Origin: an uncultured Lachnospiraceae bacterium
GTDB lineage: Bacteria > Bacillota > Clostridia > Lachnospirales > Lachnospiraceae
Direction: 5' to 3'
Length of the DNA stretch: 64,000 bases
Assembly: GCA_910579085.1 (NCBI GenBank)
Contig: CAJTRU010000001.1
Location: forward strand, 1,421-65,420
Under the pieces are notes generated by a model. That model saw only the letters and a list, made by a program, of their open reading frames with translations, was not told where the DNA came from and made no database searches. Position numbers and translations under genes: made by a program. Shown here one piece after another: positions 1 to 64,000 of the stretch. How positions within the stretch are numbered: the stretch's first letter is position 1; every line of letters starts with the position of its first letter.

Positions 1-21
1 ATGCTGGCATTTTTCCCTCCC

Positions 22-207
22 TTATGCTGTTTGATAACCATAAAACTTCTTTTCCCAAAATGCTTTAGGAATTTTCCCTGTTACCACAATAAAGCCAGAC
101 TTTTCCAATTCTTCATTAAGCTGTCGTATTATCTTATATGCATGACCTTTGGAAATGCCCAGCTCATTTGCAACATCTTCTGCGCTCATCAAATAATTTG
201 TTTTCAT
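22..207 (-). CDS. small helix-turn-helix DNA-binding protein (excisionase/MerR-like HTH typical of ICE or prophage modules)
   Basis: The 61-aa ORF has a GGAGAG RBS upstream of its ATG. The segment SAEDVANELGISKGHAYKIIRQLN looks like a classic HTH. A further gene seems to start at nt 9 on the same strand and runs off the window. Family assignment is from memory. Confidence 0.6.
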   Translation of the reverse strand: MKTNYLMSAEDVANELGISKGHAYKIIRQLNEELEKSGFIVVTGKIPKAFWEKKFYGYQTA

Positions 208-298
208 TTAGCTCTCCTATAATTTGAATTTTAATAGAAATATTTAATTTCATTAAAATTGTGGTATAATAATTAAAAATCCAATGTGAGGTGAGAAT

Positions 299-799
299 AT
301 GCGAATAGCGCATTATTTACATGTAGACAAGCGTTTGAAGTCTTTTCGTATGGGAGCTGATATGTCCCAAAAAGAAATGGCTGCTAAGTTGGAATTGTCT
401 GTTCCGACTTATTCTAATTATGAAAACGGTTATAGCGAACCGCCTATGGAAGTAATACAAAAATTCTGTTCCATTATCGGCATCAAAGAGGATTTGTTTT
501 TCGGATATACAATTAAACCCAATGAAGAGTTGAGCATTAACACATATTCAGATATTTTAAAGGTAATCATGGAATTGATAAGAGCAGGTATTCCTGTAGA
601 ATGTTCAACCTCCGTTAACACAGCTACCAGACGTTTAGTGGCATCCATTAACATAGAAAGTCCGCAAATTGCATCACTTATATCCCGTTGGAATGAATTG
701 AACAAAGAACTGGAAAGCGAAAAAATTGACAGTGACGAATACAATATATGGATTGATAGTCTGATGAACTCATTTAATATTCCAGTAGAGAACTATTAG
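299..799 (+). CDS. XRE-family (HTH_3) transcriptional regulator with an uncharacterised C-terminal domain
   Basis: The 166-aa ORF has a GAGGTGAG RBS. Its N-terminus LKSFRMGADMSQKEMAAKLELSVPTYSNYENG matches the Cro/CI-type HTH pattern. It is divergent from the 22..207 gene, and a TGtgGTATAAT extended -10 lies in the spacer. Confidence 0.8.
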   Translation: MRIAHYLHVDKRLKSFRMGADMSQKEMAAKLELSVPTYSNYENGYSEPPMEVIQKFCSIIGIKEDLFFGYTIKPNEELSINTYSDILKVIMELIRAGIPVECSTSVNTATRRLVASINIESPQIASLISRWNELNKELESEKIDSDEYNIWIDSLMNSFNIPVENY

Positions 800-885
800 A
801 AGATATTTTTGATATGTTTTCCTGATGAACAAATTTTTTAGAACCAAATTAGAACCACAAAGCATTTTTGAATTGTCTTGTAACA

Positions 886-920
886 TAAAAAGGCTTTCGG
901 AGAAATCCCCGAAAGCCCCA
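886..920 (-). terminator. rho-independent terminator downstream of tuf
   Basis: A perfect 9-bp stem (GGCTTTCGG 892-900 pairing with CCGAAAGCC 909-917) flanks an 8-nt loop. A U-run follows on the minus-strand transcript, 22 nt after the tuf stop. Confidence 0.75.
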
Positions 921-941
921 TATTTACTAAATAAATTGTAA

Positions 942-2129
942 TTACTCAATAATTGTAGCAACCTTACCTGAACCTACTGTCCTTCCACCTTCACGGATAG
1001 CAAAGTTAAGACCCTGCTCCATAGCTACTGGATGGATAAGTTCAATTGTCATTTCTACGTTATCACCAGGCATACACATCTCTGTACCTGAAGGTAATTC
1101 GCAAACACCTGTTACGTCTGTTGTCCTGAAGTAGAACTGTGGACGGTAGTTATTGAAGAATGGTGTATGGCGTCCGCCTTCATCCTTTGTTAATACGTAT
1201 ACCTGAGCTGTAAATTTCTTATGGCATGTTACGCTTCCTGGCTTAGCAAGAACCTGTCCACGTACAATCTGGTCACGGTTGATACCACGGAGAAGTGCAC
1301 CGATGTTATCACCAGCCTGTGCTTCATCAAGCATCTTACGGAACATTTCAATACCTGTTACAACTGTCTTGTTGCTTTCTTCCTTAACACCAAGGATTTC
1401 AAGCTCGTCATTAAGGTGAAGTGTACCTCTCTCAACACGGCCTGTTGCAACTGTACCACGTCCTGTAATTGTAAATACGTCCTCTACTGGCATAAGGAAT
1501 GGCTTATCTGTATCACGCTCTGGATTTGGAATATAGTCATCAACTGTTGACATAAGTTCCATAATCTTGTCGCCCCACTCACCATTAGGGTCTTCAAGTG
1601 CTTTAAGAGCTGAACCCTTAATAATTGGGCAGTCTGTAAAGCCATACTCTTCAAGTGCTTCAGAAACTTCCATTTCTACTAATTCGATAAGCTCTTCATC
1701 ATCAACCATATCGCACTTGTTAAGGAATACAACGATATAAGGAACGTTAACCTGGCGTGAAAGCAGGATGTGCTCTTTTGTCTGTGCCATAACACCATCT
1801 GTTGCAGCAACAACAAGGATAGCACCGTCCATCTGTGCAGCACCTGTAATCATGTTCTTTACATAGTCAGCATGGCCTGGGCAGTCAACGTGTGCATAGT
1901 GCCTTGCTTCTGTTTCATACTCAACGTGTGCTGTAGAAATTGTAATACCTCTTTCACGCTCTTCTGGAGCTTTATCAATATTTTCAAAATCTACTGCTGC
2001 GTTACCTGCTACTCTTTCTGCAAGAGTCTTTGTAATAGCAGCTGTTAAAGTTGTTTTACCATGGTCTACGTGTCCGATAGTACCAATGTTACAATGGGGT
2101 TTAGTTCTTTCAAACTTTTCTTTAGCCAT
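942..2129 (-). CDS. tuf: translation elongation factor Tu
   Basis: Translation starts [33 protein letters not shown] and shows the full GTPase motifs. I moved the start from the track ORF to the ATG at 2129, which has a GGAGG RBS. Confidence 0.97.
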
Positions 2130-2254
2130 TTTATATAATCCTCCTTTAAATAAATAGGCAACATAATGCCGCACTTTACTATGCTATGGGCACTATTATA
2201 TTGCAAAATTAACCAATTTTCAAGTCTTTTCTGGTAATTAACCAGTTAAGAAGT

Positions 2255-4372
2255 TTATGAATTCTTTGCTGCAAGGACTTTTTCCTGTACAGACTTTGGA
2301 ACCTGCTCATACTTCTCAAAGAACATTGAATAATTACCACGTCCCTGTGTCCTTGAACGCAGGTCTGTTGAATAACCAAACATTTCTGCAAGTGGTACAA
2401 AGCCCCTTACAATCTTGCCGCCGCCAATGTCATCCATGCCTTCAATACGGCCACGGCGCGCATTTATATCACCAATTACATCACCCATATATTCTTCAGG
2501 CATTGTTACTTCTACCTTCATAATAGGCTCAAGCAATACTGGGTTTGCTTTCTTCATAGCATCTTTAAATGCCATTGAACCTGCTATATGGAATGCCATT
2601 TCGCTTGAATCGACTTCATGGTATGAACCATCCCATACTGTAGCATGTACACCAAGCACAGGAAATCCGCCAAGTACACCTGCCTGTGATGCTTCTTCGA
2701 TACCTTCGCCGACAGCAGGTATATATTCCTTAGGAATAGCACCACCAACTACAGTTGACTCAAACTTAAATGTTTCCTCACCGTTAGGGTCCATAGGCTC
2801 AAATTTAACTTTACAGTGTCCGTACTGTCCACGTCCACCAGACTGCTTAGCATATTTGCTGTCAACATCAACAGCCTCTGTAAATGTTTCCTTATAAGAA
2901 ACCTGTGGAGCACCAACATTTGCTTCTACTTTATATTCCCTGAGAAGACGGTCTACAATAATTTCAAGATGTAGCTCACCCATACCAGCAATAATTGTCT
3001 GTCCTGTCTCCTGGTCTGTATGGTGCTTGAATGTAGGGTCTTCTTCTGAAAGTTTTGCAAGTGCCTCGCCCATCTTTGTCTGTCCGTCTTTTGTCTTTGG
3101 CTCAATAGCAAGCTCAATAACTGGCTCTGGGAATTCCATAGACTCAAGTATAACAGGATGCTGCTCATCACAGATTGTATCACCTGTTGTTGTAAGCTTA
3201 AATCCTACAGCGGCAGCGATATCACCTGAATAAACCTTGTCTAACTCTTCCCTTTTATTAGCGTGCATCTGTAAAATACGTCCTACACGCTCTTTTTTGC
3301 CTTTTGTAGCATTAAGCACATAAGAACCTGAATTCAGTGTACCTGAGTATACCCTGAAGAATGCAAGCTTACCAACGAACTGGTCAGCCATAATCTTAAA
3401 TGCAAGTGCTGAGAAAGGCTCATCATCTGAAGAATGGCGTACTACTTCGTTGCCTTCATCGTCTACACCTGTAATATCAGGTATATCTGTTGGTGCAGGC
3501 ATATATTCAAGAATAGCATCAAGAAGCTTCTGTACACCCTTGTTCCTGTAAGCAGAACCACAGCAGACTGGTACTGCACGGCACTCACATGTAGCAGCAC
3601 GGAGTGCTTTCTTCATATCAGCTACTGGAGGCTCTTCACCCTCAAGATATATCATCATAAGGTCATCATCAAGGTCACAGATTTTCTCAACAAGCTCTGT
3701 ATGGTACTCTTCCGCCTGTTCCTTCATATCATCTGGAATTGCTACAACTGAGATATCATCGCCTTTTTCATCATTATAGATGTAAGCTTCCATCTCAAAT
3801 AAGTCAATAATTCCTTTAAATTCGTCTTCCTTGCCAATAGGCAGCTGGACGATAATTGCATTTTTACCTAATCTTTCACGTATCTGGTCAACAGCTCCGA
3901 AAAAGTTTGCACCTAAAATATCCATTTTATTAATAAATGCCATTCTAGGTACGTTATAAGTGTCAGCCTGTCTCCAGACATTTTCAGACTGTGGCTCAAC
4001 ACCGCCTTTGGCACAGAATACACCAACAGCGCCATCAAGTACACGGAGTGAACGTTCAACTTCAACTGTGAAGTCAACGTGTCCCGGTGTATCAATAATA
4101 TTGATACGGTGCTCTAATGCACCATCCATCGGCTTTGTATGGTCTTCAAGTGTCCAGTGGCAAGTAGTAGCCGCAGATGTGATTGTAATACCTCTTTCCT
4201 GCTCCTGGTCCATCCAGTCCATTACAGCAGTACCTTCATGAGTATCACCAATCTTATAATTAACACCGGTATAATATAGAATACGCTCTGTTAATGTTGT
4301 TTTACCAGCATCAATATGAGCCATAATACCGATATTCCTTGTCCTCTCAAGTGGATATTCTCTTCCAGCCAA
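2255..4372 (-). CDS. fusA: translation elongation factor G
   Basis: The 705-aa product begins [25 protein letters not shown] and has conserved EF-G domains. The start codon reads TTG, with AGGAGG 9 nt upstream. Confidence 0.97.
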
Positions 4373-4420
4373 GGCTCTTTACCTCCTGATTTAATATTGC
4401 AGCAGCAGACTGCTTCACAA

Positions 4421-4924
<504 letters not shown>

Positions 4925-5059
4925 TTACAGCATAACTGTATTATATACACATTGCTATTATTAATTCATAGGTACTCACGGTATTCTGTGTCCGCACCAG
5001 GTTAATTCTACTTAATATTAATGTGAAATTAATCCGGCACTTCCCCAAATTAGTGAATA

Positions 5060-5473
5060 TTACTTTTTAGGTCTCTTTGCTCCATATTTAGAGCGGGCCT
5101 GCTTCCTGTTAACAACGCCGGCTGTATCAAGCTTACCACGTACAATATGGTACCTTGTACCAGGCAAATCCTTAACCCTGCCGCCACGTATAAGAACAAC
5201 GCTATGCTCCTGTAAGTTATGTCCCTCACCTGGAATATAACTTGTTACTTCCATACCATTTGAAAGACGTACCCTGGCTGTTTTTCTAAGCGCTGAGTTA
5301 GGCTTTTTAGGTGTGGCAGTACGTACAGCAGTACAAACACCCCTCTTCTGTGGAGAGCTCTGCTCTACAACCCTTTTATTAAGTGAGTTGTATGTGTACT
5401 GGAGCGCAGGAGAATTAGACTTCTTAGCTGAAACCTTTCTTCCTTTTCTGACTAACTGGTTAAATGTTGGCAT
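5060..5473 (-). CDS. rpsL: 30S ribosomal protein S12
   Basis: The product [13 protein letters not shown]...[10 protein letters not shown] is typical of S12. The ATG at 5473 has an AGGAGGTG RBS. Confidence 0.95.
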
Positions 5474-5577
5474 TAATTTCACCTCCTGTTTTTATAGTAA
5501 TAATTTTTTGTATGTTAAAAATACATACCTATTCATTCTAATATGCAAATATTTATTTGTCAACACCTTTATTGGCA

Positions 5578-6765
5578 TTATTTTTCATTTTTAAGCCTTA
5601 TTTCCTGGATTTTAGTGTCCATAACCAGATAATATTTATTAATTCCCTCTGCTGGAAAAAACTGGAGCACCTTTCCATTAACCTTACATGATAATTTTTT
5701 TACACCATTTATACGGAATATTGTGCACTCTGACGCCGAATTAAACAGGATTTCATCATCCCCATACATTTTTACTGAGGAATAATCATTATCAAAACCA
5801 AGGTCTAATACCTTTTCCCCTGTAAGGTCATATACTTTCATCTGGTAAGGCTTTGTCCTGCTGTTATTTTCAAAGACCATCCCAATATATTTGCCATTAC
5901 AAAATGCACTTTTAATCTTTTCCTCATATGTATTAGAATATGACTCCCTTGGCTGCCTGGCATTTTTCCATATGCTAAAACCATTATCAGTAAATATACA
6001 GATATTATTGCTTCCAAGAAACCTTACGTCAGCAATTACTGTTTCATCATAGTTTTTAGCGCCGACAAGGCAGTTTGTGTTCTTTCCTACATCTGTAAAA
6101 TCATAAAATGCCACCCTGCTCTGTATTTTACCATTTGTCACACACACATATGCTGCTACAAGGTTCGTGCCCTCTGGCGATATATCAATACATACAGGAT
6201 ATCCGTCATCAACATTTGTAGGTATTTCCACAAGAAGTTTATTTGAAACATCATATGGATTATAAATATTTATAACATTGGATGTCGCCTGTTCAAGCAG
6301 TACAGCAATAATCCCACTGGCAGAAACACACGCCTGTACTATAGGATAGTCTGTTGCCACCTCTTTGCCAAGCCCTTCCTCATTATAAACATAAAGTGAT
6401 TTCCCGCCAATATCTGCTGCTACAACATATTTTTCACATACATCAGCCGATGGTGAAACCATATTATAGCTTCCATTCCATATTGTGTTTCCAGATGCAT
6501 CAAGCGCAGAAATGCCATCCCTGCTGTATCTTAACACTTTATTGTCATATGAAGCATACTTAACAAAACTATCGCCAGTTACAGATGTTTCATCCTTTAC
6601 TTCATATGATGTATAGCTTCTGTTCATAAATGAACGTGCAAGCAGGAAAAATATCCCCGCAGCTACTGCTATACAGGCTGTACATATAATTATAAACAAC
6701 GTTATTTTACGGCGGCGTTCACCAATAACAGTTACATCCTGTGAACGCCCTACAAAACTATCCAT
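5578..6765 (-). CDS. uncharacterised membrane-anchored protein (resembles DUF5711-type proteins, from memory only)
   Basis: The ATG at 6765 has an AGAGGA RBS. One N-terminal TM segment (ITLFIIICTACIAVAAGIFFLLA) is followed by a ~350-aa, repeat-like, beta-rich region. No catalytic motif was recognised. Confidence 0.5.
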   Translation of the reverse strand: MDSFVGRSQDVTVIGERRRKITLFIIICTACIAVAAGIFFLLARSFMNRSYTSYEVKDETSVTGDSFVKYASYDNKVLRYSRDGISALDASGNTIWNGSYNMVSPSADVCEKYVVAADIGGKSLYVYNEEGLGKEVATDYPIVQACVSASGIIAVLLEQATSNVINIYNPYDVSNKLLVEIPTNVDDGYPVCIDISPEGTNLVAAYVCVTNGKIQSRVAFYDFTDVGKNTNCLVGAKNYDETVIADVRFLGSNNICIFTDNGFSIWKNARQPRESYSNTYEEKIKSAFCNGKYIGMVFENNSRTKPYQMKVYDLTGEKVLDLGFDNDYSSVKMYGDDEILFNSASECTIFRINGVKKLSCKVNGKVLQFFPAEGINKYYLVMDTKIQEIRLKNEK

Positions 6766-6848
6766 ATATAATTCCTCTGTTCTTTTGCTTTTTATTGTTA
6801 AGTAATAAGTATAACTTATCAAATAATACAAAGCAAGCATATTTGTGG

Positions 6849-7298
6849 TAATTTCCAGTTATACTTTTTTGATGAAGAATTATTTCATGGCAGGGCACAC
6901 CTTCGCTATTATGTAATGTCATTTAGTTAAGTGGGATTGTTTAAAAATTACACATTCTGAATATGCTGGCAAATCCAAAGTGACTTCCATGAAAAAAGCA
7001 CGCTTCCACTGGTCTGGTATGGACTCGCACGCAATGGATGCATAAAGCCCTAAAATACAGGGCTTAAGCACCAGCGGCTTCGTACAGCTTTTTCATGGGA
7101 GCACATTTGGAATTTGCCAGCAATCTACACTTTGGTAATTTATAGAAATATCTTTGTACAAACTCTTAACTAAATGACATTACTCTATGCCAGCCCATGC
7201 ACCAGTGCTCCTTTCATGGAATAATATTCCGCTGGAACACTTAAAACCTGCTGTTTTCTGGCAAAATTCAAAAAAATAAATATTATAACTGGAAATTA
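6849..7298. repeat. foldback (nested inverted-repeat) element, large form, copy 1
   Basis: Perfect 15-bp terminal inverted repeats: TAATTTCCAGTTATA at 6849-6863 and TATAACTGGAAATTA at 7284-7298. The interior is a long imperfect palindrome and contains module C (6913-7183). No ORF of 60 aa or more is present. Confidence 0.8.
6913..7183. repeat. inner palindromic module C, copy 1 (nested inside 6849..7298)
   Basis: Perfect 19-bp inverted termini: GTAATGTCATTTAGTTAAG at 6913-6931 and CTTAACTAAATGACATTAC at 7165-7183. The central segment 7027-7050 is the exact reverse complement of 7672-7695 in copy 2. Confidence 0.8.
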
Positions 7299-7304
7299 TG
7301 TTGT

Positions 7305-7400
7305 GGTACAGATGATTTAGGCGGACGGAAACCTGATAAACTCTTTTTTGTATTGATAAATAACTACTACATTGTGTAATAAGTGACTAGCAGAATAACC
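7305..7400 (+). repeat. repeat module B, copy 1 (carries a conserved 21-mer)
   Basis: The block GATGATTTAGGCGGACGGAAACC...AATAAGTGACTAGCAGAATAA has its 21-mer at 7378-7398. That 21-mer recurs identically at 20379-20399 and reverse-complemented at 22164-22184. Confidence 0.7.
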
Positions 7401-7413
7401 ACCACCACCACCT

Positions 7414-7892
7414 TATTTGCAGTTATCTTATTATCCAGTGTTTTTATTGTAAGTTTATGATGACAGGTTTCATGTGCCAGATGCCAGAAATATTCTGTAC
7501 AGAGAGAGGGACTCGCTTCTGCTATGTTACAATGTTATTTAGTTAAGAGCTGATGGAAAATACTTTATAAATTACCAAAGTGTAGATTGCAGGCAAATTC
7601 CAAATGTGCTTCCATGAACAAGCTGTACGAAGCCGCTGGTGCTTAAGCCCCTATGTTCCTACGGAACATAGGGGCTTTATGCATCCATTGCGTGCGAGTT
7701 CAAGCGGAAGCGTGCTTGTTCATGGAAGGCACTTTAGATTTGACTGCGTACCCCATCATTGTTAAATTCCAGTATCCCCTTAACTAAATAACATTGTAAC
7801 TTAGCGGTTTACAGGAGCGTACCCCTTACGGAATATTCTGGCTCTGGCACAGAAACCGCCGGTCCTTTACAAATACAAGATAACTGCAAATA
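7414..7892. repeat. foldback element, large form, copy 2
   Basis: Perfect 16-bp terminal inverted repeats: TATTTGCAGTTATCTT at 7414-7429 and AAGATAACTGCAAATA at 7877-7892. The core stem 7467-7495 pairs with 7831-7856. Module C is nested at the apex (7526-7800). Confidence 0.85.
7526..7800. repeat. inner palindromic module C, copy 2 (opposite orientation to copy 1)
   Basis: Perfect 22-bp inverted termini: GTTACAATGTTATTTAGTTAAG at 7526-7547 and its complement at 7779-7800. The interior is homologous to 6913-7183 in reverse orientation. Confidence 0.8.
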
Positions 7893-7895
7893 TAC

Positions 7896-7925
7896 AAAAA
7901 GCGCCAGGGAATATGGCGCTTTTTG
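7896..7925 (-). terminator. bidirectional rho-independent terminator after spoVG
   Basis: The stem GCGCCA (7901-7906) pairs with TGGCGC (7914-7919). An A-run and a T-run flank it, and it lies 19 nt downstream of the spoVG stop. Confidence 0.75.
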
Positions 7926-7943
7926 TATACGTTATATTGCTTT

Positions 7944-8240
7944 TTACTGATGCTCTGATTCAGAACTGCTTTCTTCTCCCAATTCAGCAACAGCAAGTGC
8001 ATATTTTTCTAAAATAACTTTCTGGATTATATCCCGTGTCTCTGAATTAATGGGATGCGCTATATCTCTAAATTCGCCATCTCCAGCACGTCTGCTCGGC
8101 ATCGCAATAAATAAGCCTTTATCTCCATCAATGACTTTGATATCATGAACAACAAATTCATCATCAAGAGTCATTGACACTACAGCCTTCATTTTACCTT
8201 CCTTTGTGATTTTCCTCACTCTTACGTCTGTTATCTGCAC
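7944..8240 (-). CDS. spoVG: septation/sporulation regulator SpoVG
   Basis: The product reads [38 protein letters not shown]...FIAMPSRR. The start was reassigned to the GTG at 8240, with AAGGGGG 7 nt upstream. Confidence 0.9.
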
Positions 8241-8284
8241 ATTAATACCCCCTTTGGCCACTTATGGGACGTATCCTGACCATT

Positions 8285-9406
8285 TTATAACGCATATCTC
8301 TCATTTTTCTCTACTACTATCCTAATCTTTCCATCTTCCCCTACATAGTTAGTATTAGCGCGGATTGTATCCCTGCTTTCTACGATACAATTCTCGATAT
8401 GTGTGTTATCTCCAATGTATACATCATTTAAAATGATAGAATTCTTTATAGAACAGTTGTTTCCAACATATACTTTCTTAAACAGGATTGAACCATCTAC
8501 ATTACCATTGATAATACAGCCACTTGATACAAGGCTGTTCTTGACAAATGAACCACTGTTATATTTTGCTGGAGGCAAATCTTCAACTTTTGAGTAAACA
8601 TCTGGATACTCTTTAAAGAAATAATTACGTACATCTGCTTTAAGGAAATCCATATTTGTCCTGAAATATGAATCTACAGATGAAATATTGCTCCAGTAAG
8701 TATCTAATGGATATGCATATACTCTTTTGACACCCTTATATCTTATAATAATGTCTTTAACTAAATCATATCTCTCTTCCTCAACAGCCTTCTCAATAAG
8801 CTCTATAAGCTGCCTGCGGCGTACTACATATATACCAGTTGAAACCTGTGAACCATCTGCACTTATTGGTTTCTCTTCAAAATCAATTATCCTGCCATCT
8901 GCATCAGTCCTGACAACACCAAACCTGCTTGGGTCATCCCTTCCCAAAACATCTGCTGTTACTACTGTAAAGTCAGCTTTCTTTGCTATATGGTATTCAA
9001 GCACCTTAGAATAATCCAGCTTGTAAATTCCATCACCAGAAGCTATTACTACATAAGGTTCATGGCTGTTCTTCAAAAAGTCAAGGTTCTGGGCAATGGC
9101 ATCAGCCGTCCCCCTGTACCAGTAACTGTTCTTTGGTGTAGTAGTAGGGGTGAAAACATAAAGTCCTCCCTGCTTTCTTCCGAAATCCCACCATTTTGAT
9201 GAATTTAAGTGCTCATTTAATGACTTAGCGTTATACTGTGTAAATACTGCTACTTTCTGTATATGTGAATTGCTCATGCTGCTAAGGACAAAATCTATGC
9301 TCCTGTACCCTCCTGCAATAGGCATAGCTGCTACTGCACGCTTATTTGAAAGCTCCTTCATCCTGCTGCTATTGCCACCGGCTAATACAATACCTACTGC
9401 TCTCAT
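8285..9406 (-). CDS. glgD: glucose-1-phosphate adenylyltransferase, GlgD subunit
   Basis: The 373-aa product starts [20 protein letters not shown] and has a left-handed beta-helix C-terminus. Its start overlaps the glgC stop by 4 nt (ATGA). Confidence 0.85.
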
Positions 9407-10677
9407 ATTTTTTCACCTACCTTAATTAATGTTTCTCCGCTTGCAAGAATGCCATCCGGATAATCACTTATGTCAGTTTCGCCTGAAATTGCTGTATTCT
9501 TCCCTATCTTTACATTGCTTGGGATAATGCTGTCTTCACCAATAGTAACAAGTCCAAATGAATATACATCAGGCTTAACCTTATTAGGTACATCTTCACC
9601 AGTACAAAGAATACAATTCGCACCTATCTGTACTTTTTCAGCAATAATCGACCTGTCAACAACAGTATTTTCACCTATGGATGAGGAACTCATAATAATT
9701 GAATCCCTTACAACTGCCCCTGGTGCAATATATACACCTGAACCTATTACGGAATTGTGTACTTCACCGTATATTTCAGATGCTTCACCAATAATTGCCT
9801 TATCAATGACAGCTTCTTCTGCTACAAACTGTGGCGATACAAGTTCATTCTTTGTGTAAATCTTCCAGAATTCTTCATAAAGATTAAACACAGGTATCAG
9901 GTCTATAAGTTCCATGTTTGCCTGCCAGTAAGAACCAAGTGTCCCTACATCTTTCCAATACCCATTATACTCATAAGCAAATATCCTTCTTCCCTGCTCA
10001 TGGCAATATGGGATAATATGCTTGCCAAAATCGCATGATGGCTGGTCTTTAAGCTTTATCAAAGCTTCCCTGAGCACAGGCCATGAGAATATATAAATAC
10101 CCATTGAAGCAAGATTGCTGCGTGGATGCTCTGGTTTCTCTTCAAACTCCTGTATCTGCTTATGTTCATCTGTTATAACTACGCCAAAGCGGCTTGCCTC
10201 TTCAATTGGAACAGGAATTGTTGCCAGTGTCACATCAGCTTTGCTTGCCTTGTGGAAATCAAGCATAACCTCATAATCCATCTTATATATGTGGTCCCCG
10301 CCAAGTATAAGTACATATTCTGGATTATAGAGCTCCATATAACGCATATTCTGGAAAATTGCATTAGCAGTACCTGTATACCATTCACTGCTTGTACTCT
10401 TCTCATACGGCGGAAGAATGGATACACCACCAACATTCCTGTCCAAATCCCAAGGTATGCCAATACCTATATGCGTATTCAGACGTAATGGCTGGTACTG
10501 TGTCAGTACCCCGACCGTATCAACTCCAGAATTAATACAATTACTAAGCGGGAAATCAATAATTCTGTACTTACCACCAAATGAAACTGCTGGCTTGGCA
10601 ACATCTGCTGTAAGCACACCTAGCCTGGAACCTTGTCCGCCTGCAAGTAACATTGCTATCATTTCTTTCTTAATCAC
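9403..10677 (-). CDS. glgC: glucose-1-phosphate adenylyltransferase
   Basis: The 424-aa product contains [14 protein letters not shown]...[20 protein letters not shown], typical of GlgC. Confidence 0.92.
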
Positions 10678-11139
10678 GCTTTCACCCCCGTTGTTTTAGA
10701 TATGGAACTATACTTCTAACCTAGAGTTAAGTATATAAAACATCAACAAAATTTGCTGACGTCCATAACAAATTTATTTACTTTCTTACAAAAACAGTAT
10801 AACATATATGTTCCAAATTGTGAATAAATTTTACTAAATTTTTAAAATTTTTTTAACATTTTTATGCAACTCCACTAAAAATTAGCAATTTTGTACTATT
10901 TTATAAGGTCAAAGCAACTAAAACTGAGTTTTTATAGTTACAAATCCTTTACATTCCAGCCTGTTCTCTACTATAATATAGTAATAAAGATGTTATTGGC
11001 AATTTTGAATTGTATTTTCCATAACATTGGCTATAATTATAAGTATAAACGGCACTGCCTGTTTTACCCCTGTTCCAGCATGACTGGCAGCACAGCAGGC
11101 ATAAACCATGTAAAATAACCCAGATAGGATGGTGGCACC

Positions 11140-12522
11140 ATGTACCAGATTAATTTAAACAATCCATGCAAGGTATACTTTACTGGCATAGGCGGTATAA
11201 GTATGAGCGGCTTTGCAGAACTTCTCCACAAAAATGGCTTTGATGTATATGGCTCTGATATTAAAGAAAGCAAAATAACAAAACATCTCAGCTCATCAGG
11301 TATCCATATAGTATATGGACAAAGCGCTTCAAATATTACTAATGATATTGGGTTTCTAGTCTATACAGCAGCAGTACATCCAGACAATCCTGAACTTAAA
11401 GCAGCTAAAGAACTTGGAATACCAATAATGGAACGTGCGGAGATGGTTGGGCAGGTTATGAAAAACTATGACAACGCAGTGGCAGTGGCAGGAACGCATG
11501 GCAAAACTACTACCACATCAATGTTGTCACATATTTATCTTGCTGCACATAGAAATCCTACCATATCTGTAGGCGGAATTTTAGCTGTAATTAATGGAAA
11601 TATCCGGATTGGTGGCAAGGAAGACTTTATTATAGAGGCATGTGAATATACAAACAGCTTTTTAAAATTCCACCCGACAGCAGGAATTATATTGAATATA
11701 GGTGCTGACCACCTTGACTTTTTTAAAGATATTGATGATATACGCCTGTCATTCCGCAAGTTTGCAGAACTAATCCCTGCTGGCGGGATACTCGCTATTA
11801 ACAGTGCAACCAGTAATATTTCATATATTACAGATAACCTCAAATGCAAAGTGGAAGTTTTTGGGGCAGACAGTCCTGATGGTTACTCTGCTTCTGGTAT
11901 ATCATATGACGTAAACGGATGTAGCAGTTTTGAAATTGCCAAATCTGGCATAAAAACGGGCAGGCATATTAAACTTAATGTTACTGGCCGCCACAATATT
12001 GACAATGCCCTGGCTGCCATCGCTATTGCTGACTACTATAATATACCAGAAGAAGCTATATCAGAAGGTCTTCTGGCATTTACTGGCACTGAAAGGCGCT
12101 TTGAAGTTAAAGGCTCGTTTAATGGGGTGACAATTATTGATGACTATGCACACCACCCTGAAGAAATACAGGCAACACTGGACGCTGCTGCAAGATACCC
12201 GCATAAGCATCTATGGTGTGTTTTCCAGCCCCATACATACTCAAGGACCCGCAGCCTGCTGCCAGATTTTGCCCATGCCCTTTCACTTGCGGAAAATGTC
12301 GTACTTGCCGATATATACGCTGCAAGGGAAGACGACCCAGGGGACATTTCATCAAAGACACTACAGCAGGAAATGGAAAAACATGGTAAGAAAGCACACT
12401 ATTTCCATTCATTTAAAGAAATAGAGGATTTCTTATATAAACACTGTACTAACGGCGACCTGTTGATAACTATGGGAGCGGGAGACGTTGTAAATATTGG
12501 GGAAGACCTGCTTAAAAGATAG
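11140..12522 (+). CDS. murC: UDP-N-acetylmuramate--L-alanine ligase
   Basis: The 460-aa product carries FTGIGGISMSGFAELL near the N-terminus and the GTHGKTTTTSM P-loop of Mur ligases. Confidence 0.93.
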   Translation: MYQINLNNPCKVYFTGIGGISMSGFAELLHKNGFDVYGSDIKESKITKHLSSSGIHIVYGQSASNITNDIGFLVYTAAVHPDNPELKAAKELGIPIMERAEMVGQVMKNYDNAVAVAGTHGKTTTTSMLSHIYLAAHRNPTISVGGILAVINGNIRIGGKEDFIIEACEYTNSFLKFHPTAGIILNIGADHLDFFKDIDDIRLSFRKFAELIPAGGILAINSATSNISYITDNLKCKVEVFGADSPDGYSASGISYDVNGCSSFEIAKSGIKTGRHIKLNVTGRHNIDNALAAIAIADYYNIPEEAISEGLLAFTGTERRFEVKGSFNGVTIIDDYAHHPEEIQATLDAAARYPHKHLWCVFQPHTYSRTRSLLPDFAHALSLAENVVLADIYAAREDDPGDISSKTLQQEMEKHGKKAHYFHSFKEIEDFLYKHCTNGDLLITMGAGDVVNIGEDLLKR

Positions 12523-12565
12523 TTATCCACATTATCCACAATCCATTTGTTGATAATTATCCACA
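12523..12565 (+). promoter_or_regulatory. cluster of three perfect consensus DnaA boxes (TTATCCACA)
   Basis: TTATCCACA occurs at 12523-12531, 12532-12540 and 12557-12565, all in the same orientation. The cluster starts directly after the murC stop and lies about 150 nt upstream of the dnaB/dnaD-like gene. Confidence 0.8.
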
Positions 12566-12710
12566 ATGGCATTTATATGTTTCCTGATAATATTGGGCAG
12601 GTTAACCTATACCTCCCTGCCAGCCTTGCCCTGTACCTTGTCCATAAACATTAAACACATCTGGACGGGGCAGGCAAGGTTAAACACTTAAGGAGGCACT
12701 TAACAGCAAT

Positions 12711-13964
12711 ATGGACACTATATTACAATGCTCGGGCTATCTGCCTGCAACAACATATATACACAATACATTTATTGAAAATTATATGCTTACTGCCAAC
12801 GGAAGTTATGTAAAGGTTTATATATACCTTTCAAAATGCATCCAGACAGGTGAAAATAATTTGTCTATTTCCTCACTTGCTGATAAAATGGACAATACAG
12901 AAAAAGATATTTTAAGGGCACTTAACTACTGGGAGAAAAACAACCTTTTACATTTAATTAAAAATGAAAACAATAATGAAATAACAGGAATTGAAATACT
13001 AAATCCTGGAAATATGGACAAAATGCCAGATACCGGGACACCAGCAAGACATTCAAGAAAAACAGTGAAACATGAAAAAGAAGAATCCAATACAAAACCA
13101 GAAGCTGCCAAAGACATCACTTTAGAAAAAAACAGTACTACAGAACCTGGCATAAAAGACTCTGATGATACTGGTATGCTTGAAAAAAACAGTACTGGTA
13201 TGCGGGACACAACAACAGGAAATGCTAATACAGCAGATAATCCTGCACCAGGCTTCCAGGAAAAACATATAGATATAAAAATCACTGCTGACCAGACTAA
13301 AAGGCTTGCAGGTGATGAAGAATTTATATGGACAAGCCGTGTAATAGAAAGTTATGTAAACCGTCCACTCAGCCCTGGTGAAATACAGCTTGTTTCTTAT
13401 TTGTATGACAATCTTGGCTTTTCACCTGATTTACTGCTATATCTGTATGAATACTGCATTTCACTTGGCAAGACAAATGTAAATTACATACAGGCTGTTG
13501 CCCTTTCATGGGATGAACAGAATATAAAAAGCCCTGAAGATGCCAAAAATGCATCTTCCAGTTATAAATCCACATACACAGCCATCTCCAAGGCATTTGC
13601 CCTTGGACGACCGCTTGCAATTGTTGAAAAGCAATATGCCAGCCGCTGGCTTGATGAATGGCATATGGACCTTGCTGTTGTGCTTGATGCATGCAGCCGC
13701 ACTATGCTAAAATTACAAAAAGCCGATTTTAAATATACAGAAGGAATTCTTGACAACTGGCATAAAAATAATATACATACATTACAGGATGTCGGAAAAG
13801 CTGATGAAATCTATGCCCAGAAAAAAGCCGGGACACAGAATAAAAAACAACATGACAGCACACAAGAAAACCGCCAGGATAAAAACCAGTTTAATAAATT
13901 CCAACAGCGGGAAACTTCACAGGCAGAAGTTGACGAACTTGAGAAAAAACTTTTAGCCCATTAA
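12711..13964 (+). CDS. replication initiation/membrane attachment protein (DnaB/DnaD family with two DnaD-like C-terminal domains)
   Basis: The 417-aa ORF has a DnaD-like N-terminus, a low-complexity linker, and two segments resembling the DnaB_2/DDBH2 domain (e.g. EIQLVSYLYDNLGFSPDLLLYLYEYC and YTEGILDNWHKNNIHTLQDV). It sits immediately upstream of the dnaI-like gene. Confidence 0.75.
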   Translation: MDTILQCSGYLPATTYIHNTFIENYMLTANGSYVKVYIYLSKCIQTGENNLSISSLADKMDNTEKDILRALNYWEKNNLLHLIKNENNNEITGIEILNPGNMDKMPDTGTPARHSRKTVKHEKEESNTKPEAAKDITLEKNSTTEPGIKDSDDTGMLEKNSTGMRDTTTGNANTADNPAPGFQEKHIDIKITADQTKRLAGDEEFIWTSRVIESYVNRPLSPGEIQLVSYLYDNLGFSPDLLLYLYEYCISLGKTNVNYIQAVALSWDEQNIKSPEDAKNASSSYKSTYTAISKAFALGRPLAIVEKQYASRWLDEWHMDLAVVLDACSRTMLKLQKADFKYTEGILDNWHKNNIHTLQDVGKADEIYAQKKAGTQNKKQHDSTQENRQDKNQFNKFQQRETSQAEVDELEKKLLAH

Positions 13965-13989
13965 CTTAATACTTTCCAGGAGGCTACAT

Positions 13990-14985
13990 ATGGGAATTTC
14001 CAATGCACAATACATGGATATTATGTACCAGTACGACCAGATACGTCTTAAAAACCACCATTTATCAGAAAAAAGATATACAGAAGTTTGTGATAAAATT
14101 CCTGAAATACAGCAAATCCAGGAAGAACTTGTAAAGCTTTCAGCAGATTATGCACGTTTACAGCTTCTTAGCACAGATGGCAGCACACAGCCGCCTGGAG
14201 ATTATTTTACCAGGAAGAAAGAACTCCAGGAAAAAAAATCACAACTTTTAACCGGAAATGGTTATCCAGCAGATTACCTGGCTCCCATATATAACTGTAA
14301 ATCCTGCAAGGACACAGGATATATAGGAAGCACGCCTTGTAACTGCCTTAAGCAGCGCAAAATAGCCCTGCTTTATGAAAATTCCAATCTTATGGAAATT
14401 CTTGAATCTGAGAATTTTAACACATTTTCAGAAGCTTACTATGATGATACCGAAGTTAATGCAAACCTTTCACTTACACCAAGACAGAATATTATTAAAA
14501 TAAAAGAAATATGCCTTGATTATACCAGGCATTTTGATGAAACTTATAACAACATTATTTTTTATGGCCCTACAGGTGTAGGCAAAACTTTTATGACGCA
14601 TTGCATAGCCAAGGCACTGCTTGACACATCACACACTGTTATTTACCTGACAGCACTCCAGTTATTTGATATATTAGAGAAAAACAAATTTGGCAAAGAT
14701 AATATACCAGAATACAGCGGGCAGGTTTCATATATACTAGAAAGTGAACTTCTTATTATAGATGACCTTGGCACAGAACTTGCTAACAGCTTTACCTCTT
14801 CACAGCTCTACTATCTTATAGAAGAAAGGCATTTAAACAGGAAATCTGTTATTATTTCAACAAACCTTTCTTTCAAGGAACTACGTGACAGGTACAGCGA
14901 GCGTATTTTTTCACGCTTTACAGGATACTATAACTTCTATATGATAGCAGGGGATGATATACGTATTAAAATAGCAATTTCCTGA
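13990..14985 (+). CDS. dnaI: primosomal helicase loader DnaI/DnaC-like AAA+ ATPase
   Basis: The 331-aa ORF has a GGAGG RBS. Features are a Cys cluster (CKSCKDTGY..PCNC), Walker A GPTGVGKT and Walker B LLIIDDLG. Confidence 0.85.
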   Translation: MGISNAQYMDIMYQYDQIRLKNHHLSEKRYTEVCDKIPEIQQIQEELVKLSADYARLQLLSTDGSTQPPGDYFTRKKELQEKKSQLLTGNGYPADYLAPIYNCKSCKDTGYIGSTPCNCLKQRKIALLYENSNLMEILESENFNTFSEAYYDDTEVNANLSLTPRQNIIKIKEICLDYTRHFDETYNNIIFYGPTGVGKTFMTHCIAKALLDTSHTVIYLTALQLFDILEKNKFGKDNIPEYSGQVSYILESELLIIDDLGTELANSFTSSQLYYLIEERHLNRKSVIISTNLSFKELRDRYSERIFSRFTGYYNFYMIAGDDIRIKIAIS

Positions 14986-15044
14986 TACAATTTTATTATT
15001 GCAGCATTTTTATTGTTAATAATACATTATGGAGGACATTTTAT

Positions 15045-16217
15045 ATGAAACGACATGACAAACTTGCAGAAACAATACCATATGGCTCTCTTGGAATTCT
15101 TACACTTGAAAGCAGCCGCAGCATGGGTGAAAAGGTCAATGACTATATTATCGGCTGGAGGGCTAAAAGAGCTAAACGCCACGCTGCTGCATCCAGCTTT
15201 GCTGGATACAATAAAGAGTCATTTATGATTGACTGTGCATGCCCGCGCTTTGGTTCAGGCGAAGCTAAGGGAATTATACGCGAATCCGTCAGAGGGGACG
15301 ACCTTTACATCCTTGTTGATGTATGTAATTACAGCCTTACATACACTGTATGCGGCCATACAAACCATATGTCACCTGATGACCACTACCAGGACCTTAA
15401 ACGTATTATAGCCGCTGTAGGTGGCAAAGCAAGAAGAATTACTGTAATTATGCCATTTCTGTATGAAAGCCGCCAGCACCGCAGAAGTGCAAGGGAATCA
15501 TTAGACTGTGCACTTGCACTGCAGGAGCTTACCCAGATGGGCGTAGAAAGTATTATTACATTTGACGCACATGACCCAAGGGTACAGAATGCAATACCCC
15601 TGAAAAGTTTTGAAACAGTACAGCCAACATACCAGTTTATAAAAGCATTGCTGAAAAATGTACCTGATTTAAAGGTTGATACAGAACACCTTATGGTTAT
15701 AAGCCCGGATGAAGGTGCAATGAGCCGTGCAGTATACTATGCAAACGTACTTGGAATTGATATAGGGATGTTCTATAAACGCCGTGACTACAGTAAAATA
15801 GTTGATGGGCGCAACCCAATTATTGCACATGAATTTCTTGGTTCAGACCTTGAAGGCAAAGATGTAATAATAATTGATGATATGATTTCATCTGGTGAAA
15901 GCATGATAGATGTTGCAACAGAACTAAAACACCGCAAGGCAAACCGCATATTTGTTGCTGCAACATTCGGACTGTTTACAAATGGCATGGAAAAGTTTGA
16001 TGAAGCGTATGAAAAAGGCTTAATTGATAATATCCTTACTACAAACCTTGTTTACCAGCCTGAAGAAGTCCTTTCACGCAGTTATTATATTAATGTGGAT
16101 ATGAGTAAATATGTTGCACTTCTTATTGACACTTTAAACCATGACCAGTCAATAAGTGAACTTTTAAATCCTGCGGAACGTATACATGATGTATTAAAAA
16201 AATACGGCAAAATATAA
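15045..16217 (+). CDS. prs: ribose-phosphate pyrophosphokinase (long form)
   Basis: The 390-aa ORF has a GGAGGA RBS. It carries a PRPP-binding loop (VIIIDDMISSGESM) and Prs-like N-terminal domains. Confidence 0.85.
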   Translation: MKRHDKLAETIPYGSLGILTLESSRSMGEKVNDYIIGWRAKRAKRHAAASSFAGYNKESFMIDCACPRFGSGEAKGIIRESVRGDDLYILVDVCNYSLTYTVCGHTNHMSPDDHYQDLKRIIAAVGGKARRITVIMPFLYESRQHRRSARESLDCALALQELTQMGVESIITFDAHDPRVQNAIPLKSFETVQPTYQFIKALLKNVPDLKVDTEHLMVISPDEGAMSRAVYYANVLGIDIGMFYKRRDYSKIVDGRNPIIAHEFLGSDLEGKDVIIIDDMISSGESMIDVATELKHRKANRIFVAATFGLFTNGMEKFDEAYEKGLIDNILTTNLVYQPEEVLSRSYYINVDMSKYVALLIDTLNHDQSISELLNPAERIHDVLKKYGKI

Positions 16218-16551
16218 TTTATTCTTTATTTAGACAGAGTTTTTCAAATTAATAAATCGTTCATATTTAGGACAAAATCCGAACACAATTATAGTTTATA
16301 ATGTATTTATACTTACAGATAAGGTAATACTAATAAATGCCAGTAACAACCTGGCAGATTTGAAAAGCTTATTGACTAATGTTTGAAATAGATTCTTTTT
16401 CATTTTTTTCATTTGGCCCTGCAGTAGCTCCCTCTGCTGTAGGGCAACTCCTTTCTTTTTGGTTTCCTCATTTATTTTAATAAAATAAATGCGGCAGCCA
16501 ATTTTTTTGTCTTAAAACCAGCCCCATTGCCACTTTACAGCATTTTGGCAG

Positions 16552-16619
16552 AAGCTTTTACATTTCCAGTTATCTTTTGCTGGTGTAATTTGGAGGACGG
16601 ACGGTTTACAGCAAAAGAT
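16552..16619. repeat. minimal hairpin member of the foldback repeat family
   Basis: Arm ATTTCCAGTTATCTTTTGCTG (16552-16572) pairs with CAGCAAAAGATAACCAGAAAT (16599-16619) at 19 of 21 positions. The loop contains GGAGGACGGACGGTTT, shared with other copies. It lies about 40 nt downstream of the ileS stop. Confidence 0.7.
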
Positions 16620-16657
16620 AACCAGAAATTATCCTGTATACAATTTATTGTATTTGT

Positions 16658-19600
16658 CTATAATTTTTCAACACCAAGTGTTACTTTTTCACCATTTATA
16701 TTCCACTCTTTAGTAAATCCTTCTGCTGCCCCATATACAGTTTCATTAGCAAGGACTTCTGATTTAATTGTATCTTCATTATTCTTTATAACTTCTGTAA
16801 TTTTATCATTATCTTTTACACTTACACGTATATGGTCCATAACCTCAAAGCCCGCATCCTTGCGCATTGTCTGTATTTTGCTTATAACTTCACGTACAAA
16901 ACCTTCCTCAATTAACTCTGGTGTAAGGTTTGTATCAAGCACTACAGTAATTCCACGGTCTGTAGCAGAAATATACCCTTCAATCTGTGCTGCCTCTATT
17001 AAAAGGTCATCCTTTGAAAGTGCTTCTTCACTGCCATTAACAGTAATTACAAGCTGTCCTGTACTATTTATCTCTTCCATTGCTTTCTGCCCGTCAATGC
17101 CTGCAAGTACCTCTTTTACTGTATTAATATCCTTGCCAAACCTGCGGCCAAGAGTCTTAAGCTGTGGCTTAAAACTATATGTTGTAAGAGTGCTGACATC
17201 GTCTTTAAGGATTGCTTCTTTAACATTAAGCTCATCTTTTATTATATCCAGATAAAATTCTGAAAGGTTTGCACCAGCTTTTATAAACATTTTGCTTATT
17301 GGCTGGCGGTTTTTGATATTGGCAGTATTCCTGCATGAACGCCCTATAACAACCGCTTCAAGCACTGTTTCCATATCTTCTTCAAGCTTCTTGTCTATAA
17401 TTTCTTCACAAACTGCTGGGAAATCACAGAGATGTACACTTTCAGGTGCAGTTTTGTCTGTACTGCACACAAGGTTGCGGTAAATCTCTTCTGTCATAAA
17501 AGGAACCATAGGTGCTGCTGCTTTGGAAATTGTTACAAGTGCTGTATAAAGTGTCATATATGCATTAATTTTATCCTGCTCCATTCCCTTTGCCCAGAAA
17601 CGCTCACGGCAGCGCCTTACATACCAGTTGCTCATTTCATCTGTAAATTTCTGCAAAGCCTTAGCTGTTTCTGGTATACGGTAGGCATCCAGGTTTTCAT
17701 CAGCTTCCTTTACTGTACTGTTAAGACGCGAAAGCAGCCATTTATCAATAATTGCAAGTTTGTCGTACTCAAGCTTGTATTTTGTAGCATCAAACCCGTC
17801 TATATTTGCATAAAGCACAAAAAACGCATATGTGTTCCAGAGAGTGCCCATAAATTTACGCTGCCCTTCCTGGACTGCTTTGCCATGAAAACGGTTAGGC
17901 AGCCAAGGTGCACTGTTTACATAGAAATACCAGCGGATTGCATCTGCACCATAAGTTTCAAGAGCCTCAAACGGGTCAATTGCATTTCCTTTTGACTTGC
18001 TCATCTTCTGCCCGTTCTCATCCTGTACATGCCCAAGTACAATAACATTTTCGTAAGGTGCTTTATTAAACAGAAGCGTTGACTCTGCCATAAGTGAGTA
18101 GAACCATCCCCTTGTCTGGTCTACGGCCTCAGAAATAAACTGTGCTGGGAACTGCTGCTCAAATAAATCCTTATTTTCAAATGGGTAATGATGCTGTGCA
18201 AATGGCATTGCCCCCGAATCAAACCAGCAGTCAATAACTTCTGGTACACGTTTCATTACACCGCCACATTCTGGGCACTTAAATACTACTTCATCAATAT
18301 AAGGCCTGTGCAGTTCCCTTTTTGCATCATCAGGACAGCCGCTTCTCTCTGCAAGTTCAGCCCTGCTTCCTACAGCATCCTGTAAACCACAGCCTTCACA
18401 CTCCCATATATTAAGCGGTGTGCCCCAGTAACGGTTACGTGAAATACCCCAGTCCTGTATATTTTCAAGCCAGTTGCCAAAACGCCCTGTACCAATGGAC
18501 TCAGGAATCCAGTTTACTGTATTATTATTCCTTACAAGGTCCTCCTTAACTTCTGTCATCTTTATAAACCATGATTCACGTGCATAGTAGATAAGTGGTG
18601 TATCACATCTCCAGCAGTGAGGGTAATCATGTTCAAACTTAGGAGCTGCAAAAAGCTGCCCGCGCTTGTCAAGGTCTTTAAGCACCTCTGGGTCTGCCTT
18701 CTTGACAAAAAGCCCTGCAAATGGTGTTTCCTGTGTCATTTCACCTTTTTCATCTACAAACTGTACAAATGGAAGGTTGTATTTGCGCCCTACATTGGCA
18801 TCATCTTCACCAAATGCTGGTGCAATATGGACTATTCCTGTACCATCTGTCATTGTAACATAAGAATCGCATGTTACAAAAAATCCTTCTTTATGCTGCT
18901 TATCTGCTAATTCTTTAGCACATCCATATAATGGCTCATACTTTTTATATTCAAGGTCTTTTCCTGTATAAGTTTCAAGTATTTCATATGCCTTTATGCC
19001 ATCTTCTCCAGTAAGGCGTGAAAGTACAGTATCAAGAAGTTCCTGTGCCATATAATATGTGTAACCATCTGCTGCCTTTACCTTACAATAAGTTTCATCA
19101 GGGTTTACACAAAGACCTACATTAGATGGAAGAGTCCACGGTGTAGTAGTCCAAGCAAGGAAATATGCATCTTCTTCTACAACCTTAAAACGTACTATTG
19201 CAGAACGCTCTTTAACCAGCTTATACCCTTGTGCTACTTCCTGTGATGAAAGCGGTGTCCCACAGCGTGGGCAGTAAGGCACAATTTTAAATCCTTTATA
19301 TAAAAGCTTTTTATTCCAGATTTCTTTTAATGCCCACCACTCAGACTCAATAAAGTTATCATCATATGTTACATATGGATTATCCATATCCGCCCAGAAA
19401 CCAACTGTTCCCGAAAAGTCCTCCCACATGCCTTTATATTTCCAGACAGACTCCCTGCACTTTTTAATAAAAGGCTCCATTCCATACTCTTCTATCTGCT
19501 CTTTGCCATTAAGCCCTAAAAGCTTTTCAACTTCAAGCTCCACAGGAAGCCCGTGTGTATCCCATCCTGCTTTACGCGGCACTAAATAGCCTTTCATAGT

Positions 19601-19816
19601 CTTATAACGTGGTATCATATCTTTTATAACACGTGTAAGCACATGGCCTATATGCGGCTTTCCATTGGCAGTAGGCGGCCCGTCATAAAATGTATAGACA
19701 GGACATCCCTCCCTTGCTTTCATTGACTTTTCAAAAATCTGCTGGTTACGCCAGAATTTTCCAATATTTTTCTCGCGTGCTACAAAGTTTAAATCAGTTG
19801 AAACTTTTTCGTACAT
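16658..19816 (-). CDS. ileS: isoleucine--tRNA ligase
   Basis: The product starts MYEKVSTDLNFVAREKNIGKFW and carries HIGH-type (PTANGKPHIGH) and KMSKS motifs. The start was reassigned to the ATG at 19816, which has an AAGGAAG RBS. Confidence 0.95.
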   Translation of the reverse strand: MYEKVSTDLNFVAREKNIGKFWRNQQIFEKSMKAREGCPVYTFYDGPPTANGKPHIGHVLTRVIKDMIPRYKTMKGYLVPRKAGWDTHGLPVELEVEKLLGLNGKEQIEEYGMEPFIKKCRESVWKYKGMWEDFSGTVGFWADMDNPYVTYDDNFIESEWWALKEIWNKKLLYKGFKIVPYCPRCGTPLSSQEVAQGYKLVKERSAIVRFKVVEEDAYFLAWTTTPWTLPSNVGLCVNPDETYCKVKAADGYTYYMAQELLDTVLSRLTGEDGIKAYEILETYTGKDLEYKKYEPLYGCAKELADKQHKEGFFVTCDSYVTMTDGTGIVHIAPAFGEDDANVGRKYNLPFVQFVDEKGEMTQETPFAGLFVKKADPEVLKDLDKRGQLFAAPKFEHDYPHCWRCDTPLIYYARESWFIKMTEVKEDLVRNNNTVNWIPESIGTGRFGNWLENIQDWGISRNRYWGTPLNIWECEGCGLQDAVGSRAELAERSGCPDDAKRELHRPYIDEVVFKCPECGGVMKRVPEVIDCWFDSGAMPFAQHHYPFENKDLFEQQFPAQFISEAVDQTRGWFYSLMAESTLLFNKAPYENVIVLGHVQDENGQKMSKSKGNAIDPFEALETYGADAIRWYFYVNSAPWLPNRFHGKAVQEGQRKFMGTLWNTYAFFVLYANIDGFDATKYKLEYDKLAIIDKWLLSRLNSTVKEADENLDAYRIPETAKALQKFTDEMSNWYVRRCRERFWAKGMEQDKINAYMTLYTALVTISKAAAPMVPFMTEEIYRNLVCSTDKTAPESVHLCDFPAVCEEIIDKKLEEDMETVLEAVVIGRSCRNTANIKNRQPISKMFIKAGANLSEFYLDIIKDELNVKEAILKDDVSTLTTYSFKPQLKTLGRRFGKDINTVKEVLAGIDGQKAMEEINSTGQLVITVNGSEEALSKDDLLIEAAQIEGYISATDRGITVVLDTNLTPELIEEGFVREVISKIQTMRKDAGFEVMDHIRVSVKDNDKITEVIKNNEDTIKSEVLANETVYGAAEGFTKEWNINGEKVTLGVEKL

Positions 19817-19882
19817 AAATACAACTTCCTTTCTAAATAATATAATAATTAGATATAGAATAGGACGAAGTTTCCTATAAAA

Positions 19883-20215
19883 TAAAAAAGCCTCCACCCT
19901 GCATAAACAGGATGAAAGCCGGAACATTCATAACCACCTATTCTGCTGTACGTGGACATTATAATAATATCCAGATACATGACCTGTATAACGGCAGGAA
20001 CCGGCGGAGTGTACTAGCAGCAGCAAATACCATCTATGGCATACCTGCATATGCTTTCCACAAGCAACTCAGGAGTGATATCCTTTCTTTGTTCTAAAGC
20101 AAAAATGCTTATGCACCTGGTTCACACTATCCCAGGCTCACTGTGGCTTCCCAGAAGAAAGGCCGCCTGCATAAAATATGCAGTTACGTCTCCATCACAG
20201 TCTTTAAATATTTAT
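19883..20215 (-). promoter_or_regulatory. probable T-box leader (Ile) with terminator/antiterminator
   Basis: These elements are read on the minus strand. A Stem-I distal motif CCUGGGAUAGUGUGAACCAGG is present, and a candidate specifier AUC followed by A sits in GGAUAUCACU. The T-box-like AAUAGGUGGUUAUGAAUG contains a UGGU bulge. A 12-bp terminator stem plus a U-run follows (19883-19921). The 3' half of the T-box sequence deviates from consensus. Confidence 0.65.
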
Positions 20216-20299
20216 ATAGACATATTCTAGTATGGTTTAAATGCTTTGTCAAGGTAAATTTCATAATTTAGTACTGGTTAAATATTATAATTATAAATT

Positions 20300-20402
20300 A
20301 TGGAGTGGGGGCAGGTGATTTAGACGCACGAAAGTAACTGGATATCCTTTTACATACCCCGTTATTGTTCCACTGTATAATAAGTGACTAGCAGAATAAC
20401 CT
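20300..20402 (+). repeat. repeat module B, copy 2
   Basis: The block GGTGATTTAGACGCACGAAAG...CACTGTATAATAAGTGACTAGCAGAATAACC has the identical 21-mer at 20379-20399. Confidence 0.7.
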
Positions 20403-20413
20403 TCTCCTCATAA

Positions 20414-20674
20414 TTTATAGTTACCTGATTATATGTGTTGTAAATTTGTGATGACAAGTTTCATGTGCCAGATGCCAGCAATATTTTGTACAGGGGTACT
20501 TTAAGCACGTATGTTCCAGAGGGAACATAGTTCCATCCGGGATATACGTGCTTTATGTGCCGCTGCGTGGCTTATCGTAGCGTTTTGCAGGGGCGTACCC
20601 TTGTATGGAATATTCTGGCTCTGGCACAGAAACCGTCCATCCACCAATCCACAAAAACACCAGATAACTATAAA
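20414..20674. repeat. foldback element, medium form
   Basis: The 10-bp termini are TTTATAGTTA (20414-20423) and TAACTATAAA (20665-20674). The core stem 20458-20485 pairs with 20608-20633. Two side-by-side hairpins occupy the apex. The element ends 10 nt from the GH13 stop codon. Confidence 0.8.
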
Positions 20675-20683
20675 ATACCCATA

Positions 20684-21994
20684 CTACTTCTCCATAAGCC
20701 AGAATGAAGCTGAATATGGTGGAAGTTCACTTCCACCCCCGAAGTCATGAGGCTTTCCTGTAATTAAATCTTCTGCCATGCCACACCCAGCATCAAAATG
20801 TGCTACATATGGCTGGTTAGAAGCATTAATTGCTACAAGAACCCTTTCCCCCTCACAAGCACGTTCAAATATGCACTGGTGGTTTGTAAGGACAATATTA
20901 CGGTAATTGCCATAATTTAAAGCCTTGCTGCCTTTTTTTGCCTTGGCAAGTTTAGAAATCCACTCTGCCAGCTCCCCAAATACAGGTTCTTCAAAACATG
21001 CACGTAATGCAGGGTCCCCTTCACTCTTAGCAGCTTTAGCACCCCATTCACTTCCATAATATACACATGGAATTCCAGGCATACCAAAATTAAGGGCATA
21101 AATTAATGGAAGATGTTTTTCATCTGCCAGGTTACTTGCAATACGGCTTACATCATGGTTGTCCACAAAACTTAACAAATGCATACCCTTATAAAGAGTC
21201 CATTCCTCTGGACCATACTGCCTTGCAAGTGAATGGCATATTTCAAACATATTCATGCTATTAAAACTTGAATACAGCCCTTTGTAACACTCATAATTAG
21301 TAACAGAATGGCACATCTCATTATTTGCCCACTGTTTATAATCGCCATGCAGGGTTTCACCTACAATAAAAAATTCCTCTTTAAGTGAGTCTGTAAACTG
21401 CCTCAGCCTTTTTAAGAAATCCTTGTCAAGACAGTATGCCACGTCAAGGCGCAGGCCATCAATATCAAACTCACTAACCCAGCTACGGACCGCATCAAAA
21501 ATATGTTGTACAACTTCTTCATTACGGAGGTTCAGTTTTACAAGGTCATAATTGCCTTCCCATCCCTCATACCACAAGCCATCATTATAATTTGAATTGC
21601 CGCCAAAATTAATATGGAACCAGTCACGGTATTTTGAGCCTTCCCTGTTAGCAAGTACATCCTGGAACGCCCAGAACCCGCGTCCAACATGGTTAAAGAC
21701 ACCATCAAGCACAACCTTTATGCCTTCCTTGTGAAGTTCCTGGCAAACTTTTGCAAAATCATCATTATTTCCAAGCCTGCAGTCAATCTTTTTAAAATCC
21801 CTTGTGTTATAGCCATGTGTATCAGACTCAAACACAGGTGAAAAATATATAGCATCAGCCCCCAGTTTCACAATATGTGGAATCCAGTCAATAACCTTTA
21901 AAATACGAGGCTTTTCCTCTCCATCATTTTCAAATGGTGCTCCACAAAATCCCAATGGGTAAATCTGATAAAATACACTTTCGTATGCCCACAT
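20684..21994 (-). CDS. GH13 alpha-amylase-family glycoside hydrolase (intracellular, no signal peptide seen)
   Basis: The 436-aa ORF has an AGGAGGG RBS. GH13 conserved regions are present (DGVFNHVG, GLRLDVAY, FIVGE, FVDNHD). Confidence 0.88.
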   Translation of the reverse strand: MWAYESVFYQIYPLGFCGAPFENDGEEKPRILKVIDWIPHIVKLGADAIYFSPVFESDTHGYNTRDFKKIDCRLGNNDDFAKVCQELHKEGIKVVLDGVFNHVGRGFWAFQDVLANREGSKYRDWFHINFGGNSNYNDGLWYEGWEGNYDLVKLNLRNEEVVQHIFDAVRSWVSEFDIDGLRLDVAYCLDKDFLKRLRQFTDSLKEEFFIVGETLHGDYKQWANNEMCHSVTNYECYKGLYSSFNSMNMFEICHSLARQYGPEEWTLYKGMHLLSFVDNHDVSRIASNLADEKHLPLIYALNFGMPGIPCVYYGSEWGAKAAKSEGDPALRACFEEPVFGELAEWISKLAKAKKGSKALNYGNYRNIVLTNHQCIFERACEGERVLVAINASNQPYVAHFDAGCGMAEDLITGKPHDFGGGSELPPYSASFWLMEK

Positions 21995-22087
21995 AATATT
22001 GCCCTCCTTTTTTGTAAATTATCTGTATCTGTCTTAGTATACCGCAAATTCCAGTATACATCAATGCATTATTATACATCGCATACA

Positions 22088-22322
22088 TCCGTTTCATAAA
22101 AATATGGAATAATTTACAATAAAACACAAGATAACTAGATAACTGTAAACAGGGTGCTGGGAATTATTCTGCTAGTCACTTATTAAACAGTGTAATATCC
22201 AATACTTTCATATTATAATATATTAATACTAAAATAATATTACTGTACTTCCATATGTCTGAACCCCCTCCCCACACCAGAAACCCTGCATCCGTCCTCC
22301 AATAAAAGATAACTGGAAATTA
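22088..22322 (-). repeat. composite repeat with module B copy 3 (reverse orientation) and terminal blocks
   Basis: It carries CCGTTTCATAAA at 22088-22100, the reverse-complemented 21-mer at 22164-22184, and AAGATAACTGGAAATTATC near 22303-22322. It lies upstream of the GH13 gene. Confidence 0.7.
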
Positions 22323-22454
22323 TCTTAATAAAACATTTTTTTATTTAAAAGAATAATTTCATCCATCATGCAAATAATATAGATGTTACACGACAACATT
22401 GTGGCACACCCACAAAATATTATTATTTGTGCAAAGCACAGAAAAGAGGTTATT

Positions 22455-22646
22455 ATGTCTAAAAATTCAACTTACTCAAACAACACAAACAGCTCTAACA
22501 ACAGCCAGAACACAAGCTCAAATTATTCTAACACATCTGGCAGCAATAAAAGTTCTAATAAATCAAGCAATGCTAATAACTGCGGCAAAAATGCCAATAA
22601 CACAAGCAGTAACAAGAGTTCTAACTCTTCAAACCAGAGCAGATAA
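22455..22646 (+). CDS. small Asn/Ser-rich low-complexity protein (63 aa), function unknown
   Basis: An ATG with an AAGAGG RBS 6 nt upstream opens MSKNSTYSNNTNSSNNSQNTSSNYSNTSGSNKSSNKSSNANNCGKNANNTSSNKSSNSSNQSR. A strong terminator follows. Confidence 0.6.
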   Translation: MSKNSTYSNNTNSSNNSQNTSSNYSNTSGSNKSSNKSSNANNCGKNANNTSSNKSSNSSNQSR

Positions 22647-22712
22647 GTTTTAACTTATTATTGTACAACCTTTTATAATAAATTATTAAATTTTTATTAA
22701 TAATTTTATTAG

Positions 22713-22749
22713 AGTGGCAGTACCTTGTGTACTGCCACTGTCGTTTTTT
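22713..22749 (+). terminator. rho-independent terminator
   Basis: An 11-bp perfect stem (AGTGGCAGTAC pairing with GTACTGCCACT) has a 5-nt loop and is followed by GTCGTTTTTT. Confidence 0.85.
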
Positions 22750-22796
22750 ATATTCCTGCATAAAATATATTAATAATTTTTGCCAGGAGAATGCCT

Positions 22797-23165
22797 ATGA
22801 CGCTGAAAATTATTTCACCTGGAGATTTAGAAAATTACATTAACAATTATAATACTATATTGATAGATTTACGTGACAAAGCAGATTATAAACAGGAACA
22901 TATACCAGGGGCAGTCTGGGCTGACTGGGAAGAATTGGATAAAAATATTGGAAAACTGCTTATGTCCTATAACAAGAAACCAGACTGGATTATACTGTAT
23001 TGTGAAAGAGGCAATATAAGCCTTCTGGCATCAAGAGACCTTGCAAGACTTGGATATCCTGTAATCAGCCTTAATGGAGGCTATGTCCGCTGGCAGGAAT
23101 GGTCACAGAAAAAAAATAAATACCATGCCAGATATGGTAATACCAGAAAACCATATATAGAGTAA
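22797..23165 (+). CDS. rhodanese-like domain protein
   Basis: The active-site loop YCERGNIS lies within a rhodanese fold pattern. I prefer the second ATG (22797) because AGGAGA abuts the first ATG at 22791. Confidence 0.8.
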   Translation: MTLKIISPGDLENYINNYNTILIDLRDKADYKQEHIPGAVWADWEELDKNIGKLLMSYNKKPDWIILYCERGNISLLASRDLARLGYPVISLNGGYVRWQEWSQKKNKYHARYGNTRKPYIE

Positions 23166-23242
23166 CTGCACTATCTTATATCAGCAAAACTCATGATATA
23201 TGTAAAAAACTGCCAGCAGGCAAAACCTGATGGCAGTTTTCT

Positions 23243-25267
23243 TTATATTTTATATTCTACAAATCTTACATTACGTGTCTTATAACCATAACCATTATCA
23301 ATTATATAATCCTTTGTACTTCTGATACTGTGGCTGTCATCACTTTCCTGCCCATAGCTTGTTGTATGCTTTGCAGATTTGTCATATGCATGGAACACCG
23401 CAGATTTATTTATTCCATCTATAGTGATATCATACAAAGTAGATGGAAAATAAATATTCTTTATATTTATTCCACCTATGAAACCAGTATAATAAGATAT
23501 TTCATCTGGTTCATTGCCTCCATATAAATATACAGTCTTAATACCCTCTTTAAAGGTAATGTTTTTAAGAGAAGCGCACCCTGCAACATGTACTGCAACA
23601 CTTTTTAAGGAAGATGGCAGCGTAAGCCCTGTAAGGTATTTTGCACCAGAAAATGCATCAGGGTTTATAGATTGTACACCATCTGGTATCTTAAATGAAC
23701 CTTTCTTTGCATGTGGATAAGCATAAATCTTTGTCATATCATAGTTATAAAGAACACCATCTGATGATTTAAAATATTTATTACCCTTATCAACTGTTAT
23801 CTTTTTAAGGTTTGCTGCAACATCATTGCACCCGCCAACATAAAATGCGCCCCACCCGTAGAAATAACCATAATCCGATAAACGTACTACATAATTAATA
23901 ATTGCATCTACATTGCGTACTGATGGTGGTATCTTATATTTATTCTTTTTGCCCGGGAATACTTCTATAGCTTCTATAGCTTTATCATATAAAACACCCA
24001 TATATGATGCAAAATATTTATTTTCCTCTGGAACAATTATCCTTCTAAAGTTATTCTTGCATCTTTTATTAACTATGAACTGTGTATTTTTATGTATTTT
24101 TAAAGATTTTTTTGCAAATGGCATAAGCCACATTACTTTATAGTCATAAGAATAAAGTGCACCATTATAAATTTTAAAGTGTTTGTTTCCATTTCCTAAT
24201 GTTATTTTTTTCAGGCCTGGAATATCATATACCGCATCATATGTATACCCTCTGTTATCATACAATGTGTCATATGTATTTTCTTTAATGCTGTCCTCAT
24301 ATTTAATGGTGTCCTCATAATTTTTCTCAAAACCGGTATCAACAATTTCCAGACTTGCAGGCAGGTTTAATACTTCCAGTGACGTACAACCACAAAGCCA
24401 TTTAAGCCGGAATTCCGTAATATTTTCATTTAAAGCCAGTCTTTTAAGGTTATGGCAATACTGAAATGCTTCTTCATTTATTGCAATAACTTTATCTGGC
24501 AATTTATAATCTCCTTTTTTAAGGCCAGGATAATTTATCAGTTCCCGCATATTTTTAGTATAAAGAACACCATCAACTGTCTTATAATATTCATTCTTTG
24601 CCCCAACATAAAGCTCTGCACCACAATTATAAAAACTGCCATATACCGATATAAGTGAACTGCCAAGGTTTAATTTCTTTAATTTAATACAATTTTTAAA
24701 CGTAGAACCAGATATTTCTGTTAATTCAGCGCTGTTATCTACAGTTTTTAATTCCATGCAGCCTGAAAAGCACTTTTCTCCAAGTTCTTTTACGGAAGAA
24801 GGTATATTAATAGTATTTATACTACTATTTTCAAAGGCACTTTCACCAATCTTTTTAAGCCCTTTATTTAAAACAACCTTTTTAAGATACCTGCTGCCAG
24901 CAAATGCATGGCGTCCAATAGTTTTTACTGTACCAGGCACTTTAAAATAAGACCTTTTACTGTAAGATGGGTAATATATCAGTTCTGTCATTTTTTTATT
25001 ATATAAAACCCCATTCTTTGAAGTTAAATATTTATTTTTCTTAGACACATTAATTTTTGTAATATTTGCCTTCCAGTCCGAAGCATAGACCTTTTCAATG
25101 CCTGTCACATCTGCATCAATAAAAAGGCTTCCTGTCCCTGTAATCCTAAAAATCTCACCTGTTTTACGGGACTCTGTATAAACTTTTGCATCTGCTTTTT
25201 CTGGAATAATAACCAAAATTAAAAATACTGCAATTAAAATAAATAATTTATAACCTGCTCTTTTCAT
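23243..25267 (-). CDS. secreted/cell-surface leucine-rich-repeat protein (BspA-like LRR)
   Basis: The 674-aa ORF has an N-terminal signal-like segment (KLFILIAVFLILVIIPEKADA). It contains many repeats of the pattern I.IP.SV..IG..AF..C..L.. Confidence 0.8.
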   Translation of the reverse strand: MKRAGYKLFILIAVFLILVIIPEKADAKVYTESRKTGEIFRITGTGSLFIDADVTGIEKVYASDWKANITKINVSKKNKYLTSKNGVLYNKKMTELIYYPSYSKRSYFKVPGTVKTIGRHAFAGSRYLKKVVLNKGLKKIGESAFENSSINTINIPSSVKELGEKCFSGCMELKTVDNSAELTEISGSTFKNCIKLKKLNLGSSLISVYGSFYNCGAELYVGAKNEYYKTVDGVLYTKNMRELINYPGLKKGDYKLPDKVIAINEEAFQYCHNLKRLALNENITEFRLKWLCGCTSLEVLNLPASLEIVDTGFEKNYEDTIKYEDSIKENTYDTLYDNRGYTYDAVYDIPGLKKITLGNGNKHFKIYNGALYSYDYKVMWLMPFAKKSLKIHKNTQFIVNKRCKNNFRRIIVPEENKYFASYMGVLYDKAIEAIEVFPGKKNKYKIPPSVRNVDAIINYVVRLSDYGYFYGWGAFYVGGCNDVAANLKKITVDKGNKYFKSSDGVLYNYDMTKIYAYPHAKKGSFKIPDGVQSINPDAFSGAKYLTGLTLPSSLKSVAVHVAGCASLKNITFKEGIKTVYLYGGNEPDEISYYTGFIGGINIKNIYFPSTLYDITIDGINKSAVFHAYDKSAKHTTSYGQESDDSHSIRSTKDYIIDNGYGYKTRNVRFVEYKI

Positions 25268-25304
25268 TAAATTACCTCTAAATTATAACTATCTTTATGA
25301 AAAT

Positions 25305-25995
25305 ATAATTGTTTGTTAACACTAAATGAGCAACCACCAGTTCAACTGGTGATTTGCTCATATTCCCCCAAAGCGGCTGTATTACTGCACACCCTAAAGG
25401 GTGTTGTCACAAGCACTGTCACTGGTCCACTTACAAAGCTGTACTTCTTGAATCCTCTTTACATGATTCTTCAGCCTGTTCTTTTATATATTTCTGTACT
25501 GCTTCATCAGTGAATATTACCAACTGTTTCTACATAATATCCCTTGCCCAGAACGCTTTGTCCCATTTACTCTGCAATTCTGGGTGTCTGCCATATATCA
25601 TTAATGTACTTTTTCCTTTTAAATACCCAATAAAATTTGAAATACTTATCTTTGGCGGAATTGCTATATTAAGATGTATATGGTCTGTACATACTGCCCC
25701 TGCTATAATTTCTACACCTTTGTACCTGCATAATGTACTGATGGTTTCTCTTGCATCTTCTCTCACCTTTCCTATAATGCCTTCTTATGGTACTTTGAAA
25801 TAAATACAATATGATACTGGCATTTCCAGCGTGTATGTGTTAAACTTTTATTGTCCATATGGACCACCTTCTGTGTTATAATTTCAGGATTTGGCTTGCG
25901 ATACCACTCCCATTATAACACAGGAGCTTTTCAATTAATATCCTTATCGTTTCCACTTACACTAATCACCCTAGCATAGCTGGAGCGATTAGGCT
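25305..25995 (-). mobile_element. decayed IS200-type insertion sequence (IS200/IS605 family)
   Basis: It contains a disrupted Y1 (HUH) transposase gene. Hairpins flank it: CACCAGTTGAACTGGTG and CACCCTAAAGGGTG at the low-coordinate end, and CTGTGTTATAAT...ATTATAACACAG over the RBS region at the other end. Boundaries are approximate. Confidence 0.7.
25431..25858 (-). pseudogene. tnpA: IS200 tnpA (Y1 HUH transposase) with multiple frame disruptions
   Basis: The N-terminus MDNKSLTHTRWKCQYHIVFISKYHKKAL runs into TAG at 25772-25774. A second frame continues REDARETIS...CTDHIHLNIAIPPK...FWAR. The expected GYYVETVGNI segment is out of frame near 25530-25545 before ...DEAVQKYIKEQAEES resumes. Confidence 0.8.
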
Positions 25996-26039
25996 TTACA
26001 TTTAAATATTAAAAATTTATCAAATAAAAATTTTAATAT

Positions 26040-27143
26040 TCATTTAGAAAAATCCATACATATATGACTATTAAAACACTGGTACATAGCATATATAATT
26101 AATATCTTTAAATTCCCAAGAACTGCTGCAAGGTCACTTTCTTTTATAAATTCAATTTTAAAACCTGTTTCAACAAAAAATTCTATACTAACCTGCTCCT
26201 TTAATGCCCTTTCTTTAAAATCTGTCAGAATAGAATTTAAAAAAACATTAGTACATATTATTTCTCTTTCTCCTCTTATAAATTCTACTTCTAAATCTGA
26301 TAAAACCTGTTTAATTTTTTCAATCTGGTTATTATCTGCATAAATCCCTATCTGTCTTAAATAATAGTTTATATTATGAAAAAGTTCCTGGTATTTTTCA
26401 CTAATGTTTTCCACTGTATTATAATATTTTTTCTTTTCCTCATATTTTGTTTTATTTACCTCATGTACTATTTGCTGTTCTTTAAATTTACTATACTTGC
26501 TAAATATATAAAACAAACTTACATTTTCTAAAACTGAAAGCATATAAAAAGCAATAAATATTAAATCTATTAATGTATACTCTCTGCTATCCTCTATTAT
26601 ATAAGGAATTACAAACATAATGCCAAATGCAGCAATAGATACTATTATATAATTTACAAATAATTTTAAATCCAGTTTTTCAGTTGAATACTTTGAAAAC
26701 TGTTTGGCTATAGAAAGAAATATAAAATAGACCAGTTCGCTAGTAAACATTGTAATAACCATAAAAAATTCATTTTCAAGTGCCTGGTTCGTTGGAACAT
26801 CAGCCGAAAATTGCATTAAAAACCATAATATAATTTCTGAACCACCACCTATAAAAATTACTATTGCACAACGGACTATTCTGAACCATAAATTGCCTGT
26901 AAATAATATAAGTACAATTGACAAACATAGCACTACTGCAAATATCAAATTAAGCTTATTATTATACTGTATATTAACTATTACATTTATTGCAACAAAA
27001 TATATATAACACAGAAAAAACCTTACTTTGGGCTGGAAACAGTGCCTTATTTCATGAAATGCACCATAGAAATCCAGCATAAAATATATTTCAAACATAC
27101 AAGATGCTATTAAACATAAATTATAAATTATTGTATATCCCAT
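26040..27143 (-). CDS. AgrC/LytS-like membrane sensor histidine kinase, C-terminally truncated (ATPase domain missing)
   Basis: About six N-terminal TM segments are followed by a dimerisation/His region. The ORF stops just after DLAAVLGNL, where the N-box (GNLLDNA) should continue. No G1/G2 boxes appear in any frame before the IS200 remnant. Confidence 0.6.
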   Translation of the reverse strand: MGYTIIYNLCLIASCMFEIYFMLDFYGAFHEIRHCFQPKVRFFLCYIYFVAINVIVNIQYNNKLNLIFAVVLCLSIVLILFTGNLWFRIVRCAIVIFIGGGSEIILWFLMQFSADVPTNQALENEFFMVITMFTSELVYFIFLSIAKQFSKYSTEKLDLKLFVNYIIVSIAAFGIMFVIPYIIEDSREYTLIDLIFIAFYMLSVLENVSLFYIFSKYSKFKEQQIVHEVNKTKYEEKKKYYNTVENISEKYQELFHNINYYLRQIGIYADNNQIEKIKQVLSDLEVEFIRGEREIICTNVFLNSILTDFKERALKEQVSIEFFVETGFKIEFIKESDLAAVLGNLKILIIYAMYQCFNSHICMDFSK

Positions 27144-27892
27144 CTTAAGTTCTCCCTATATTTCTGTTTTATGTATCTTGTAAATTCTTTTGAGAACTGC
27201 TCTGCCTTTCCTCTGGCGGCTGGTACTATTTTTCCATCCAGTTCCAGGAATTCTTTCCGCATATTAAATGCAGAGATATAATGCATATTAACTAGATAAC
27301 TGTTGTGCGGACACGCAAATCCTACGTAGTACAGCATTTCCTGTAATTCTTTGAAATTATATGGGGTAATAAGTTTTGCATCTGGGTATTCTCTGCTGCG
27401 TTCTTTGTTTAAATGGATAATGCTTCCTTTTTTATGGTGTGTAAAGTATACAATATCTGATGTCTGTAAAATTACTTTTTCCCTGTTATATGAAGCTTCC
27501 ATTGTAAAACAGGTTTTCATCCTGTCCATCTCTTCAAATATTTCACATATATCTTTATACAAGCTGTCCCTTCCTGCTTGTTTTAGCAAATACCTGTATG
27601 GTGAAATTTTAATTGTTTCTGGTGTTGGCATATATACACCAGAATATTGTACCAATATTCCTTGGTATCTTCTCTTTTTAAGCTGGACTGCTATGTCATT
27701 TCCATCTGTCCCTCCTAATTGTATATCCAGAAATAAAACATCACTGTCCATTGTCAGATTATTTAATAAATCTTCACCAGAATAATACCTGGTAAATTCA
27801 AGCTCTCTTTTATTTTTATTACACTCTTTTATAAGCTCTTCAAGTTCTTTAACAAAAACGGCATCATCATCACAAATTAAGATTTTATACAT
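27128..27892 (-). CDS. LytR/AlgR-family response regulator (receiver plus LytTR DNA-binding domain)
   Basis: The 254-aa ORF has a GGAGGA RBS. It shows the receiver motif MYKILICDDD...DVLFLDIQL and a C-terminal LytTR-like region. It overlaps the kinase gene by 16 nt. Confidence 0.85.
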   Translation of the reverse strand: MYKILICDDDAVFVKELEELIKECNKNKRELEFTRYYSGEDLLNNLTMDSDVLFLDIQLGGTDGNDIAVQLKKRRYQGILVQYSGVYMPTPETIKISPYRYLLKQAGRDSLYKDICEIFEEMDRMKTCFTMEASYNREKVILQTSDIVYFTHHKKGSIIHLNKERSREYPDAKLITPYNFKELQEMLYYVGFACPHNSYLVNMHYISAFNMRKEFLELDGKIVPAARGKAEQFSKEFTRYIKQKYRENLRWDIQ

Positions 27893-28225
27893 CTGCTTTA
27901 TCCTCCATGTATTTTACGTATATATAATTACTTGTAGCACTGGCTTTAAACTGCTGTACAAGTATAAACATTCTATGTTTAAAATTATATACTATAATTA
28001 TACAATTTGCAATCTATTTAAATACTGCGTTATATAAAACCGCATACAGTAAAAAATATTATATATATTATTACAGTATATACTATATAGAATTACATAA
28101 TTAATATGTACATGAAAGCTGTCTAAAACTGTAATTGGAAAAGACTGGATAAATAGCTGGATAATTTTTATATTATTTGATAGAATATATTCTATGGCGC
28201 AATATCAAAAGAACGGAGGTTACAT

Positions 28226-29278
28226 ATGTATAATGAAATTTCATTTATATTCAGCCAGATGGGTTATGAACCTGTGAAATTAAATGTTGCAGAACCACAT
28301 GTAAATATTAAACTGGTTAATATTGACATGTCTGCTGGCACTGAAGGATATGTCGTAGTTACATTGGATGAAACCTCTGGCATAAGATATACAGAAGAAC
28401 AGTTCAGGCATATTTCCCAGCAGATACGGGATTTTCTTGTGCATAAGGGATGTATGCTGTACCATTTCCTGTATATTTTTATTAGTGACAATGGCACACC
28501 ACCCTTTAAACTCCAGGATGCCGGGGAATGTTTATGGCGTATAACTCCTTCTGGCAGGCAGCTTATAATATATGGAAATGCTCTTCCGATGTATATGGGG
28601 CTTAAAAAACCAATAGAAGATTTTCTTATGCCTGGCAATTTATCTGGTAATATTGCACATAATCCAGCAGGTAATTGCAGACAGTATAATTATACGGCGG
28701 ATAATAATATTTTAGCAGCACGTGTAAACCTCGCCATTGTTATTATTAATGTCTTTATATTTATATTGTCAGATTTAATAAACCCGGCTGGCAACGGAAT
28801 GTCCATGCTTGACAAAGGTGCGCTTTCATGGGACTCCGTTATTAACGGACATGAGTATTACAGGATATTTACATGCATGTTCCTTCATGCAGGGCCAAGC
28901 CATATATTTAATAATATGCTTGTGCTTTTATTTATTGGGAGCTATGTTGAACAGTATGCTGGCAGGATAAAATACTTAATTATCTATTTTTCATCAGGGA
29001 TTATTGCAGGGTGTGCTTCAATGGTTTATAATATGCTGAGGTATGATTACACACAGTCTGTTGGTGCATCAGGGGCAATATTTGGTTTAATGGGTTCTTT
29101 GTTATGTATAATACTTATAAGCCAGCATTATAAAGAGCTTGGCCTGCGGCGTGTTTTATTTATGATATTATTAAGCCTTTATGGCGGCATTACAAGCCAG
29201 GGAGTTGACAATGCTGCACATATTGGCGGGTTTATTGGCGGGTTTTTAACCACCCTGCTTATACCAGGCAGGAAATAA
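28226..29278 (+). CDS. rhomboid-family intramembrane serine protease with an N-terminal cytoplasmic extension
   Basis: The 350-aa product carries GASGAIFGLMG (catalytic Ser motif) and AHIGGFIGG (catalytic His) in a multi-TM C-terminal half. Confidence 0.85.
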   Translation: MYNEISFIFSQMGYEPVKLNVAEPHVNIKLVNIDMSAGTEGYVVVTLDETSGIRYTEEQFRHISQQIRDFLVHKGCMLYHFLYIFISDNGTPPFKLQDAGECLWRITPSGRQLIIYGNALPMYMGLKKPIEDFLMPGNLSGNIAHNPAGNCRQYNYTADNNILAARVNLAIVIINVFIFILSDLINPAGNGMSMLDKGALSWDSVINGHEYYRIFTCMFLHAGPSHIFNNMLVLLFIGSYVEQYAGRIKYLIIYFSSGIIAGCASMVYNMLRYDYTQSVGASGAIFGLMGSLLCIILISQHYKELGLRRVLFMILLSLYGGITSQGVDNAAHIGGFIGGFLTTLLIPGRK

Positions 29279-29326
29279 CCATGCCCTGTTTACTGTTAAT
29301 TCCAGGAGAAAGGCAGGAACGAATTA

Positions 29327-30325
29327 ATGACTAATGTAAATATTTATTATGGCGGCAGGGGGCTTATTGAAGACCCTTCAAACTTTGTAATAAGTAAATT
29401 AATCCAGGTTCTTGAAGAATTAAATATACAGGTAAAAAAATATAATTTATACGAAGATATCCGCGGAATTTCTGTACTCCCAACAACTCTAAAAGATGCA
29501 GATGCCATAATATTGGCTGCTTCTATAGAATGGCTTGGAATAGGAGGGCTGCTCCAGCAGTTTCTTGACTCATGCTGGCTTTATGGGGATAAGGAGACAA
29601 TTAAGCGGCTTTATATGATGCCTGTTGCCATATCTACAACCTATGGTGAGAAAGAGGCTTATATTACACTTGTTAAAGCATGGGAAATCCTTGGTGGCAA
29701 GATATGTGATGGTATATCTGCGTATGTCAGTAATAATATAGATTTTGAAACAAATTCTGATTATGCTGCACTTATAGAGAAAAAGGCTGAAAATTTTTAC
29801 AGGGCTTTTTCCAAAAAGATTATATCATTTCCGTCAAGCACTGATGCTGTACTGGACAATGTTGCACAGCCTAAGTCTATAAGCCTTACGCCACAGGAAA
29901 GCGAGCAGCTTTCAATGTATGTATCTAATGATAAATATGTAAAAAAACAAAAGGCTGATATTAAAGAACTTTCACAGATGTTCAGAGGTATGATGGGTGA
30001 CTCTTCCCCTCATGACAAAGGCCCTTATATTGAAACACTTGAAAACCATTTCCACCCTGTACCAGGTGTTGCACTTTCATTTATTATAGAAATTGCTGAT
30101 AAAGGCAGCACGCTTGTAATTGAAACAGATAATACTACATTAAACTGTTACTATGGTGAAAAGGATAATCCTGACATTATATTAAAAACAACTTCAAATG
30201 TTATGGATAAAATAGTTTCAGGGAAAAATACTTTACAAAGCACCTTTATGACAGGTGAACTTACAGCCAGGGGGGATTTTAAGATACTAAGGATATTTGA
30301 CTCGCTTTTCCAGTTCCAGAGGTAA
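29327..30325 (+). CDS. flavodoxin-like fold protein fused to a C-terminal SCP2 sterol-carrier-like domain
   Basis: The 332-aa product has an N-terminal half resembling NAD(P)H-dependent FMN reductase or flavodoxin-like proteins. Its C-terminus LQSTFMTGELTARGDFKILRIFDSLF is SCP2-like. The assignment is from memory. Confidence 0.55.
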   Translation: MTNVNIYYGGRGLIEDPSNFVISKLIQVLEELNIQVKKYNLYEDIRGISVLPTTLKDADAIILAASIEWLGIGGLLQQFLDSCWLYGDKETIKRLYMMPVAISTTYGEKEAYITLVKAWEILGGKICDGISAYVSNNIDFETNSDYAALIEKKAENFYRAFSKKIISFPSSTDAVLDNVAQPKSISLTPQESEQLSMYVSNDKYVKKQKADIKELSQMFRGMMGDSSPHDKGPYIETLENHFHPVPGVALSFIIEIADKGSTLVIETDNTTLNCYYGEKDNPDIILKTTSNVMDKIVSGKNTLQSTFMTGELTARGDFKILRIFDSLFQFQR

Positions 30326-30352
30326 AATTTATATAATTAATGGAGGTCTGAA

Positions 30353-30781
30353 ATGAATAAGAATATTGATGACAATTGTATTTTCTGTAAACTTGCAAAT
30401 GGAAGAATTCCTGCTACTTCAATTTATGAAGATGATGATTTCAAAGTTATACTTGATGCTGCACCTGCTTCAAGGGGACATGCAATAATCCTTCCAAAAA
30501 CACATGCTTCAAATATTTTTGAGCTGCCAGATGAATACTGTGAAAAAATATTTAAAGTTGCAAAGAAGTGTGGAGCTGCAATTAAAAACGCATTTAATTA
30601 TGATGGGTTAAATGTATTACAGAACAATGGTGAAGCTGCTGGACAGACTGTTTTCCATCTGCATGTGCACCTTATTCCGCGTAATATGGATGACGGCATT
30701 ACTATTAAATATGTGCCAGACAACAATATGGATGAAACATCTGCATCACAGACAGCAGAAAAGATTAAAGAATACCTGTAA
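30353..30781 (+). CDS. HIT-family (histidine triad) nucleotide hydrolase
   Basis: The 142-aa product has a CIFCKL zinc-ribbon-like start and the histidine triad HLHVHLIP. Confidence 0.9.
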   Translation: MNKNIDDNCIFCKLANGRIPATSIYEDDDFKVILDAAPASRGHAIILPKTHASNIFELPDEYCEKIFKVAKKCGAAIKNAFNYDGLNVLQNNGEAAGQTVFHLHVHLIPRNMDDGITIKYVPDNNMDETSASQTAEKIKEYL

Positions 30782-30798
30782 AACAGGCAAATCTATAA

Positions 30799-30837
30799 AT
30801 GGCTGTGCTGGCATTACACAACTGCCAGCACAGCCAT
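30799..30837. terminator. bidirectional stem-loop between the convergent HIT and fliS genes
   Basis: A 15-bp perfect stem (ATGGCTGTGCTGGCA pairing with TGCCAGCACAGCCAT) has a 9-nt loop. The flanks are T/A-rich. Confidence 0.7.
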
Positions 30838-30851
30838 TATATAAAACATAT

Positions 30852-31352
30852 CTAAGCCATAAATCCCCTTGACTGTTCATTTCCATTCATAAATACTTCA
30901 TTTAACCTGCCTTTGCCATAAGTCAGCCCGGCATATACCTGTTGTGTATTCTGCATTACTGCACCTGATGTATCCTGCTTTGCCACCTCTGCAAAAGCAC
31001 TGTGAAGGCTTTCCATAACTTTATTTATCTCATCAAATCCAGACAAATCACGCCTTGTTATTGCAGTTACCAGAAGCCCGTTGACATATCTGTACAGGCT
31101 TGCAAGGTTATGTGAAACCTCATACTGGAAGTCCAGGTTTCTTTTAAGTTCACATACACATTCCTGTGCTTTTCTAAGATGCTTTACCACCATGTCTTTA
31201 TCATTATTACCATATGACTGTTTTGCCATATCCATGCTATAAGCAAAAAGTTCATATACAATAACTACAAGGCCACTTCTGTTAGCTTGTGCAATACGTG
31301 CTGTATAACCTCTTAACTGCTCTTTATCCATAAAACCAGCCAGCCTTTCCAT
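30852..31352 (-). CDS. fliS: flagellin-specific export chaperone FliS-like protein
   Basis: It lies directly downstream of flagellin. The helical-bundle pattern with NLASLYRYVNGLL resembles the FliS LYxY motif. The start codon is uncertain (31352 or 31331). Confidence 0.65.
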   Translation of the reverse strand: MERLAGFMDKEQLRGYTARIAQANRSGLVVIVYELFAYSMDMAKQSYGNNDKDMVVKHLRKAQECVCELKRNLDFQYEVSHNLASLYRYVNGLLVTAITRRDLSGFDEINKVMESLHSAFAEVAKQDTSGAVMQNTQQVYAGLTYGKGRLNEVFMNGNEQSRGFMA

Positions 31353-31399
31353 AATGAAAAACGCTGCTTTTGCGCTTTTCCTGATTAGAATTAATCAAT

Positions 31400-32764
31400 C
31401 TATATTCCTTGTAATAAATTCATAATTTCCTGTGGTTTGTTATTTGCCTGTGAAAGCATAGAAGTTGCTGCCTGGGTCAATACTGTAAGCTGTGTATACT
31501 GTGTCATTTCATCTGCCATATCAGTATCCATAATACGTGACATTGAGTTAGTCATATTGTAGCTTGCAACATCAAGGCTTGATACAGTGTCTTCAAGACG
31601 GTTCTCATAAGCACCAAGTTCTGAACGTGCAGCAGAAACCCTTTCAATTGCTGAATCAAGTGATGCAATTGCATTTGCTGCACCGTGTGATGAACACACA
31701 TTTACAAGGCGCTGGCCATTTGCATCACGCAGTGAAAGTGTACTGCATGAAATTTCATCAAAGTTCATATTAAGCATCTGGTTTTCATTACCACCAATCT
31801 GCATTCCCATATATCCTGCATCATATACTTTTAATGTAACTTCCTGCCCTTCTGTTGAACCTTCTGGGTTTTCAGAAGGTATCTCAACCAGCATTTCAAA
31901 GCCGCCATTGTCTTTAATTGTAATATGGCTTCCATTTGTTGAAACCTTAGCATTTTCTGAAAATCCGTCACCAAGTTCTACTTCTACATCTAATCCCATA
32001 AATATCTCATTTGGTTCTCCAGATGAATGTCTTATAAGTATCTGCTGGTTAGCACCCTCTGCTTTAGTAGTAAAAGTAACAGAATTTCCTGCAAATTCTG
32101 CATCAATGTCCATTTTACTACATACATCGAGTATCTTGCTTTCAGCCATTTCATCTGTATCACCTTCTTCAAACTCTATAGTAGTATTATTAAGATACAG
32201 AATACCAGGTATTGTATACTCAACATCTTCGGCAACTGCTGGCTGTGGGGCTGTATTAACGCTAAACGTGTATTCCCCTGCTGGTACTTCTGTTGATGCC
32301 TTAAGTGCCTGTATTCCATCTATATTGCTTGTAACTGTCCTTGATGATGAACCATCTAAAAGCCCTTTGCCATTAAACTCTGTAGTGCTTGAAATACGGT
32401 CTATTTCATCAAGAAGCTGGTCTATCTCATTTTGTGAAGATGCACGGTCATCTACAGTATATGTATCATTTGCATTCTGGACAGCAAGTTCACGTATACG
32501 CTGTAATATAGCAGCAACTTCATTTAATGCACCATCAGCAGTCTGTACAATAGACTGGCCGTCCTCTGAATTCCTTGATGCCTGGTTTAATGCCCTTATC
32601 TGGGTACGCATTTTATTTGAAATTGCAAGCCCTGCTGAGTCATCTGCTGCTTTTGTGATTTTATATCCTGAACTTAATTTTTCAAGACTTGCAGAAACCC
32701 TTCTTTCATCTTTCTTTAAATTTACATTTGCTATCTGCGCTGTTATGTTATGGTTAATTTTCAT
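31400..32764 (-). CDS. fliC: flagellin
   Basis: The 454-aa product has a conserved N-terminal D0/D1 (MKINHNITAQIA...LEKLSSGYKITKAADDSAGLAISNKMRTQIRALNQA). Its C-terminus reads TQLTVLTQAATSMLSQANNKPQEIMNLLQG. Confidence 0.95.
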   Translation of the reverse strand: MKINHNITAQIANVNLKKDERRVSASLEKLSSGYKITKAADDSAGLAISNKMRTQIRALNQASRNSEDGQSIVQTADGALNEVAAILQRIRELAVQNANDTYTVDDRASSQNEIDQLLDEIDRISSTTEFNGKGLLDGSSSRTVTSNIDGIQALKASTEVPAGEYTFSVNTAPQPAVAEDVEYTIPGILYLNNTTIEFEEGDTDEMAESKILDVCSKMDIDAEFAGNSVTFTTKAEGANQQILIRHSSGEPNEIFMGLDVEVELGDGFSENAKVSTNGSHITIKDNGGFEMLVEIPSENPEGSTEGQEVTLKVYDAGYMGMQIGGNENQMLNMNFDEISCSTLSLRDANGQRLVNVCSSHGAANAIASLDSAIERVSAARSELGAYENRLEDTVSSLDVASYNMTNSMSRIMDTDMADEMTQYTQLTVLTQAATSMLSQANNKPQEIMNLLQGI

Positions 32765-32797
32765 CTATATACCATCCTTTCTGTTATATCTGCTTGT

Positions 32798-32861
32798 TTA
32801 AATACCAGGTATTTACTGGTTCTCTATTTGCTTAAATACCAAATATTTACTGGTTCTCTAT
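32798..32861. repeat. tandem duplication (2 x 30 nt, period 34) spanning the 3' end of the 1116-aa gene
   Basis: TTAAATACCAGGTATTTACTGGTTCTCTAT at 32798-32827 and TTAAATACCAAATATTTACTGGTTCTCTAT at 32832-32861 match at 28 of 30 positions. The second copy contains the codons IENQ plus the stop. Confidence 0.85.
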
Positions 32862-35800
32862 ATTTTTAATTATGTCTGAAAGATAACATGCCGTAATCTT
32901 GGCAACTTTATATAAAGAGGCTGTAGAAGCACTATTATCAAGACTGGCCTTTTCATCAATTATGCTGTTATGTACTGCTCCAAGGCTGCATGATATATTT
33001 TTAACCTCAAAACCAGCTTCTTTCATCTCTCTTTTTAATTCCATGCTGTTTGCCTGGACTGCCTCATAACTTTCCCTGTTGCTGCACACAACAAGCCCTT
33101 TTACAGCACCATTTGATATTTTAAATTCTGCTGATATATTTAGCAGCTTTCCAGGTTCACTTTCTGTACCAGCATTACCAACAGAGATTTTTACTTTGCC
33201 CTTATCACCCTGGCCGCTTAATATTGTTACATTCATGTTTGTAATTGTATCACCAGTAACTATAGGTATATCATAGCTTCTTCTGCCTGCCATCATCCCA
33301 TGTAACTGTATTCCCCTGCCAAGGGACTTAAGTTTCATAAGTTCATCTGATGTAATATCAGGTGCACAGTATGACCTTGAAAGGACTTCTTCCATATATT
33401 TCCTTGTTTTGTCACACTCTGCTTTTATGCTTTCCTCAGAACCAAGGGACTCCGCCATGCTGTCCGCTGTTTCTTCAAATTCTTTCTTTTCTTTTTCACC
33501 TAAAATATTCCTTCTGGCATAACAGTCTTTTACAGGACTGTAACCTTCTTTAAGCATCTGGATTGCAGCACCCAGCGATGCCACTGTAGAAGGGATTTGC
33601 ATATTGGCAAGGTAAAGGTCTGCTTCAACACGGTTCTGCATCATATCACGCACTTCCTCTGCCTGCTTGTCATAGTATTCCCTCATCAGTTTATTTTCTG
33701 GTGACCTGGATTTCATCTCTTCTGCAAACTTTTCAAGTGAAGTATTAAGAAGTTTCTCCATATCACCATCAGACATTTCATTTACACTGTCAGGTGTAAT
33801 ATTATCTATTGCCTCTGAAACAAGCCCCTGGTAATACCTGTTGCCACTGCTGCCCTCTTCTTTGTTATCTGGGTTAAAGCCGCTGTCAATCTGTGTTGTT
33901 ATAGGCTTGCTGTGGTATACAAGCCCTTCAAGCCTGCCATAGTTATTATCAACTTCTACATCAATGCCTTTTCCTTTAATGCTTCTTACAGCAGAAAGGA
34001 GGTTTCCAAGTGTCATTTCCCTTTTGCTTTGTATAACTGCACCAATTGCAGCACCATCTGTTTTTTCTATGTTATTAAGCAGCCTGTAAACTCCTATATA
34101 GCCGTCCCTTTCCTGCTCTGTTATTGAATTACTTCTTTCTAACTGCCATAAATACCTGCTGTACTTTTCTTCTGGCGTAACCCCTTTATTAGAAGCAATT
34201 CCTGTAAGTTCCTTATCAAGCTCTTCTATTGACTTATCAAGCGGGTTATTGCCATTCCTTATTATATCAAGTACAACTGATGGTTTCATATTGTCAATTA
34301 TCCTGTTAAGTGAAGCATCATATTCTTTAACAGCATTAATATTATCTTCTGTAATCTCCATGCTGTTATATCCAAGAATTCTGACAGCCCTCTCATTTGC
34401 CTGTGTATTTTCAAGCCCAAGGCTCTGTAAAATATCAGGCACACTTCTCTGGAATGCTTTCTCAATGGAGTCACCAAAGTTCTTATCTGGCTCTGTTGCA
34501 ACCTTTTCATAAATCTCCATAAACTGGCTTTTATTAGCCGTTTCACTTACGGCAGCAGCATGGAGTTCATTAAATGATATAAGGTTCATCTGCCTTATGC
34601 CCATTCCAATTACTGATGCAGGTGCATTTGCAATATCAGATGTCTTCTGTAAAGCTTCCTGCATAAGCCCAAGTTCTTTGTCTGCCATTTCTGCTGATAT
34701 GCCATATCTTGACATATAGTAAGCATTTTCTATATCCCTTAATTCTTTTACAATATTCTCAAGAGGTGCAGTTTCAATATTTATGCCTTTGCCTGCCATT
34801 ATTCCAACGGACTGCACTGTCATTTTAAGACATATTTCAGCTATATTCTTCTTAGCTATAACTGCCTGTATCTCCTGTTCTGACATGCCATCTGCTATAT
34901 TAACTGGTATAACTGCTGTGCTGCCAGCACTATTGTTTTCATTTTCACTGGCTGCCTGTTTTAAAAGTGCAAGGTTTAATTCCTGTACTTCACCATTCCC
35001 GCCTGTATTATATTGTATTGCATTATTAGCAATTATCTTAATGGCGGTAACTATATCCCCGTCATTTACCTCATTAAAGCTGTTAATCCAGTCCCTTGCT
35101 ATTGTAAACTGTGATGTATCAAGCAGTGCCTGTTCTGCCTCACTCCCTGCCGCCATAGCCTGTACAACCTGAACAAGGGCCTTGTCAAGTGTCATATTGT
35201 CCTTAATATCACGCAGCACATCAAGAGTCCTTAAATTATCTATTGTTACCGGCAGGTCATTGGCTAAAAGCCACTTTGCATCCTCTGAGGCAGTCTGCTG
35301 GTTAAGCCCTGCTATATCTATAATATCTTCAATCTGCCCTTTCAGTGAATCCCATATCTCCTTATCATATACAGATAAATCATAAGCATTACTTACTGAG
35401 AACTGCCCATGATAAATATTTTCAATAGTAGGGGACATTCCCTTGCTTATTATATATGATTTCGCCTTGTCGGACATATCCCCAGCAACCAGGCTCATCT
35501 GCAAAGCTGAAACTACCCTTGATATATTTTCAAGTGTAGGTGGTATATCGGCTTCACGTAAAACCTGGGCAATCTGCGACTCACTTTTCTGGTCAAGGAA
35601 ACCTTGTTTCTGGATATTTTCAAGGCCTTCTTTAAGCTGCTGGCACAATTCCTTGTTACTTTCCTGGTAAAACTCTTTCCACTCTTTCTGTTCCTTGATT
35701 TTCTGTGCAGCACGTTCCAGGTCTTCTTCCCTGCAATCCTCTATATTTCCTTCTTCTTTCTCAATACTTGCATAATCCTCACCCGTAAGGATAGCTATAT

Positions 35801-36197
35801 TTTTAACTGCTTCTTTGTCTTCCGCTGCCACTTGCGCGTTGCCTTTATTGTTGTTATTACTGTAGACCCCGGCATTATCTGGCGCTTTTGTACTTACCAG
35901 CGCCCTGGTGCTGCCCTGGTTGTAAGTATTTCCAACCTCTTTCAGTACAATATTGTCTTTCGACACATCCATGATTTGAAATTTCCTTGTTTCGCCTTCC
36001 GTGGCTCCGCGTACTGCGGAATGGGGTACTGCAACCTCTATTCCGTTAAAGCTGATGGAAATCTTATCTGATACTTTTGATATCACCCCTTCTACTACCT
36101 GGCCCTTTTTCCCTATAGACAGAAACGGGCTTCTGTCTGGCATAACGCCTGTTCTTGCCACCTGGCCAGGCTGGTGCATAATATCTTTAATATTCAT
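32847..36197 (-). CDS. large (1116 aa) uncharacterised flagellar-locus protein with a FliK-like C-terminal region
   Basis: A long uninterrupted ORF sits immediately upstream of fliC on the same strand. The product is mostly helical and acidic. The C-terminal ~120 aa (NMNVTILSG..VKISVGN..LNISAEFKISNGAVKGLVVCSNRESYEAVQANSMELKREMKEAGFEVKNIS) resembles the hook-length-control (Flg_hook) pattern. I recall DUF6240-type annotation but could not verify it. Confidence 0.5.
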   Translation of the reverse strand: MNIKDIMHQPGQVARTGVMPDRSPFLSIGKKGQVVEGVISKVSDKISISFNGIEVAVPHSAVRGATEGETRKFQIMDVSKDNIVLKEVGNTYNQGSTRALVSTKAPDNAGVYSNNNNKGNAQVAAEDKEAVKNIAILTGEDYASIEKEEGNIEDCREEDLERAAQKIKEQKEWKEFYQESNKELCQQLKEGLENIQKQGFLDQKSESQIAQVLREADIPPTLENISRVVSALQMSLVAGDMSDKAKSYIISKGMSPTIENIYHGQFSVSNAYDLSVYDKEIWDSLKGQIEDIIDIAGLNQQTASEDAKWLLANDLPVTIDNLRTLDVLRDIKDNMTLDKALVQVVQAMAAGSEAEQALLDTSQFTIARDWINSFNEVNDGDIVTAIKIIANNAIQYNTGGNGEVQELNLALLKQAASENENNSAGSTAVIPVNIADGMSEQEIQAVIAKKNIAEICLKMTVQSVGIMAGKGINIETAPLENIVKELRDIENAYYMSRYGISAEMADKELGLMQEALQKTSDIANAPASVIGMGIRQMNLISFNELHAAAVSETANKSQFMEIYEKVATEPDKNFGDSIEKAFQRSVPDILQSLGLENTQANERAVRILGYNSMEITEDNINAVKEYDASLNRIIDNMKPSVVLDIIRNGNNPLDKSIEELDKELTGIASNKGVTPEEKYSRYLWQLERSNSITEQERDGYIGVYRLLNNIEKTDGAAIGAVIQSKREMTLGNLLSAVRSIKGKGIDVEVDNNYGRLEGLVYHSKPITTQIDSGFNPDNKEEGSSGNRYYQGLVSEAIDNITPDSVNEMSDGDMEKLLNTSLEKFAEEMKSRSPENKLMREYYDKQAEEVRDMMQNRVEADLYLANMQIPSTVASLGAAIQMLKEGYSPVKDCYARRNILGEKEKKEFEETADSMAESLGSEESIKAECDKTRKYMEEVLSRSYCAPDITSDELMKLKSLGRGIQLHGMMAGRRSYDIPIVTGDTITNMNVTILSGQGDKGKVKISVGNAGTESEPGKLLNISAEFKISNGAVKGLVVCSNRESYEAVQANSMELKREMKEAGFEVKNISCSLGAVHNSIIDEKASLDNSASTASLYKVAKITACYLSDIIKNIENQ

Positions 36198-36311
36198 AGA
36201 CTTCTCACCGTATGTACCTTTCTTAAAATATCTTTATATATCTACTTAATTAAATCGGCATATTAACAGAATATCTTTAACCAGGCAGTTTAAAAAGAAC
36301 CTGGTTAAAAC

Positions 36312-36345
36312 CAAAAAGGACAGGCGTTTTACCGCCTGCCTTTAT
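36312..36345 (-). terminator. rho-independent terminator after thrS
   Basis: The minus-strand RNA AGGCAGGCG-GUAAAA-CGCCUGUCC is followed by UUUUUGGUUUU. It lies about 30 nt after the thrS stop. Confidence 0.75.
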
Positions 36346-36375
36346 ATACACTGGATACTGCCAGGAATATTTGTC

Positions 36376-38370
36376 TTATTCCTGTTTGTCCTCTTCTGTT
36401 ACTTCTTCTTTACGTATTTCCTTTGTGCGTATTTCCTTGCATATGCTATCTATAAATTCCTGTAAATCTTTCTGTCCCTCATCACCTGCAAAACGGCTTC
36501 TTACAGATACCTTTCCTGTCTCTTCTTCCTTTGCCCCTACAACAAGCATATATGGCAGTTTATCAAGCCTTGCCTCACGTATTTTATAGCCAATCTTTTC
36601 AGAGCGGTTGTCAACTGTTGCATCTATCCCGTTTTTCTTAAGTTCTGCAAGGACACTTTCTGCATAATCCTTATATTTTTCAGAAATAGGAAGCACCCTG
36701 GCCTGTTCAGGACAAAGCCATGTAGGGAATTTGCCTGCATATTTTTCAATAAGCCATGCAAGTGTACGCTCATAACATCCCATAGATGTCCTGTGTATAA
36801 TATATGGGCGCTTTTTATCCCCGTTTTCATCTATATAATACATATCAAAACGTTCTGAAAGGAACATATCAAGCTGTACTGTAATCATTGTATCTTCCTT
36901 GCCATACACATTCTTTGCCTGTATATCCAGCTTAGGGCCGTAAAAAGCTGCTTCACCTGCCTCTTCTGTATATTCAAGCCCTATAGCATCAAGAATTTCA
37001 CGCATTGCATTTTCTACCTTATCCCACTCATCTGCTGTTCCAAGGTATTTATCTGTATTTTCAGGGTCCCACTTGGACATGCGGTATGTTACATCCTCCT
37101 CTAAGCCAAGTGTTTTAAGGCAGTACCTTGCAAGTTCAACACAGTTCTTAAATTCATCTGCAATCTGCTCTGGTGTACACACAAGATGCCCCTCTGAAAT
37201 AGTAAACTGGCGCACACGTGTAAGCCCATGCATTTCCCCAGACTCTTCATTACGGAAAAGTGTCGATGTTTCACCCATCCTGTATGGAAGGTCTCTGTAT
37301 GATTTCTGTCTTGCCTTATAAACATAATACTGGAACGGGCATGTCATAGGACGCAGTGCAAAAATGTCATTTCCTGATATGCTGTTGCCTTCCTCGTCTT
37401 CGTCATCTTCACCAAGAATAAACATACCTTCTTTATAGTGTCCCCAGTGGTCAGAAATTTTATATAAATCTGACTTTGCCATAAGTGGTGTCCTTGTCCT
37501 TACATAGCCCCACTCGTTATCCTCAAGGTCTTCAATCCAGCGCTGGAGTTTCTGTATCATTTTTGTTCCCTTTGGCATAAGAAGCGGAAGGCCCTGCCCG
37601 ATTACATCCACAGTTGTAAATAAATCCATGTCGCGTCCAAGTTTATTATGGTCACGGTTCTTAATATCCTCAAGATATGCAAGGTACTCTTCTAAATCCT
37701 GCTTTTTATTAAATGCAGTTCCATATATACGTGTAAGCATTTTATTATGCTCATCACCTCTCCAGTATGCACCTGAAGAAGAAGTAAGTTTAAATGCCTT
37801 AATCTGCTTTGTACTCATAAGATGAGGCCCTGCACAAAATTCCACAAAATCCCCCTGTTTATAAAATGTAAGGGTATCTGTACCAGGATGTTCATTAATC
37901 ATTTCAACCTTGTAAGGCTCATCCCTTTCCGTCATAAGTTTTACAGCTTCTTCTTTAGAAAGGGTATACCTCTCAAGCTTTTCACCTTTTTTAATGATTT
38001 TCTTCATTTCCTTTTCAATATTGTCAAGTTCCTCCCTTGAAAGGCTTGGCATATCAAAATCATAGTAGAAACCATTATCTATTGCAGGCCCTATTGTAAG
38101 CTTTGCCCCAGGATAAAGGTTCTGTACCGCTTCAGCCATAACATGTGCACATGTGTGGCGGTAAGCTTTCTTTCCTCCTTCACTGTCAAATGTAAGTATA
38201 TTTAATTCACAATCCTTGTCAACTACAGTACGTAAATCAACAACATTGCCATCAACTTCAGCAGCACATGCCACCCTGGCAAGCCCCTCACTAATATCTG
38301 CTGCAATATCAATTACAGCCATTCCAGAATTATACTCTTTAAATGAGCCGTCTTTTAAAGTTATCTTCAT
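36376..38370 (-). CDS. thrS: threonine--tRNA ligase
   Basis: The 664-aa product has a TGS-domain start (MKITLKDGSFKEY), an editing domain and class II catalytic core motifs. Confidence 0.95.
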   Translation of the reverse strand: MKITLKDGSFKEYNSGMAVIDIAADISEGLARVACAAEVDGNVVDLRTVVDKDCELNILTFDSEGGKKAYRHTCAHVMAEAVQNLYPGAKLTIGPAIDNGFYYDFDMPSLSREELDNIEKEMKKIIKKGEKLERYTLSKEEAVKLMTERDEPYKVEMINEHPGTDTLTFYKQGDFVEFCAGPHLMSTKQIKAFKLTSSSGAYWRGDEHNKMLTRIYGTAFNKKQDLEEYLAYLEDIKNRDHNKLGRDMDLFTTVDVIGQGLPLLMPKGTKMIQKLQRWIEDLEDNEWGYVRTRTPLMAKSDLYKISDHWGHYKEGMFILGEDDEDEEGNSISGNDIFALRPMTCPFQYYVYKARQKSYRDLPYRMGETSTLFRNEESGEMHGLTRVRQFTISEGHLVCTPEQIADEFKNCVELARYCLKTLGLEEDVTYRMSKWDPENTDKYLGTADEWDKVENAMREILDAIGLEYTEEAGEAAFYGPKLDIQAKNVYGKEDTMITVQLDMFLSERFDMYYIDENGDKKRPYIIHRTSMGCYERTLAWLIEKYAGKFPTWLCPEQARVLPISEKYKDYAESVLAELKKNGIDATVDNRSEKIGYKIREARLDKLPYMLVVGAKEEETGKVSVRSRFAGDEGQKDLQEFIDSICKEIRTKEIRKEEVTEEDKQE

Positions 38371-38494
38371 AATTTACACCAAGCCCCAAACGGAAATGCC
38401 TGCATTTCCATATGAAGCGCAAACACAGAGAGGTGAAAGATTTGTGTTTGCATTTTATCCTTTCTTATATTTTTCTTTCACCATTTTCCATCTA

Positions 38495-38745
38495 AAAATA
38501 AAAAGCCCCTTCTGGCAAAATGCCAAAAGGGACGTTACATTCTAAGCAGCGCGGTTCCACCCTGGTTCAATGGAATAAAATTCCATTGCAGCTTTCACTA
38601 ACTATAACGTAGTTACCGGACCGGATTAGGGCCACTCCAAGGCAGTCTTCAGCTATAATGCAATAAGATGTTCACAGCCACCATCTCTCTCTTGGATTGC
38701 ATACCTATAACCTACTCTTCTTATCAACGTGTTTTGTGTATTATT
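38495..38745 (-). promoter_or_regulatory. T-box leader (Thr) with terminator
   Basis: These elements are read on the minus strand. The AGAGAGA GA-motif is present, and a candidate ACU specifier sits in GAAGACUGCC. The consensus T-box AACCAGGGUGGAACCGCGC is at 38549-38567. The terminator hairpin CCCUUUUGGCA-UUU-UGCCAGAAGGGG is followed by a U-run (38495-38535). Confidence 0.88.
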
Positions 38746-38756
38746 TTTATTGATGT

Positions 38757-38785
38757 ATTTTATATCAGTAAAAGAAGTTTGTCAA
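38757..38785 (-). promoter_or_regulatory. sigma-A-type promoter of the thrS leader
   Basis: On the minus strand, TTGACA (38780-38785), a 17-nt spacer and TAAAAT (38757-38762). Confidence 0.65.
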
Positions 38786-38848
38786 GATAAAAATAATTAA
38801 ATGGCATGGTTTTACACAAGCGCAAAATAACTGTAAACCATCCTAATA

Positions 38849-39058
38849 CTAATCAAAATAAAATAGTTCTTCAAATTTTTTACCAAGTGCAATGCATAAT
38901 ACAAGTGCCAGCTTTGCAGTAGGGCTAAATTGTCCTGTTTCAATAGAACTAATTGTATTACGGGAAACCCCCACCATTTCTGCAAGCTGGTTTTGTGACA
39001 ATTCCAGCTCTGCCCTTGCTTCCTTTAAATGGTTTTTTAATATAAGTTTACCGTCCAG
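38849..39058 (-). CDS. small XRE-family HTH regulator (69 aa) with an apparent CTG start
   Basis: This gene is not in the ORF track. It translates as (L/M)DGKLILKNHLKEARAELELSQNQLAEMVGVSRNTISSIETGQFSPTAKLALVLCIALGKKFEELFYFD. AGGAGG lies 7 nt upstream of the CTG at 39056-39058. An in-frame TAA five codons upstream excludes any ATG, GTG or TTG start before the HTH. Confidence 0.7.
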   Translation of the reverse strand: MDGKLILKNHLKEARAELELSQNQLAEMVGVSRNTISSIETGQFSPTAKLALVLCIALGKKFEELFYFD

Positions 39059-39103
39059 ACTGCCACCTCCTTAAATAAAAATCATTATCTTACCATTTTT
39101 TAC

Positions 39104-39409
39104 TTAATGGCCCATAAAAAAACGTATAGTTGAAACAACGAAAACTACAACCATAATTATAGTAATAACTAAATTTGATTTATCCCTGCATTTTATATAC
39201 CTGTAAAAATTACCAACAGCCACTGAAATGCTGGTGGTAGCAACCAGGTCCATTATTGGATAACCTTTCATATCCCCAATAAATGAAAAAACACCAACAG
39301 CAATGACCATTGAAATATAAGTCCATTTAATAGATTTATCCCTAATCTGTACTTCCATTTCATCATTGTTTTCATTTTGTGCTTTTCTTAAAATTTCTTC
39401 CCTGTCCAT
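39104..39409 (-). CDS. small three-TM membrane protein paired with the XRE regulator (DUF6442-like, from memory)
   Basis: The 101-aa ORF has a GGGGGA RBS. A charged N-terminus is followed by hydrophobic segments. It sits directly upstream of the HTH gene. Confidence 0.6.
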   Translation of the reverse strand: MDREEILRKAQNENNDEMEVQIRDKSIKWTYISMVIAVGVFSFIGDMKGYPIMDLVATTSISVAVGNFYRYIKCRDKSNLVITIIMVVVFVVSTIRFFMGH

Positions 39410-39500
39410 TAAAATCCCCCATCAGTTTGACAAATTTTATTTGCAATACAATAATACTATAGCCAAGTTTTCTTGTCAATAATATCCGCTTAGAAAATAC

Positions 39501-39552
39501 TTGACAAAACTGTGCATATACTGTATATATTAATATATACAGTATATACACA
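39501..39552 (+). promoter_or_regulatory. promoter (TTGACA-17-TATATA) overlapped by a 42-bp near-perfect palindromic operator
   Basis: The -35 TTGACA is at 39501-39506 and the -10 at 39524-39529. The palindrome TGTGCATATACTGTATATATT|AATATATACAGTATATACACA spans 39511-39552 with one mismatched pair (39515/39548). It lies 22 nt upstream of the ABC gene start. Confidence 0.7.
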
Positions 39553-39573
39553 GTTATAAAGGAGGTATGTATT

Positions 39574-40476
39574 ATGCTTAAAGTAGAATACTTAGATAAA
39601 ACACTTTCCAATAAAAACAATACATTTAAACTAAATAATATATCTTTTACACTGCCTAAAGGATATATCTGTGGTATTATTGGTGAAAACGGCTCTGGCA
39701 AGTCTTCACTTATAAAATGCCTTGCAGGATTATACCGCCCTGATAATGGCAATATTTTTATCCAGGATGTGCCTTTCTATGAAAATGAAACAAAGAACAA
39801 AAATATGTTAGGGCTTGTCCTGGATAATAGCTTTTATAACCAGAACTTTACTTTAATCCAGATTGGCAGGTTTTATGGCAGCCTGTACAATGAATTTAAT
39901 TTTAACCAGTATCTTGGATATTTATCTTTATTCAATATAGACAGCAAAATAAAATTCAAGCATCTTTCTAAAGGTATGAAAACAAAAGTGCAGATTTCAT
40001 TTGCCTTATCACACAATGCAAAACTTTTCCTGTTTGATGAACCAGCAGACGGGCTAGACAAAAACTCACGGGAAGAATTAATAAAAATCTGTACAGGGCT
40101 TGTATCTGATGGTGAAAAATCTGTCCTGCTTTCCTCACATATAACAGAAGACCTGGACAGAATAGCTGATTACATTGGCTATATGCAGAATGGAAGCATG
40201 TTATTCTTTCTTCCAAAAGATACATTATGTGACAAGTTCAGGATTATTAAAGGGGAACATTATAAATGCCAGAATATCCCCAAAAATAAAATTGTATATA
40301 TGGAAAAATGCAAATATATAACAAGTACAATGGTTAAGGGCGGAAACAAATATTCATCAGATAAAACACTTGAAGTATACAAACCATGTATTGCTGAATT
40401 TATGTATTATTTTGTGAAAGGAGGAAAAGAAAATGCCAAAAATATTGCAAAGGACTTTATTAATGTCAATAGCTAA
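39574..40476 (+). CDS. ABC transporter ATP-binding protein with a C-terminal extension
   Basis: The 300-aa product has Walker A GENGSGKS, the signature LSKGMKTKV and Walker B LFLFDEP. Confidence 0.88.
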   Translation: MLKVEYLDKTLSNKNNTFKLNNISFTLPKGYICGIIGENGSGKSSLIKCLAGLYRPDNGNIFIQDVPFYENETKNKNMLGLVLDNSFYNQNFTLIQIGRFYGSLYNEFNFNQYLGYLSLFNIDSKIKFKHLSKGMKTKVQISFALSHNAKLFLFDEPADGLDKNSREELIKICTGLVSDGEKSVLLSSHITEDLDRIADYIGYMQNGSMLFFLPKDTLCDKFRIIKGEHYKCQNIPKNKIVYMEKCKYITSTMVKGGNKYSSDKTLEVYKPCIAEFMYYFVKGGKENAKNIAKDFINVNS

Positions 40477-41119
40477 TTACTTATTCAGCATATCCTTTTA
40501 TTATATAGCCTTTATTATTGCCAGTATTGTTTCCAGCAATAAGTTTGGAATTCTGGAAAACAGGTATTCTGCAATTTTTTTCCTTATATTTGCACTGGAA
40601 TTTTATTATACAAGAATTCCAGACTATATATTTATTGCCCCTTTTTCCAGAAATGAAAGAATGTTACTGCAAAAAAAGCTATTTTTATATAACCTTTTTG
40701 CAACATGGATTATAACCTCAGTAATTATTGTATTACCAGATTTAATAACATCAATTATTAAGAATAATATTTATAACCTGGGCAAATCAGTATTTATAAT
40801 AGTTGTAATATATTCCCTGTTATTTGTAGCAGGGCACTTTAAATATTTTAATCTTATAAATAAAAAAAATTATAAACTTACAGGAGTGCTTACATATACA
40901 TTTATACTGGCAGACTCTTCAGTTATTGCTGCTATTGCCATAGATGCAGATACTGGCATATTTACATATATAATTACCGGGGTTACTGGTATTTCTGCAA
41001 TTATTGTTTCATTATACTATTACAAAAAACATTTTAAAAATATGCTTGAATTCTATTCTGATTATGAATTTAAAATACAATATAATAATTATAAACTTTT
41101 TGAAAGAACAAGGAAATAA
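40433..41119 (+). CDS. multi-TM membrane protein (putative ABC-2-type permease partner)
   Basis: The 228-aa ORF has a GGAGG RBS 8 nt upstream and about six hydrophobic segments. It overlaps the upstream ATPase gene. Confidence 0.6.
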   Translation: MPKILQRTLLMSIANYLFSISFYYIAFIIASIVSSNKFGILENRYSAIFFLIFALEFYYTRIPDYIFIAPFSRNERMLLQKKLFLYNLFATWIITSVIIVLPDLITSIIKNNIYNLGKSVFIIVVIYSLLFVAGHFKYFNLINKKNYKLTGVLTYTFILADSSVIAAIAIDADTGIFTYIITGVTGISAIIVSLYYYKKHFKNMLEFYSDYEFKIQYNNYKLFERTRK

Positions 41120-41127
41120 GGTAATAT

Positions 41128-41502
41128 ATGAAAATATTAATCTCAACAACAAAAAACATGCCTATCTATGAGCAGATTACAAACCAGATACGCGATGCTG
41201 TTATAAACGGGGAATTAAAGCCAGGCGAAGGCATGCCTTCAATAAGGATATTAGCTAAAGACCTGCAAGTCAGTGTTATAACCACAAAACGTGCATACGA
41301 AGAACTTGAAAAGGAAGGTGTAATTGAAGCCAGGCAAGGCAAGGGTTTTTATGTCTGCCACCAGAATAATGACCACCTGCGTGAAAAACAAATAATGAAT
41401 ATAGAAAACCGGCTGCTGGATTTAATAAAAGAAAGTAAAAATGCAGGAATGGGACTTGATGATATTATTGAATTAGTCCGCATGTTATATGATGAAAAAT
41501 AA
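41128..41502 (+). CDS. GntR-family transcriptional regulator (short YtrA-like subfamily)
   Basis: The 124-aa product contains PIYEQITNQIRDAVINGELKPGEGMPSIRILAKDLQVSVITTKRAYEELEKEGVI, a typical GntR winged helix. Confidence 0.88.
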   Translation: MKILISTTKNMPIYEQITNQIRDAVINGELKPGEGMPSIRILAKDLQVSVITTKRAYEELEKEGVIEARQGKGFYVCHQNNDHLREKQIMNIENRLLDLIKESKNAGMGLDDIIELVRMLYDEK

Positions 41503-41551
41503 AACAAGGCTTAAATATAAAGTAATACATAAATGGAGGAAACAGGTTATT

Positions 41552-42199
41552 ATGGAAAATATAATCGTTAAAATTCAGAATGCATCTGTAAGTTTTAAAA
41601 ACTTCACATTGCATCCTGCAAATATTGAGATACCAGAAGGCTTTATTACTGGTATAACTGGTGCAAATGGTGCTGGAAAAACTACATTTATCCAAATGGT
41701 TCTTGGCTGCTTTCCAAAAATGAATGGCACTGTCACAATAAAAGGCTCTGACGTAATAAAGGAACGCCAGAAAGCACTTGCAATGACAGGCGTTATCTCA
41801 GAAAAAAGAACTTTTTATGAGGATGAAGATGCACTTAAAAATGAAGAATATTTCTCCTCTTTTTATAAAAACTGGGATAAAAAAATTTATAGGGAATATC
41901 TTAAAAAAATGAACATTTCCCCTAGTAAAAATATAGGAAATCTTTCAAAAGGTGAAAGGATAAAATTCCAGCTCGCTTTTTCGGCAGCATATAAACCCGC
42001 TTTACTTATAATGGATGAACCAGCTTCAGGTTTAGACCCTGTATTTAGAACAGATTTCTTTAAAATCCTCCAGGAATTCGTGGCGGAATATATGGCCACA
42101 ATTATTATTTCTGACAATGTAACAGAAAACCTGGAACAAATTGCCGATTATTTAATTACAATAAAAAATGGGGAATGTAGCTGGAAGGAGGTTATTTAA
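41552..42199 (+). CDS. ABC transporter ATP-binding protein
   Basis: The start was reassigned to MENIIVKIQNASVSF. Walker A GANGAGKT, signature LSKGERIKF and Walker B LLIMDEP are present. Confidence 0.85.
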   Translation: MENIIVKIQNASVSFKNFTLHPANIEIPEGFITGITGANGAGKTTFIQMVLGCFPKMNGTVTIKGSDVIKERQKALAMTGVISEKRTFYEDEDALKNEEYFSSFYKNWDKKIYREYLKKMNISPSKNIGNLSKGERIKFQLAFSAAYKPALLIMDEPASGLDPVFRTDFFKILQEFVAEYMATIIISDNVTENLEQIADYLITIKNGECSWKEVI

Positions 42200-42711
42200 T
42201 GATTACATTAAAACAGATTGTATACAAAGAAATATCTGAAATGAAAGAACGGCGCAAAAAAGAAACCTTTGGGACTTATTATATTTTTTATGTCCTTGCA
42301 ATAATTTGTACAATTATAACATTTATACTTTCTATACCTGGTGATGAACCTTTTGACATAATTTATTTTTATATTGCCTTATGGTCTGGATATATATCTT
42401 TATCATTCCTGTACCAGTATTTATATAGAATTAAAGAAAACGGAACTATAAATAATATATTTTTAAAATATAAATTTATCCCTTTAGATATGGATACACT
42501 GTTCCTTGCCAAAATCATAGTCCTGGCAAGGTTTATAACAATACATATACTGCCAGCCCAGATACTGGCATTTATATACAGGGTATATTGTGTTTACAAA
42601 TACAGGTGTAATTTTTTTGACCCGCTGTTATTTATTCCTGCAATAACAGGAATAATATATTTTATAATTTTCACCACAATAATTTACAAATACAGGCGGG
42701 CAGCAAAATAG
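42199..42711 (+). CDS. small multi-TM membrane protein (putative transporter partner)
   Basis: The 170-aa ORF has an AGGAGG RBS. Its start overlaps the upstream stop (TAATG). It has four hydrophobic segments. Confidence 0.6.
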   Translation: MITLKQIVYKEISEMKERRKKETFGTYYIFYVLAIICTIITFILSIPGDEPFDIIYFYIALWSGYISLSFLYQYLYRIKENGTINNIFLKYKFIPLDMDTLFLAKIIVLARFITIHILPAQILAFIYRVYCVYKYRCNFFDPLLFIPAITGIIYFIIFTTIIYKYRRAAK

Positions 42712-42727
42712 CCTGCCTGTATTATAT

Positions 42728-43033
42728 TTATTCATCCTCATTAATTTTATTCCACAGCCTTGCATCAAGCTTTTCCTCATAGGCATCTGCTGCTATATCG
42801 TACTCTTCTTCGTCTGTTATATCTTCTATCTCAAAATCATCATTTCCTAAATCCCTTATCCTGAAAACATAATACTCTGTAATATTTTCAACATCTGCTG
42901 GAATTGCAGCAGCATAAAGCCTGCCATCTGCTTCATATATTTCATCAATATAAAAATCCCTTTCATTGCCATATTCGTCCGTTAATGTCACCATAGTTTC
43001 TTCAAATTCATATTCACTGTAATTATCTGCCAT
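42728..43033 (-). CDS. DUF1292-family acidic protein
   Basis: The 101-aa product contains VTLTDEYGNERDFYIDEIYEADGRLYAAAIP, a pattern typical of DUF1292 (from memory). Confidence 0.7.
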   Translation of the reverse strand: MADNYSEYEFEETMVTLTDEYGNERDFYIDEIYEADGRLYAAAIPADVENITEYYVFRIRDLGNDDFEIEDITDEEEYDIAADAYEEKLDARLWNKINEDE

Positions 43034-43247
43034 AAATATATCCTTTCCTGTTATAAAACAAATGTTCTGATAACCTGCACATTGCCTGTTTTATTTATTA
43101 TAGCGTCAAATATGTAGTGGCGCAAGTAAACCCTCCCATTTTTTACACTATAAATTTATACATGATTTCCTACAACATGAAGATAATATTTTACTGCTTT
43201 AAAAATATTTACTGTAACTGATAACCATACAAGATTGGAGGATTACC

Positions 43248-43712
43248 ATGATTGGAAATAATTGTTGTACCAGCCCTGGAACCCTTGCTATGGCATCCTG
43301 CCCAAAGCAGGAGTGGTGCGGGCTTTATGACTGGGATACTGCCCTTAAAGAGGGTACAATTTTTACCTGTTTAAACCTTCCAGTATATTTTGCAGATACA
43401 GGAAGCAGCAGCCTGGACACAAGAGGCTCTGCATTAGACCCTGTACAACAGGAAAGGGAAACCCTTATGGGAAAAATTTCAGCCATAAGTTTTGCAATTA
43501 ATGACCTTACACTTTATCTTGATACACATCCAGATTGTCCTGATGGAACCCCGCTGTTCCACCAGCTTTCCAAAGAACGTATGGATTTATTAACAGAATA
43601 TGCAAGTAAGTATAATCCTTTAACACAGCTTTCAATGGTTACTGCTGGTTTAGATAATAATAAATATGCATGGGGAGAAGGCCCTATGCCTTGGGAAGGA
43701 GGCTGTATATAA
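43248..43712 (+). CDS. fused CotJA-CotJB spore-coat-associated protein
   Basis: A single 154-aa ORF has a GGAGGA RBS. The N-terminal ALKEGTIFTCLNLPVY is CotJA-like and the C-terminal ISFAINDLTLYLDTHPDCPDG...YASKYNPLT is CotJB-like. The stop overlaps the cotJC ATG (TAATG). Confidence 0.75.
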   Translation: MIGNNCCTSPGTLAMASCPKQEWCGLYDWDTALKEGTIFTCLNLPVYFADTGSSSLDTRGSALDPVQQERETLMGKISAISFAINDLTLYLDTHPDCPDGTPLFHQLSKERMDLLTEYASKYNPLTQLSMVTAGLDNNKYAWGEGPMPWEGGCI

Positions 43713-44335
43713 TGTGGGCTTATGAAAAAAGACTCCAGTTTCCTGTTAAAATCAAGAAAACATGCCCTAAAACTGCACAGTTAATTATAAGCCAGTATGG
43801 CGGGCCTGATGGAGAATTAAGTGCTTCCATGCGCTATCTTGCACAGCGTTATACCATGCCTGTTAAAAAAGTCGGCGGGCTTCTGACTGATATAGGTACA
43901 GAAGAAATAAACCATATGGAAATAATATGCGCAATAGTATACCAGCTTACGCGTGATTTAACCCCTGAGGATGCAAAAACGGCTGGCTTTGATGCCTATT
44001 ATATTGACCACACAAAAGCACTCTGGCCACAGGCAGCAGCAGGTGTTCCTTTTACTTCCCTGGAATTCCAGTCAAAAGGTGACCCTTTTGCTGATTTATT
44101 TGAAGACCTTGCAGCCGAGCAGAAAGCACGCACTGTATATGACAACCTTCTGCGTGTAATAGAAGACCCTGATGTACGTGCACCTTTAAAGTTCCTGCGT
44201 GCAAGGGAAATTGTGCATTTCCAGCGTTTTGGTGAAGCACTTGAAATGACCAAAAGCAATCTTAGCCATGATAATTATTACTATTTCAATGCAGAATTTG
44301 ATAAAAAGTTTTATAAACCAGAAGAACATTGTTAA
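43712..44335 (+). CDS. cotJC: CotJC manganese-catalase-family spore coat protein
   Basis: The start was reassigned to MWAYEKRLQFPVKIKK. Ferritin-like metal-binding motifs are present (GELSASMRYLAQRY, EEINHMEI, REIVHFQRF). Confidence 0.88.
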   Translation: MWAYEKRLQFPVKIKKTCPKTAQLIISQYGGPDGELSASMRYLAQRYTMPVKKVGGLLTDIGTEEINHMEIICAIVYQLTRDLTPEDAKTAGFDAYYIDHTKALWPQAAAGVPFTSLEFQSKGDPFADLFEDLAAEQKARTVYDNLLRVIEDPDVRAPLKFLRAREIVHFQRFGEALEMTKSNLSHDNYYYFNAEFDKKFYKPEEHC

Positions 44336-44387
44336 TACTATATTATAAACACTTTTTATTAATTAAAACAGGTGAAAGGATTTTAAA

Positions 44388-45107
44388 ATGAACAAGCATA
44401 AAAATTACCATATGTATGGTATTCTTGCCATTGTTATATTAATATTGCTAATTATTTTCTTTAGCCTCTACATTGGACGGAATACAAATGGCAGTTCTGC
44501 TTCAAAAGCATCACCACCCGCCTCTTCACCTGGGACAGATATTATAAAAGATGCGGGTGATGATGCAGAAGTAACTGCCTATCTCGGAGAACAGGACACA
44601 ATTATTTCTGATATGCTAGAAAATATGCGTGTTAAACAATCTGGAAGTGCTGAACTTGACTTTCTTATAAGCATGATACCTCATTATGAAGCTTCTGTAG
44701 ACCTGTCTAAAAGTTATCTTATATTAGGCGGCAAAAACAAAAAGCTTAAAGAGCTTGCCAGGGAAATAATTGATAAACATCTGGAAGAAATAGAAAATAT
44801 GCGTGAATTAATAAAGGAAATCCAGAAACAGGATATAACGGACAGTGAAAAAGAAAAAAAATATCTTAAAGTTTATAACAAAATTATTTACGCCCACCAG
44901 CATATATCTGATGAAACTGATGCAAGCAGCAGTGTTGAAGAAGCTTATATAGAAGGAATGGTTATACACCACCAGATGGCGGCTGATATGGCAGAAACAA
45001 TCTTAAAATATTCATCGCACAGGGAAATATGTAATATTGCCGAAGAAATTTTTGAAACCCAGAAAGAAGAAACCACCAAAATGGAAGAAATTTTTAATGA
45101 TATGTAA
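44388..45107 (+). CDS. membrane-anchored DUF305-family protein
   Basis: The 239-aa product has an N-terminal TM segment and two DUF305-like helical repeats (DFLISMIPHYEASV, IEGMVIHHQMAADMAE). Confidence 0.7.
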   Translation: MNKHKNYHMYGILAIVILILLIIFFSLYIGRNTNGSSASKASPPASSPGTDIIKDAGDDAEVTAYLGEQDTIISDMLENMRVKQSGSAELDFLISMIPHYEASVDLSKSYLILGGKNKKLKELAREIIDKHLEEIENMRELIKEIQKQDITDSEKEKKYLKVYNKIIYAHQHISDETDASSSVEEAYIEGMVIHHQMAADMAETILKYSSHREICNIAEEIFETQKEETTKMEEIFNDM

Positions 45108-45111
45108 ACAA

Positions 45112-45156
45112 ACGCAGCCTGCATTATTTGAAATAAAGCAGGCTGTGTTTTATTTT
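45112..45156 (+). terminator. rho-independent terminator
   Basis: The stem CAGCCTGC (45115-45122) pairs with GCAGGCTG (45138-45145) and is followed by TGTTTTATTTT. Confidence 0.7.
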
Positions 45157-45174
45157 AAAATATTAATTAAAGAT

Positions 45175-46095
45175 TTATTTATTGCTCAAAGCAGTAAGTT
45201 CTTCTAACATGTCCTTAAGGCCTGTTTCCATATTTTCATCAGAAAACTGGCATGTACCAACTTTTTTATGTCCTCCGCCATTATATTTAAGCATAAGGCT
45301 TCCCACATCAACAGTGCATGTCTTATTAAGTATACTATATCCAACAGCAGCGCTGCATCCCTTGCCACCACGGCCACTTACAATCCATGCAGAAATATTC
45401 TGTTCTGGATACATACTGTAAATCATAAAACGGTTACCAGAATATATAGGGTCTACACCGCGCAAATCAGATATTATCAGTTTGCCATCCACTTTTGTAT
45501 ACTTTTTGACCATTTCCTTAAACTTCTCTGTCTGCTCAAAATAAACATCTATGCGTTCTTTAACATCTGGAAGCGCAAGTATCTCCTCTGTAGTCATTGT
45601 ACGGCATGCATCTATAAGCTTTTCCATAAGCTGGTAATTTGAAATGGTAAATTCACGCCAGCGTCCAAGCCCTGTACGTGGGTCCATAAGAAATCCTATT
45701 AAAATCCAGCCTTCAGGGTTCTGTACTTCATCAATTGACAGGTTTCCTGAATCAACCTTATCAACCGCTTCCATCATATCATCAAATTGTGGGAACTTCT
45801 CCCTGCCTCCATAGTATTCATAAATAATACGGGCACATGATGGTGTAATGCGGCTTTCACCTTTATATTTCCCCTCAAGCTGCAATCTCTCATGTTCACT
45901 TGAATGATGGTCAAACCATAAACCGCATCCCTCCACAAATGGTACATTGGCAAGACAGTCATTTTCATTAACCTCAACAAGGCCATCCTGGAGGTCCTTT
46001 GGATGTGCAAATTTCCAACTGTCAATTATACCTGCTTCCTTAAGAAGTGCCCCACATGCAAGACCATCAAAATCTGAACGTGTAATTAACCTCAT
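45175..46095 (-). CDS. DHH-like phosphoesterase (family often annotated exopolyphosphatase)
   Basis: The 306-aa ORF has a GGAGAG RBS. It contains TRSDFDGLACGALL and WFDHHSSE (DHH-type motifs). The annotation is recalled, not verified. Confidence 0.55.
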   Translation of the reverse strand: MRLITRSDFDGLACGALLKEAGIIDSWKFAHPKDLQDGLVEVNENDCLANVPFVEGCGLWFDHHSSEHERLQLEGKYKGESRITPSCARIIYEYYGGREKFPQFDDMMEAVDKVDSGNLSIDEVQNPEGWILIGFLMDPRTGLGRWREFTISNYQLMEKLIDACRTMTTEEILALPDVKERIDVYFEQTEKFKEMVKKYTKVDGKLIISDLRGVDPIYSGNRFMIYSMYPEQNISAWIVSGRGGKGCSAAVGYSILNKTCTVDVGSLMLKYNGGGHKKVGTCQFSDENMETGLKDMLEELTALSNK

Positions 46096-46196
46096 TTTAA
46101 TCTCTCCTTTTCAGTTATTCTTTCATTTTAATGCTATCTGCAGCAAATAAATATTTATATTATAACATACTGGAATATCATGTGCACCATTTTTTT

Positions 46197-47718
46197 AATT
46201 ATAACTTCAATTAGTCTTTTGGACATAATGCAAAAAAACTGTTATAATCATATGGGGAAATATTCTGATATAAAGGCAGGGAATAGCATTATGGTACAGA
46301 TTAGTGAAAAAGATAAGGAAAAAGTACTTGGAGCACTACATTCAGGTAAAATAGATACTGCGGAACTGGCAATGCCAGCCCTTGCTGATTCTATTATGCT
46401 TACCATGAAACATCATGGTTTTCTTGAACCATTTAATGAGGCATTTAAGGATAAACGCAGTGATAACCTCCATATACCTTCAAATATACTGCTGGCACTT
46501 GCCATTACTGCAAAACTGAAACAAAAAACAAGCCTTACAGATATCCCTTTTGCAGTTTCAGATGCAGGGCTGCTTGCAGAACTTGGCTGGAATACATGGG
46601 ATTATGGGCGTAATGTAACTGAAGGGCTCTTTTCTGAAAGTGTAATGCGTAAACTTGTAAAAAAATACAACAGTGAAGAACTGGTTTCTTTTTATAACCA
46701 TTATGTGCAGGATTATGCATTAGAAAACCTTGGCGTACAGCCATGCATACATATACTGGACTGTACTAAAATCCCTGTTAACCTTAGTAATACAAATTAT
46801 GAAAATTCCTCTGTTGTAACCATAGACGGTGAAACCATGCGTGGATACAAGCTTGGTGTACTGCGTGGCGTCATGGATGATTCAGGCGTAGCAGAAGAAA
46901 TTGTCTTTGGTACTTTAAAAACCCATGATATGGAATTATGCAGGGAAATGTTAAAAAACACTCCATGTTTCCATGAAAATGACATCTTAATAAATGACAG
47001 GGGGTTCCTGTCACGTGAAATGGCAAATTACCTTAAAACAGAACGTAAAGTTGACACATATATCCCTGCAAGGGAAAACATGGACATATTTAAAGACGCA
47101 GTATCACTGGCTGTTTCCAGTGGTAAATGGCAGAAACACCCAGATAAAAAAAGAAAAGACCAGGAAATACAGCTTGTAAAGTCCCTTGGACTGTTATGGG
47201 CAAGTGACACCCCTGAAAAAGATGTCCCTGTCAATGCTTGTGTTGTGCATGACAAAAAAGCAGACAAGTTCTTTGTTTTTATGACCACTGATACCACAAA
47301 AACTGCGCGCCAGATTATCCAGATATATGAACTGCGCCCAGAAATAGAAGAAGACTTCCGCCAGATGAAAGATTTCTGGAAATTAAGCAGTTTTAAAAGT
47401 ACAAAATACAATTATATTACTTTCCATATTATAATGACCCTGGCCGGCTACCTTTTCTTCCAGATATACAAAAACCTTGAAGAAGGGCAGGCTTACACAG
47501 GCAAATCCTTGCCTGTCGTTGCCAAAAACTACAAAGAAACCAAACCAAAAGAGGTAGTTGTATACGTGGGACAGTATTTTGGTATTTTCCCATTCCTTGA
47601 ATTTTTAAAAATCTATGCAGAATGCACATTAGAAGTAAGACAGCTTCTTGACCCGGTTCTTGCTAAAGTATAGCATGTTTTTTATAATATTTTCAAAAGA
47701 CTAATTGAAGTTGTAAAT
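46197..47718 (+). mobile_element. IS4-family insertion sequence, apparently intact
   Basis: Perfect 19-bp terminal inverted repeats: AACTTCAATTAGTCTTTTG at 46203-46221 and CAAAAGACTAATTGAAGTT at 47694-47712. They bracket a single DDE transposase gene. The outer boundaries are uncertain by about 6 nt, and no clear target duplication was resolved. Confidence 0.8.
46291..47673 (+). CDS. IS4-family DDE transposase
   Basis: Candidate DDE residues lie in HILDCTK, LINDRGF and the Y(2)R(3)E(6)K signature IYELRPEIEEDFRQMK. The start is uncertain (46252 or 46291); the track ORF start at 46180 lies outside the left IR. Confidence 0.85.
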   Translation: MVQISEKDKEKVLGALHSGKIDTAELAMPALADSIMLTMKHHGFLEPFNEAFKDKRSDNLHIPSNILLALAITAKLKQKTSLTDIPFAVSDAGLLAELGWNTWDYGRNVTEGLFSESVMRKLVKKYNSEELVSFYNHYVQDYALENLGVQPCIHILDCTKIPVNLSNTNYENSSVVTIDGETMRGYKLGVLRGVMDDSGVAEEIVFGTLKTHDMELCREMLKNTPCFHENDILINDRGFLSREMANYLKTERKVDTYIPARENMDIFKDAVSLAVSSGKWQKHPDKKRKDQEIQLVKSLGLLWASDTPEKDVPVNACVVHDKKADKFFVFMTTDTTKTARQIIQIYELRPEIEEDFRQMKDFWKLSSFKSTKYNYITFHIIMTLAGYLFFQIYKNLEEGQAYTGKSLPVVAKNYKETKPKEVVVYVGQYFGIFPFLEFLKIYAECTLEVRQLLDPVLAKV

Positions 47719-47812
47719 TTGTGGTGACAGGTTTTTTTATAAGGAATATTATAACCCTGTCACAAAAACTATTCATCAATCTACAAAAACACATTATAAC
47801 TGCAAATCCCTG
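47719..47812. repeat. right half of a short foldback-family copy, adjacent to the IS4 right end
   Basis: The sequence AAATTTGTGGTGACAGG...CCTGTCAC...ACAAAAACACATTATAACTGCAAAT parallels 20440-20460 and 20650-20674. The terminal block overlaps the last codons and the stop of the AraC gene. Confidence 0.65.
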
Positions 47813-48690
47813 TAACTGTTGGGTGTTATATTATAATGCTCTTTAAATTTCCGGCAAAAATACCCAGGGCTGGTAAAGCCGCACTCATCTGCTATTACAG
47901 AAATTGTTTTTTCAGTAGAAGACAGCAGCTTTGCAGCATGTGCCAGCCTGTATTCTATAAGGTATGATACTGGGGAAGTACAAATACCGTTTTTAAAGAT
48001 ATAGAGGGCATTGTTCTTACTAACGGACACAGATGCAGCGATATCATCAAGTGAAATTTGTTCCTGGAAGTGTGTGTGTATAAATTGTATCATAATATAA
48101 AGTTTTGACTGCTGGCTTATTTTATAGTTTCTGGTGGATGGGCTGCTGGTGTCTTTGCAGTTCTGGTATAATAGCTGCCACATCTGGTAAAGTGACTGCA
48201 CTGTTTCCAATTCTGGATTTGAATTATTTTCTTGTATATAAAATATATGGTTTAGAATTTTTATTACTTTATCCTGCCATTCTGTATAAGGACTAAAAAT
48301 CTGGAATGTAATAGACGAATGTATGACAGGGCTGATATATTTCTGGTAAATATGGCTTTGGGCAGAAGCCAGCAAAAGTGGTGAAAAAACAATATTAGGA
48401 AAAATAACAGTTTCCGTAGCTTCAAAACGGTGAATAACACCACTATTAATAAACATTCCATATCCGCTTTGTAATTCAATTTTATCTGCACCTATATAGC
48501 ATATTGCTTTTCCCTTTGTTACATATACAAATTCTAATTCAGGATGCCAGTGCCAGCCTATACAATGCAAATCAAACTGCCAGATGTCTTCTAAATAGTA
48601 AGCAAAGGGATATTGTGCATTTCCGTGTTGCACGTTTTCAAGGTAAGTATCATCAGTGCTTACCGCAGAATAGTTATTAAAAGGCTTCAT
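47794..48690 (-). CDS. AraC-family transcriptional regulator (cupin sensor plus HTH)
   Basis: An N-terminal cupin-like domain is followed by the C-terminal HTH_18 pattern (SLDDIAASVSVSKNNALYIFK...GFTSPGYFCRKFKEHYNITPNSYR). The start is either the ATG at 48690 or the GTG at 48702. Confidence 0.85.
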   Translation of the reverse strand: MKPFNNYSAVSTDDTYLENVQHGNAQYPFAYYLEDIWQFDLHCIGWHWHPELEFVYVTKGKAICYIGADKIELQSGYGMFINSGVIHRFEATETVIFPNIVFSPLLLASAQSHIYQKYISPVIHSSITFQIFSPYTEWQDKVIKILNHIFYIQENNSNPELETVQSLYQMWQLLYQNCKDTSSPSTRNYKISQQSKLYIMIQFIHTHFQEQISLDDIAASVSVSKNNALYIFKNGICTSPVSYLIEYRLAHAAKLLSSTEKTISVIADECGFTSPGYFCRKFKEHYNITPNSYRDLQL

Positions 48691-48826
48691 ATGTAATATC
48701 ACACTCCAGAAATTTTTTGTGTTATTTTACCATAAGTAAGTGATTATGTGCAATGAATATTGAAAAGGACAATGATATAATTCATAAATAAAATAATTCT
48801 TTTTGATACAGGAAAGGGGATATAAA

Positions 48827-49435
48827 ATGAATATTGGGTTTTTAGAGATGAAACCGGAGTGGATACGTAAACCAGAAAATGTTGTTGTAACTGGAAATAG
48901 TGTTGAGATTATTACTGAAAGGGGTACCGATTTATGGGCAAGAACATATTATGGATTTCAAAATGATAATGCTCCAGTTTTCCAGGTTAAAACAGATGAG
49001 GAATTTTTTTCTTTTAATGTCAAAACACAGTTTGAAAGCAAGGACAGGTTTGACCAGTGCGGGGTTGTTATGTATTTAGATAGTGATAACTGGTTTAAGG
49101 CGTCTATAGAATATGAAAATGAACGTTTCCAAAGATTGGGCAGTGTAGTTACTAATAAGGGTTATTCGGACTGGGCAACTACAGATATTCCATCAGATAT
49201 AAAGGAAATGTACTACCGGTTTAGCAGGAGAAAGAGTGACTACTGCATAGAGTATAGTTATGATGGAAAAGATTATAGGCAGATGCGTATTTTCCATATG
49301 GTACAGGGGGCTGGCAGTATTTCATTTGGGATATATGCCTGTAGCCCCACAACAGGCACATATAAAGCAATATTTACAGATATGCAGGTTACAGACTGTA
49401 CGTGGAAGGCAGATAATAACTGGAAGGAAAATTAA
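48827..49435 (+). CDS. DUF1349-family (concanavalin-like lectin/glucanase fold) protein
   Basis: The ATG has an AAAGGGGA RBS. The product contains WIRKPENVVVTGNSVEIITERGTDLWARTYYGF, typical of DUF1349 (from memory). Confidence 0.7.
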   Translation: MNIGFLEMKPEWIRKPENVVVTGNSVEIITERGTDLWARTYYGFQNDNAPVFQVKTDEEFFSFNVKTQFESKDRFDQCGVVMYLDSDNWFKASIEYENERFQRLGSVVTNKGYSDWATTDIPSDIKEMYYRFSRRKSDYCIEYSYDGKDYRQMRIFHMVQGAGSISFGIYACSPTTGTYKAIFTDMQVTDCTWKADNNWKEN

Positions 49436-49524
49436 TTCTTAAAATATTTTAATATTTGGTTCAGCAGGTTTTATAGTGGAATTTAAATACAGATTTTTTT
49501 TGTGGCATTATAGGTGGAGGTGAA

Positions 49525-49755
49525 CACGTCCGTTTCATAAATTCCTGTACAATAAACTGTATGCAGGATAATTTGCAGTTATCTTATACCATATGTTTTA
49601 TTATAGCTTTATGTGCCGCTGCGTGGCTTACCGTAGCGGAATGCGTACAAAAGCCATGCCTCCGGCATGCTTTTTTTACTGGATATCCTGGCTCTGGCAC
49701 TGGAAACCGTCCGTCCACTAACAAAAGATAACTGGAAATTTATGAAACGGACGTG
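49525..49755. repeat. foldback element, 231 bp, with perfect 19-bp termini
   Basis: CACGTCCGTTTCATAAATT at 49525-49543 pairs with AATTTATGAAACGGACGTG at 49737-49755. An inner inverted pair is 49567-49585 with 49725-49740. The interior shares CTTTATGTGCCGCTGCGTGGCTTACCGTAGCG and the right core arm with the 20.5-kb copy. Confidence 0.85.
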
Positions 49756-49830
49756 AATATAAGGAGCTGCCACACTAAGAATGAAAACTTTCTTAATGTT
49801 ACAGCTCCTTATACATTTTTTAACACATTT

Positions 49831-51231
49831 CTATATCCAGCTTATTATTCCTGCTGATTTTAACAAAAGTACTATCAGAAGTATTGGTGCAACCACTTTA
49901 ATCATTGGTACATAAAGCCACTTTCTGCCAAATTTACAGCCACTTTTTTCTACTTCGTCTATTATTGTCTTTGGTTTTACAATCCACCCTATAAGTATAC
50001 ATGTACCTATTGCAACAACCGGCATGAACAGGTTATTACTTATATAATCCATAATATCAAGTATCTGTGCTACTACACCATTAGGAAGTGTAACTTCAAA
50101 ATACAGGGCATTATACCCAAGGCATACTATTATCCCTGCAATTAATGCTATAATACCTTCAATACATGCTGCTTTAGTCCTTGAAATATGGAACTGGTCC
50201 ATAAAGCTTGAAACTACAGCCTCCATAACTGACATTGCGCTTGTTACTGCCGCAAAAAGCACCATTGCAAAGAAAAGGCATCCTACTATATTGCCTATCC
50301 TGCCCATTGCTGCAAATACTTTTGGAAGTGATACAAACATAAGGCTTGGCCCTGATGCCTGCATCCCCTCTGCACCCATAAAAGTAAATACTGCTGGTAT
50401 AATCATTACACCTGCAAGAAACGCTACTGCTGTATCAAATATTTCAATCTGGTTTATAGACCTTGTAAGGTTTGCATCATCTTTTACATATGAACCGTAT
50501 GCAACCATAATTCCCATTGCAACACTAAGACTGAAGAAAAGCTGTCCCATTGCATCTACAAGCACTGAGAAAAACCCTTTTACAGTCAGGCCGTCAAAGT
50601 TGGGGACTACATAAACCTTAAACCCTTCAAGACCTGTCCTTGTAACTCCGTCTGCACCAGTATGTTTTATAGTAAGCGAAAAAACAGCAATAATTACAAC
50701 TAACAGCAGAAGCACTGGCATAATTATCTGTGAGGAAGCTTCTATCCCCTTATTAACACCCCTGAATATAATAAATGCAACTGCAAACATAAATAAAAAC
50801 ATCATTATTAATGGTTCTATATTACTTGTTATAAAACCAGTAAAGTACCCGTCCTCTGCGGCTGCCATTCCATTGCCTGTAAGATATGCAATAAAATATT
50901 TGAGCACCCATCCGCCTATTGCACAGTAGTAAGGCAGTATTATAACTGGCACAATACATGCTATAATACCAAGCGGTTTCCAGCTTTTATGTATCTTGCC
51001 ATAAGCTGTAAGCGGGCTCTGTTTTGTTTTCCTTCCAATGGCAATTTCCGTACTAAGCAGCGTAAAGCCAAATGTCAGTGCAAGAACCAGGTATATAACC
51101 AGGAACAGCCCTCCCCCGTCTTTAGCTGCAAGGTACGGAAACCTCCATATATTTCCAAGGCCTACGGCACTTCCGGCGGCTGCCAGTACAAAGCCTATAG
51201 TACCCGAAAACGAATTACGTTCTTTTTTCAT
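49831..51231 (-). CDS. sodium-dependent transporter, neurotransmitter:sodium symporter (SNF) family
   Basis: The 466-aa product contains GSAVGLGNIWRFPYLAAKDGGG and about 11-12 TM segments. Confidence 0.9.
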   Translation of the reverse strand: MKKERNSFSGTIGFVLAAAGSAVGLGNIWRFPYLAAKDGGGLFLVIYLVLALTFGFTLLSTEIAIGRKTKQSPLTAYGKIHKSWKPLGIIACIVPVIILPYYCAIGGWVLKYFIAYLTGNGMAAAEDGYFTGFITSNIEPLIMMFLFMFAVAFIIFRGVNKGIEASSQIIMPVLLLLVVIIAVFSLTIKHTGADGVTRTGLEGFKVYVVPNFDGLTVKGFFSVLVDAMGQLFFSLSVAMGIMVAYGSYVKDDANLTRSINQIEIFDTAVAFLAGVMIIPAVFTFMGAEGMQASGPSLMFVSLPKVFAAMGRIGNIVGCLFFAMVLFAAVTSAMSVMEAVVSSFMDQFHISRTKAACIEGIIALIAGIIVCLGYNALYFEVTLPNGVVAQILDIMDYISNNLFMPVVAIGTCILIGWIVKPKTIIDEVEKSGCKFGRKWLYVPMIKVVAPILLIVLLLKSAGIISWI

Positions 51232-51269
51232 ATCAAACTCCCTTTCTCTTTATTTAAAATAATAAAGTT

Positions 51270-51298
51270 ATTATAACCTATAGGGAGTTTTGTTGCAA
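51270..51298 (-). promoter_or_regulatory. sigma-A-type promoter for the SNF transporter gene
   Basis: On the minus strand, TTGCAA (51293-51298), a 17-nt spacer and TATAAT (51270-51275). The leader is about 35 nt, so there is no room for a riboswitch. Confidence 0.6.
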
Positions 51299-51314
51299 CT
51301 TCTAATTATTTTGG

Positions 51315-51398
51315 CACACCCGTTTCATAAACTTTTATACATAAAATTTGCAAATATAAGATAATTTCCAAAATACAAGAATTTATGAAACAGACGTG
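51315..51398. repeat. minimal foldback-family copy
   Basis: CACACCCGTTTCATAAA at 51315-51331 pairs with ATTTATGAAACAGACGTG at 51381-51398 (14 of 17 in the aligned core). The interior AATTTGCAAATATAAGATAATTTCC is related to the terminal block motif. Confidence 0.65.
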
Positions 51399-51536
51399 AT
51401 TCTTTTGCAAGAACACAAAGTTTCTGGCGAAATTCACATACAAAACCAAAAAGCCAATCCACTTTCCATTTTATAAGAATGCATAACAAGGCAACAAGAA
51501 AAAATTCCAACCAGCAATCCTAACCATACATCTAAA

Positions 51537-51710
51537 TTATACCTTCTGTAGTTTACTCTCCTCAATCTCCCCATGAAATGCCCTGCCCTTATTATTGTAA
51601 TAATCCATTCGTTCCTGCTGGGTCATATCTTTTGTGAGATAATAATTATATTCCCGCAGCTTATGGATATCATCAATCGTAAAATCAAGACTGAGAACTG
51701 GTTTCTCCAT
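51537..51710 (-). CDS. small hypothetical protein (57 aa) overlapping the PIN gene stop
   Basis: This ORF is not in the track (under 60 aa). It reads MEKPVLSLDFTIDDIHKLREYNYYLTKDMTQQERMDYYNNKGRAFHGEIEESKLQKV. Its ATG at 51708-51710 lies 2-5 nt upstream of the PIN ORF stop (TGATTATG context). Confidence 0.45.
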   Translation of the reverse strand: MEKPVLSLDFTIDDIHKLREYNYYLTKDMTQQERMDYYNNKGRAFHGEIEESKLQKV

Positions 51711-51712
51711 AA

Positions 51713-52188
51713 TCATCCCTCACTTTCTAACAATACTGTTGGACTAAGGATATCTATATTCTTATAACCCTCTAAGTTTGTTACCGCCCTTATACCATGA
51801 ATGGTTTTAATATTTACAATGTGTTTAAAATTCCACGAAATAATGCAATCACAATTATTCACAACTGCTGCTCCTATATGCTGGCAGTCATCATAACTCT
51901 TCGGTGTCAGAATCCCTAAGTCAATCATTTTCTGTGCAACACCCAGCGCTTCAACAGTTATATCCAAAATTGTATACGAAATCTGTGCCATGTATTCCTT
52001 CAACTGGCTTCTTTTAGGTTCTGGACATGCAGATACTTCCTCCAATGTAACAGTAGACAGGTAACATCATACATTCCTTCACGGAACAATTCCCATAATT
52101 GTAAAGTATCTGCCATCTTTTCAGGAACATCCTCTTGCATTAAATGACTAATAACAGACGTGTCCAAATAAACTTTTAATTTCCGCAT
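51713..52188 (-). pseudogene. PIN-domain (VapC-like) nuclease gene interrupted by a 1-nt frameshift
   Basis: Two overlapping ORFs are involved: MRKLKVYLDTSVISHL...EGMYDV and, in another frame, YLSTVTLEEVSACPEPKR...DDCQHIGAAVVNNCDCIISWNFKHIVN. They join into one PIN protein if one base is restored near 52062-52064. Confidence 0.75.
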
Positions 52189-52208
52189 TTTCATCTCTCC
52201 TCATTTAC

Positions 52209-52237
52209 AGTATACTAAATCCCTTGTAATTTATCAA
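52209..52237 (-). promoter_or_regulatory. sigma-A-type promoter of the PIN gene
   Basis: On the minus strand, TTGATA (52232-52237), a 17-nt spacer and TATACT (52209-52214). A GAGGAG RBS follows. Confidence 0.6.
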
Positions 52238-52532
52238 TTTCCAAATTCTTTTTTGCCATGTAGGAAAGGAAAAAACATCAACCTTTTTACTACAATCAAA
52301 TTTTGTAGTTTTCATATCAATTATTTTCTTTCTACTTATATCAGGGCTTATGGAAATATTGTTTGTGCCCAATTATGTACCATCTTTCAAAAACCTATAT
52401 AAATTTATATTTGGGTATATCAGAATGTCAAAGCCCTGACATCCAGTATTCATGGGCTTTTAAGGAGTTTTATAAAGATATGGGAAATCTATGAAACCAT
52501 CATACAGATTTATTACAAATACATGATAAAAG

Positions 52533-52662
52533 GTTTCCATGCAAGATGCCAGAATTATTCTGGCTCTGGCACAGAAACCATCCGTTTTACAACAACACAA
52601 GATAATTTGCAATTATCCTAATACTTGCATATTGGGAACACAGAAATTTATGAAACAGTTGT
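52533..52662. repeat. foldback-family copy with a minimal core hairpin plus terminal blocks
   Basis: Core arms 52533-52555 and 52557-52578 pair with almost no loop. They are followed by AAGATAATTTGCAATTATCC and AAATTTATGAAACAGTTGTG. The last block supplies the final codons and the stop of the GPH transporter gene. Confidence 0.75.
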
Positions 52663-54021
52663 GTTTTCCCTGATTAAAGCATTTGCACGCTCTACTTTAA
52701 GCCTTGAAAGGAATATTGTAATTATAAAGTTTATTATAAGTGGTATCCATAAATACATAAAATACAACATGTTAATACATGATGATGCCTGCACCGCAGC
52801 ATTTGGAATATAACCGCTTGCATCAAGCAGCCATCCTGAAAGTGCTGTTCCAATGCCACCTCCTATTTTTACACCAAGGGAAGTACAGGAATACATTGTC
52901 CCGTCAACACGTTTGCCTTTTGTTAAAAATGTATATTCTGAACATTCTGCAATTAATGCATTTAAGTCACCCTGGAGCGGGCTCATGCCAAGTGACGCAA
53001 TTCCTGAGAACAGCAGCATAAGTGGTACGTTTCCCATATAACCTGCCACAATTACAAGCCCTCTTGCCACTGTAGCAAGTATATATCCTGAAAGGTTTAA
53101 CTTATACATCCCCTTAAACCTCTTAACCAGGAAAGGTGTAAGCAGAAGCCCTCCAATAAGCGGTATATTAATTGCCCATGCAAAAACCCCTAAAAGCGAT
53201 TTATCACCAAGTATATAAGTCATAAAGAATATGCCCATATTAAGCGTTGCTGTAAATATCTGCATAAGAATATACATTACACAGATAATAATATAATATT
53301 TATTGGATATAAGCATTTTGGCAGCTGTTTTAAGCCCGTATTTCTCTTCTTGTATATCTTCATTTACAGAATTTCCACTTTCCAGTTCTTCTTCTGGAAG
53401 TTCCTTAACAGATAATACAGATATTGTGTTTACAACTAGTCCAATAACTGCATATATTATAGCTACTGCCTTCCAGCCTCCAGCGCCTCCTCCTAGCAAA
53501 TCTACTGCACCAACTGTAATTGTCTGGATTAACAGGCTTGTACCAAAGGCAAACATAAAACGTACTGAACCCATCTGCACACGTTCGCTGTCATTCTTGG
53601 TAATTAAGGCAGTAAGCGCTGAATATGCAATATTATTTGCAGTATAAAAAACTGCATTTAATAGTGTATATGCAATAAAGAACCATGCATACTGTGCAAA
53701 ACTGCTAATACCCGCTGGTATCATAAAAAGCATTACAATCATTGCTGAACATCCAATATATGCCCATAACATCCAGGGCCTTGCCTTGCCCATTTTGCTT
53801 TTGGTTTTGTCAATCATTGAGCCAAAGAAAATATCTGTAACCCCGTCAAATAGTTTTGATACCATCATTAATGTTCCAACTATGCCCGAACTCATGCCTA
53901 TTGTATCTGTCAGGTAAATCATTAAGAATGATGATAAAAATGCATACACCACATTTCCCGCAATATCTCCCGAACCATACCCAACTTTATTATACCATTT
54001 TAAATATTTCTTTTCCCCCAT
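52648..54021 (-). CDS. glycoside-pentoside-hexuronide (GPH):cation symporter, MFS superfamily
   Basis: The 457-aa product contains YGSGDIAGNVVYAFLSSFLMIYLTD and DGVTDIFFGSMIDKTKSKMGKARPWML, typical of the MelB/LacS family. It lies downstream of lacZ. Confidence 0.88.
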   Translation of the reverse strand: MGEKKYLKWYNKVGYGSGDIAGNVVYAFLSSFLMIYLTDTIGMSSGIVGTLMMVSKLFDGVTDIFFGSMIDKTKSKMGKARPWMLWAYIGCSAMIVMLFMIPAGISSFAQYAWFFIAYTLLNAVFYTANNIAYSALTALITKNDSERVQMGSVRFMFAFGTSLLIQTITVGAVDLLGGGAGGWKAVAIIYAVIGLVVNTISVLSVKELPEEELESGNSVNEDIQEEKYGLKTAAKMLISNKYYIIICVMYILMQIFTATLNMGIFFMTYILGDKSLLGVFAWAINIPLIGGLLLTPFLVKRFKGMYKLNLSGYILATVARGLVIVAGYMGNVPLMLLFSGIASLGMSPLQGDLNALIAECSEYTFLTKGKRVDGTMYSCTSLGVKIGGGIGTALSGWLLDASGYIPNAAVQASSCINMLYFMYLWIPLIINFIITIFLSRLKVERANALIRENTTVS

Positions 54022-54091
54022 AAGTAGTTACCTCCTCTTTTGATATCATGGATATTATAGATATCCTGTATTACCATGGTATATACATGGA

Positions 54092-57000
54092 TTACTGGAT
54101 ACCTGGTACAAGTTTCATTTTAAATGTAAACACCTCCTCATTAAATCTATATTTATCAAGAAGTACAGGCCCACAGCTATTTGAGCCTATTCCATTCTGC
54201 TTATAATCAAGACAGAGGACTGTACATCCAGATTTTTCAAGTTCATAATTATGCTTCTTGTGTGCAAGTTCTTCCTGTGTATATGGTGACACATTAATTG
54301 AAAATGGCTCTTCTGATACAGCAGTAATACTTTTTCCACCGCCGCTTACAGATACATAGCTACAGTCTGAATGGCTGCCATTTTCCTGTGGGCGTATATA
54401 ATCTTCGTGCATGTCTTCTGCATTTGAATTATAAAGCCCGTGGCTTCCTGCCCTGCATTTATCAATATAACTTTCATATGGCCCAATTCCATAATAAGAT
54501 ACATCTTCCATACAATTATCAAGGAACAGTCTCAGCCCAAACCTTGGAAGCTCTGGAAACTCTTTGTCCTTTTTCACCTCCATTACAACGGAAACCGCAC
54601 CAGTATTAGAAATCTTCCATGTAGCATCTATATCAAGTACTTTCTGGACTGTAACAGCAGCAACAGACATTATGCTGTGTATTGTAATCCCGTCTGGTTC
54701 TTCCCTGTACTCTGTCATATATGCCCTTGTAACACTCTTATCATAGTGTGCCGCATACCATTTTTCCTTAATCCTTATGTCATTATCTGTTGGTGCACGC
54801 CAGATATTAATGCTGGCAGGCTTTGTTATAATATTTTTGCCTTTGTAAACCATTTCCTCTAACATTCCTGAAAGTTTATTATAAATATAATGGACAGACT
54901 TGTTTTTAATTAATAAATACCTGTCACTCTCTGTTACTTCAAAACCTTTATCTGTTCCCACTTCTTGTCCAAGAAGTTTTACAGCATCCTGGTTTCTTCC
55001 GTCCTTGTTTTCTAAAAGGATTTCATCAAATCCCAGCATTTCTTTATTCTTATTTGAATAATAGTAAACTTTGAGGTAACATTTTCCTGCTTCTGGTATT
55101 CTTAAGTTTATATGCGCCTTGCCATCACAATGGGGAGGTATTTCCCCAAAGCCTGCCTGGCCGCTTCCAGAAATCTTTCCATCACAGTTTAATTCATACT
55201 TAATATATAAATAATCTTCTAAATTAACAAAATCCATATAATTGTGAATAAGAAGCTCACCTGTTCCAATATTAAATCCTTTAATCCTTGCAGGACGGTT
55301 TACGTTCTTGCACTCCAGAAGCCCCGTATGTGGTGTGCGGTCTGGATAGACAAGCCCGTCTACACAGAAATTGCCGTCATGTATTTCCTCACCGCTGTCA
55401 CCACCATAGTAATAAACTGCTTTTCCTTCATTTGTCCTGCCTTTATATACTGCATGGTCGCACCATTCCCACACAAATCCGCCACACATAACATCATTGT
55501 CATTAATTATCTGGAAATAGTCTTCAAAATCACCTGGCCCGTTTCCCATTGAATGGCAGTATTCAACAAGCAGAAATGGCTTATCAGGGTTTCCACTGAT
55601 ATATTCCTGCATAGTTTCAAATGACGGGTACATCATGCTGTAGATATCTATATTTGAATAGTCATACTTCCTTTTATCACTTGTATATAATGCACTCTCA
55701 TAATGCGTAAGGCGTGATGGGTCAAAATCCTTTGTCCACTTTAAAGCCTCTTCAAAAGTACATCCATAGGCACATTCATTACCCATAGACCAGATTACAA
55801 CACATGGCCTGTTCTTATCACGGTGTACACATAACTGGGTACGGTCAAGCGTAGCTGGTATAAAGTCTGGGTTATCTGCAATCCTTTCATTCCAGCGTTT
55901 GCTCACATTTTCCCATTCTGGATTTTCTAAATACTGTGTCTGTGCACCATGGCTTTCATTATCTGCCTCATCAATTACAAACAGGCCATATTCATCACAA
56001 AGCTGGTAAAAGTACGGGGCATTAGGATAATGGCTTGTACGTACTGCATTAAAATTATGTTTTTTAATCATTACAAGGTCTTTAACCAGCTGTTCCCTGC
56101 TTATTACAAATCCTGTAACCGGGTCTGAATCATGCCTGTTTACCCCTTTGAATTTAACTTTTGTATTATTAACGTATACAACATTATTACTAATATGGAT
56201 TTCCCTTATACCAACCCTGTCTGTAATTACCTCATCCCTGCTTTCAATAAGCATTGTATATAAATAAGGTTCTTCCGGGTTCCATAACACAGGATTTTCA
56301 ATAACCATACGGCACACATACTGGTAACTGCTGCCTCCATCTAATGGTTCAAATGTTCCTGATGCGGTTTTTACCTTGTTTGTATCAAAAATAGTAACCA
56401 TTGTATCTGTATAACTGCCATTAAACGAAGCTATAATTTTTAATTCTGCCTGTCCTGGGTTTACAGATACTGTTGTAAAATAATCAAATAAACAGTTTTC
56501 TGGCCTTTTTAAAATATAAACATCCCTGAATATTCCACTCATACGGAATTTATCCTGGTCTTCAAGGTAAGTCCCGTCACACCATTTAAGGACAAGTACT
56601 GCAAGCTTGTTGTTTCCTTCTTCAAGCATTTCTGTAATATCAAATTCACTTGTTGAATGTGATACCTGGCTGTATCCTGTATACTGGCCATTTACCCATA
56701 GATAAAAACATGAGTCCACACCTTCAAATGCCAGAAAAGCCCTTGGTGCACTGCTGTCCTTATGGTAAATAAAGTTGCAGATATATGCGCCACATGGGTT
56801 TTCCTGTGGTACAAATGGCGGGTCAAGCGGTATAGGATACCTGACATTAGTGTACTGGTGGCTGTCATAGCCGTAATTTTGCCATACTCCTGGTACTGTA
56901 ACTTCCTCAAAGCCGTCCGCAGCATATCCGTCCTTATAAAATTCTTCCTGCAAATCATAAATGCTTTTATAGTACCTGAATTTCCACTGGCCATTTAACA

Positions 57001-57136
57001 TCTGGATGCGGTCTGACATCTCCCTGTTATGGACAAGAACGCCCATGTCATTAGATGCAGGAATATAGTATGCCCTTGGCGGCATAGTATTTTCATGCAT
57101 TATTTTTAAGTCTTCATAATATCTTGGTACAATCAT
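54092..57136 (-). CDS. lacZ: beta-galactosidase (GH2)
   Basis: The 1014-aa product has a GH2 sugar-binding N-terminus, a catalytic region with NAVRTSHYP and WSMGNE (acid/base Glu context), and a C-terminal small-chain domain. Confidence 0.92.
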   Translation of the reverse strand: MIVPRYYEDLKIMHENTMPPRAYYIPASNDMGVLVHNREMSDRIQMLNGQWKFRYYKSIYDLQEEFYKDGYAADGFEEVTVPGVWQNYGYDSHQYTNVRYPIPLDPPFVPQENPCGAYICNFIYHKDSSAPRAFLAFEGVDSCFYLWVNGQYTGYSQVSHSTSEFDITEMLEEGNNKLAVLVLKWCDGTYLEDQDKFRMSGIFRDVYILKRPENCLFDYFTTVSVNPGQAELKIIASFNGSYTDTMVTIFDTNKVKTASGTFEPLDGGSSYQYVCRMVIENPVLWNPEEPYLYTMLIESRDEVITDRVGIREIHISNNVVYVNNTKVKFKGVNRHDSDPVTGFVISREQLVKDLVMIKKHNFNAVRTSHYPNAPYFYQLCDEYGLFVIDEADNESHGAQTQYLENPEWENVSKRWNERIADNPDFIPATLDRTQLCVHRDKNRPCVVIWSMGNECAYGCTFEEALKWTKDFDPSRLTHYESALYTSDKRKYDYSNIDIYSMMYPSFETMQEYISGNPDKPFLLVEYCHSMGNGPGDFEDYFQIINDNDVMCGGFVWEWCDHAVYKGRTNEGKAVYYYGGDSGEEIHDGNFCVDGLVYPDRTPHTGLLECKNVNRPARIKGFNIGTGELLIHNYMDFVNLEDYLYIKYELNCDGKISGSGQAGFGEIPPHCDGKAHINLRIPEAGKCYLKVYYYSNKNKEMLGFDEILLENKDGRNQDAVKLLGQEVGTDKGFEVTESDRYLLIKNKSVHYIYNKLSGMLEEMVYKGKNIITKPASINIWRAPTDNDIRIKEKWYAAHYDKSVTRAYMTEYREEPDGITIHSIMSVAAVTVQKVLDIDATWKISNTGAVSVVMEVKKDKEFPELPRFGLRLFLDNCMEDVSYYGIGPYESYIDKCRAGSHGLYNSNAEDMHEDYIRPQENGSHSDCSYVSVSGGGKSITAVSEEPFSINVSPYTQEELAHKKHNYELEKSGCTVLCLDYKQNGIGSNSCGPVLLDKYRFNEEVFTFKMKLVPGIQ

Positions 57137-57445
57137 AATCTTTCCTCCGTTTCTATTGTATTCCCTTGATTTGTAGGCTAATTATACGCTTTTTTTATCG
57201 GAAAAGTCCATAAACTACATTAGACAAAACATGCACAAAATGATACAATATTTTTACTTGTATGGTTACTAAATAAGCAAAATGCGGCTGCATTAGCATA
57301 CACAAAAGTACAGTAAAACAGATTTTGCGGATTTATAAGCTAACTGTATGCTCTTTGGAGCATACAGCCACACAGATGGCAGTATTTATATAAGGACGCT
57401 TCAGGCGTTCTTAAATTTCAGGGTTTTTGGAAGGATGTGCTATAA

Positions 57446-58303
57446 ATGTATATTAATTCTGGTTATCTTAATAATTCTTTAGTTGATTTTAAAGACAAAA
57501 GCAAACCACTTATAGTTGGAAGCTGTGGAACTTACCGCCTTATAAAGCATCCAAAACTCCCTACATGGCGCCCAAAAGGCCGTATTGACTACCAGCTTTT
57601 ATATATTGCTGCTGGCAGGGCACATTTTTATTTTAGGGAAAATGAGGATACTATAGTTACTGCTGGGAATTTTGTATTATACCGCCCAAGGGAAATGCAA
57701 AGATATGTTTATTATTTACAAGACCAGACAGAAGTATACTGGGTACACTTTACAGGAAGCCAGGTTAAACAGCTTTTAAAAGAACACCATTTCCCATCTG
57801 AAGGACATATTATTAATACGGGCACTTCTCCCGCTTACCAGAGGATTTTCAGGCAGATGATACAGGAAATGCAGTTGTGTAAGCCACATTATGAAGAATT
57901 TTTATCATCATTCCTTTTACAGCTTTTTATTTTAATTGAAAGAACATCCAGTGAAAATAAGATTATGAATAGTTTTGCACACCACGAAATTGAATACGCA
58001 GCTAACTATTTTAATGAACATTATAATGAAGATATTAATATTGCAGAATTTGCAGCATCAAGAAATATGAGCACAAGCTGGTTTATACGCAATTTTAAGC
58101 TTTATACCAAGACAACACCTCTTAATTATATTTTAAGCATACGTATAGCTAATGCCCAGAGCCTTCTTGAAAATACTAAATATAATATAACTGAAATTGC
58201 GGCTATTGCTGGCTATGACAACCCGCTGTATTTCAGCAGGCTGTTCAAAAAGCAGACAGGGCTTTCACCCTCAGAATACAGAAAGCAGAATAACAGCTTT
58301 TAA
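57446..58303 (+). CDS. AraC-family transcriptional regulator, divergent from lacZ
   Basis: The 285-aa product has a cupin-like N-terminus and a C-terminal HTH (NIAEFAASRNMSTSWFIRNFK...GYDNPLYFSRLFKKQTGLSPSEYR). Confidence 0.88.
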   Translation: MYINSGYLNNSLVDFKDKSKPLIVGSCGTYRLIKHPKLPTWRPKGRIDYQLLYIAAGRAHFYFRENEDTIVTAGNFVLYRPREMQRYVYYLQDQTEVYWVHFTGSQVKQLLKEHHFPSEGHIINTGTSPAYQRIFRQMIQEMQLCKPHYEEFLSSFLLQLFILIERTSSENKIMNSFAHHEIEYAANYFNEHYNEDINIAEFAASRNMSTSWFIRNFKLYTKTTPLNYILSIRIANAQSLLENTKYNITEIAAIAGYDNPLYFSRLFKKQTGLSPSEYRKQNNSF

Positions 58304-58311
58304 AATCCAGG

Positions 58312-59523
58312 TTATTTTCCAGCCAGATAATCAAGTGCCGCCTGCATCTGGTTATCTATGGCAAATTCTTCCCCGTTCTTTGGAAGGGTATTTTCATCAA
58401 GATTAACTTCTATATCAGGCTTAAGCCCTGTTTTATGGATATTTCTCCCTTTAGGGGTATAATACCTTGAAGTTGTCATTTTAATAGCAGTCCCGTCGTC
58501 CATGCCAAATATAGTCTGCACAATGCCCTTTCCAAATGTTTTTGTGCCAACCAGCTTTGCTACACCATTATCCTGCAATGCACCAGAAAAAACCTCAGAA
58601 GCACTTGCAGAATTGCCATTTACAAGAATTGCCATTGGAACTTTTACGCACCTGTCATCTTCTGCAAAATATTCTTCTGCAACACCGCTTTTATCCTTTG
58701 TATAAACTAACAGTCCCTTTGGAAGAAGCCTGTCAAGCATACCAGTTGCTGCTGTTAAAAGCCCTCCGCCATTGTCACGCAAATCTATAATTAATGATTT
58801 CATACCTGATTTTTCAAGATTATTAACTGCATTACTAAACTGTTTATTTGTAACCTCTTCAAACCCAGTTACCTTTATATATCCTGTATTTCCTGGTAAC
58901 ATCTTTGAAGAAACTGTATTTTCTTCAATAATCTTACGTGTCACTTCAATGTCAAGGTAGTTACGCCCGCCTTTACGCCAGATTTTTAAAACAACCTTTG
59001 TACCAGCCTCGCCTTTTACCTTGGAAAGAACTGTTGTAAGGTCTTTTCCTGTTGTACTTTCACCATCTACAGCATAAATAATATCACCAGCTTTTATTCC
59101 AGCCCTTTCTGCCGGGCCTCCCTCAACAGGTTTAACTATAGATATATCACCTGTATCCGTCTGTGTAACATATGCACCAATACCACAATATGTCCCGCTA
59201 GACTTTTCAGTTATATCCTTATATTCTTCTGCTGTATAGTATGCGGCATAATCGTCACCAAGCCCGTTAAAAATACCTTTATAGATTGAGTCCGCCATTT
59301 TCTTGCTATCTATATCATCAAGATAATATTTATCTATATAAGTGCGGATAAGCTCTGCTTTCTGGCTGATTTCTTTCTCTATTGCACTTTTACTGTTATC
59401 CCCCATAAGAAAAGCAGGTTCAATTTTTCCTGTAAATATAAGCACCATAATTAAAAGCATCATACATGTTATGCCTGAAACAAGACCAGTAGCAAATACT
59501 TTTGAAATCTCTCTTCTATCCAT
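58312..59523 (-). CDS. S41-family carboxy-terminal processing protease
   Basis: The 403-aa product has an N-terminal TM anchor, a PDZ segment (GPAERAGIKAGDIIYAVDG) and the S41 catalytic context NGNSASASEVFSGALQD ... TFGKG. Confidence 0.9.
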   Translation of the reverse strand: MDRREISKVFATGLVSGITCMMLLIMVLIFTGKIEPAFLMGDNSKSAIEKEISQKAELIRTYIDKYYLDDIDSKKMADSIYKGIFNGLGDDYAAYYTAEEYKDITEKSSGTYCGIGAYVTQTDTGDISIVKPVEGGPAERAGIKAGDIIYAVDGESTTGKDLTTVLSKVKGEAGTKVVLKIWRKGGRNYLDIEVTRKIIEENTVSSKMLPGNTGYIKVTGFEEVTNKQFSNAVNNLEKSGMKSLIIDLRDNGGGLLTAATGMLDRLLPKGLLVYTKDKSGVAEEYFAEDDRCVKVPMAILVNGNSASASEVFSGALQDNGVAKLVGTKTFGKGIVQTIFGMDDGTAIKMTTSRYYTPKGRNIHKTGLKPDIEVNLDENTLPKNGEEFAIDNQMQAALDYLAGK

Positions 59524-59689
59524 TATTATTCCTCTTTCTGCACAAACATTTATGCATATTATTAATACAGCTAAGCCTGGGATAAAAATACTTTTTCTGC
59601 ATACAAGAATAATCTATGCATCAGCAGATACTTTCATGCAAACAAAGCAGCCATAAACATAATATATCAAAAATTGTCATATGTAAACA

Positions 59690-59725
59690 GTAAAGGCGGA
59701 TGCATTTCTACGCATCCGCCTTTGG
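59690..59725 (-). terminator. stem-loop terminator downstream of ftsH
   Basis: The stem GGCGGATGC (59695-59703) pairs with GCATCCGCC (59712-59720). On the minus-strand RNA it is followed by UUUACUGUUU. Confidence 0.6.
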
Positions 59726-59877
59726 AGAAGGTATTTTTGTTACTTATGGGGTGTAGCAAAAACTATATAATGTATTGGGGTTTACGGTTATTAGTATAGC
59801 AATCTCCTTAATTTAAGTGTGCACAAACTTGCATAAAAATATTTTTTTATTTTGTGCATTTTCACCATTATATAATT

Positions 59878-61803
59878 TTACTTATTGTCACTATCACCAG
59901 TATTTTCCATGCTTTCTTCCTGGTGGCTTTCCAGTGCTTCCTTGTCTGCCTTATCCTCTATTACATTTGGTGCAAAAAGCGATTCAAACTCAAACCTGTC
60001 AATCCTCTCTTTTTCAAGAAGCAGTTTAGCACATTTGTGCAGGATTTCCATATGCTCTTCTAATATATTTTTTGCCCTTACATAGCACTCATCCATTATA
60101 CGTTTTACTTCATGGTCTATTTTCTTAGCAACATCTTCACTGTAGCCCCTGCTTGTATGGCCAAAATCACGCCCTATAAAGACTTCATCCTCATCAGCAT
60201 AATTTATCATGCCTACATTCTCAGAAAAGCCGTATTTAGTCACCATTGCTTTGGCTGTATTTGTTGCCTGCTTAATATCCTGTGAGGCTCCTGTCGTTAT
60301 ATCATCAAATATTATAGACTCCGCAATACGGCCGCCAAGGCTTACTATAATATCCTGGAGCATCTTCCCTTTTGTCATAAACATTTCGTCACGCTCTGGC
60401 AGAGGCATTGTATAACCTGCTGCCCCTGAACCTGTAGGTATAATTGACACCATATGGACAGGCCCTACATCTGGAAGCAGATGGAACAATATTGCATGGC
60501 CAGCTTCATGGTATGCAGTAATCTTCTTATCTTTTTCAGATATAATCTTGCTCTTTTTCTCTTTGCCAATGCCTACTTTAATAAATGACTTGCTTATGTC
60601 TTCCTGTTCTATAAACTTACGTCCATTCCTTGCACATACAATTGCAGCCTCATTTAAGAGGTTTTCAAGGTCTGCACCTGTAAATCCTACTGTAGTCTGT
60701 GCAATAGCCTTAAGGTCTACATCATCCCCCAGTGGCTTTCCTTTGGCATGGACATCAAGTATTTCCTCACGCCCCTTTACATCAGGACGTCCTACTGTAA
60801 CACGCCTGTCAAAACGCCCTGGACGGAGTATTGCAGGGTCAAGTATATCCACACGGTTTGTAGCAGCCATAACAATAATGCCCTCATTAATGCCAAAACC
60901 GTCCATTTCAACAAGCATCTGGTTCAATGTCTGCTCGCGTTCATCATGTCCGCCACCAAGCCCTGAACCACGTTTACGTGCAACTGCATCAATTTCATCT
61001 ATAAATACAATACATGGTGCGCTTCTTTTTGCTTCCGCAAATAAATCCCTTACACGTGAAGCACCTACACCAACAAACATTTCCACAAAATCTGAACCAG
61101 ACAGGCTGAAAAACGGCACTCCTGCCTCACCTGCAACAGCCTTTGCCAGAAGTGTCTTACCAGTTCCTGGAGGGCCTACAAGTATAATACCCTTAGGTAT
61201 ACGTGCCCCGACGCCTGTATATTTTCCAGGGTTAGCAAGAAAATCAACAATTTCTTCTAACTCTTCCTTCTCTTCTTTAAGCCCTGCCACATCACGGAAT
61301 GTTTTAGCATGTTGGTCGTTAGGGTCAATACGCTGTGCACGGCTCTTGCCAAAATTCATCATTTTAGCATTGCTTCCGTTTGCGCCTGCTGACTGTGCTG
61401 ACAAGAACGAGAAAAGGAAAAATATTACAATTATGCCAAGCCCGTATGGAAGTAATGTAGTAATAATCCATGATGTTTTCTGTATATCATGTACTTTGTA
61501 CCTGTTGGCAAACTCAATATCTTCATTTAAAATATTTTCAATCTCTTTTACATCAGAAACATAAAAGCTTATTTTAGTACCTCCTGACAGTACAACGCTT
61601 ACCTCACCTGTAGGTGTTTCCTGGTTTGGCAGGATTTCCACAGACTCAATTCTGCCACTGTCTAAATCTGACTTAAAAGTATTAATATTATACGAACTTG
61701 TAGAATTATTATCTAAAGCCCCTGAGACATATACCGCAAAAAATATTATTGCAAGTATTAAAATATAAAATCCTATTCCGGCTGTCTTCATCTGTTTCTT
61801 CAT
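59878..61803 (-). CDS. ftsH: ATP-dependent zinc metalloprotease FtsH
   Basis: The 641-aa product has two TM segments, Walker A GPPGTGKT, the SRH region and the zinc motif HEAGH. Confidence 0.96.
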
Positions 61804-61824
61804 GTATAATCTCCTTCACTATTA

Positions 61825-62355
61825 TTAGTCCTCTTTAAACTCCACTTCCCCAATATATGGGAGATTACGGTATTTCTGCGCATAATCAAGCCCATAACCA
61901 GCCACAAATTTATCAGGTATAACAAAACCTGTATATTCAGCTTCAATATCTGCTTTCCTTCTGTCAGGCTTATCTAATAATGTACATAATTTAACACTTG
62001 CAGGGTTTCTTGCAAGCAGCATCTTCTTTGTAAGGTTTAATGTTGAGCCTGTATCAATAATATCCTCAATAATAAGGCAATGCTTGCCGTCCACTGGCTC
62101 ATCAAGGTCTTTTTTTACTTCCAGCCTTCCAGAACTTTCTGTCCCGCTGCCATAACTTGAAACTGCCATAAAATCCATTGTTACTGGAACTGTAATCCTC
62201 TTGGCAAGTTCACAGCAAAAGAAAACACTGCCTTTTAATACACATATAAGGTGTATTTCCTTTCCTTCATAATCTTTATTAATCTGTGCTGCCATTTCTG
62301 ATATTTTATCTGCTATCTGCTTTTCTGTAATCATCTCATGTATAACTGTATCCAT
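61825..62355 (-). CDS. hpt: hypoxanthine phosphoribosyltransferase
   Basis: The start was reassigned to MDTVIHEMITEKQI, with an AAGGGGAG RBS. The PRPP loop is LIIEDIIDTGSTL. The gene sits in the conserved tilS-hpt-ftsH order. Confidence 0.92.
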   Translation of the reverse strand: MDTVIHEMITEKQIADKISEMAAQINKDYEGKEIHLICVLKGSVFFCCELAKRITVPVTMDFMAVSSYGSGTESSGRLEVKKDLDEPVDGKHCLIIEDIIDTGSTLNLTKKMLLARNPASVKLCTLLDKPDRRKADIEAEYTGFVIPDKFVAGYGLDYAQKYRNLPYIGEVEFKED

Positions 62356-62359
62356 CTTA

Positions 62360-63790
62360 TTAATTCTCCCCTTCTGTGCATAAAGTTGCATGTAAAACTT
62401 CCCTTGTCCCATCTGTTACATAATAATATGCGCTACACCTTCCAATAGAAGGTATCCAAAGGATATGGCTTCCTTCTGCCAGTACCCATATCCTGCCACG
62501 CTCATTTGCTGGTATTTTGCTGTCAATAAATATACGGCTGAGTTTTTTCTTAGAACCATCTGTACGCAGCCAGATATAATCACCATCTTTTGGATATCTG
62601 AACTGTGGCATAAATTTTATTTTATCATAGTCAAAGCATTTAGTACAGTAATTTTTTTCTATAATATGGGAAATATCATTCCTGTCCATCCTTTCAAATA
62701 AAATAATATGCCTTTCCCCATTAATATATTCAAGTTCTGTCCTGCCTGGTACACAAATATCTATAATGCTATTATCATTCCCAGCCTGGGCTGGTGTTTC
62801 ATGCCCTGCTTTCATAATCCATATTTTATTATAGTCCCTGCCTGCCTGCATGTCATATGGCAGGCAGACCCTTTTCCCTGTATCCTTATGGACAAGGGCT
62901 GATACCATACTTATATGTTTTGAAGTTATATCCTTACACCTTCCTGCCACATAGCCAGCCATACGGAGGAATATTTCCCTTTGCAAGACAATATCCTCTT
63001 TTCCAATTATACCCACATCAACCATACAAATACCATTATCTTCTTTAACAATCTCTTTATACAGCTTTTCTGCTTCCCTGTCAATATATGTATATATATC
63101 CCTTAACTGTCCTGCCGTGCCTGAAAGCCTCTCTATAATGGCAGGCTGGATATTTTCCTCTATATATGGGATTATTCTGTTACGTATTATATTTCTTGAA
63201 TATTTATTATCTGAATTAGTACAATCCATGCAATACCCCACATTTTCTGCAAGAAGGGCCTTCTCAATTTCACACCGCCTGGTGCCAAGAAGCGGCCTTA
63301 TAATATTGCCATTCTCCGGCCTCATGCCACCAAGCCCCTTAATCCCGCTTCCCCTGAAAAGCTGGAATAAGACCGTTTCTGCCTGGTCATCCTTATGGTG
63401 TGCTACTGCAATTTTATCAAACCCCAGGCTTTCCCTTACATTCTCAAAACACTCATACCTGTAACTGCGCCCGGCTTCCTCCTCTGTAATCTTTAAATCC
63501 CTTGCAAGTGCAGGAATATCCTTATAAAAAACCTTACACTCATAACCAAGGCCCTGGACAAAATTCTTTGTATACTCCTCATCACGCAAAGCCTCTTCCC
63601 CCCTTATGCCATGATTGACATGCACGGCACAAAGTGAAAGGTTATACTCCTTTGCAAGCCCTGCCAGAACCATAAACAAAAAAACAGAGTCAGCCCCTCC
63701 AGAAACACCGGCAACAATTCTGTCACCATAGTCCACAAGACCATGTTCCATAATAAAATCCTTAACTTTTAAATAAACTGTACTTTTCAT
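62360..63790 (-). CDS. tilS: tRNA(Ile)-lysidine synthetase
   Basis: The start was reassigned to MKSTVYLKV, with an AGGAGG RBS. The PP-loop is VAGVSGGADSV. The C-terminal domain ends 5 nt before the hpt start. Confidence 0.9.
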   Translation of the reverse strand: MKSTVYLKVKDFIMEHGLVDYGDRIVAGVSGGADSVFLFMVLAGLAKEYNLSLCAVHVNHGIRGEEALRDEEYTKNFVQGLGYECKVFYKDIPALARDLKITEEEAGRSYRYECFENVRESLGFDKIAVAHHKDDQAETVLFQLFRGSGIKGLGGMRPENGNIIRPLLGTRRCEIEKALLAENVGYCMDCTNSDNKYSRNIIRNRIIPYIEENIQPAIIERLSGTAGQLRDIYTYIDREAEKLYKEIVKEDNGICMVDVGIIGKEDIVLQREIFLRMAGYVAGRCKDITSKHISMVSALVHKDTGKRVCLPYDMQAGRDYNKIWIMKAGHETPAQAGNDNSIIDICVPGRTELEYINGERHIILFERMDRNDISHIIEKNYCTKCFDYDKIKFMPQFRYPKDGDYIWLRTDGSKKKLSRIFIDSKIPANERGRIWVLAEGSHILWIPSIGRCSAYYYVTDGTREVLHATLCTEGEN

Positions 63791-63854
63791 AAAAAATCCT
63801 CCTGGATAAATTGCTGGATAACGGACGCAGTTTCCAATATACATGAACAAATTT

Positions 63855-64000
63855 TTCCCTCCAGGGGCACGCTCCCGCTACGTTAGCCCACGCAACAGTG
63901 CATAATATCCCTATGTTACAAAATAAACTGCCGTTTCTTTTGTAACATTTAAAACGGGATATAAGCACTGGCGGTGCTAAAGTGTCCCCTGTCACGAAAA
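63855..64000 (-). repeat. partial foldback-family copy (reverse orientation) running off the window end
   Basis: CGCTACGTTAGCCCACGCAACAGTGCATAA is the reverse-complement homologue of TTATGTGCCGCTGCGTGGCTTA(T/C)CGTAGCG at 20553-20582 and 49609-49638. GCTAAAGTGTCCCCTG matches the complement of CAGGGGTACTTTAAGC at 20491-20506. Confidence 0.65.

Follow-up and report, generated by a model that had tools for sequence, protein, structure and literature searches.

Miniature inverted-repeat transposable elements (MITEs) derived from DDE insertion sequences include, for example, those of the IS4/IS10 type with 9-bp target duplications and the MIC231/bcr-type repeats of the Bacillus cereus group. Among the other palindromic repeats of bacterial genomes, the Correia elements (NEMIS) of Neisseria are about 100–155 bp long, duplicate TA and form a simple hairpin. 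REP units measure 20–40 nt, carry a conserved GTAG and are associated with a flanked RAYT gene, and the pneumococcal BOX elements (boxA-B-C) are not known to have terminal inverted repeats (TIRs) or a target-site duplication (TSD). The omega-RNA of PATEs, the bridge RNA and RNA-OUT (a simple ~70-nt hairpin) are under a selection that works via the propagation of the element carrying them.

The previously undescribed repeat family reported here, found in a 64,000-nt stretch of DNA from an uncultured Lachnospiraceae bacterium (the window), is probably an unusually ornate form of MITE. Like DDE-derived MITEs, its elements are under 1 kb and apparently non-coding, possess TIRs, show 9-bp duplications at some of the copies with both outer TIRs, and occur in many intergenic copies with presence/absence polymorphism and a transposase presumably acting in trans. 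Unlike them, the element is unusually long and palindromic throughout, most copies have no outer TIR, and there are two multi-helix modules, paralogs of each other, that are strand-specific and show a GNRA tetraloop and compensatory covariation. With Correia/NEMIS and the ERIC/RUP-type repeats it shares palindromic intergenic copies, full-length as well as internally deleted, which would form long hairpins if transcribed, whereas it is set apart from Correia by a unit of ~700 bp, by 9-bp duplications and by a branched fold whose loops are conserved. The mosaic of palindromic units in alternating orientation, the hairpin-forming doublets and the strictly intergenic location are reminiscent of REP/BIME/REPIN-RAYT and BOX; in contrast to REP, neither GTAG nor a RAYT gene was seen here, and the modules are ten times larger. 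A putative structured RNA lying near, and reading toward, the element end recalls the IS200/IS605 PATEs with omega-RNA, the IS110 bridge RNA and IS10 RNA-OUT. A TIR together with a 9-bp TSD, as seen in complete copies, does not agree with IS200/IS605 or IS110, and no TnpA, TnpB or IS110 gene was found in the sequence examined.

Copies of the family in the window

An earlier note, made from the letters of this DNA only, had described three recurring sequence blocks, and all of them recur far above chance. The block AAGATAACTGSAAAT has 13 matches in the window at ≤2 mismatches, compared to 0.67 expected; CACGTCCGTTTCATAAAT has 6 at ≤3 mismatches (at 22084, 49525, 49738, 51315, 51381 and 52646) against 0.04 expected; and TTCTGGCTCTGGCACAGAAAC occurs exactly three times (7836, 20613 and 52558; 0 expected), with a diverged version of the right arm at 49676–49705. 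Every interval listed in that note was recovered, shifted by a few bases at most from the positions given. Overall, the window contains about a dozen copies, whether full, partial or degenerate, all of them intergenic, with copy ends overlapping, as described, only the stop codons of an AraC-type gene (47794) and an MFS gene (52648). The former estimate was ~2.4 kb, or 3–4% of the window; the union of family sequence comes to ~2.6 kb (4%), the additions including 38809–38850. We consider it likely that these are full, partial and degenerate copies, together with decay products, of one non-autonomous MITE-like family of mobile elements.

The leftmost copy (6849–7300, minus strand) is an A-type module recognized by the A-type HMM at 7300–7199 (70 bits) and 6908–6878, with terminal hairpin motifs at 6851–6865 and 7282–7296 and an expanded apex at 6915–7181. 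Along with the A-type module cut by the window end (63815–64000, minus strand; 124 bits with the A HMM vs 79 bits with the B HMM, model positions 89–268), it represents the sister subfamily, A. The divergent A and B modules are separated by a spacer ("ext", 7301–7412, or 7299–7413 as a repeat copy, plus strand), which is repeated at 20279–20409 and, inverted, at 22111–22197, is conserved upstream of most copies at other loci, and harbors a conserved box, nnTAAT-A-AGTGACTAGCAGAATAAC, at about 7372–7399. The B-type module that follows (7413–7892, plus strand; B HMM at 7413–7513 with 63 bits and at 7799–7891 with 67 bits) has basal stem arms at 7467–7495 and 7831–7856, terminal motifs at 7415–7429 and 7877–7891, and an expanded apex at 7531–7795, inside which a weak B HMM match was present at 7633–7727. 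The apices at 6915–7181 and 7531–7795 are 78% identical in inverted orientation. What had been taken at 7.5 kb for a further 275-bp module is, like its counterpart at 6915–7181, an expanded variant, distantly homologous to the normal apex, rather than foreign DNA.

The canonical full B module (20410–20680, plus strand) consists of the 5′ motif, the basal stem (20458–20485/20608–20633), a multi-helix apex and a 3′ tail with the motif. It scores 222 bits with the B HMM on the plus strand vs 63 bits on the minus strand, its fold has −124.6 kcal/mol (z = −11.7), and the stop codon of an alpha-amylase gene lies 4 nt from its end. The preceding segment (20279–20409, plus strand), left over from the A 5′ motif and the ext spacer, is covered by 8–30 related copies in alignments.

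The remaining copies are reduced to a varying extent. At 16562–16636 (minus strand) there is a solo 3′ tail (16562–16607, positions 244–289 of the B HMM, 24 bits) with a terminal hairpin motif (16615–16636, by motif matches), and the site differs from its ortholog in L037. A rearranged remnant without assigned strand (22084–22325) combines an outer TIR (22084–22101), the inverted right part of ext with the B 5′ motif (22111–22197), and an A-type tail with its terminal motif (22274–22325). The fragment at 38809–38850 (plus strand) is a solo tail-like piece with 74% identity to 52584–52625, and its assignment is weak. A degenerate B copy without apex (47710–47808, plus strand), identified by alignment to the repeat family and by the B HMM at 47740–47807, adjoins the right end of an IS4-like element and is the one that overlaps the AraC-type gene. 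The copy at 49525–49755 (plus strand) is a shell with both outer TIRs as perfect 18-mers at 49525 and 49738, enclosing the left terminal motif (49562–49585) and a B module reduced to its 3′ two-thirds (49602–49740, B HMM 85 bits); no target duplication is present around it. The minimal shell at 51315–51398 (plus strand, 84 bp) retains only a motif-like center between two outer TIRs and is flanked by the 9-bp repeat ATTATTTTG/ATTCTTTTG, which agrees at 8 of 9 positions (one mismatch, 1-nt offset). Finally, an apex-less B copy recognized by the B HMM (52507–52663, plus strand) has arms at 52533–52555/52557–52578, a tail with motif reaching 52620, and a right outer TIR at 52646–52663 that covers the MFS gene's stop codon; it is unchanged in strains L132 and L133.

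The family had not been recognized in the earlier note, and no match to it was found in Rfam, phage records, plasmids or viral contigs; with the Rfam 15 covariance models, two representative copies (20230–20720 and 6800–7950) returned only noise at E up to 10. The sole region of the window at the Rfam gathering score was a T-box (38525–38736). No ORFs were noticed inside the elements in an informal look.

Fold of the modules and covariation

The module core of ~225 nt adopts a strand-specific multi-helix fold: each module contains a GNRA tetraloop, a junction of several helices, a variable hairpin at the apex and a basal stem of its own, formed by self-complementary arms. The consensus folds with −93.5 kcal/mol on the plus strand vs −64.2 on the minus strand, and the strand running outward from the spacer pairs far better than its opposite; for the A module, this asymmetry is weak. 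In the alignment, 97.5% of 2128 pair cells are paired. Double (compensatory) changes were seen in 23 of 75 pairs, compared to 13.6 in shuffles (0 of 500 attained this number) and a maximum of 8 in slid controls. Many of these changes are common to subfamilies, so that independent events are fewer than cell counts suggest. G·U pairs (112) outnumber A·C mismatches (15). The GNRA tetraloop is found in 102 of 105 copies (GGAA 66, GCAA 16, GGGA 8, GAAA 7, GAGA 5), and its closing pairs covary. The pairing of the modules is maintained by compensatory mutations, and covariation above controls, strand-specific G·U pairing and an RNA-type loop, all generic marks of a structured RNA, also lend support to the structured RNA that the earlier note had offered as one alternative.

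Architecture of complete elements and target duplications

Complete elements are large imperfect palindromes of about 0.65–0.8 kb (complete units measured 573–778 bp). The outer arm starts with the TIR CACGTCCGTTTCATAAAT, an 18-mer whose complement stands at the other end (a second TIR type exists, found in L098), and is followed by the terminal hairpin motif (G)GATAA-N7-TTATC(C). From left to right, the order is TIR arm, hairpin motif, A (minus sense), the spacer of ~115 nt, B (plus sense), and the mirror-image motif and arm. The two modules, A and B, face outward, are paralogs of each other and measure 225–500 nt, and the A(−)-ext-B(+) order was found in ~18 of 29 full copies.

Exact 9-bp direct repeats surround the elements in L033 (CATTTTTGT on both sides), L009 (GGACATTAA), L050 (GCACCAGGT) and L098, where the repeat AAATTATTT lies inside a 13-mer repeat around the second TIR type; three TIR pairs had no duplication, and the cases of L012 and L050 are complicated by a longer duplicated segment of TIR plus flank. 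The existence of complete copies with TIRs and 9-bp TSDs supports the MITE/foldback-like character proposed previously. Such elements would be moved by a DDE-type transposase supplied in trans through staggered cutting. Neither an autonomous element nor a transposase gene with the same termini, for which a search had been suggested, was detected in the window or among 131 fetched loci. The IS4-like element (46199–47716) has ends that differ from the outer TIR and share no match with it, in agreement with the earlier observation.

However, only ~55 outer TIRs of type 1 were counted vs 307 terminal hairpin motifs, and no target duplication was found directly at the hairpin motifs or at the inner boundaries; movement by TIR and TSD is, therefore, not demonstrable for most copies, and the hairpin-bounded unit may move by another route. 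Such a route is the core of a rather unlikely explanation, in which an HUH (Y1) transposase mobilizes REP/REPIN/BIME-like or IS200/IS605-type "PATE" units, A and B bounded by hairpins, in the form of single-stranded DNA, the fold then being a DNA hairpin or, if a TnpB/IscB-type nuclease is involved, an omega-RNA scaffold. It would account for the GATAA-N7-TTATC hairpins that end most copies without target duplication there, for the strand-specific folding with G·T tolerated on one strand, for the mosaic, modular, BIME-like copies, and for the solo hairpin footprints. Complete copies with TIRs and 9-bp duplications, in contrast, are not products of Y1 transposition, and the invariant G..RA pattern of the tetraloop is typical of RNA. 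Although IS200 had been reported in the window, no IS200/Y1 transposase gene was detected in the ~47 window ORFs scanned, and neither a Y1 nor a TnpB gene was seen in these or in the recurring ORFs of the 131 loci. Likewise, there was no conserved target motif beside the left end (flanks inspected by eye), and the Rfam HEARO and IS605-orfB models had no match at E up to 10. As to REP/REPIN-RAYT in particular, the units are 225–500 nt long, with no GTAG-type head and no Y1_Tnp match in the scanned window ORFs.

Distribution and decay at orthologous sites

Searches in related genomes, a check proposed earlier, showed the family to be dispersed genome-wide in a narrow group of mouse-gut Lachnospiraceae. 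An exact 21-mer is common to 61 loci in 4 Lachnospiraceae MAGs and an independent 20-mer to 60 metagenome loci; since the loci of the genome scan were retrieved by an exact match to the right arm, the apparent conservation of this arm is inflated. In the ~0.87 Mb of fetched DNA, non-redundant HMM matches numbered 146 of B-type and 98 of A-type, i.e., ~244 module copies.

The comparison of filled and empty sites, likewise suggested before, revealed polymorphism both between strains and between species. The segment 20262–20683 is absent in strain L067, with flanks 99% identical and a solo motif in its place, and in the sister species L037 only the 3′ part of A and the 3′ part of B remain at this site. 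At 22.1–22.3 kb, L067 retains an A 5′ part missing from the window, and in L037 the element is absent except for a motif-like footprint of 17 nt. A comparable internal deletion was seen in the L012 copy at another locus. Because orthologous sites carry differently deleted versions, the partial and empty-apex forms are interpreted as palindrome-centered deletions of a unit of ~0.7 kb, and most window copies are best read as deletion derivatives, not nested insertions. As the orthologous sites show, the long palindrome decays after insertion by deletions centered on or between its inverted parts, leaving apex-less copies, solo arms and tails, shells of 74–100 bp and solo hairpin-motif footprints; such decay gives the copies their nested, modular look.

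Insertion of transposons into one another, as envisaged in the earlier note, need not be invoked, since the apex variants are homologs of each other, the "inserted" 275-bp apex and the normal one included. Repeated insertion of independent foldback transposons into each other's apex or central hairpin is improbable. The shells of 74–100 bp without inner modules, whose hairpin-motif-like center is a possible target, and the excess of inner modules over outer TIRs would fit it, and the palindromic AATATT flanking the apex could mask a target duplication. Nevertheless, the orthologous sites of three genomes are different deletions of one ancestral composite with no stepwise insertion, the A-ext-B order is fixed at many loci, and the inner boundaries show no target duplication.

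It is highly improbable that the copies are sites of site-specific recombination or inversion (invertons, dif-like) bound by a tyrosine or serine recombinase. The terminal motif does resemble a recombinase core (inverted arms of 5–7 bp and a 7-nt spacer, the two ends being inverted to each other), and relative to the right motif of the window, the solo motif of L067 has the opposite orientation. However, no recombinase gene recurs near the copies, no inverted isoforms occur among 10 strain contigs, and a conserved asymmetric fold of 225 nt with a GNRA loop would be left unexplained.

Level of selection and putative function

Single copies decay and have no orientation bias to genes, so that the target of selection is the lineage that propagates rather than the individual locus. 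Singleton substitutions were about equally frequent in paired (0.36 per column) and unpaired (0.45) columns, and 31 of 46 broke a pair. In tandem gene contexts, the two orientations were nearly balanced (15 vs 12), and between species, the orthologous right arm has 87.6% identity, compared to 92–96% for the syntenic blocks including or adjoining it.

It is distinctly unlikely that the modules are instead host-serving structured ncRNA genes or cis-elements (terminators, insulators, mRNA stabilizers) selected at each locus. The covariation, GNRA tetraloop and G·U asymmetry are consistent with such a role, as are a T-run after the basal stem in one subfamily, a terminator-like hairpin within the 49.6 kb copy and the position of copy ends next to stop codons of convergent genes. 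Yet the absence of orientation bias relative to neighboring genes, singletons breaking pairs as often as expected without constraint, the truncated, deleted and polymorphic state of the copies, and an orthologous copy less conserved than its flanks all point the other way.

The MITE-like element probably carries a transposon-related RNA. Each module would be transcribed outward from the spacer, where promoter predictions are weak (an nnTAAT box with no clear −35). Since copies accumulate pair-breaking mutations and deletions, we infer that the RNA would benefit not the host but the element or the insertion sequence from which it derives, possibly as an antisense regulator or a transposase cofactor. 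A tentative possibility, drawn by analogy with omega-RNA, bridge RNA and RNA-OUT, is that A and B form a new class of ornate 225–500 nt RNA located at both transposon ends, reading outward, and acting with or on the transposase as a guide, cofactor or trans-acting antisense regulator. If true, the hundreds of non-autonomous copies would constitute an RNA pool controlling or directing transposition.

Architecture and genomic setting of the repeat element

The three sequence blocks singled out in the earlier note are present where it had placed them and occur well beyond chance frequency. Within the window, AAGATAACTGSAAAT has 13 matches at ≤2 mismatches against 0.67 expected, the outer block CACGTCCGTTTCATAAAT has 6 at ≤3 mismatches against 0.04 expected, and TTCTGGCTCTGGCACAGAAAC, which forms the right arm of the core stem, has 3 exact matches against 0 expected, with a diverged fourth copy at 49.68 kb. 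Self-BLAST of the window connects the regions at 6.9-7.9, 16.5, 20.3-20.7, 22.1-22.3, 49.5-49.8, 52.5-52.6 and 63.8-64.0 kb. Alignment of 29 full copies with their flanks showed a single underlying unit, not many unrelated blocks. In the canonical module, B (20410-20680, plus strand), the hairpin motif ATAATTTACAGTTATC at the 5′ end is followed by a leader (about 35 nt), a long basal stem in which GGTTTC..GTGCCAGATGCCAG.AATATTCC pairs with GGAATATTCTGGCTCTGGCACAGAAACC, a branched apex, the 3′ tail CCGTCCGTCC..ACACAAACAC and a mirror-image motif GATAACTGTAAATTATC. About 18 of the 29 copies have a conserved stretch of ~400 bp ahead of B, made up of a 115-nt spacer and an oppositely oriented sister module A, which has the same architecture but a basal stem differing on both arms (GTTTCCAGTGTTCCATCTAATATTATTCC / GGAATAATTTAGTGGAACACTGGAAAC). 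Because the stems differ, each module pairs with itself and not with the other; a single giant hairpin of A and B was ruled out, each basal stem being self-complementary. In the most complete copies, the whole A(−)-spacer-B(+) composite is enclosed by outer arms starting with the terminal inverted repeat (TIR) CACGTCCGTTTCATAAAT, and a second TIR type, CA(G/A)GACAAACGCATGAATAAATTG, was found in L098, one of the related loci fetched for comparison. What had been taken for a further 275-bp module proved to be an expanded apex variant and not foreign DNA; the stretches 6915-7181 and 7531-7795 give low but consistent scores with the apex part of the B model (positions 95-224) and hold recognisable counterparts of its conserved strings.

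The window comes from an ordinary part of a Firmicute chromosome with low GC (37%), with Pfam-identified genes that include SpoVG, IleRS, alpha-amylase, a GH2 glycosidase and TilS; judging from ORF position and length, EF-Tu, EF-G and ribosomal proteins S7 and S12 are likely encoded as well. As had been claimed, every repeat copy lies between genes, two of them overlapping stop codons. Several other structured sequences were noted in the window. Ordinary bidirectional terminator-like hairpins at 7891-7929 (spoVG 3′ end) and 49758-49813 (SNF-symporter 3′ end) adjoin repeat copies and do not belong to the family. A near-perfect 48-nt palindrome at 39508-39555, AACTGTGCATATACTGTATATATTAATATATACAGTATATACACAGTT, just upstream of an ABC-transporter ATPase ORF (39574-40476) and downstream of the start of a divergently oriented DUF6442 gene, looks like an operator unrelated to the family. 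The direct-repeat families D1, D2 and D4 (spacings 240, 573 and 441 nt) fall within a 674-aa gene (23243-25267, minus strand); since identical copies of this gene in other MAGs bear LRR_5 domains, they are protein repeats outside the family. A T-box leader at 38525-38736 (minus strand; 93.7 bits, at the Rfam gathering score) precedes a 664-aa ORF (36376-38370), with a solo tail-like repeat fragment just upstream of it (38809-38850). The region upstream of ileS (16658-19927, minus strand), at 19928-20252, is a long leader conserved with L037, a sister-species contig, and has a strong minus-strand promoter-like TTGACA-17-TAGAAT (20252 to 20224); this leader is probably a T-box below the Rfam threshold.

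Decay at orthologous sites

The 14.5-22.9 kb part of the window is syntenic with L037 at 91-96% identity, and several MAG contigs of the same species also match the window. In the amylase/ileS spacer (20.3-20.7 kb), the window carries the A 5′ motif, the spacer and a full B module, while L037 has lost the centre and retains the 3′ arms of A and B together with part of an expanded apex; in the strain contig L067, with 99% identical flanks, the element is absent and about 40 nt with a solo inverted hairpin motif are found. The right end of the element sits at the same place against the amylase stop codon in the window and L037. At 22.1-22.3 kb, the window has the A tail only, L037 a 17-nt motif-like footprint, and L067 the A 5′ part. 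Such differing states at shared sites indicate that the element is older than the species split and was eroded differently in each lineage.

Erosion would have proceeded mainly via deletions taking out the palindrome centre or one arm. Deletions of this kind would account for the partial forms: the copy at 52.5 kb lacks its apex, the one at 49.6 kb keeps the 3′ two-thirds, solo tails stand at 16.56, 22.28 and 38.8 kb, and shells of 74-100 bp are found at 51315-51398 and in L104 and L050. The rival explanation, true nested insertion of elements into one another, which the earlier note had named as one possibility, is not required, the orthologous sites differing by deletion. In two further strains with 99.3-99.8% identity, all copies at 49.5-52.6 kb are unchanged, which points to slow turnover within the species.

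Fold of the B module and the level of selection

The 225-nt core of B has a consensus structure of nine helices, with standard pairs in 97.5% of 2128 pair cells. Changes on both sides were found in 23 of 75 pairs, compared with 13.6 ± 1.7 in shuffles (0 of 500 gave as many) and no more than 8 with partners slid by 1-3 columns. The fold is strand-specific, the consensus energy being −93.5 kcal/mol on the plus strand versus −64.2 on its complement; G·U pairs (112) far outnumber A·C mismatches (15), and 27 of 27 sequences share one invariant U·G pair. In the junction, a two-pair hairpin is capped by four bases that fit GNRA in 102 of 105 copies; five versions occur (GGAA 66, GCAA 16, GGGA 8, GAAA 7 and GAGA 5), and the closing pairs covary (GC/GC, GU/AC, AC/GU). 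A tetraloop that varies only at its N and R positions is a hallmark of RNA, and we take this as the strongest single argument that RNA, not DNA, is the selected molecule; the rival reading as recombinase sites leaves the fold and its GNRA loop unexplained.

The sense strands of A and B both run outward from the spacer, where a conserved nnTAAT box, one base ahead of AGTGACTAGCAGAATAAC, could be a −10 element, a weak candidate for which consensus promoter scans were uninformative. An outward promoter, TTGTCA-18-TATAAT, in the left arm of the 20.4 kb copy is unconserved in other copies and was taken as chance. Long-range pairing of GACGGACGG in the spacer with CCGTCCGTC in the tail was also considered and dropped, covariation being absent by eye.

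A conserved strand-specific fold might also be expected of an RNA family serving the host, another rival explanation, and here the comparison of individual copies is informative. Within one genome, core identity among copies is 76-97.5%, with none identical. Singleton substitutions are about equally frequent in paired and unpaired columns (0.36 versus 0.45 per column), and 31 of 46 break the pair. Gene contexts were divergent in 25 cases, convergent in 5, co-oriented tandem in 15 and anti-oriented tandem in 12; a leader or terminator role was therefore rejected, as tandem contexts show no orientation bias and the apparent bias reflects enrichment in divergent intergenic regions. No 5′-truncation bias was found among the copies. 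Moreover, identity between species is 87.6% in the orthologous right arm, less than the 92-96% in the surrounding syntenic blocks. Taken together, these observations indicate that the structure is kept in propagating lineages and not locus by locus, as would be expected if the element is selfish and its RNA (or structure) aids its own spread.

Target duplications and the search for a partner transposase

Several copies retaining both outer TIRs have 9-bp direct repeats on either side: CATTTTTGT in L033 (exact), GGACATTAA in L009 (1-nt offset), AAATTATTT in L098 (within a 13-nt repeat) and ATTATTTTG / ATTCTTTTG at 51315-51398 of the window (1 mismatch), with 7 of 9 flanking positions matching in an older copy, L104. 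In L050 (flanking repeat GCACCAGGT) and L012, the adjacent TIR is duplicated together with the flank as a unit, so neither is a clean case, and three TIR pairs, including that at 49525-49755, show no duplication. As the probability that 9 bases at matched positions agree exactly by chance is about 4e-6, the duplications are real, and such sequence signatures would imply staggered-cut (DDE-type) transposition. The rival here is single-stranded DNA (HUH) mobilisation of hairpin-bounded units. Only about 55 type-1 outer TIRs stand against 307 terminal hairpin motifs, and no target duplication was found directly at these motifs; arrival by the duplicating route is thus not demonstrated for most copies. 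In three loci, a right outer TIR is followed 10 nt on by the left outer TIR of the next element (L012 6650-6700, L106 1643-1690, L128 2751-2800). These back-to-back ends and the duplications of TIR plus flank suggest insertion beside existing ends or local duplication. Retrotransposition-style 5′ truncation was ruled out, since the 97 unanchored matches include 23 5′-only and 26 3′-only ones and model coverage is flat.

No transposase with matching ends was found in the window or among the ORFs of 131 loci. Clustering of all ORFs in these loci gave recurring families of ABC ATPases, response regulators, histidine kinases, MCPs and signal peptidase, and ORFs beside unpaired outer TIRs encode DUF4474, GH43, GH5 and similar. 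The window's IS4-family element (46199-47716), with a 497-aa DDE transposase (46180-47673) and 48-nt imperfect terminal inverted repeats (81% complementary), has ends different from those of the repeat family. Its transposase matched only itself in tblastn, and the fetched DNA contains just one further trace of the element, at the end of L131; a degenerate B copy adjoins its right end. The loose resemblance of its first 16 nt, TTATAACTTCAATTAG, to the terminal hairpin motif TTATAACTGGAAATTAT (~13-14 of 17 by eye) was too weak to use. Two small ORFs lie between two repeat copies at 51524-52176 of the window (minus strand) and 5846-6498 of strain contig L132, where they encode 158 and 57 aa; they have no Pfam match on record and no NCBIfam match. 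The longer one is reduced to 110 aa in the window, suggesting a frameshift or a different start, and the pair may be what had been taken for IS200.

Distribution, relationships and significance of the family

In a scan of one representative genome per species, an exact 21-mer was found at 61 loci, all in four Lachnospiraceae MAGs (~43 in the mouse-gut MGBC164593 and ~15 in MGBC118028). An independent 20-mer from the module apex occurred in 60 metagenome contigs, mostly from two or three samples, with 0 matches in viral contigs; BLAST of the spacer plus B gave no match in plasmid and phage collections. In the ~0.87 Mb of DNA that was fetched, profile HMMs detected non-redundant copies of both types, 146 of B and 98 of A. 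Rfam returned nothing relevant, either at the gathering threshold over the whole window or at E up to 10 on two representative copies, and a full-text literature search did not find a description of the family. Several MAG contigs, such as L008, L017, L031 and other MGBC118028 loci, end within or right at an element copy, and the family appears to fragment short-read assemblies of these genomes.

Overall, we consider the repeats to be probably a MITE-like, fully palindromic, non-autonomous family with two outward-facing, ornate RNA-like modules and palindrome-centred deletion decay. It resembles MITEs in its TIRs, in the 9-bp target duplications around some copies with both outer TIRs and in a putative dependence on a transposase acting in trans, but differs from described bacterial MITEs in the size and conservation of its branched GNRA-containing fold and in the paired divergent arrangement. 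Its mosaic, hairpin-rich look recalls BIME, BOX and Correia elements, and the defining tests of REP/RAYT and of every Rfam family gave negative results. That the modules form a new class of RNA, encoded by a transposon and acting as regulator or cofactor, is possible but rather unlikely.

If this reading holds, a single undescribed repeat family, which should be masked or annotated in mouse-gut Lachnospiraceae assemblies, makes up ~4% of this segment and probably a comparable fraction of the genome. The family is also a clear natural example of long-palindrome decay, as orthologous sites display a series of deletions. For a MITE, a branched fold that is conserved and contains a GNRA tetraloop is unusual, and it points to a candidate transposon-serving RNA. 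Transposon-encoded RNAs, such as omega-RNA and bridge RNA, have recently proven mechanistically and technologically important, so a possible new member of this kind, available in many natural variants, would merit testing.
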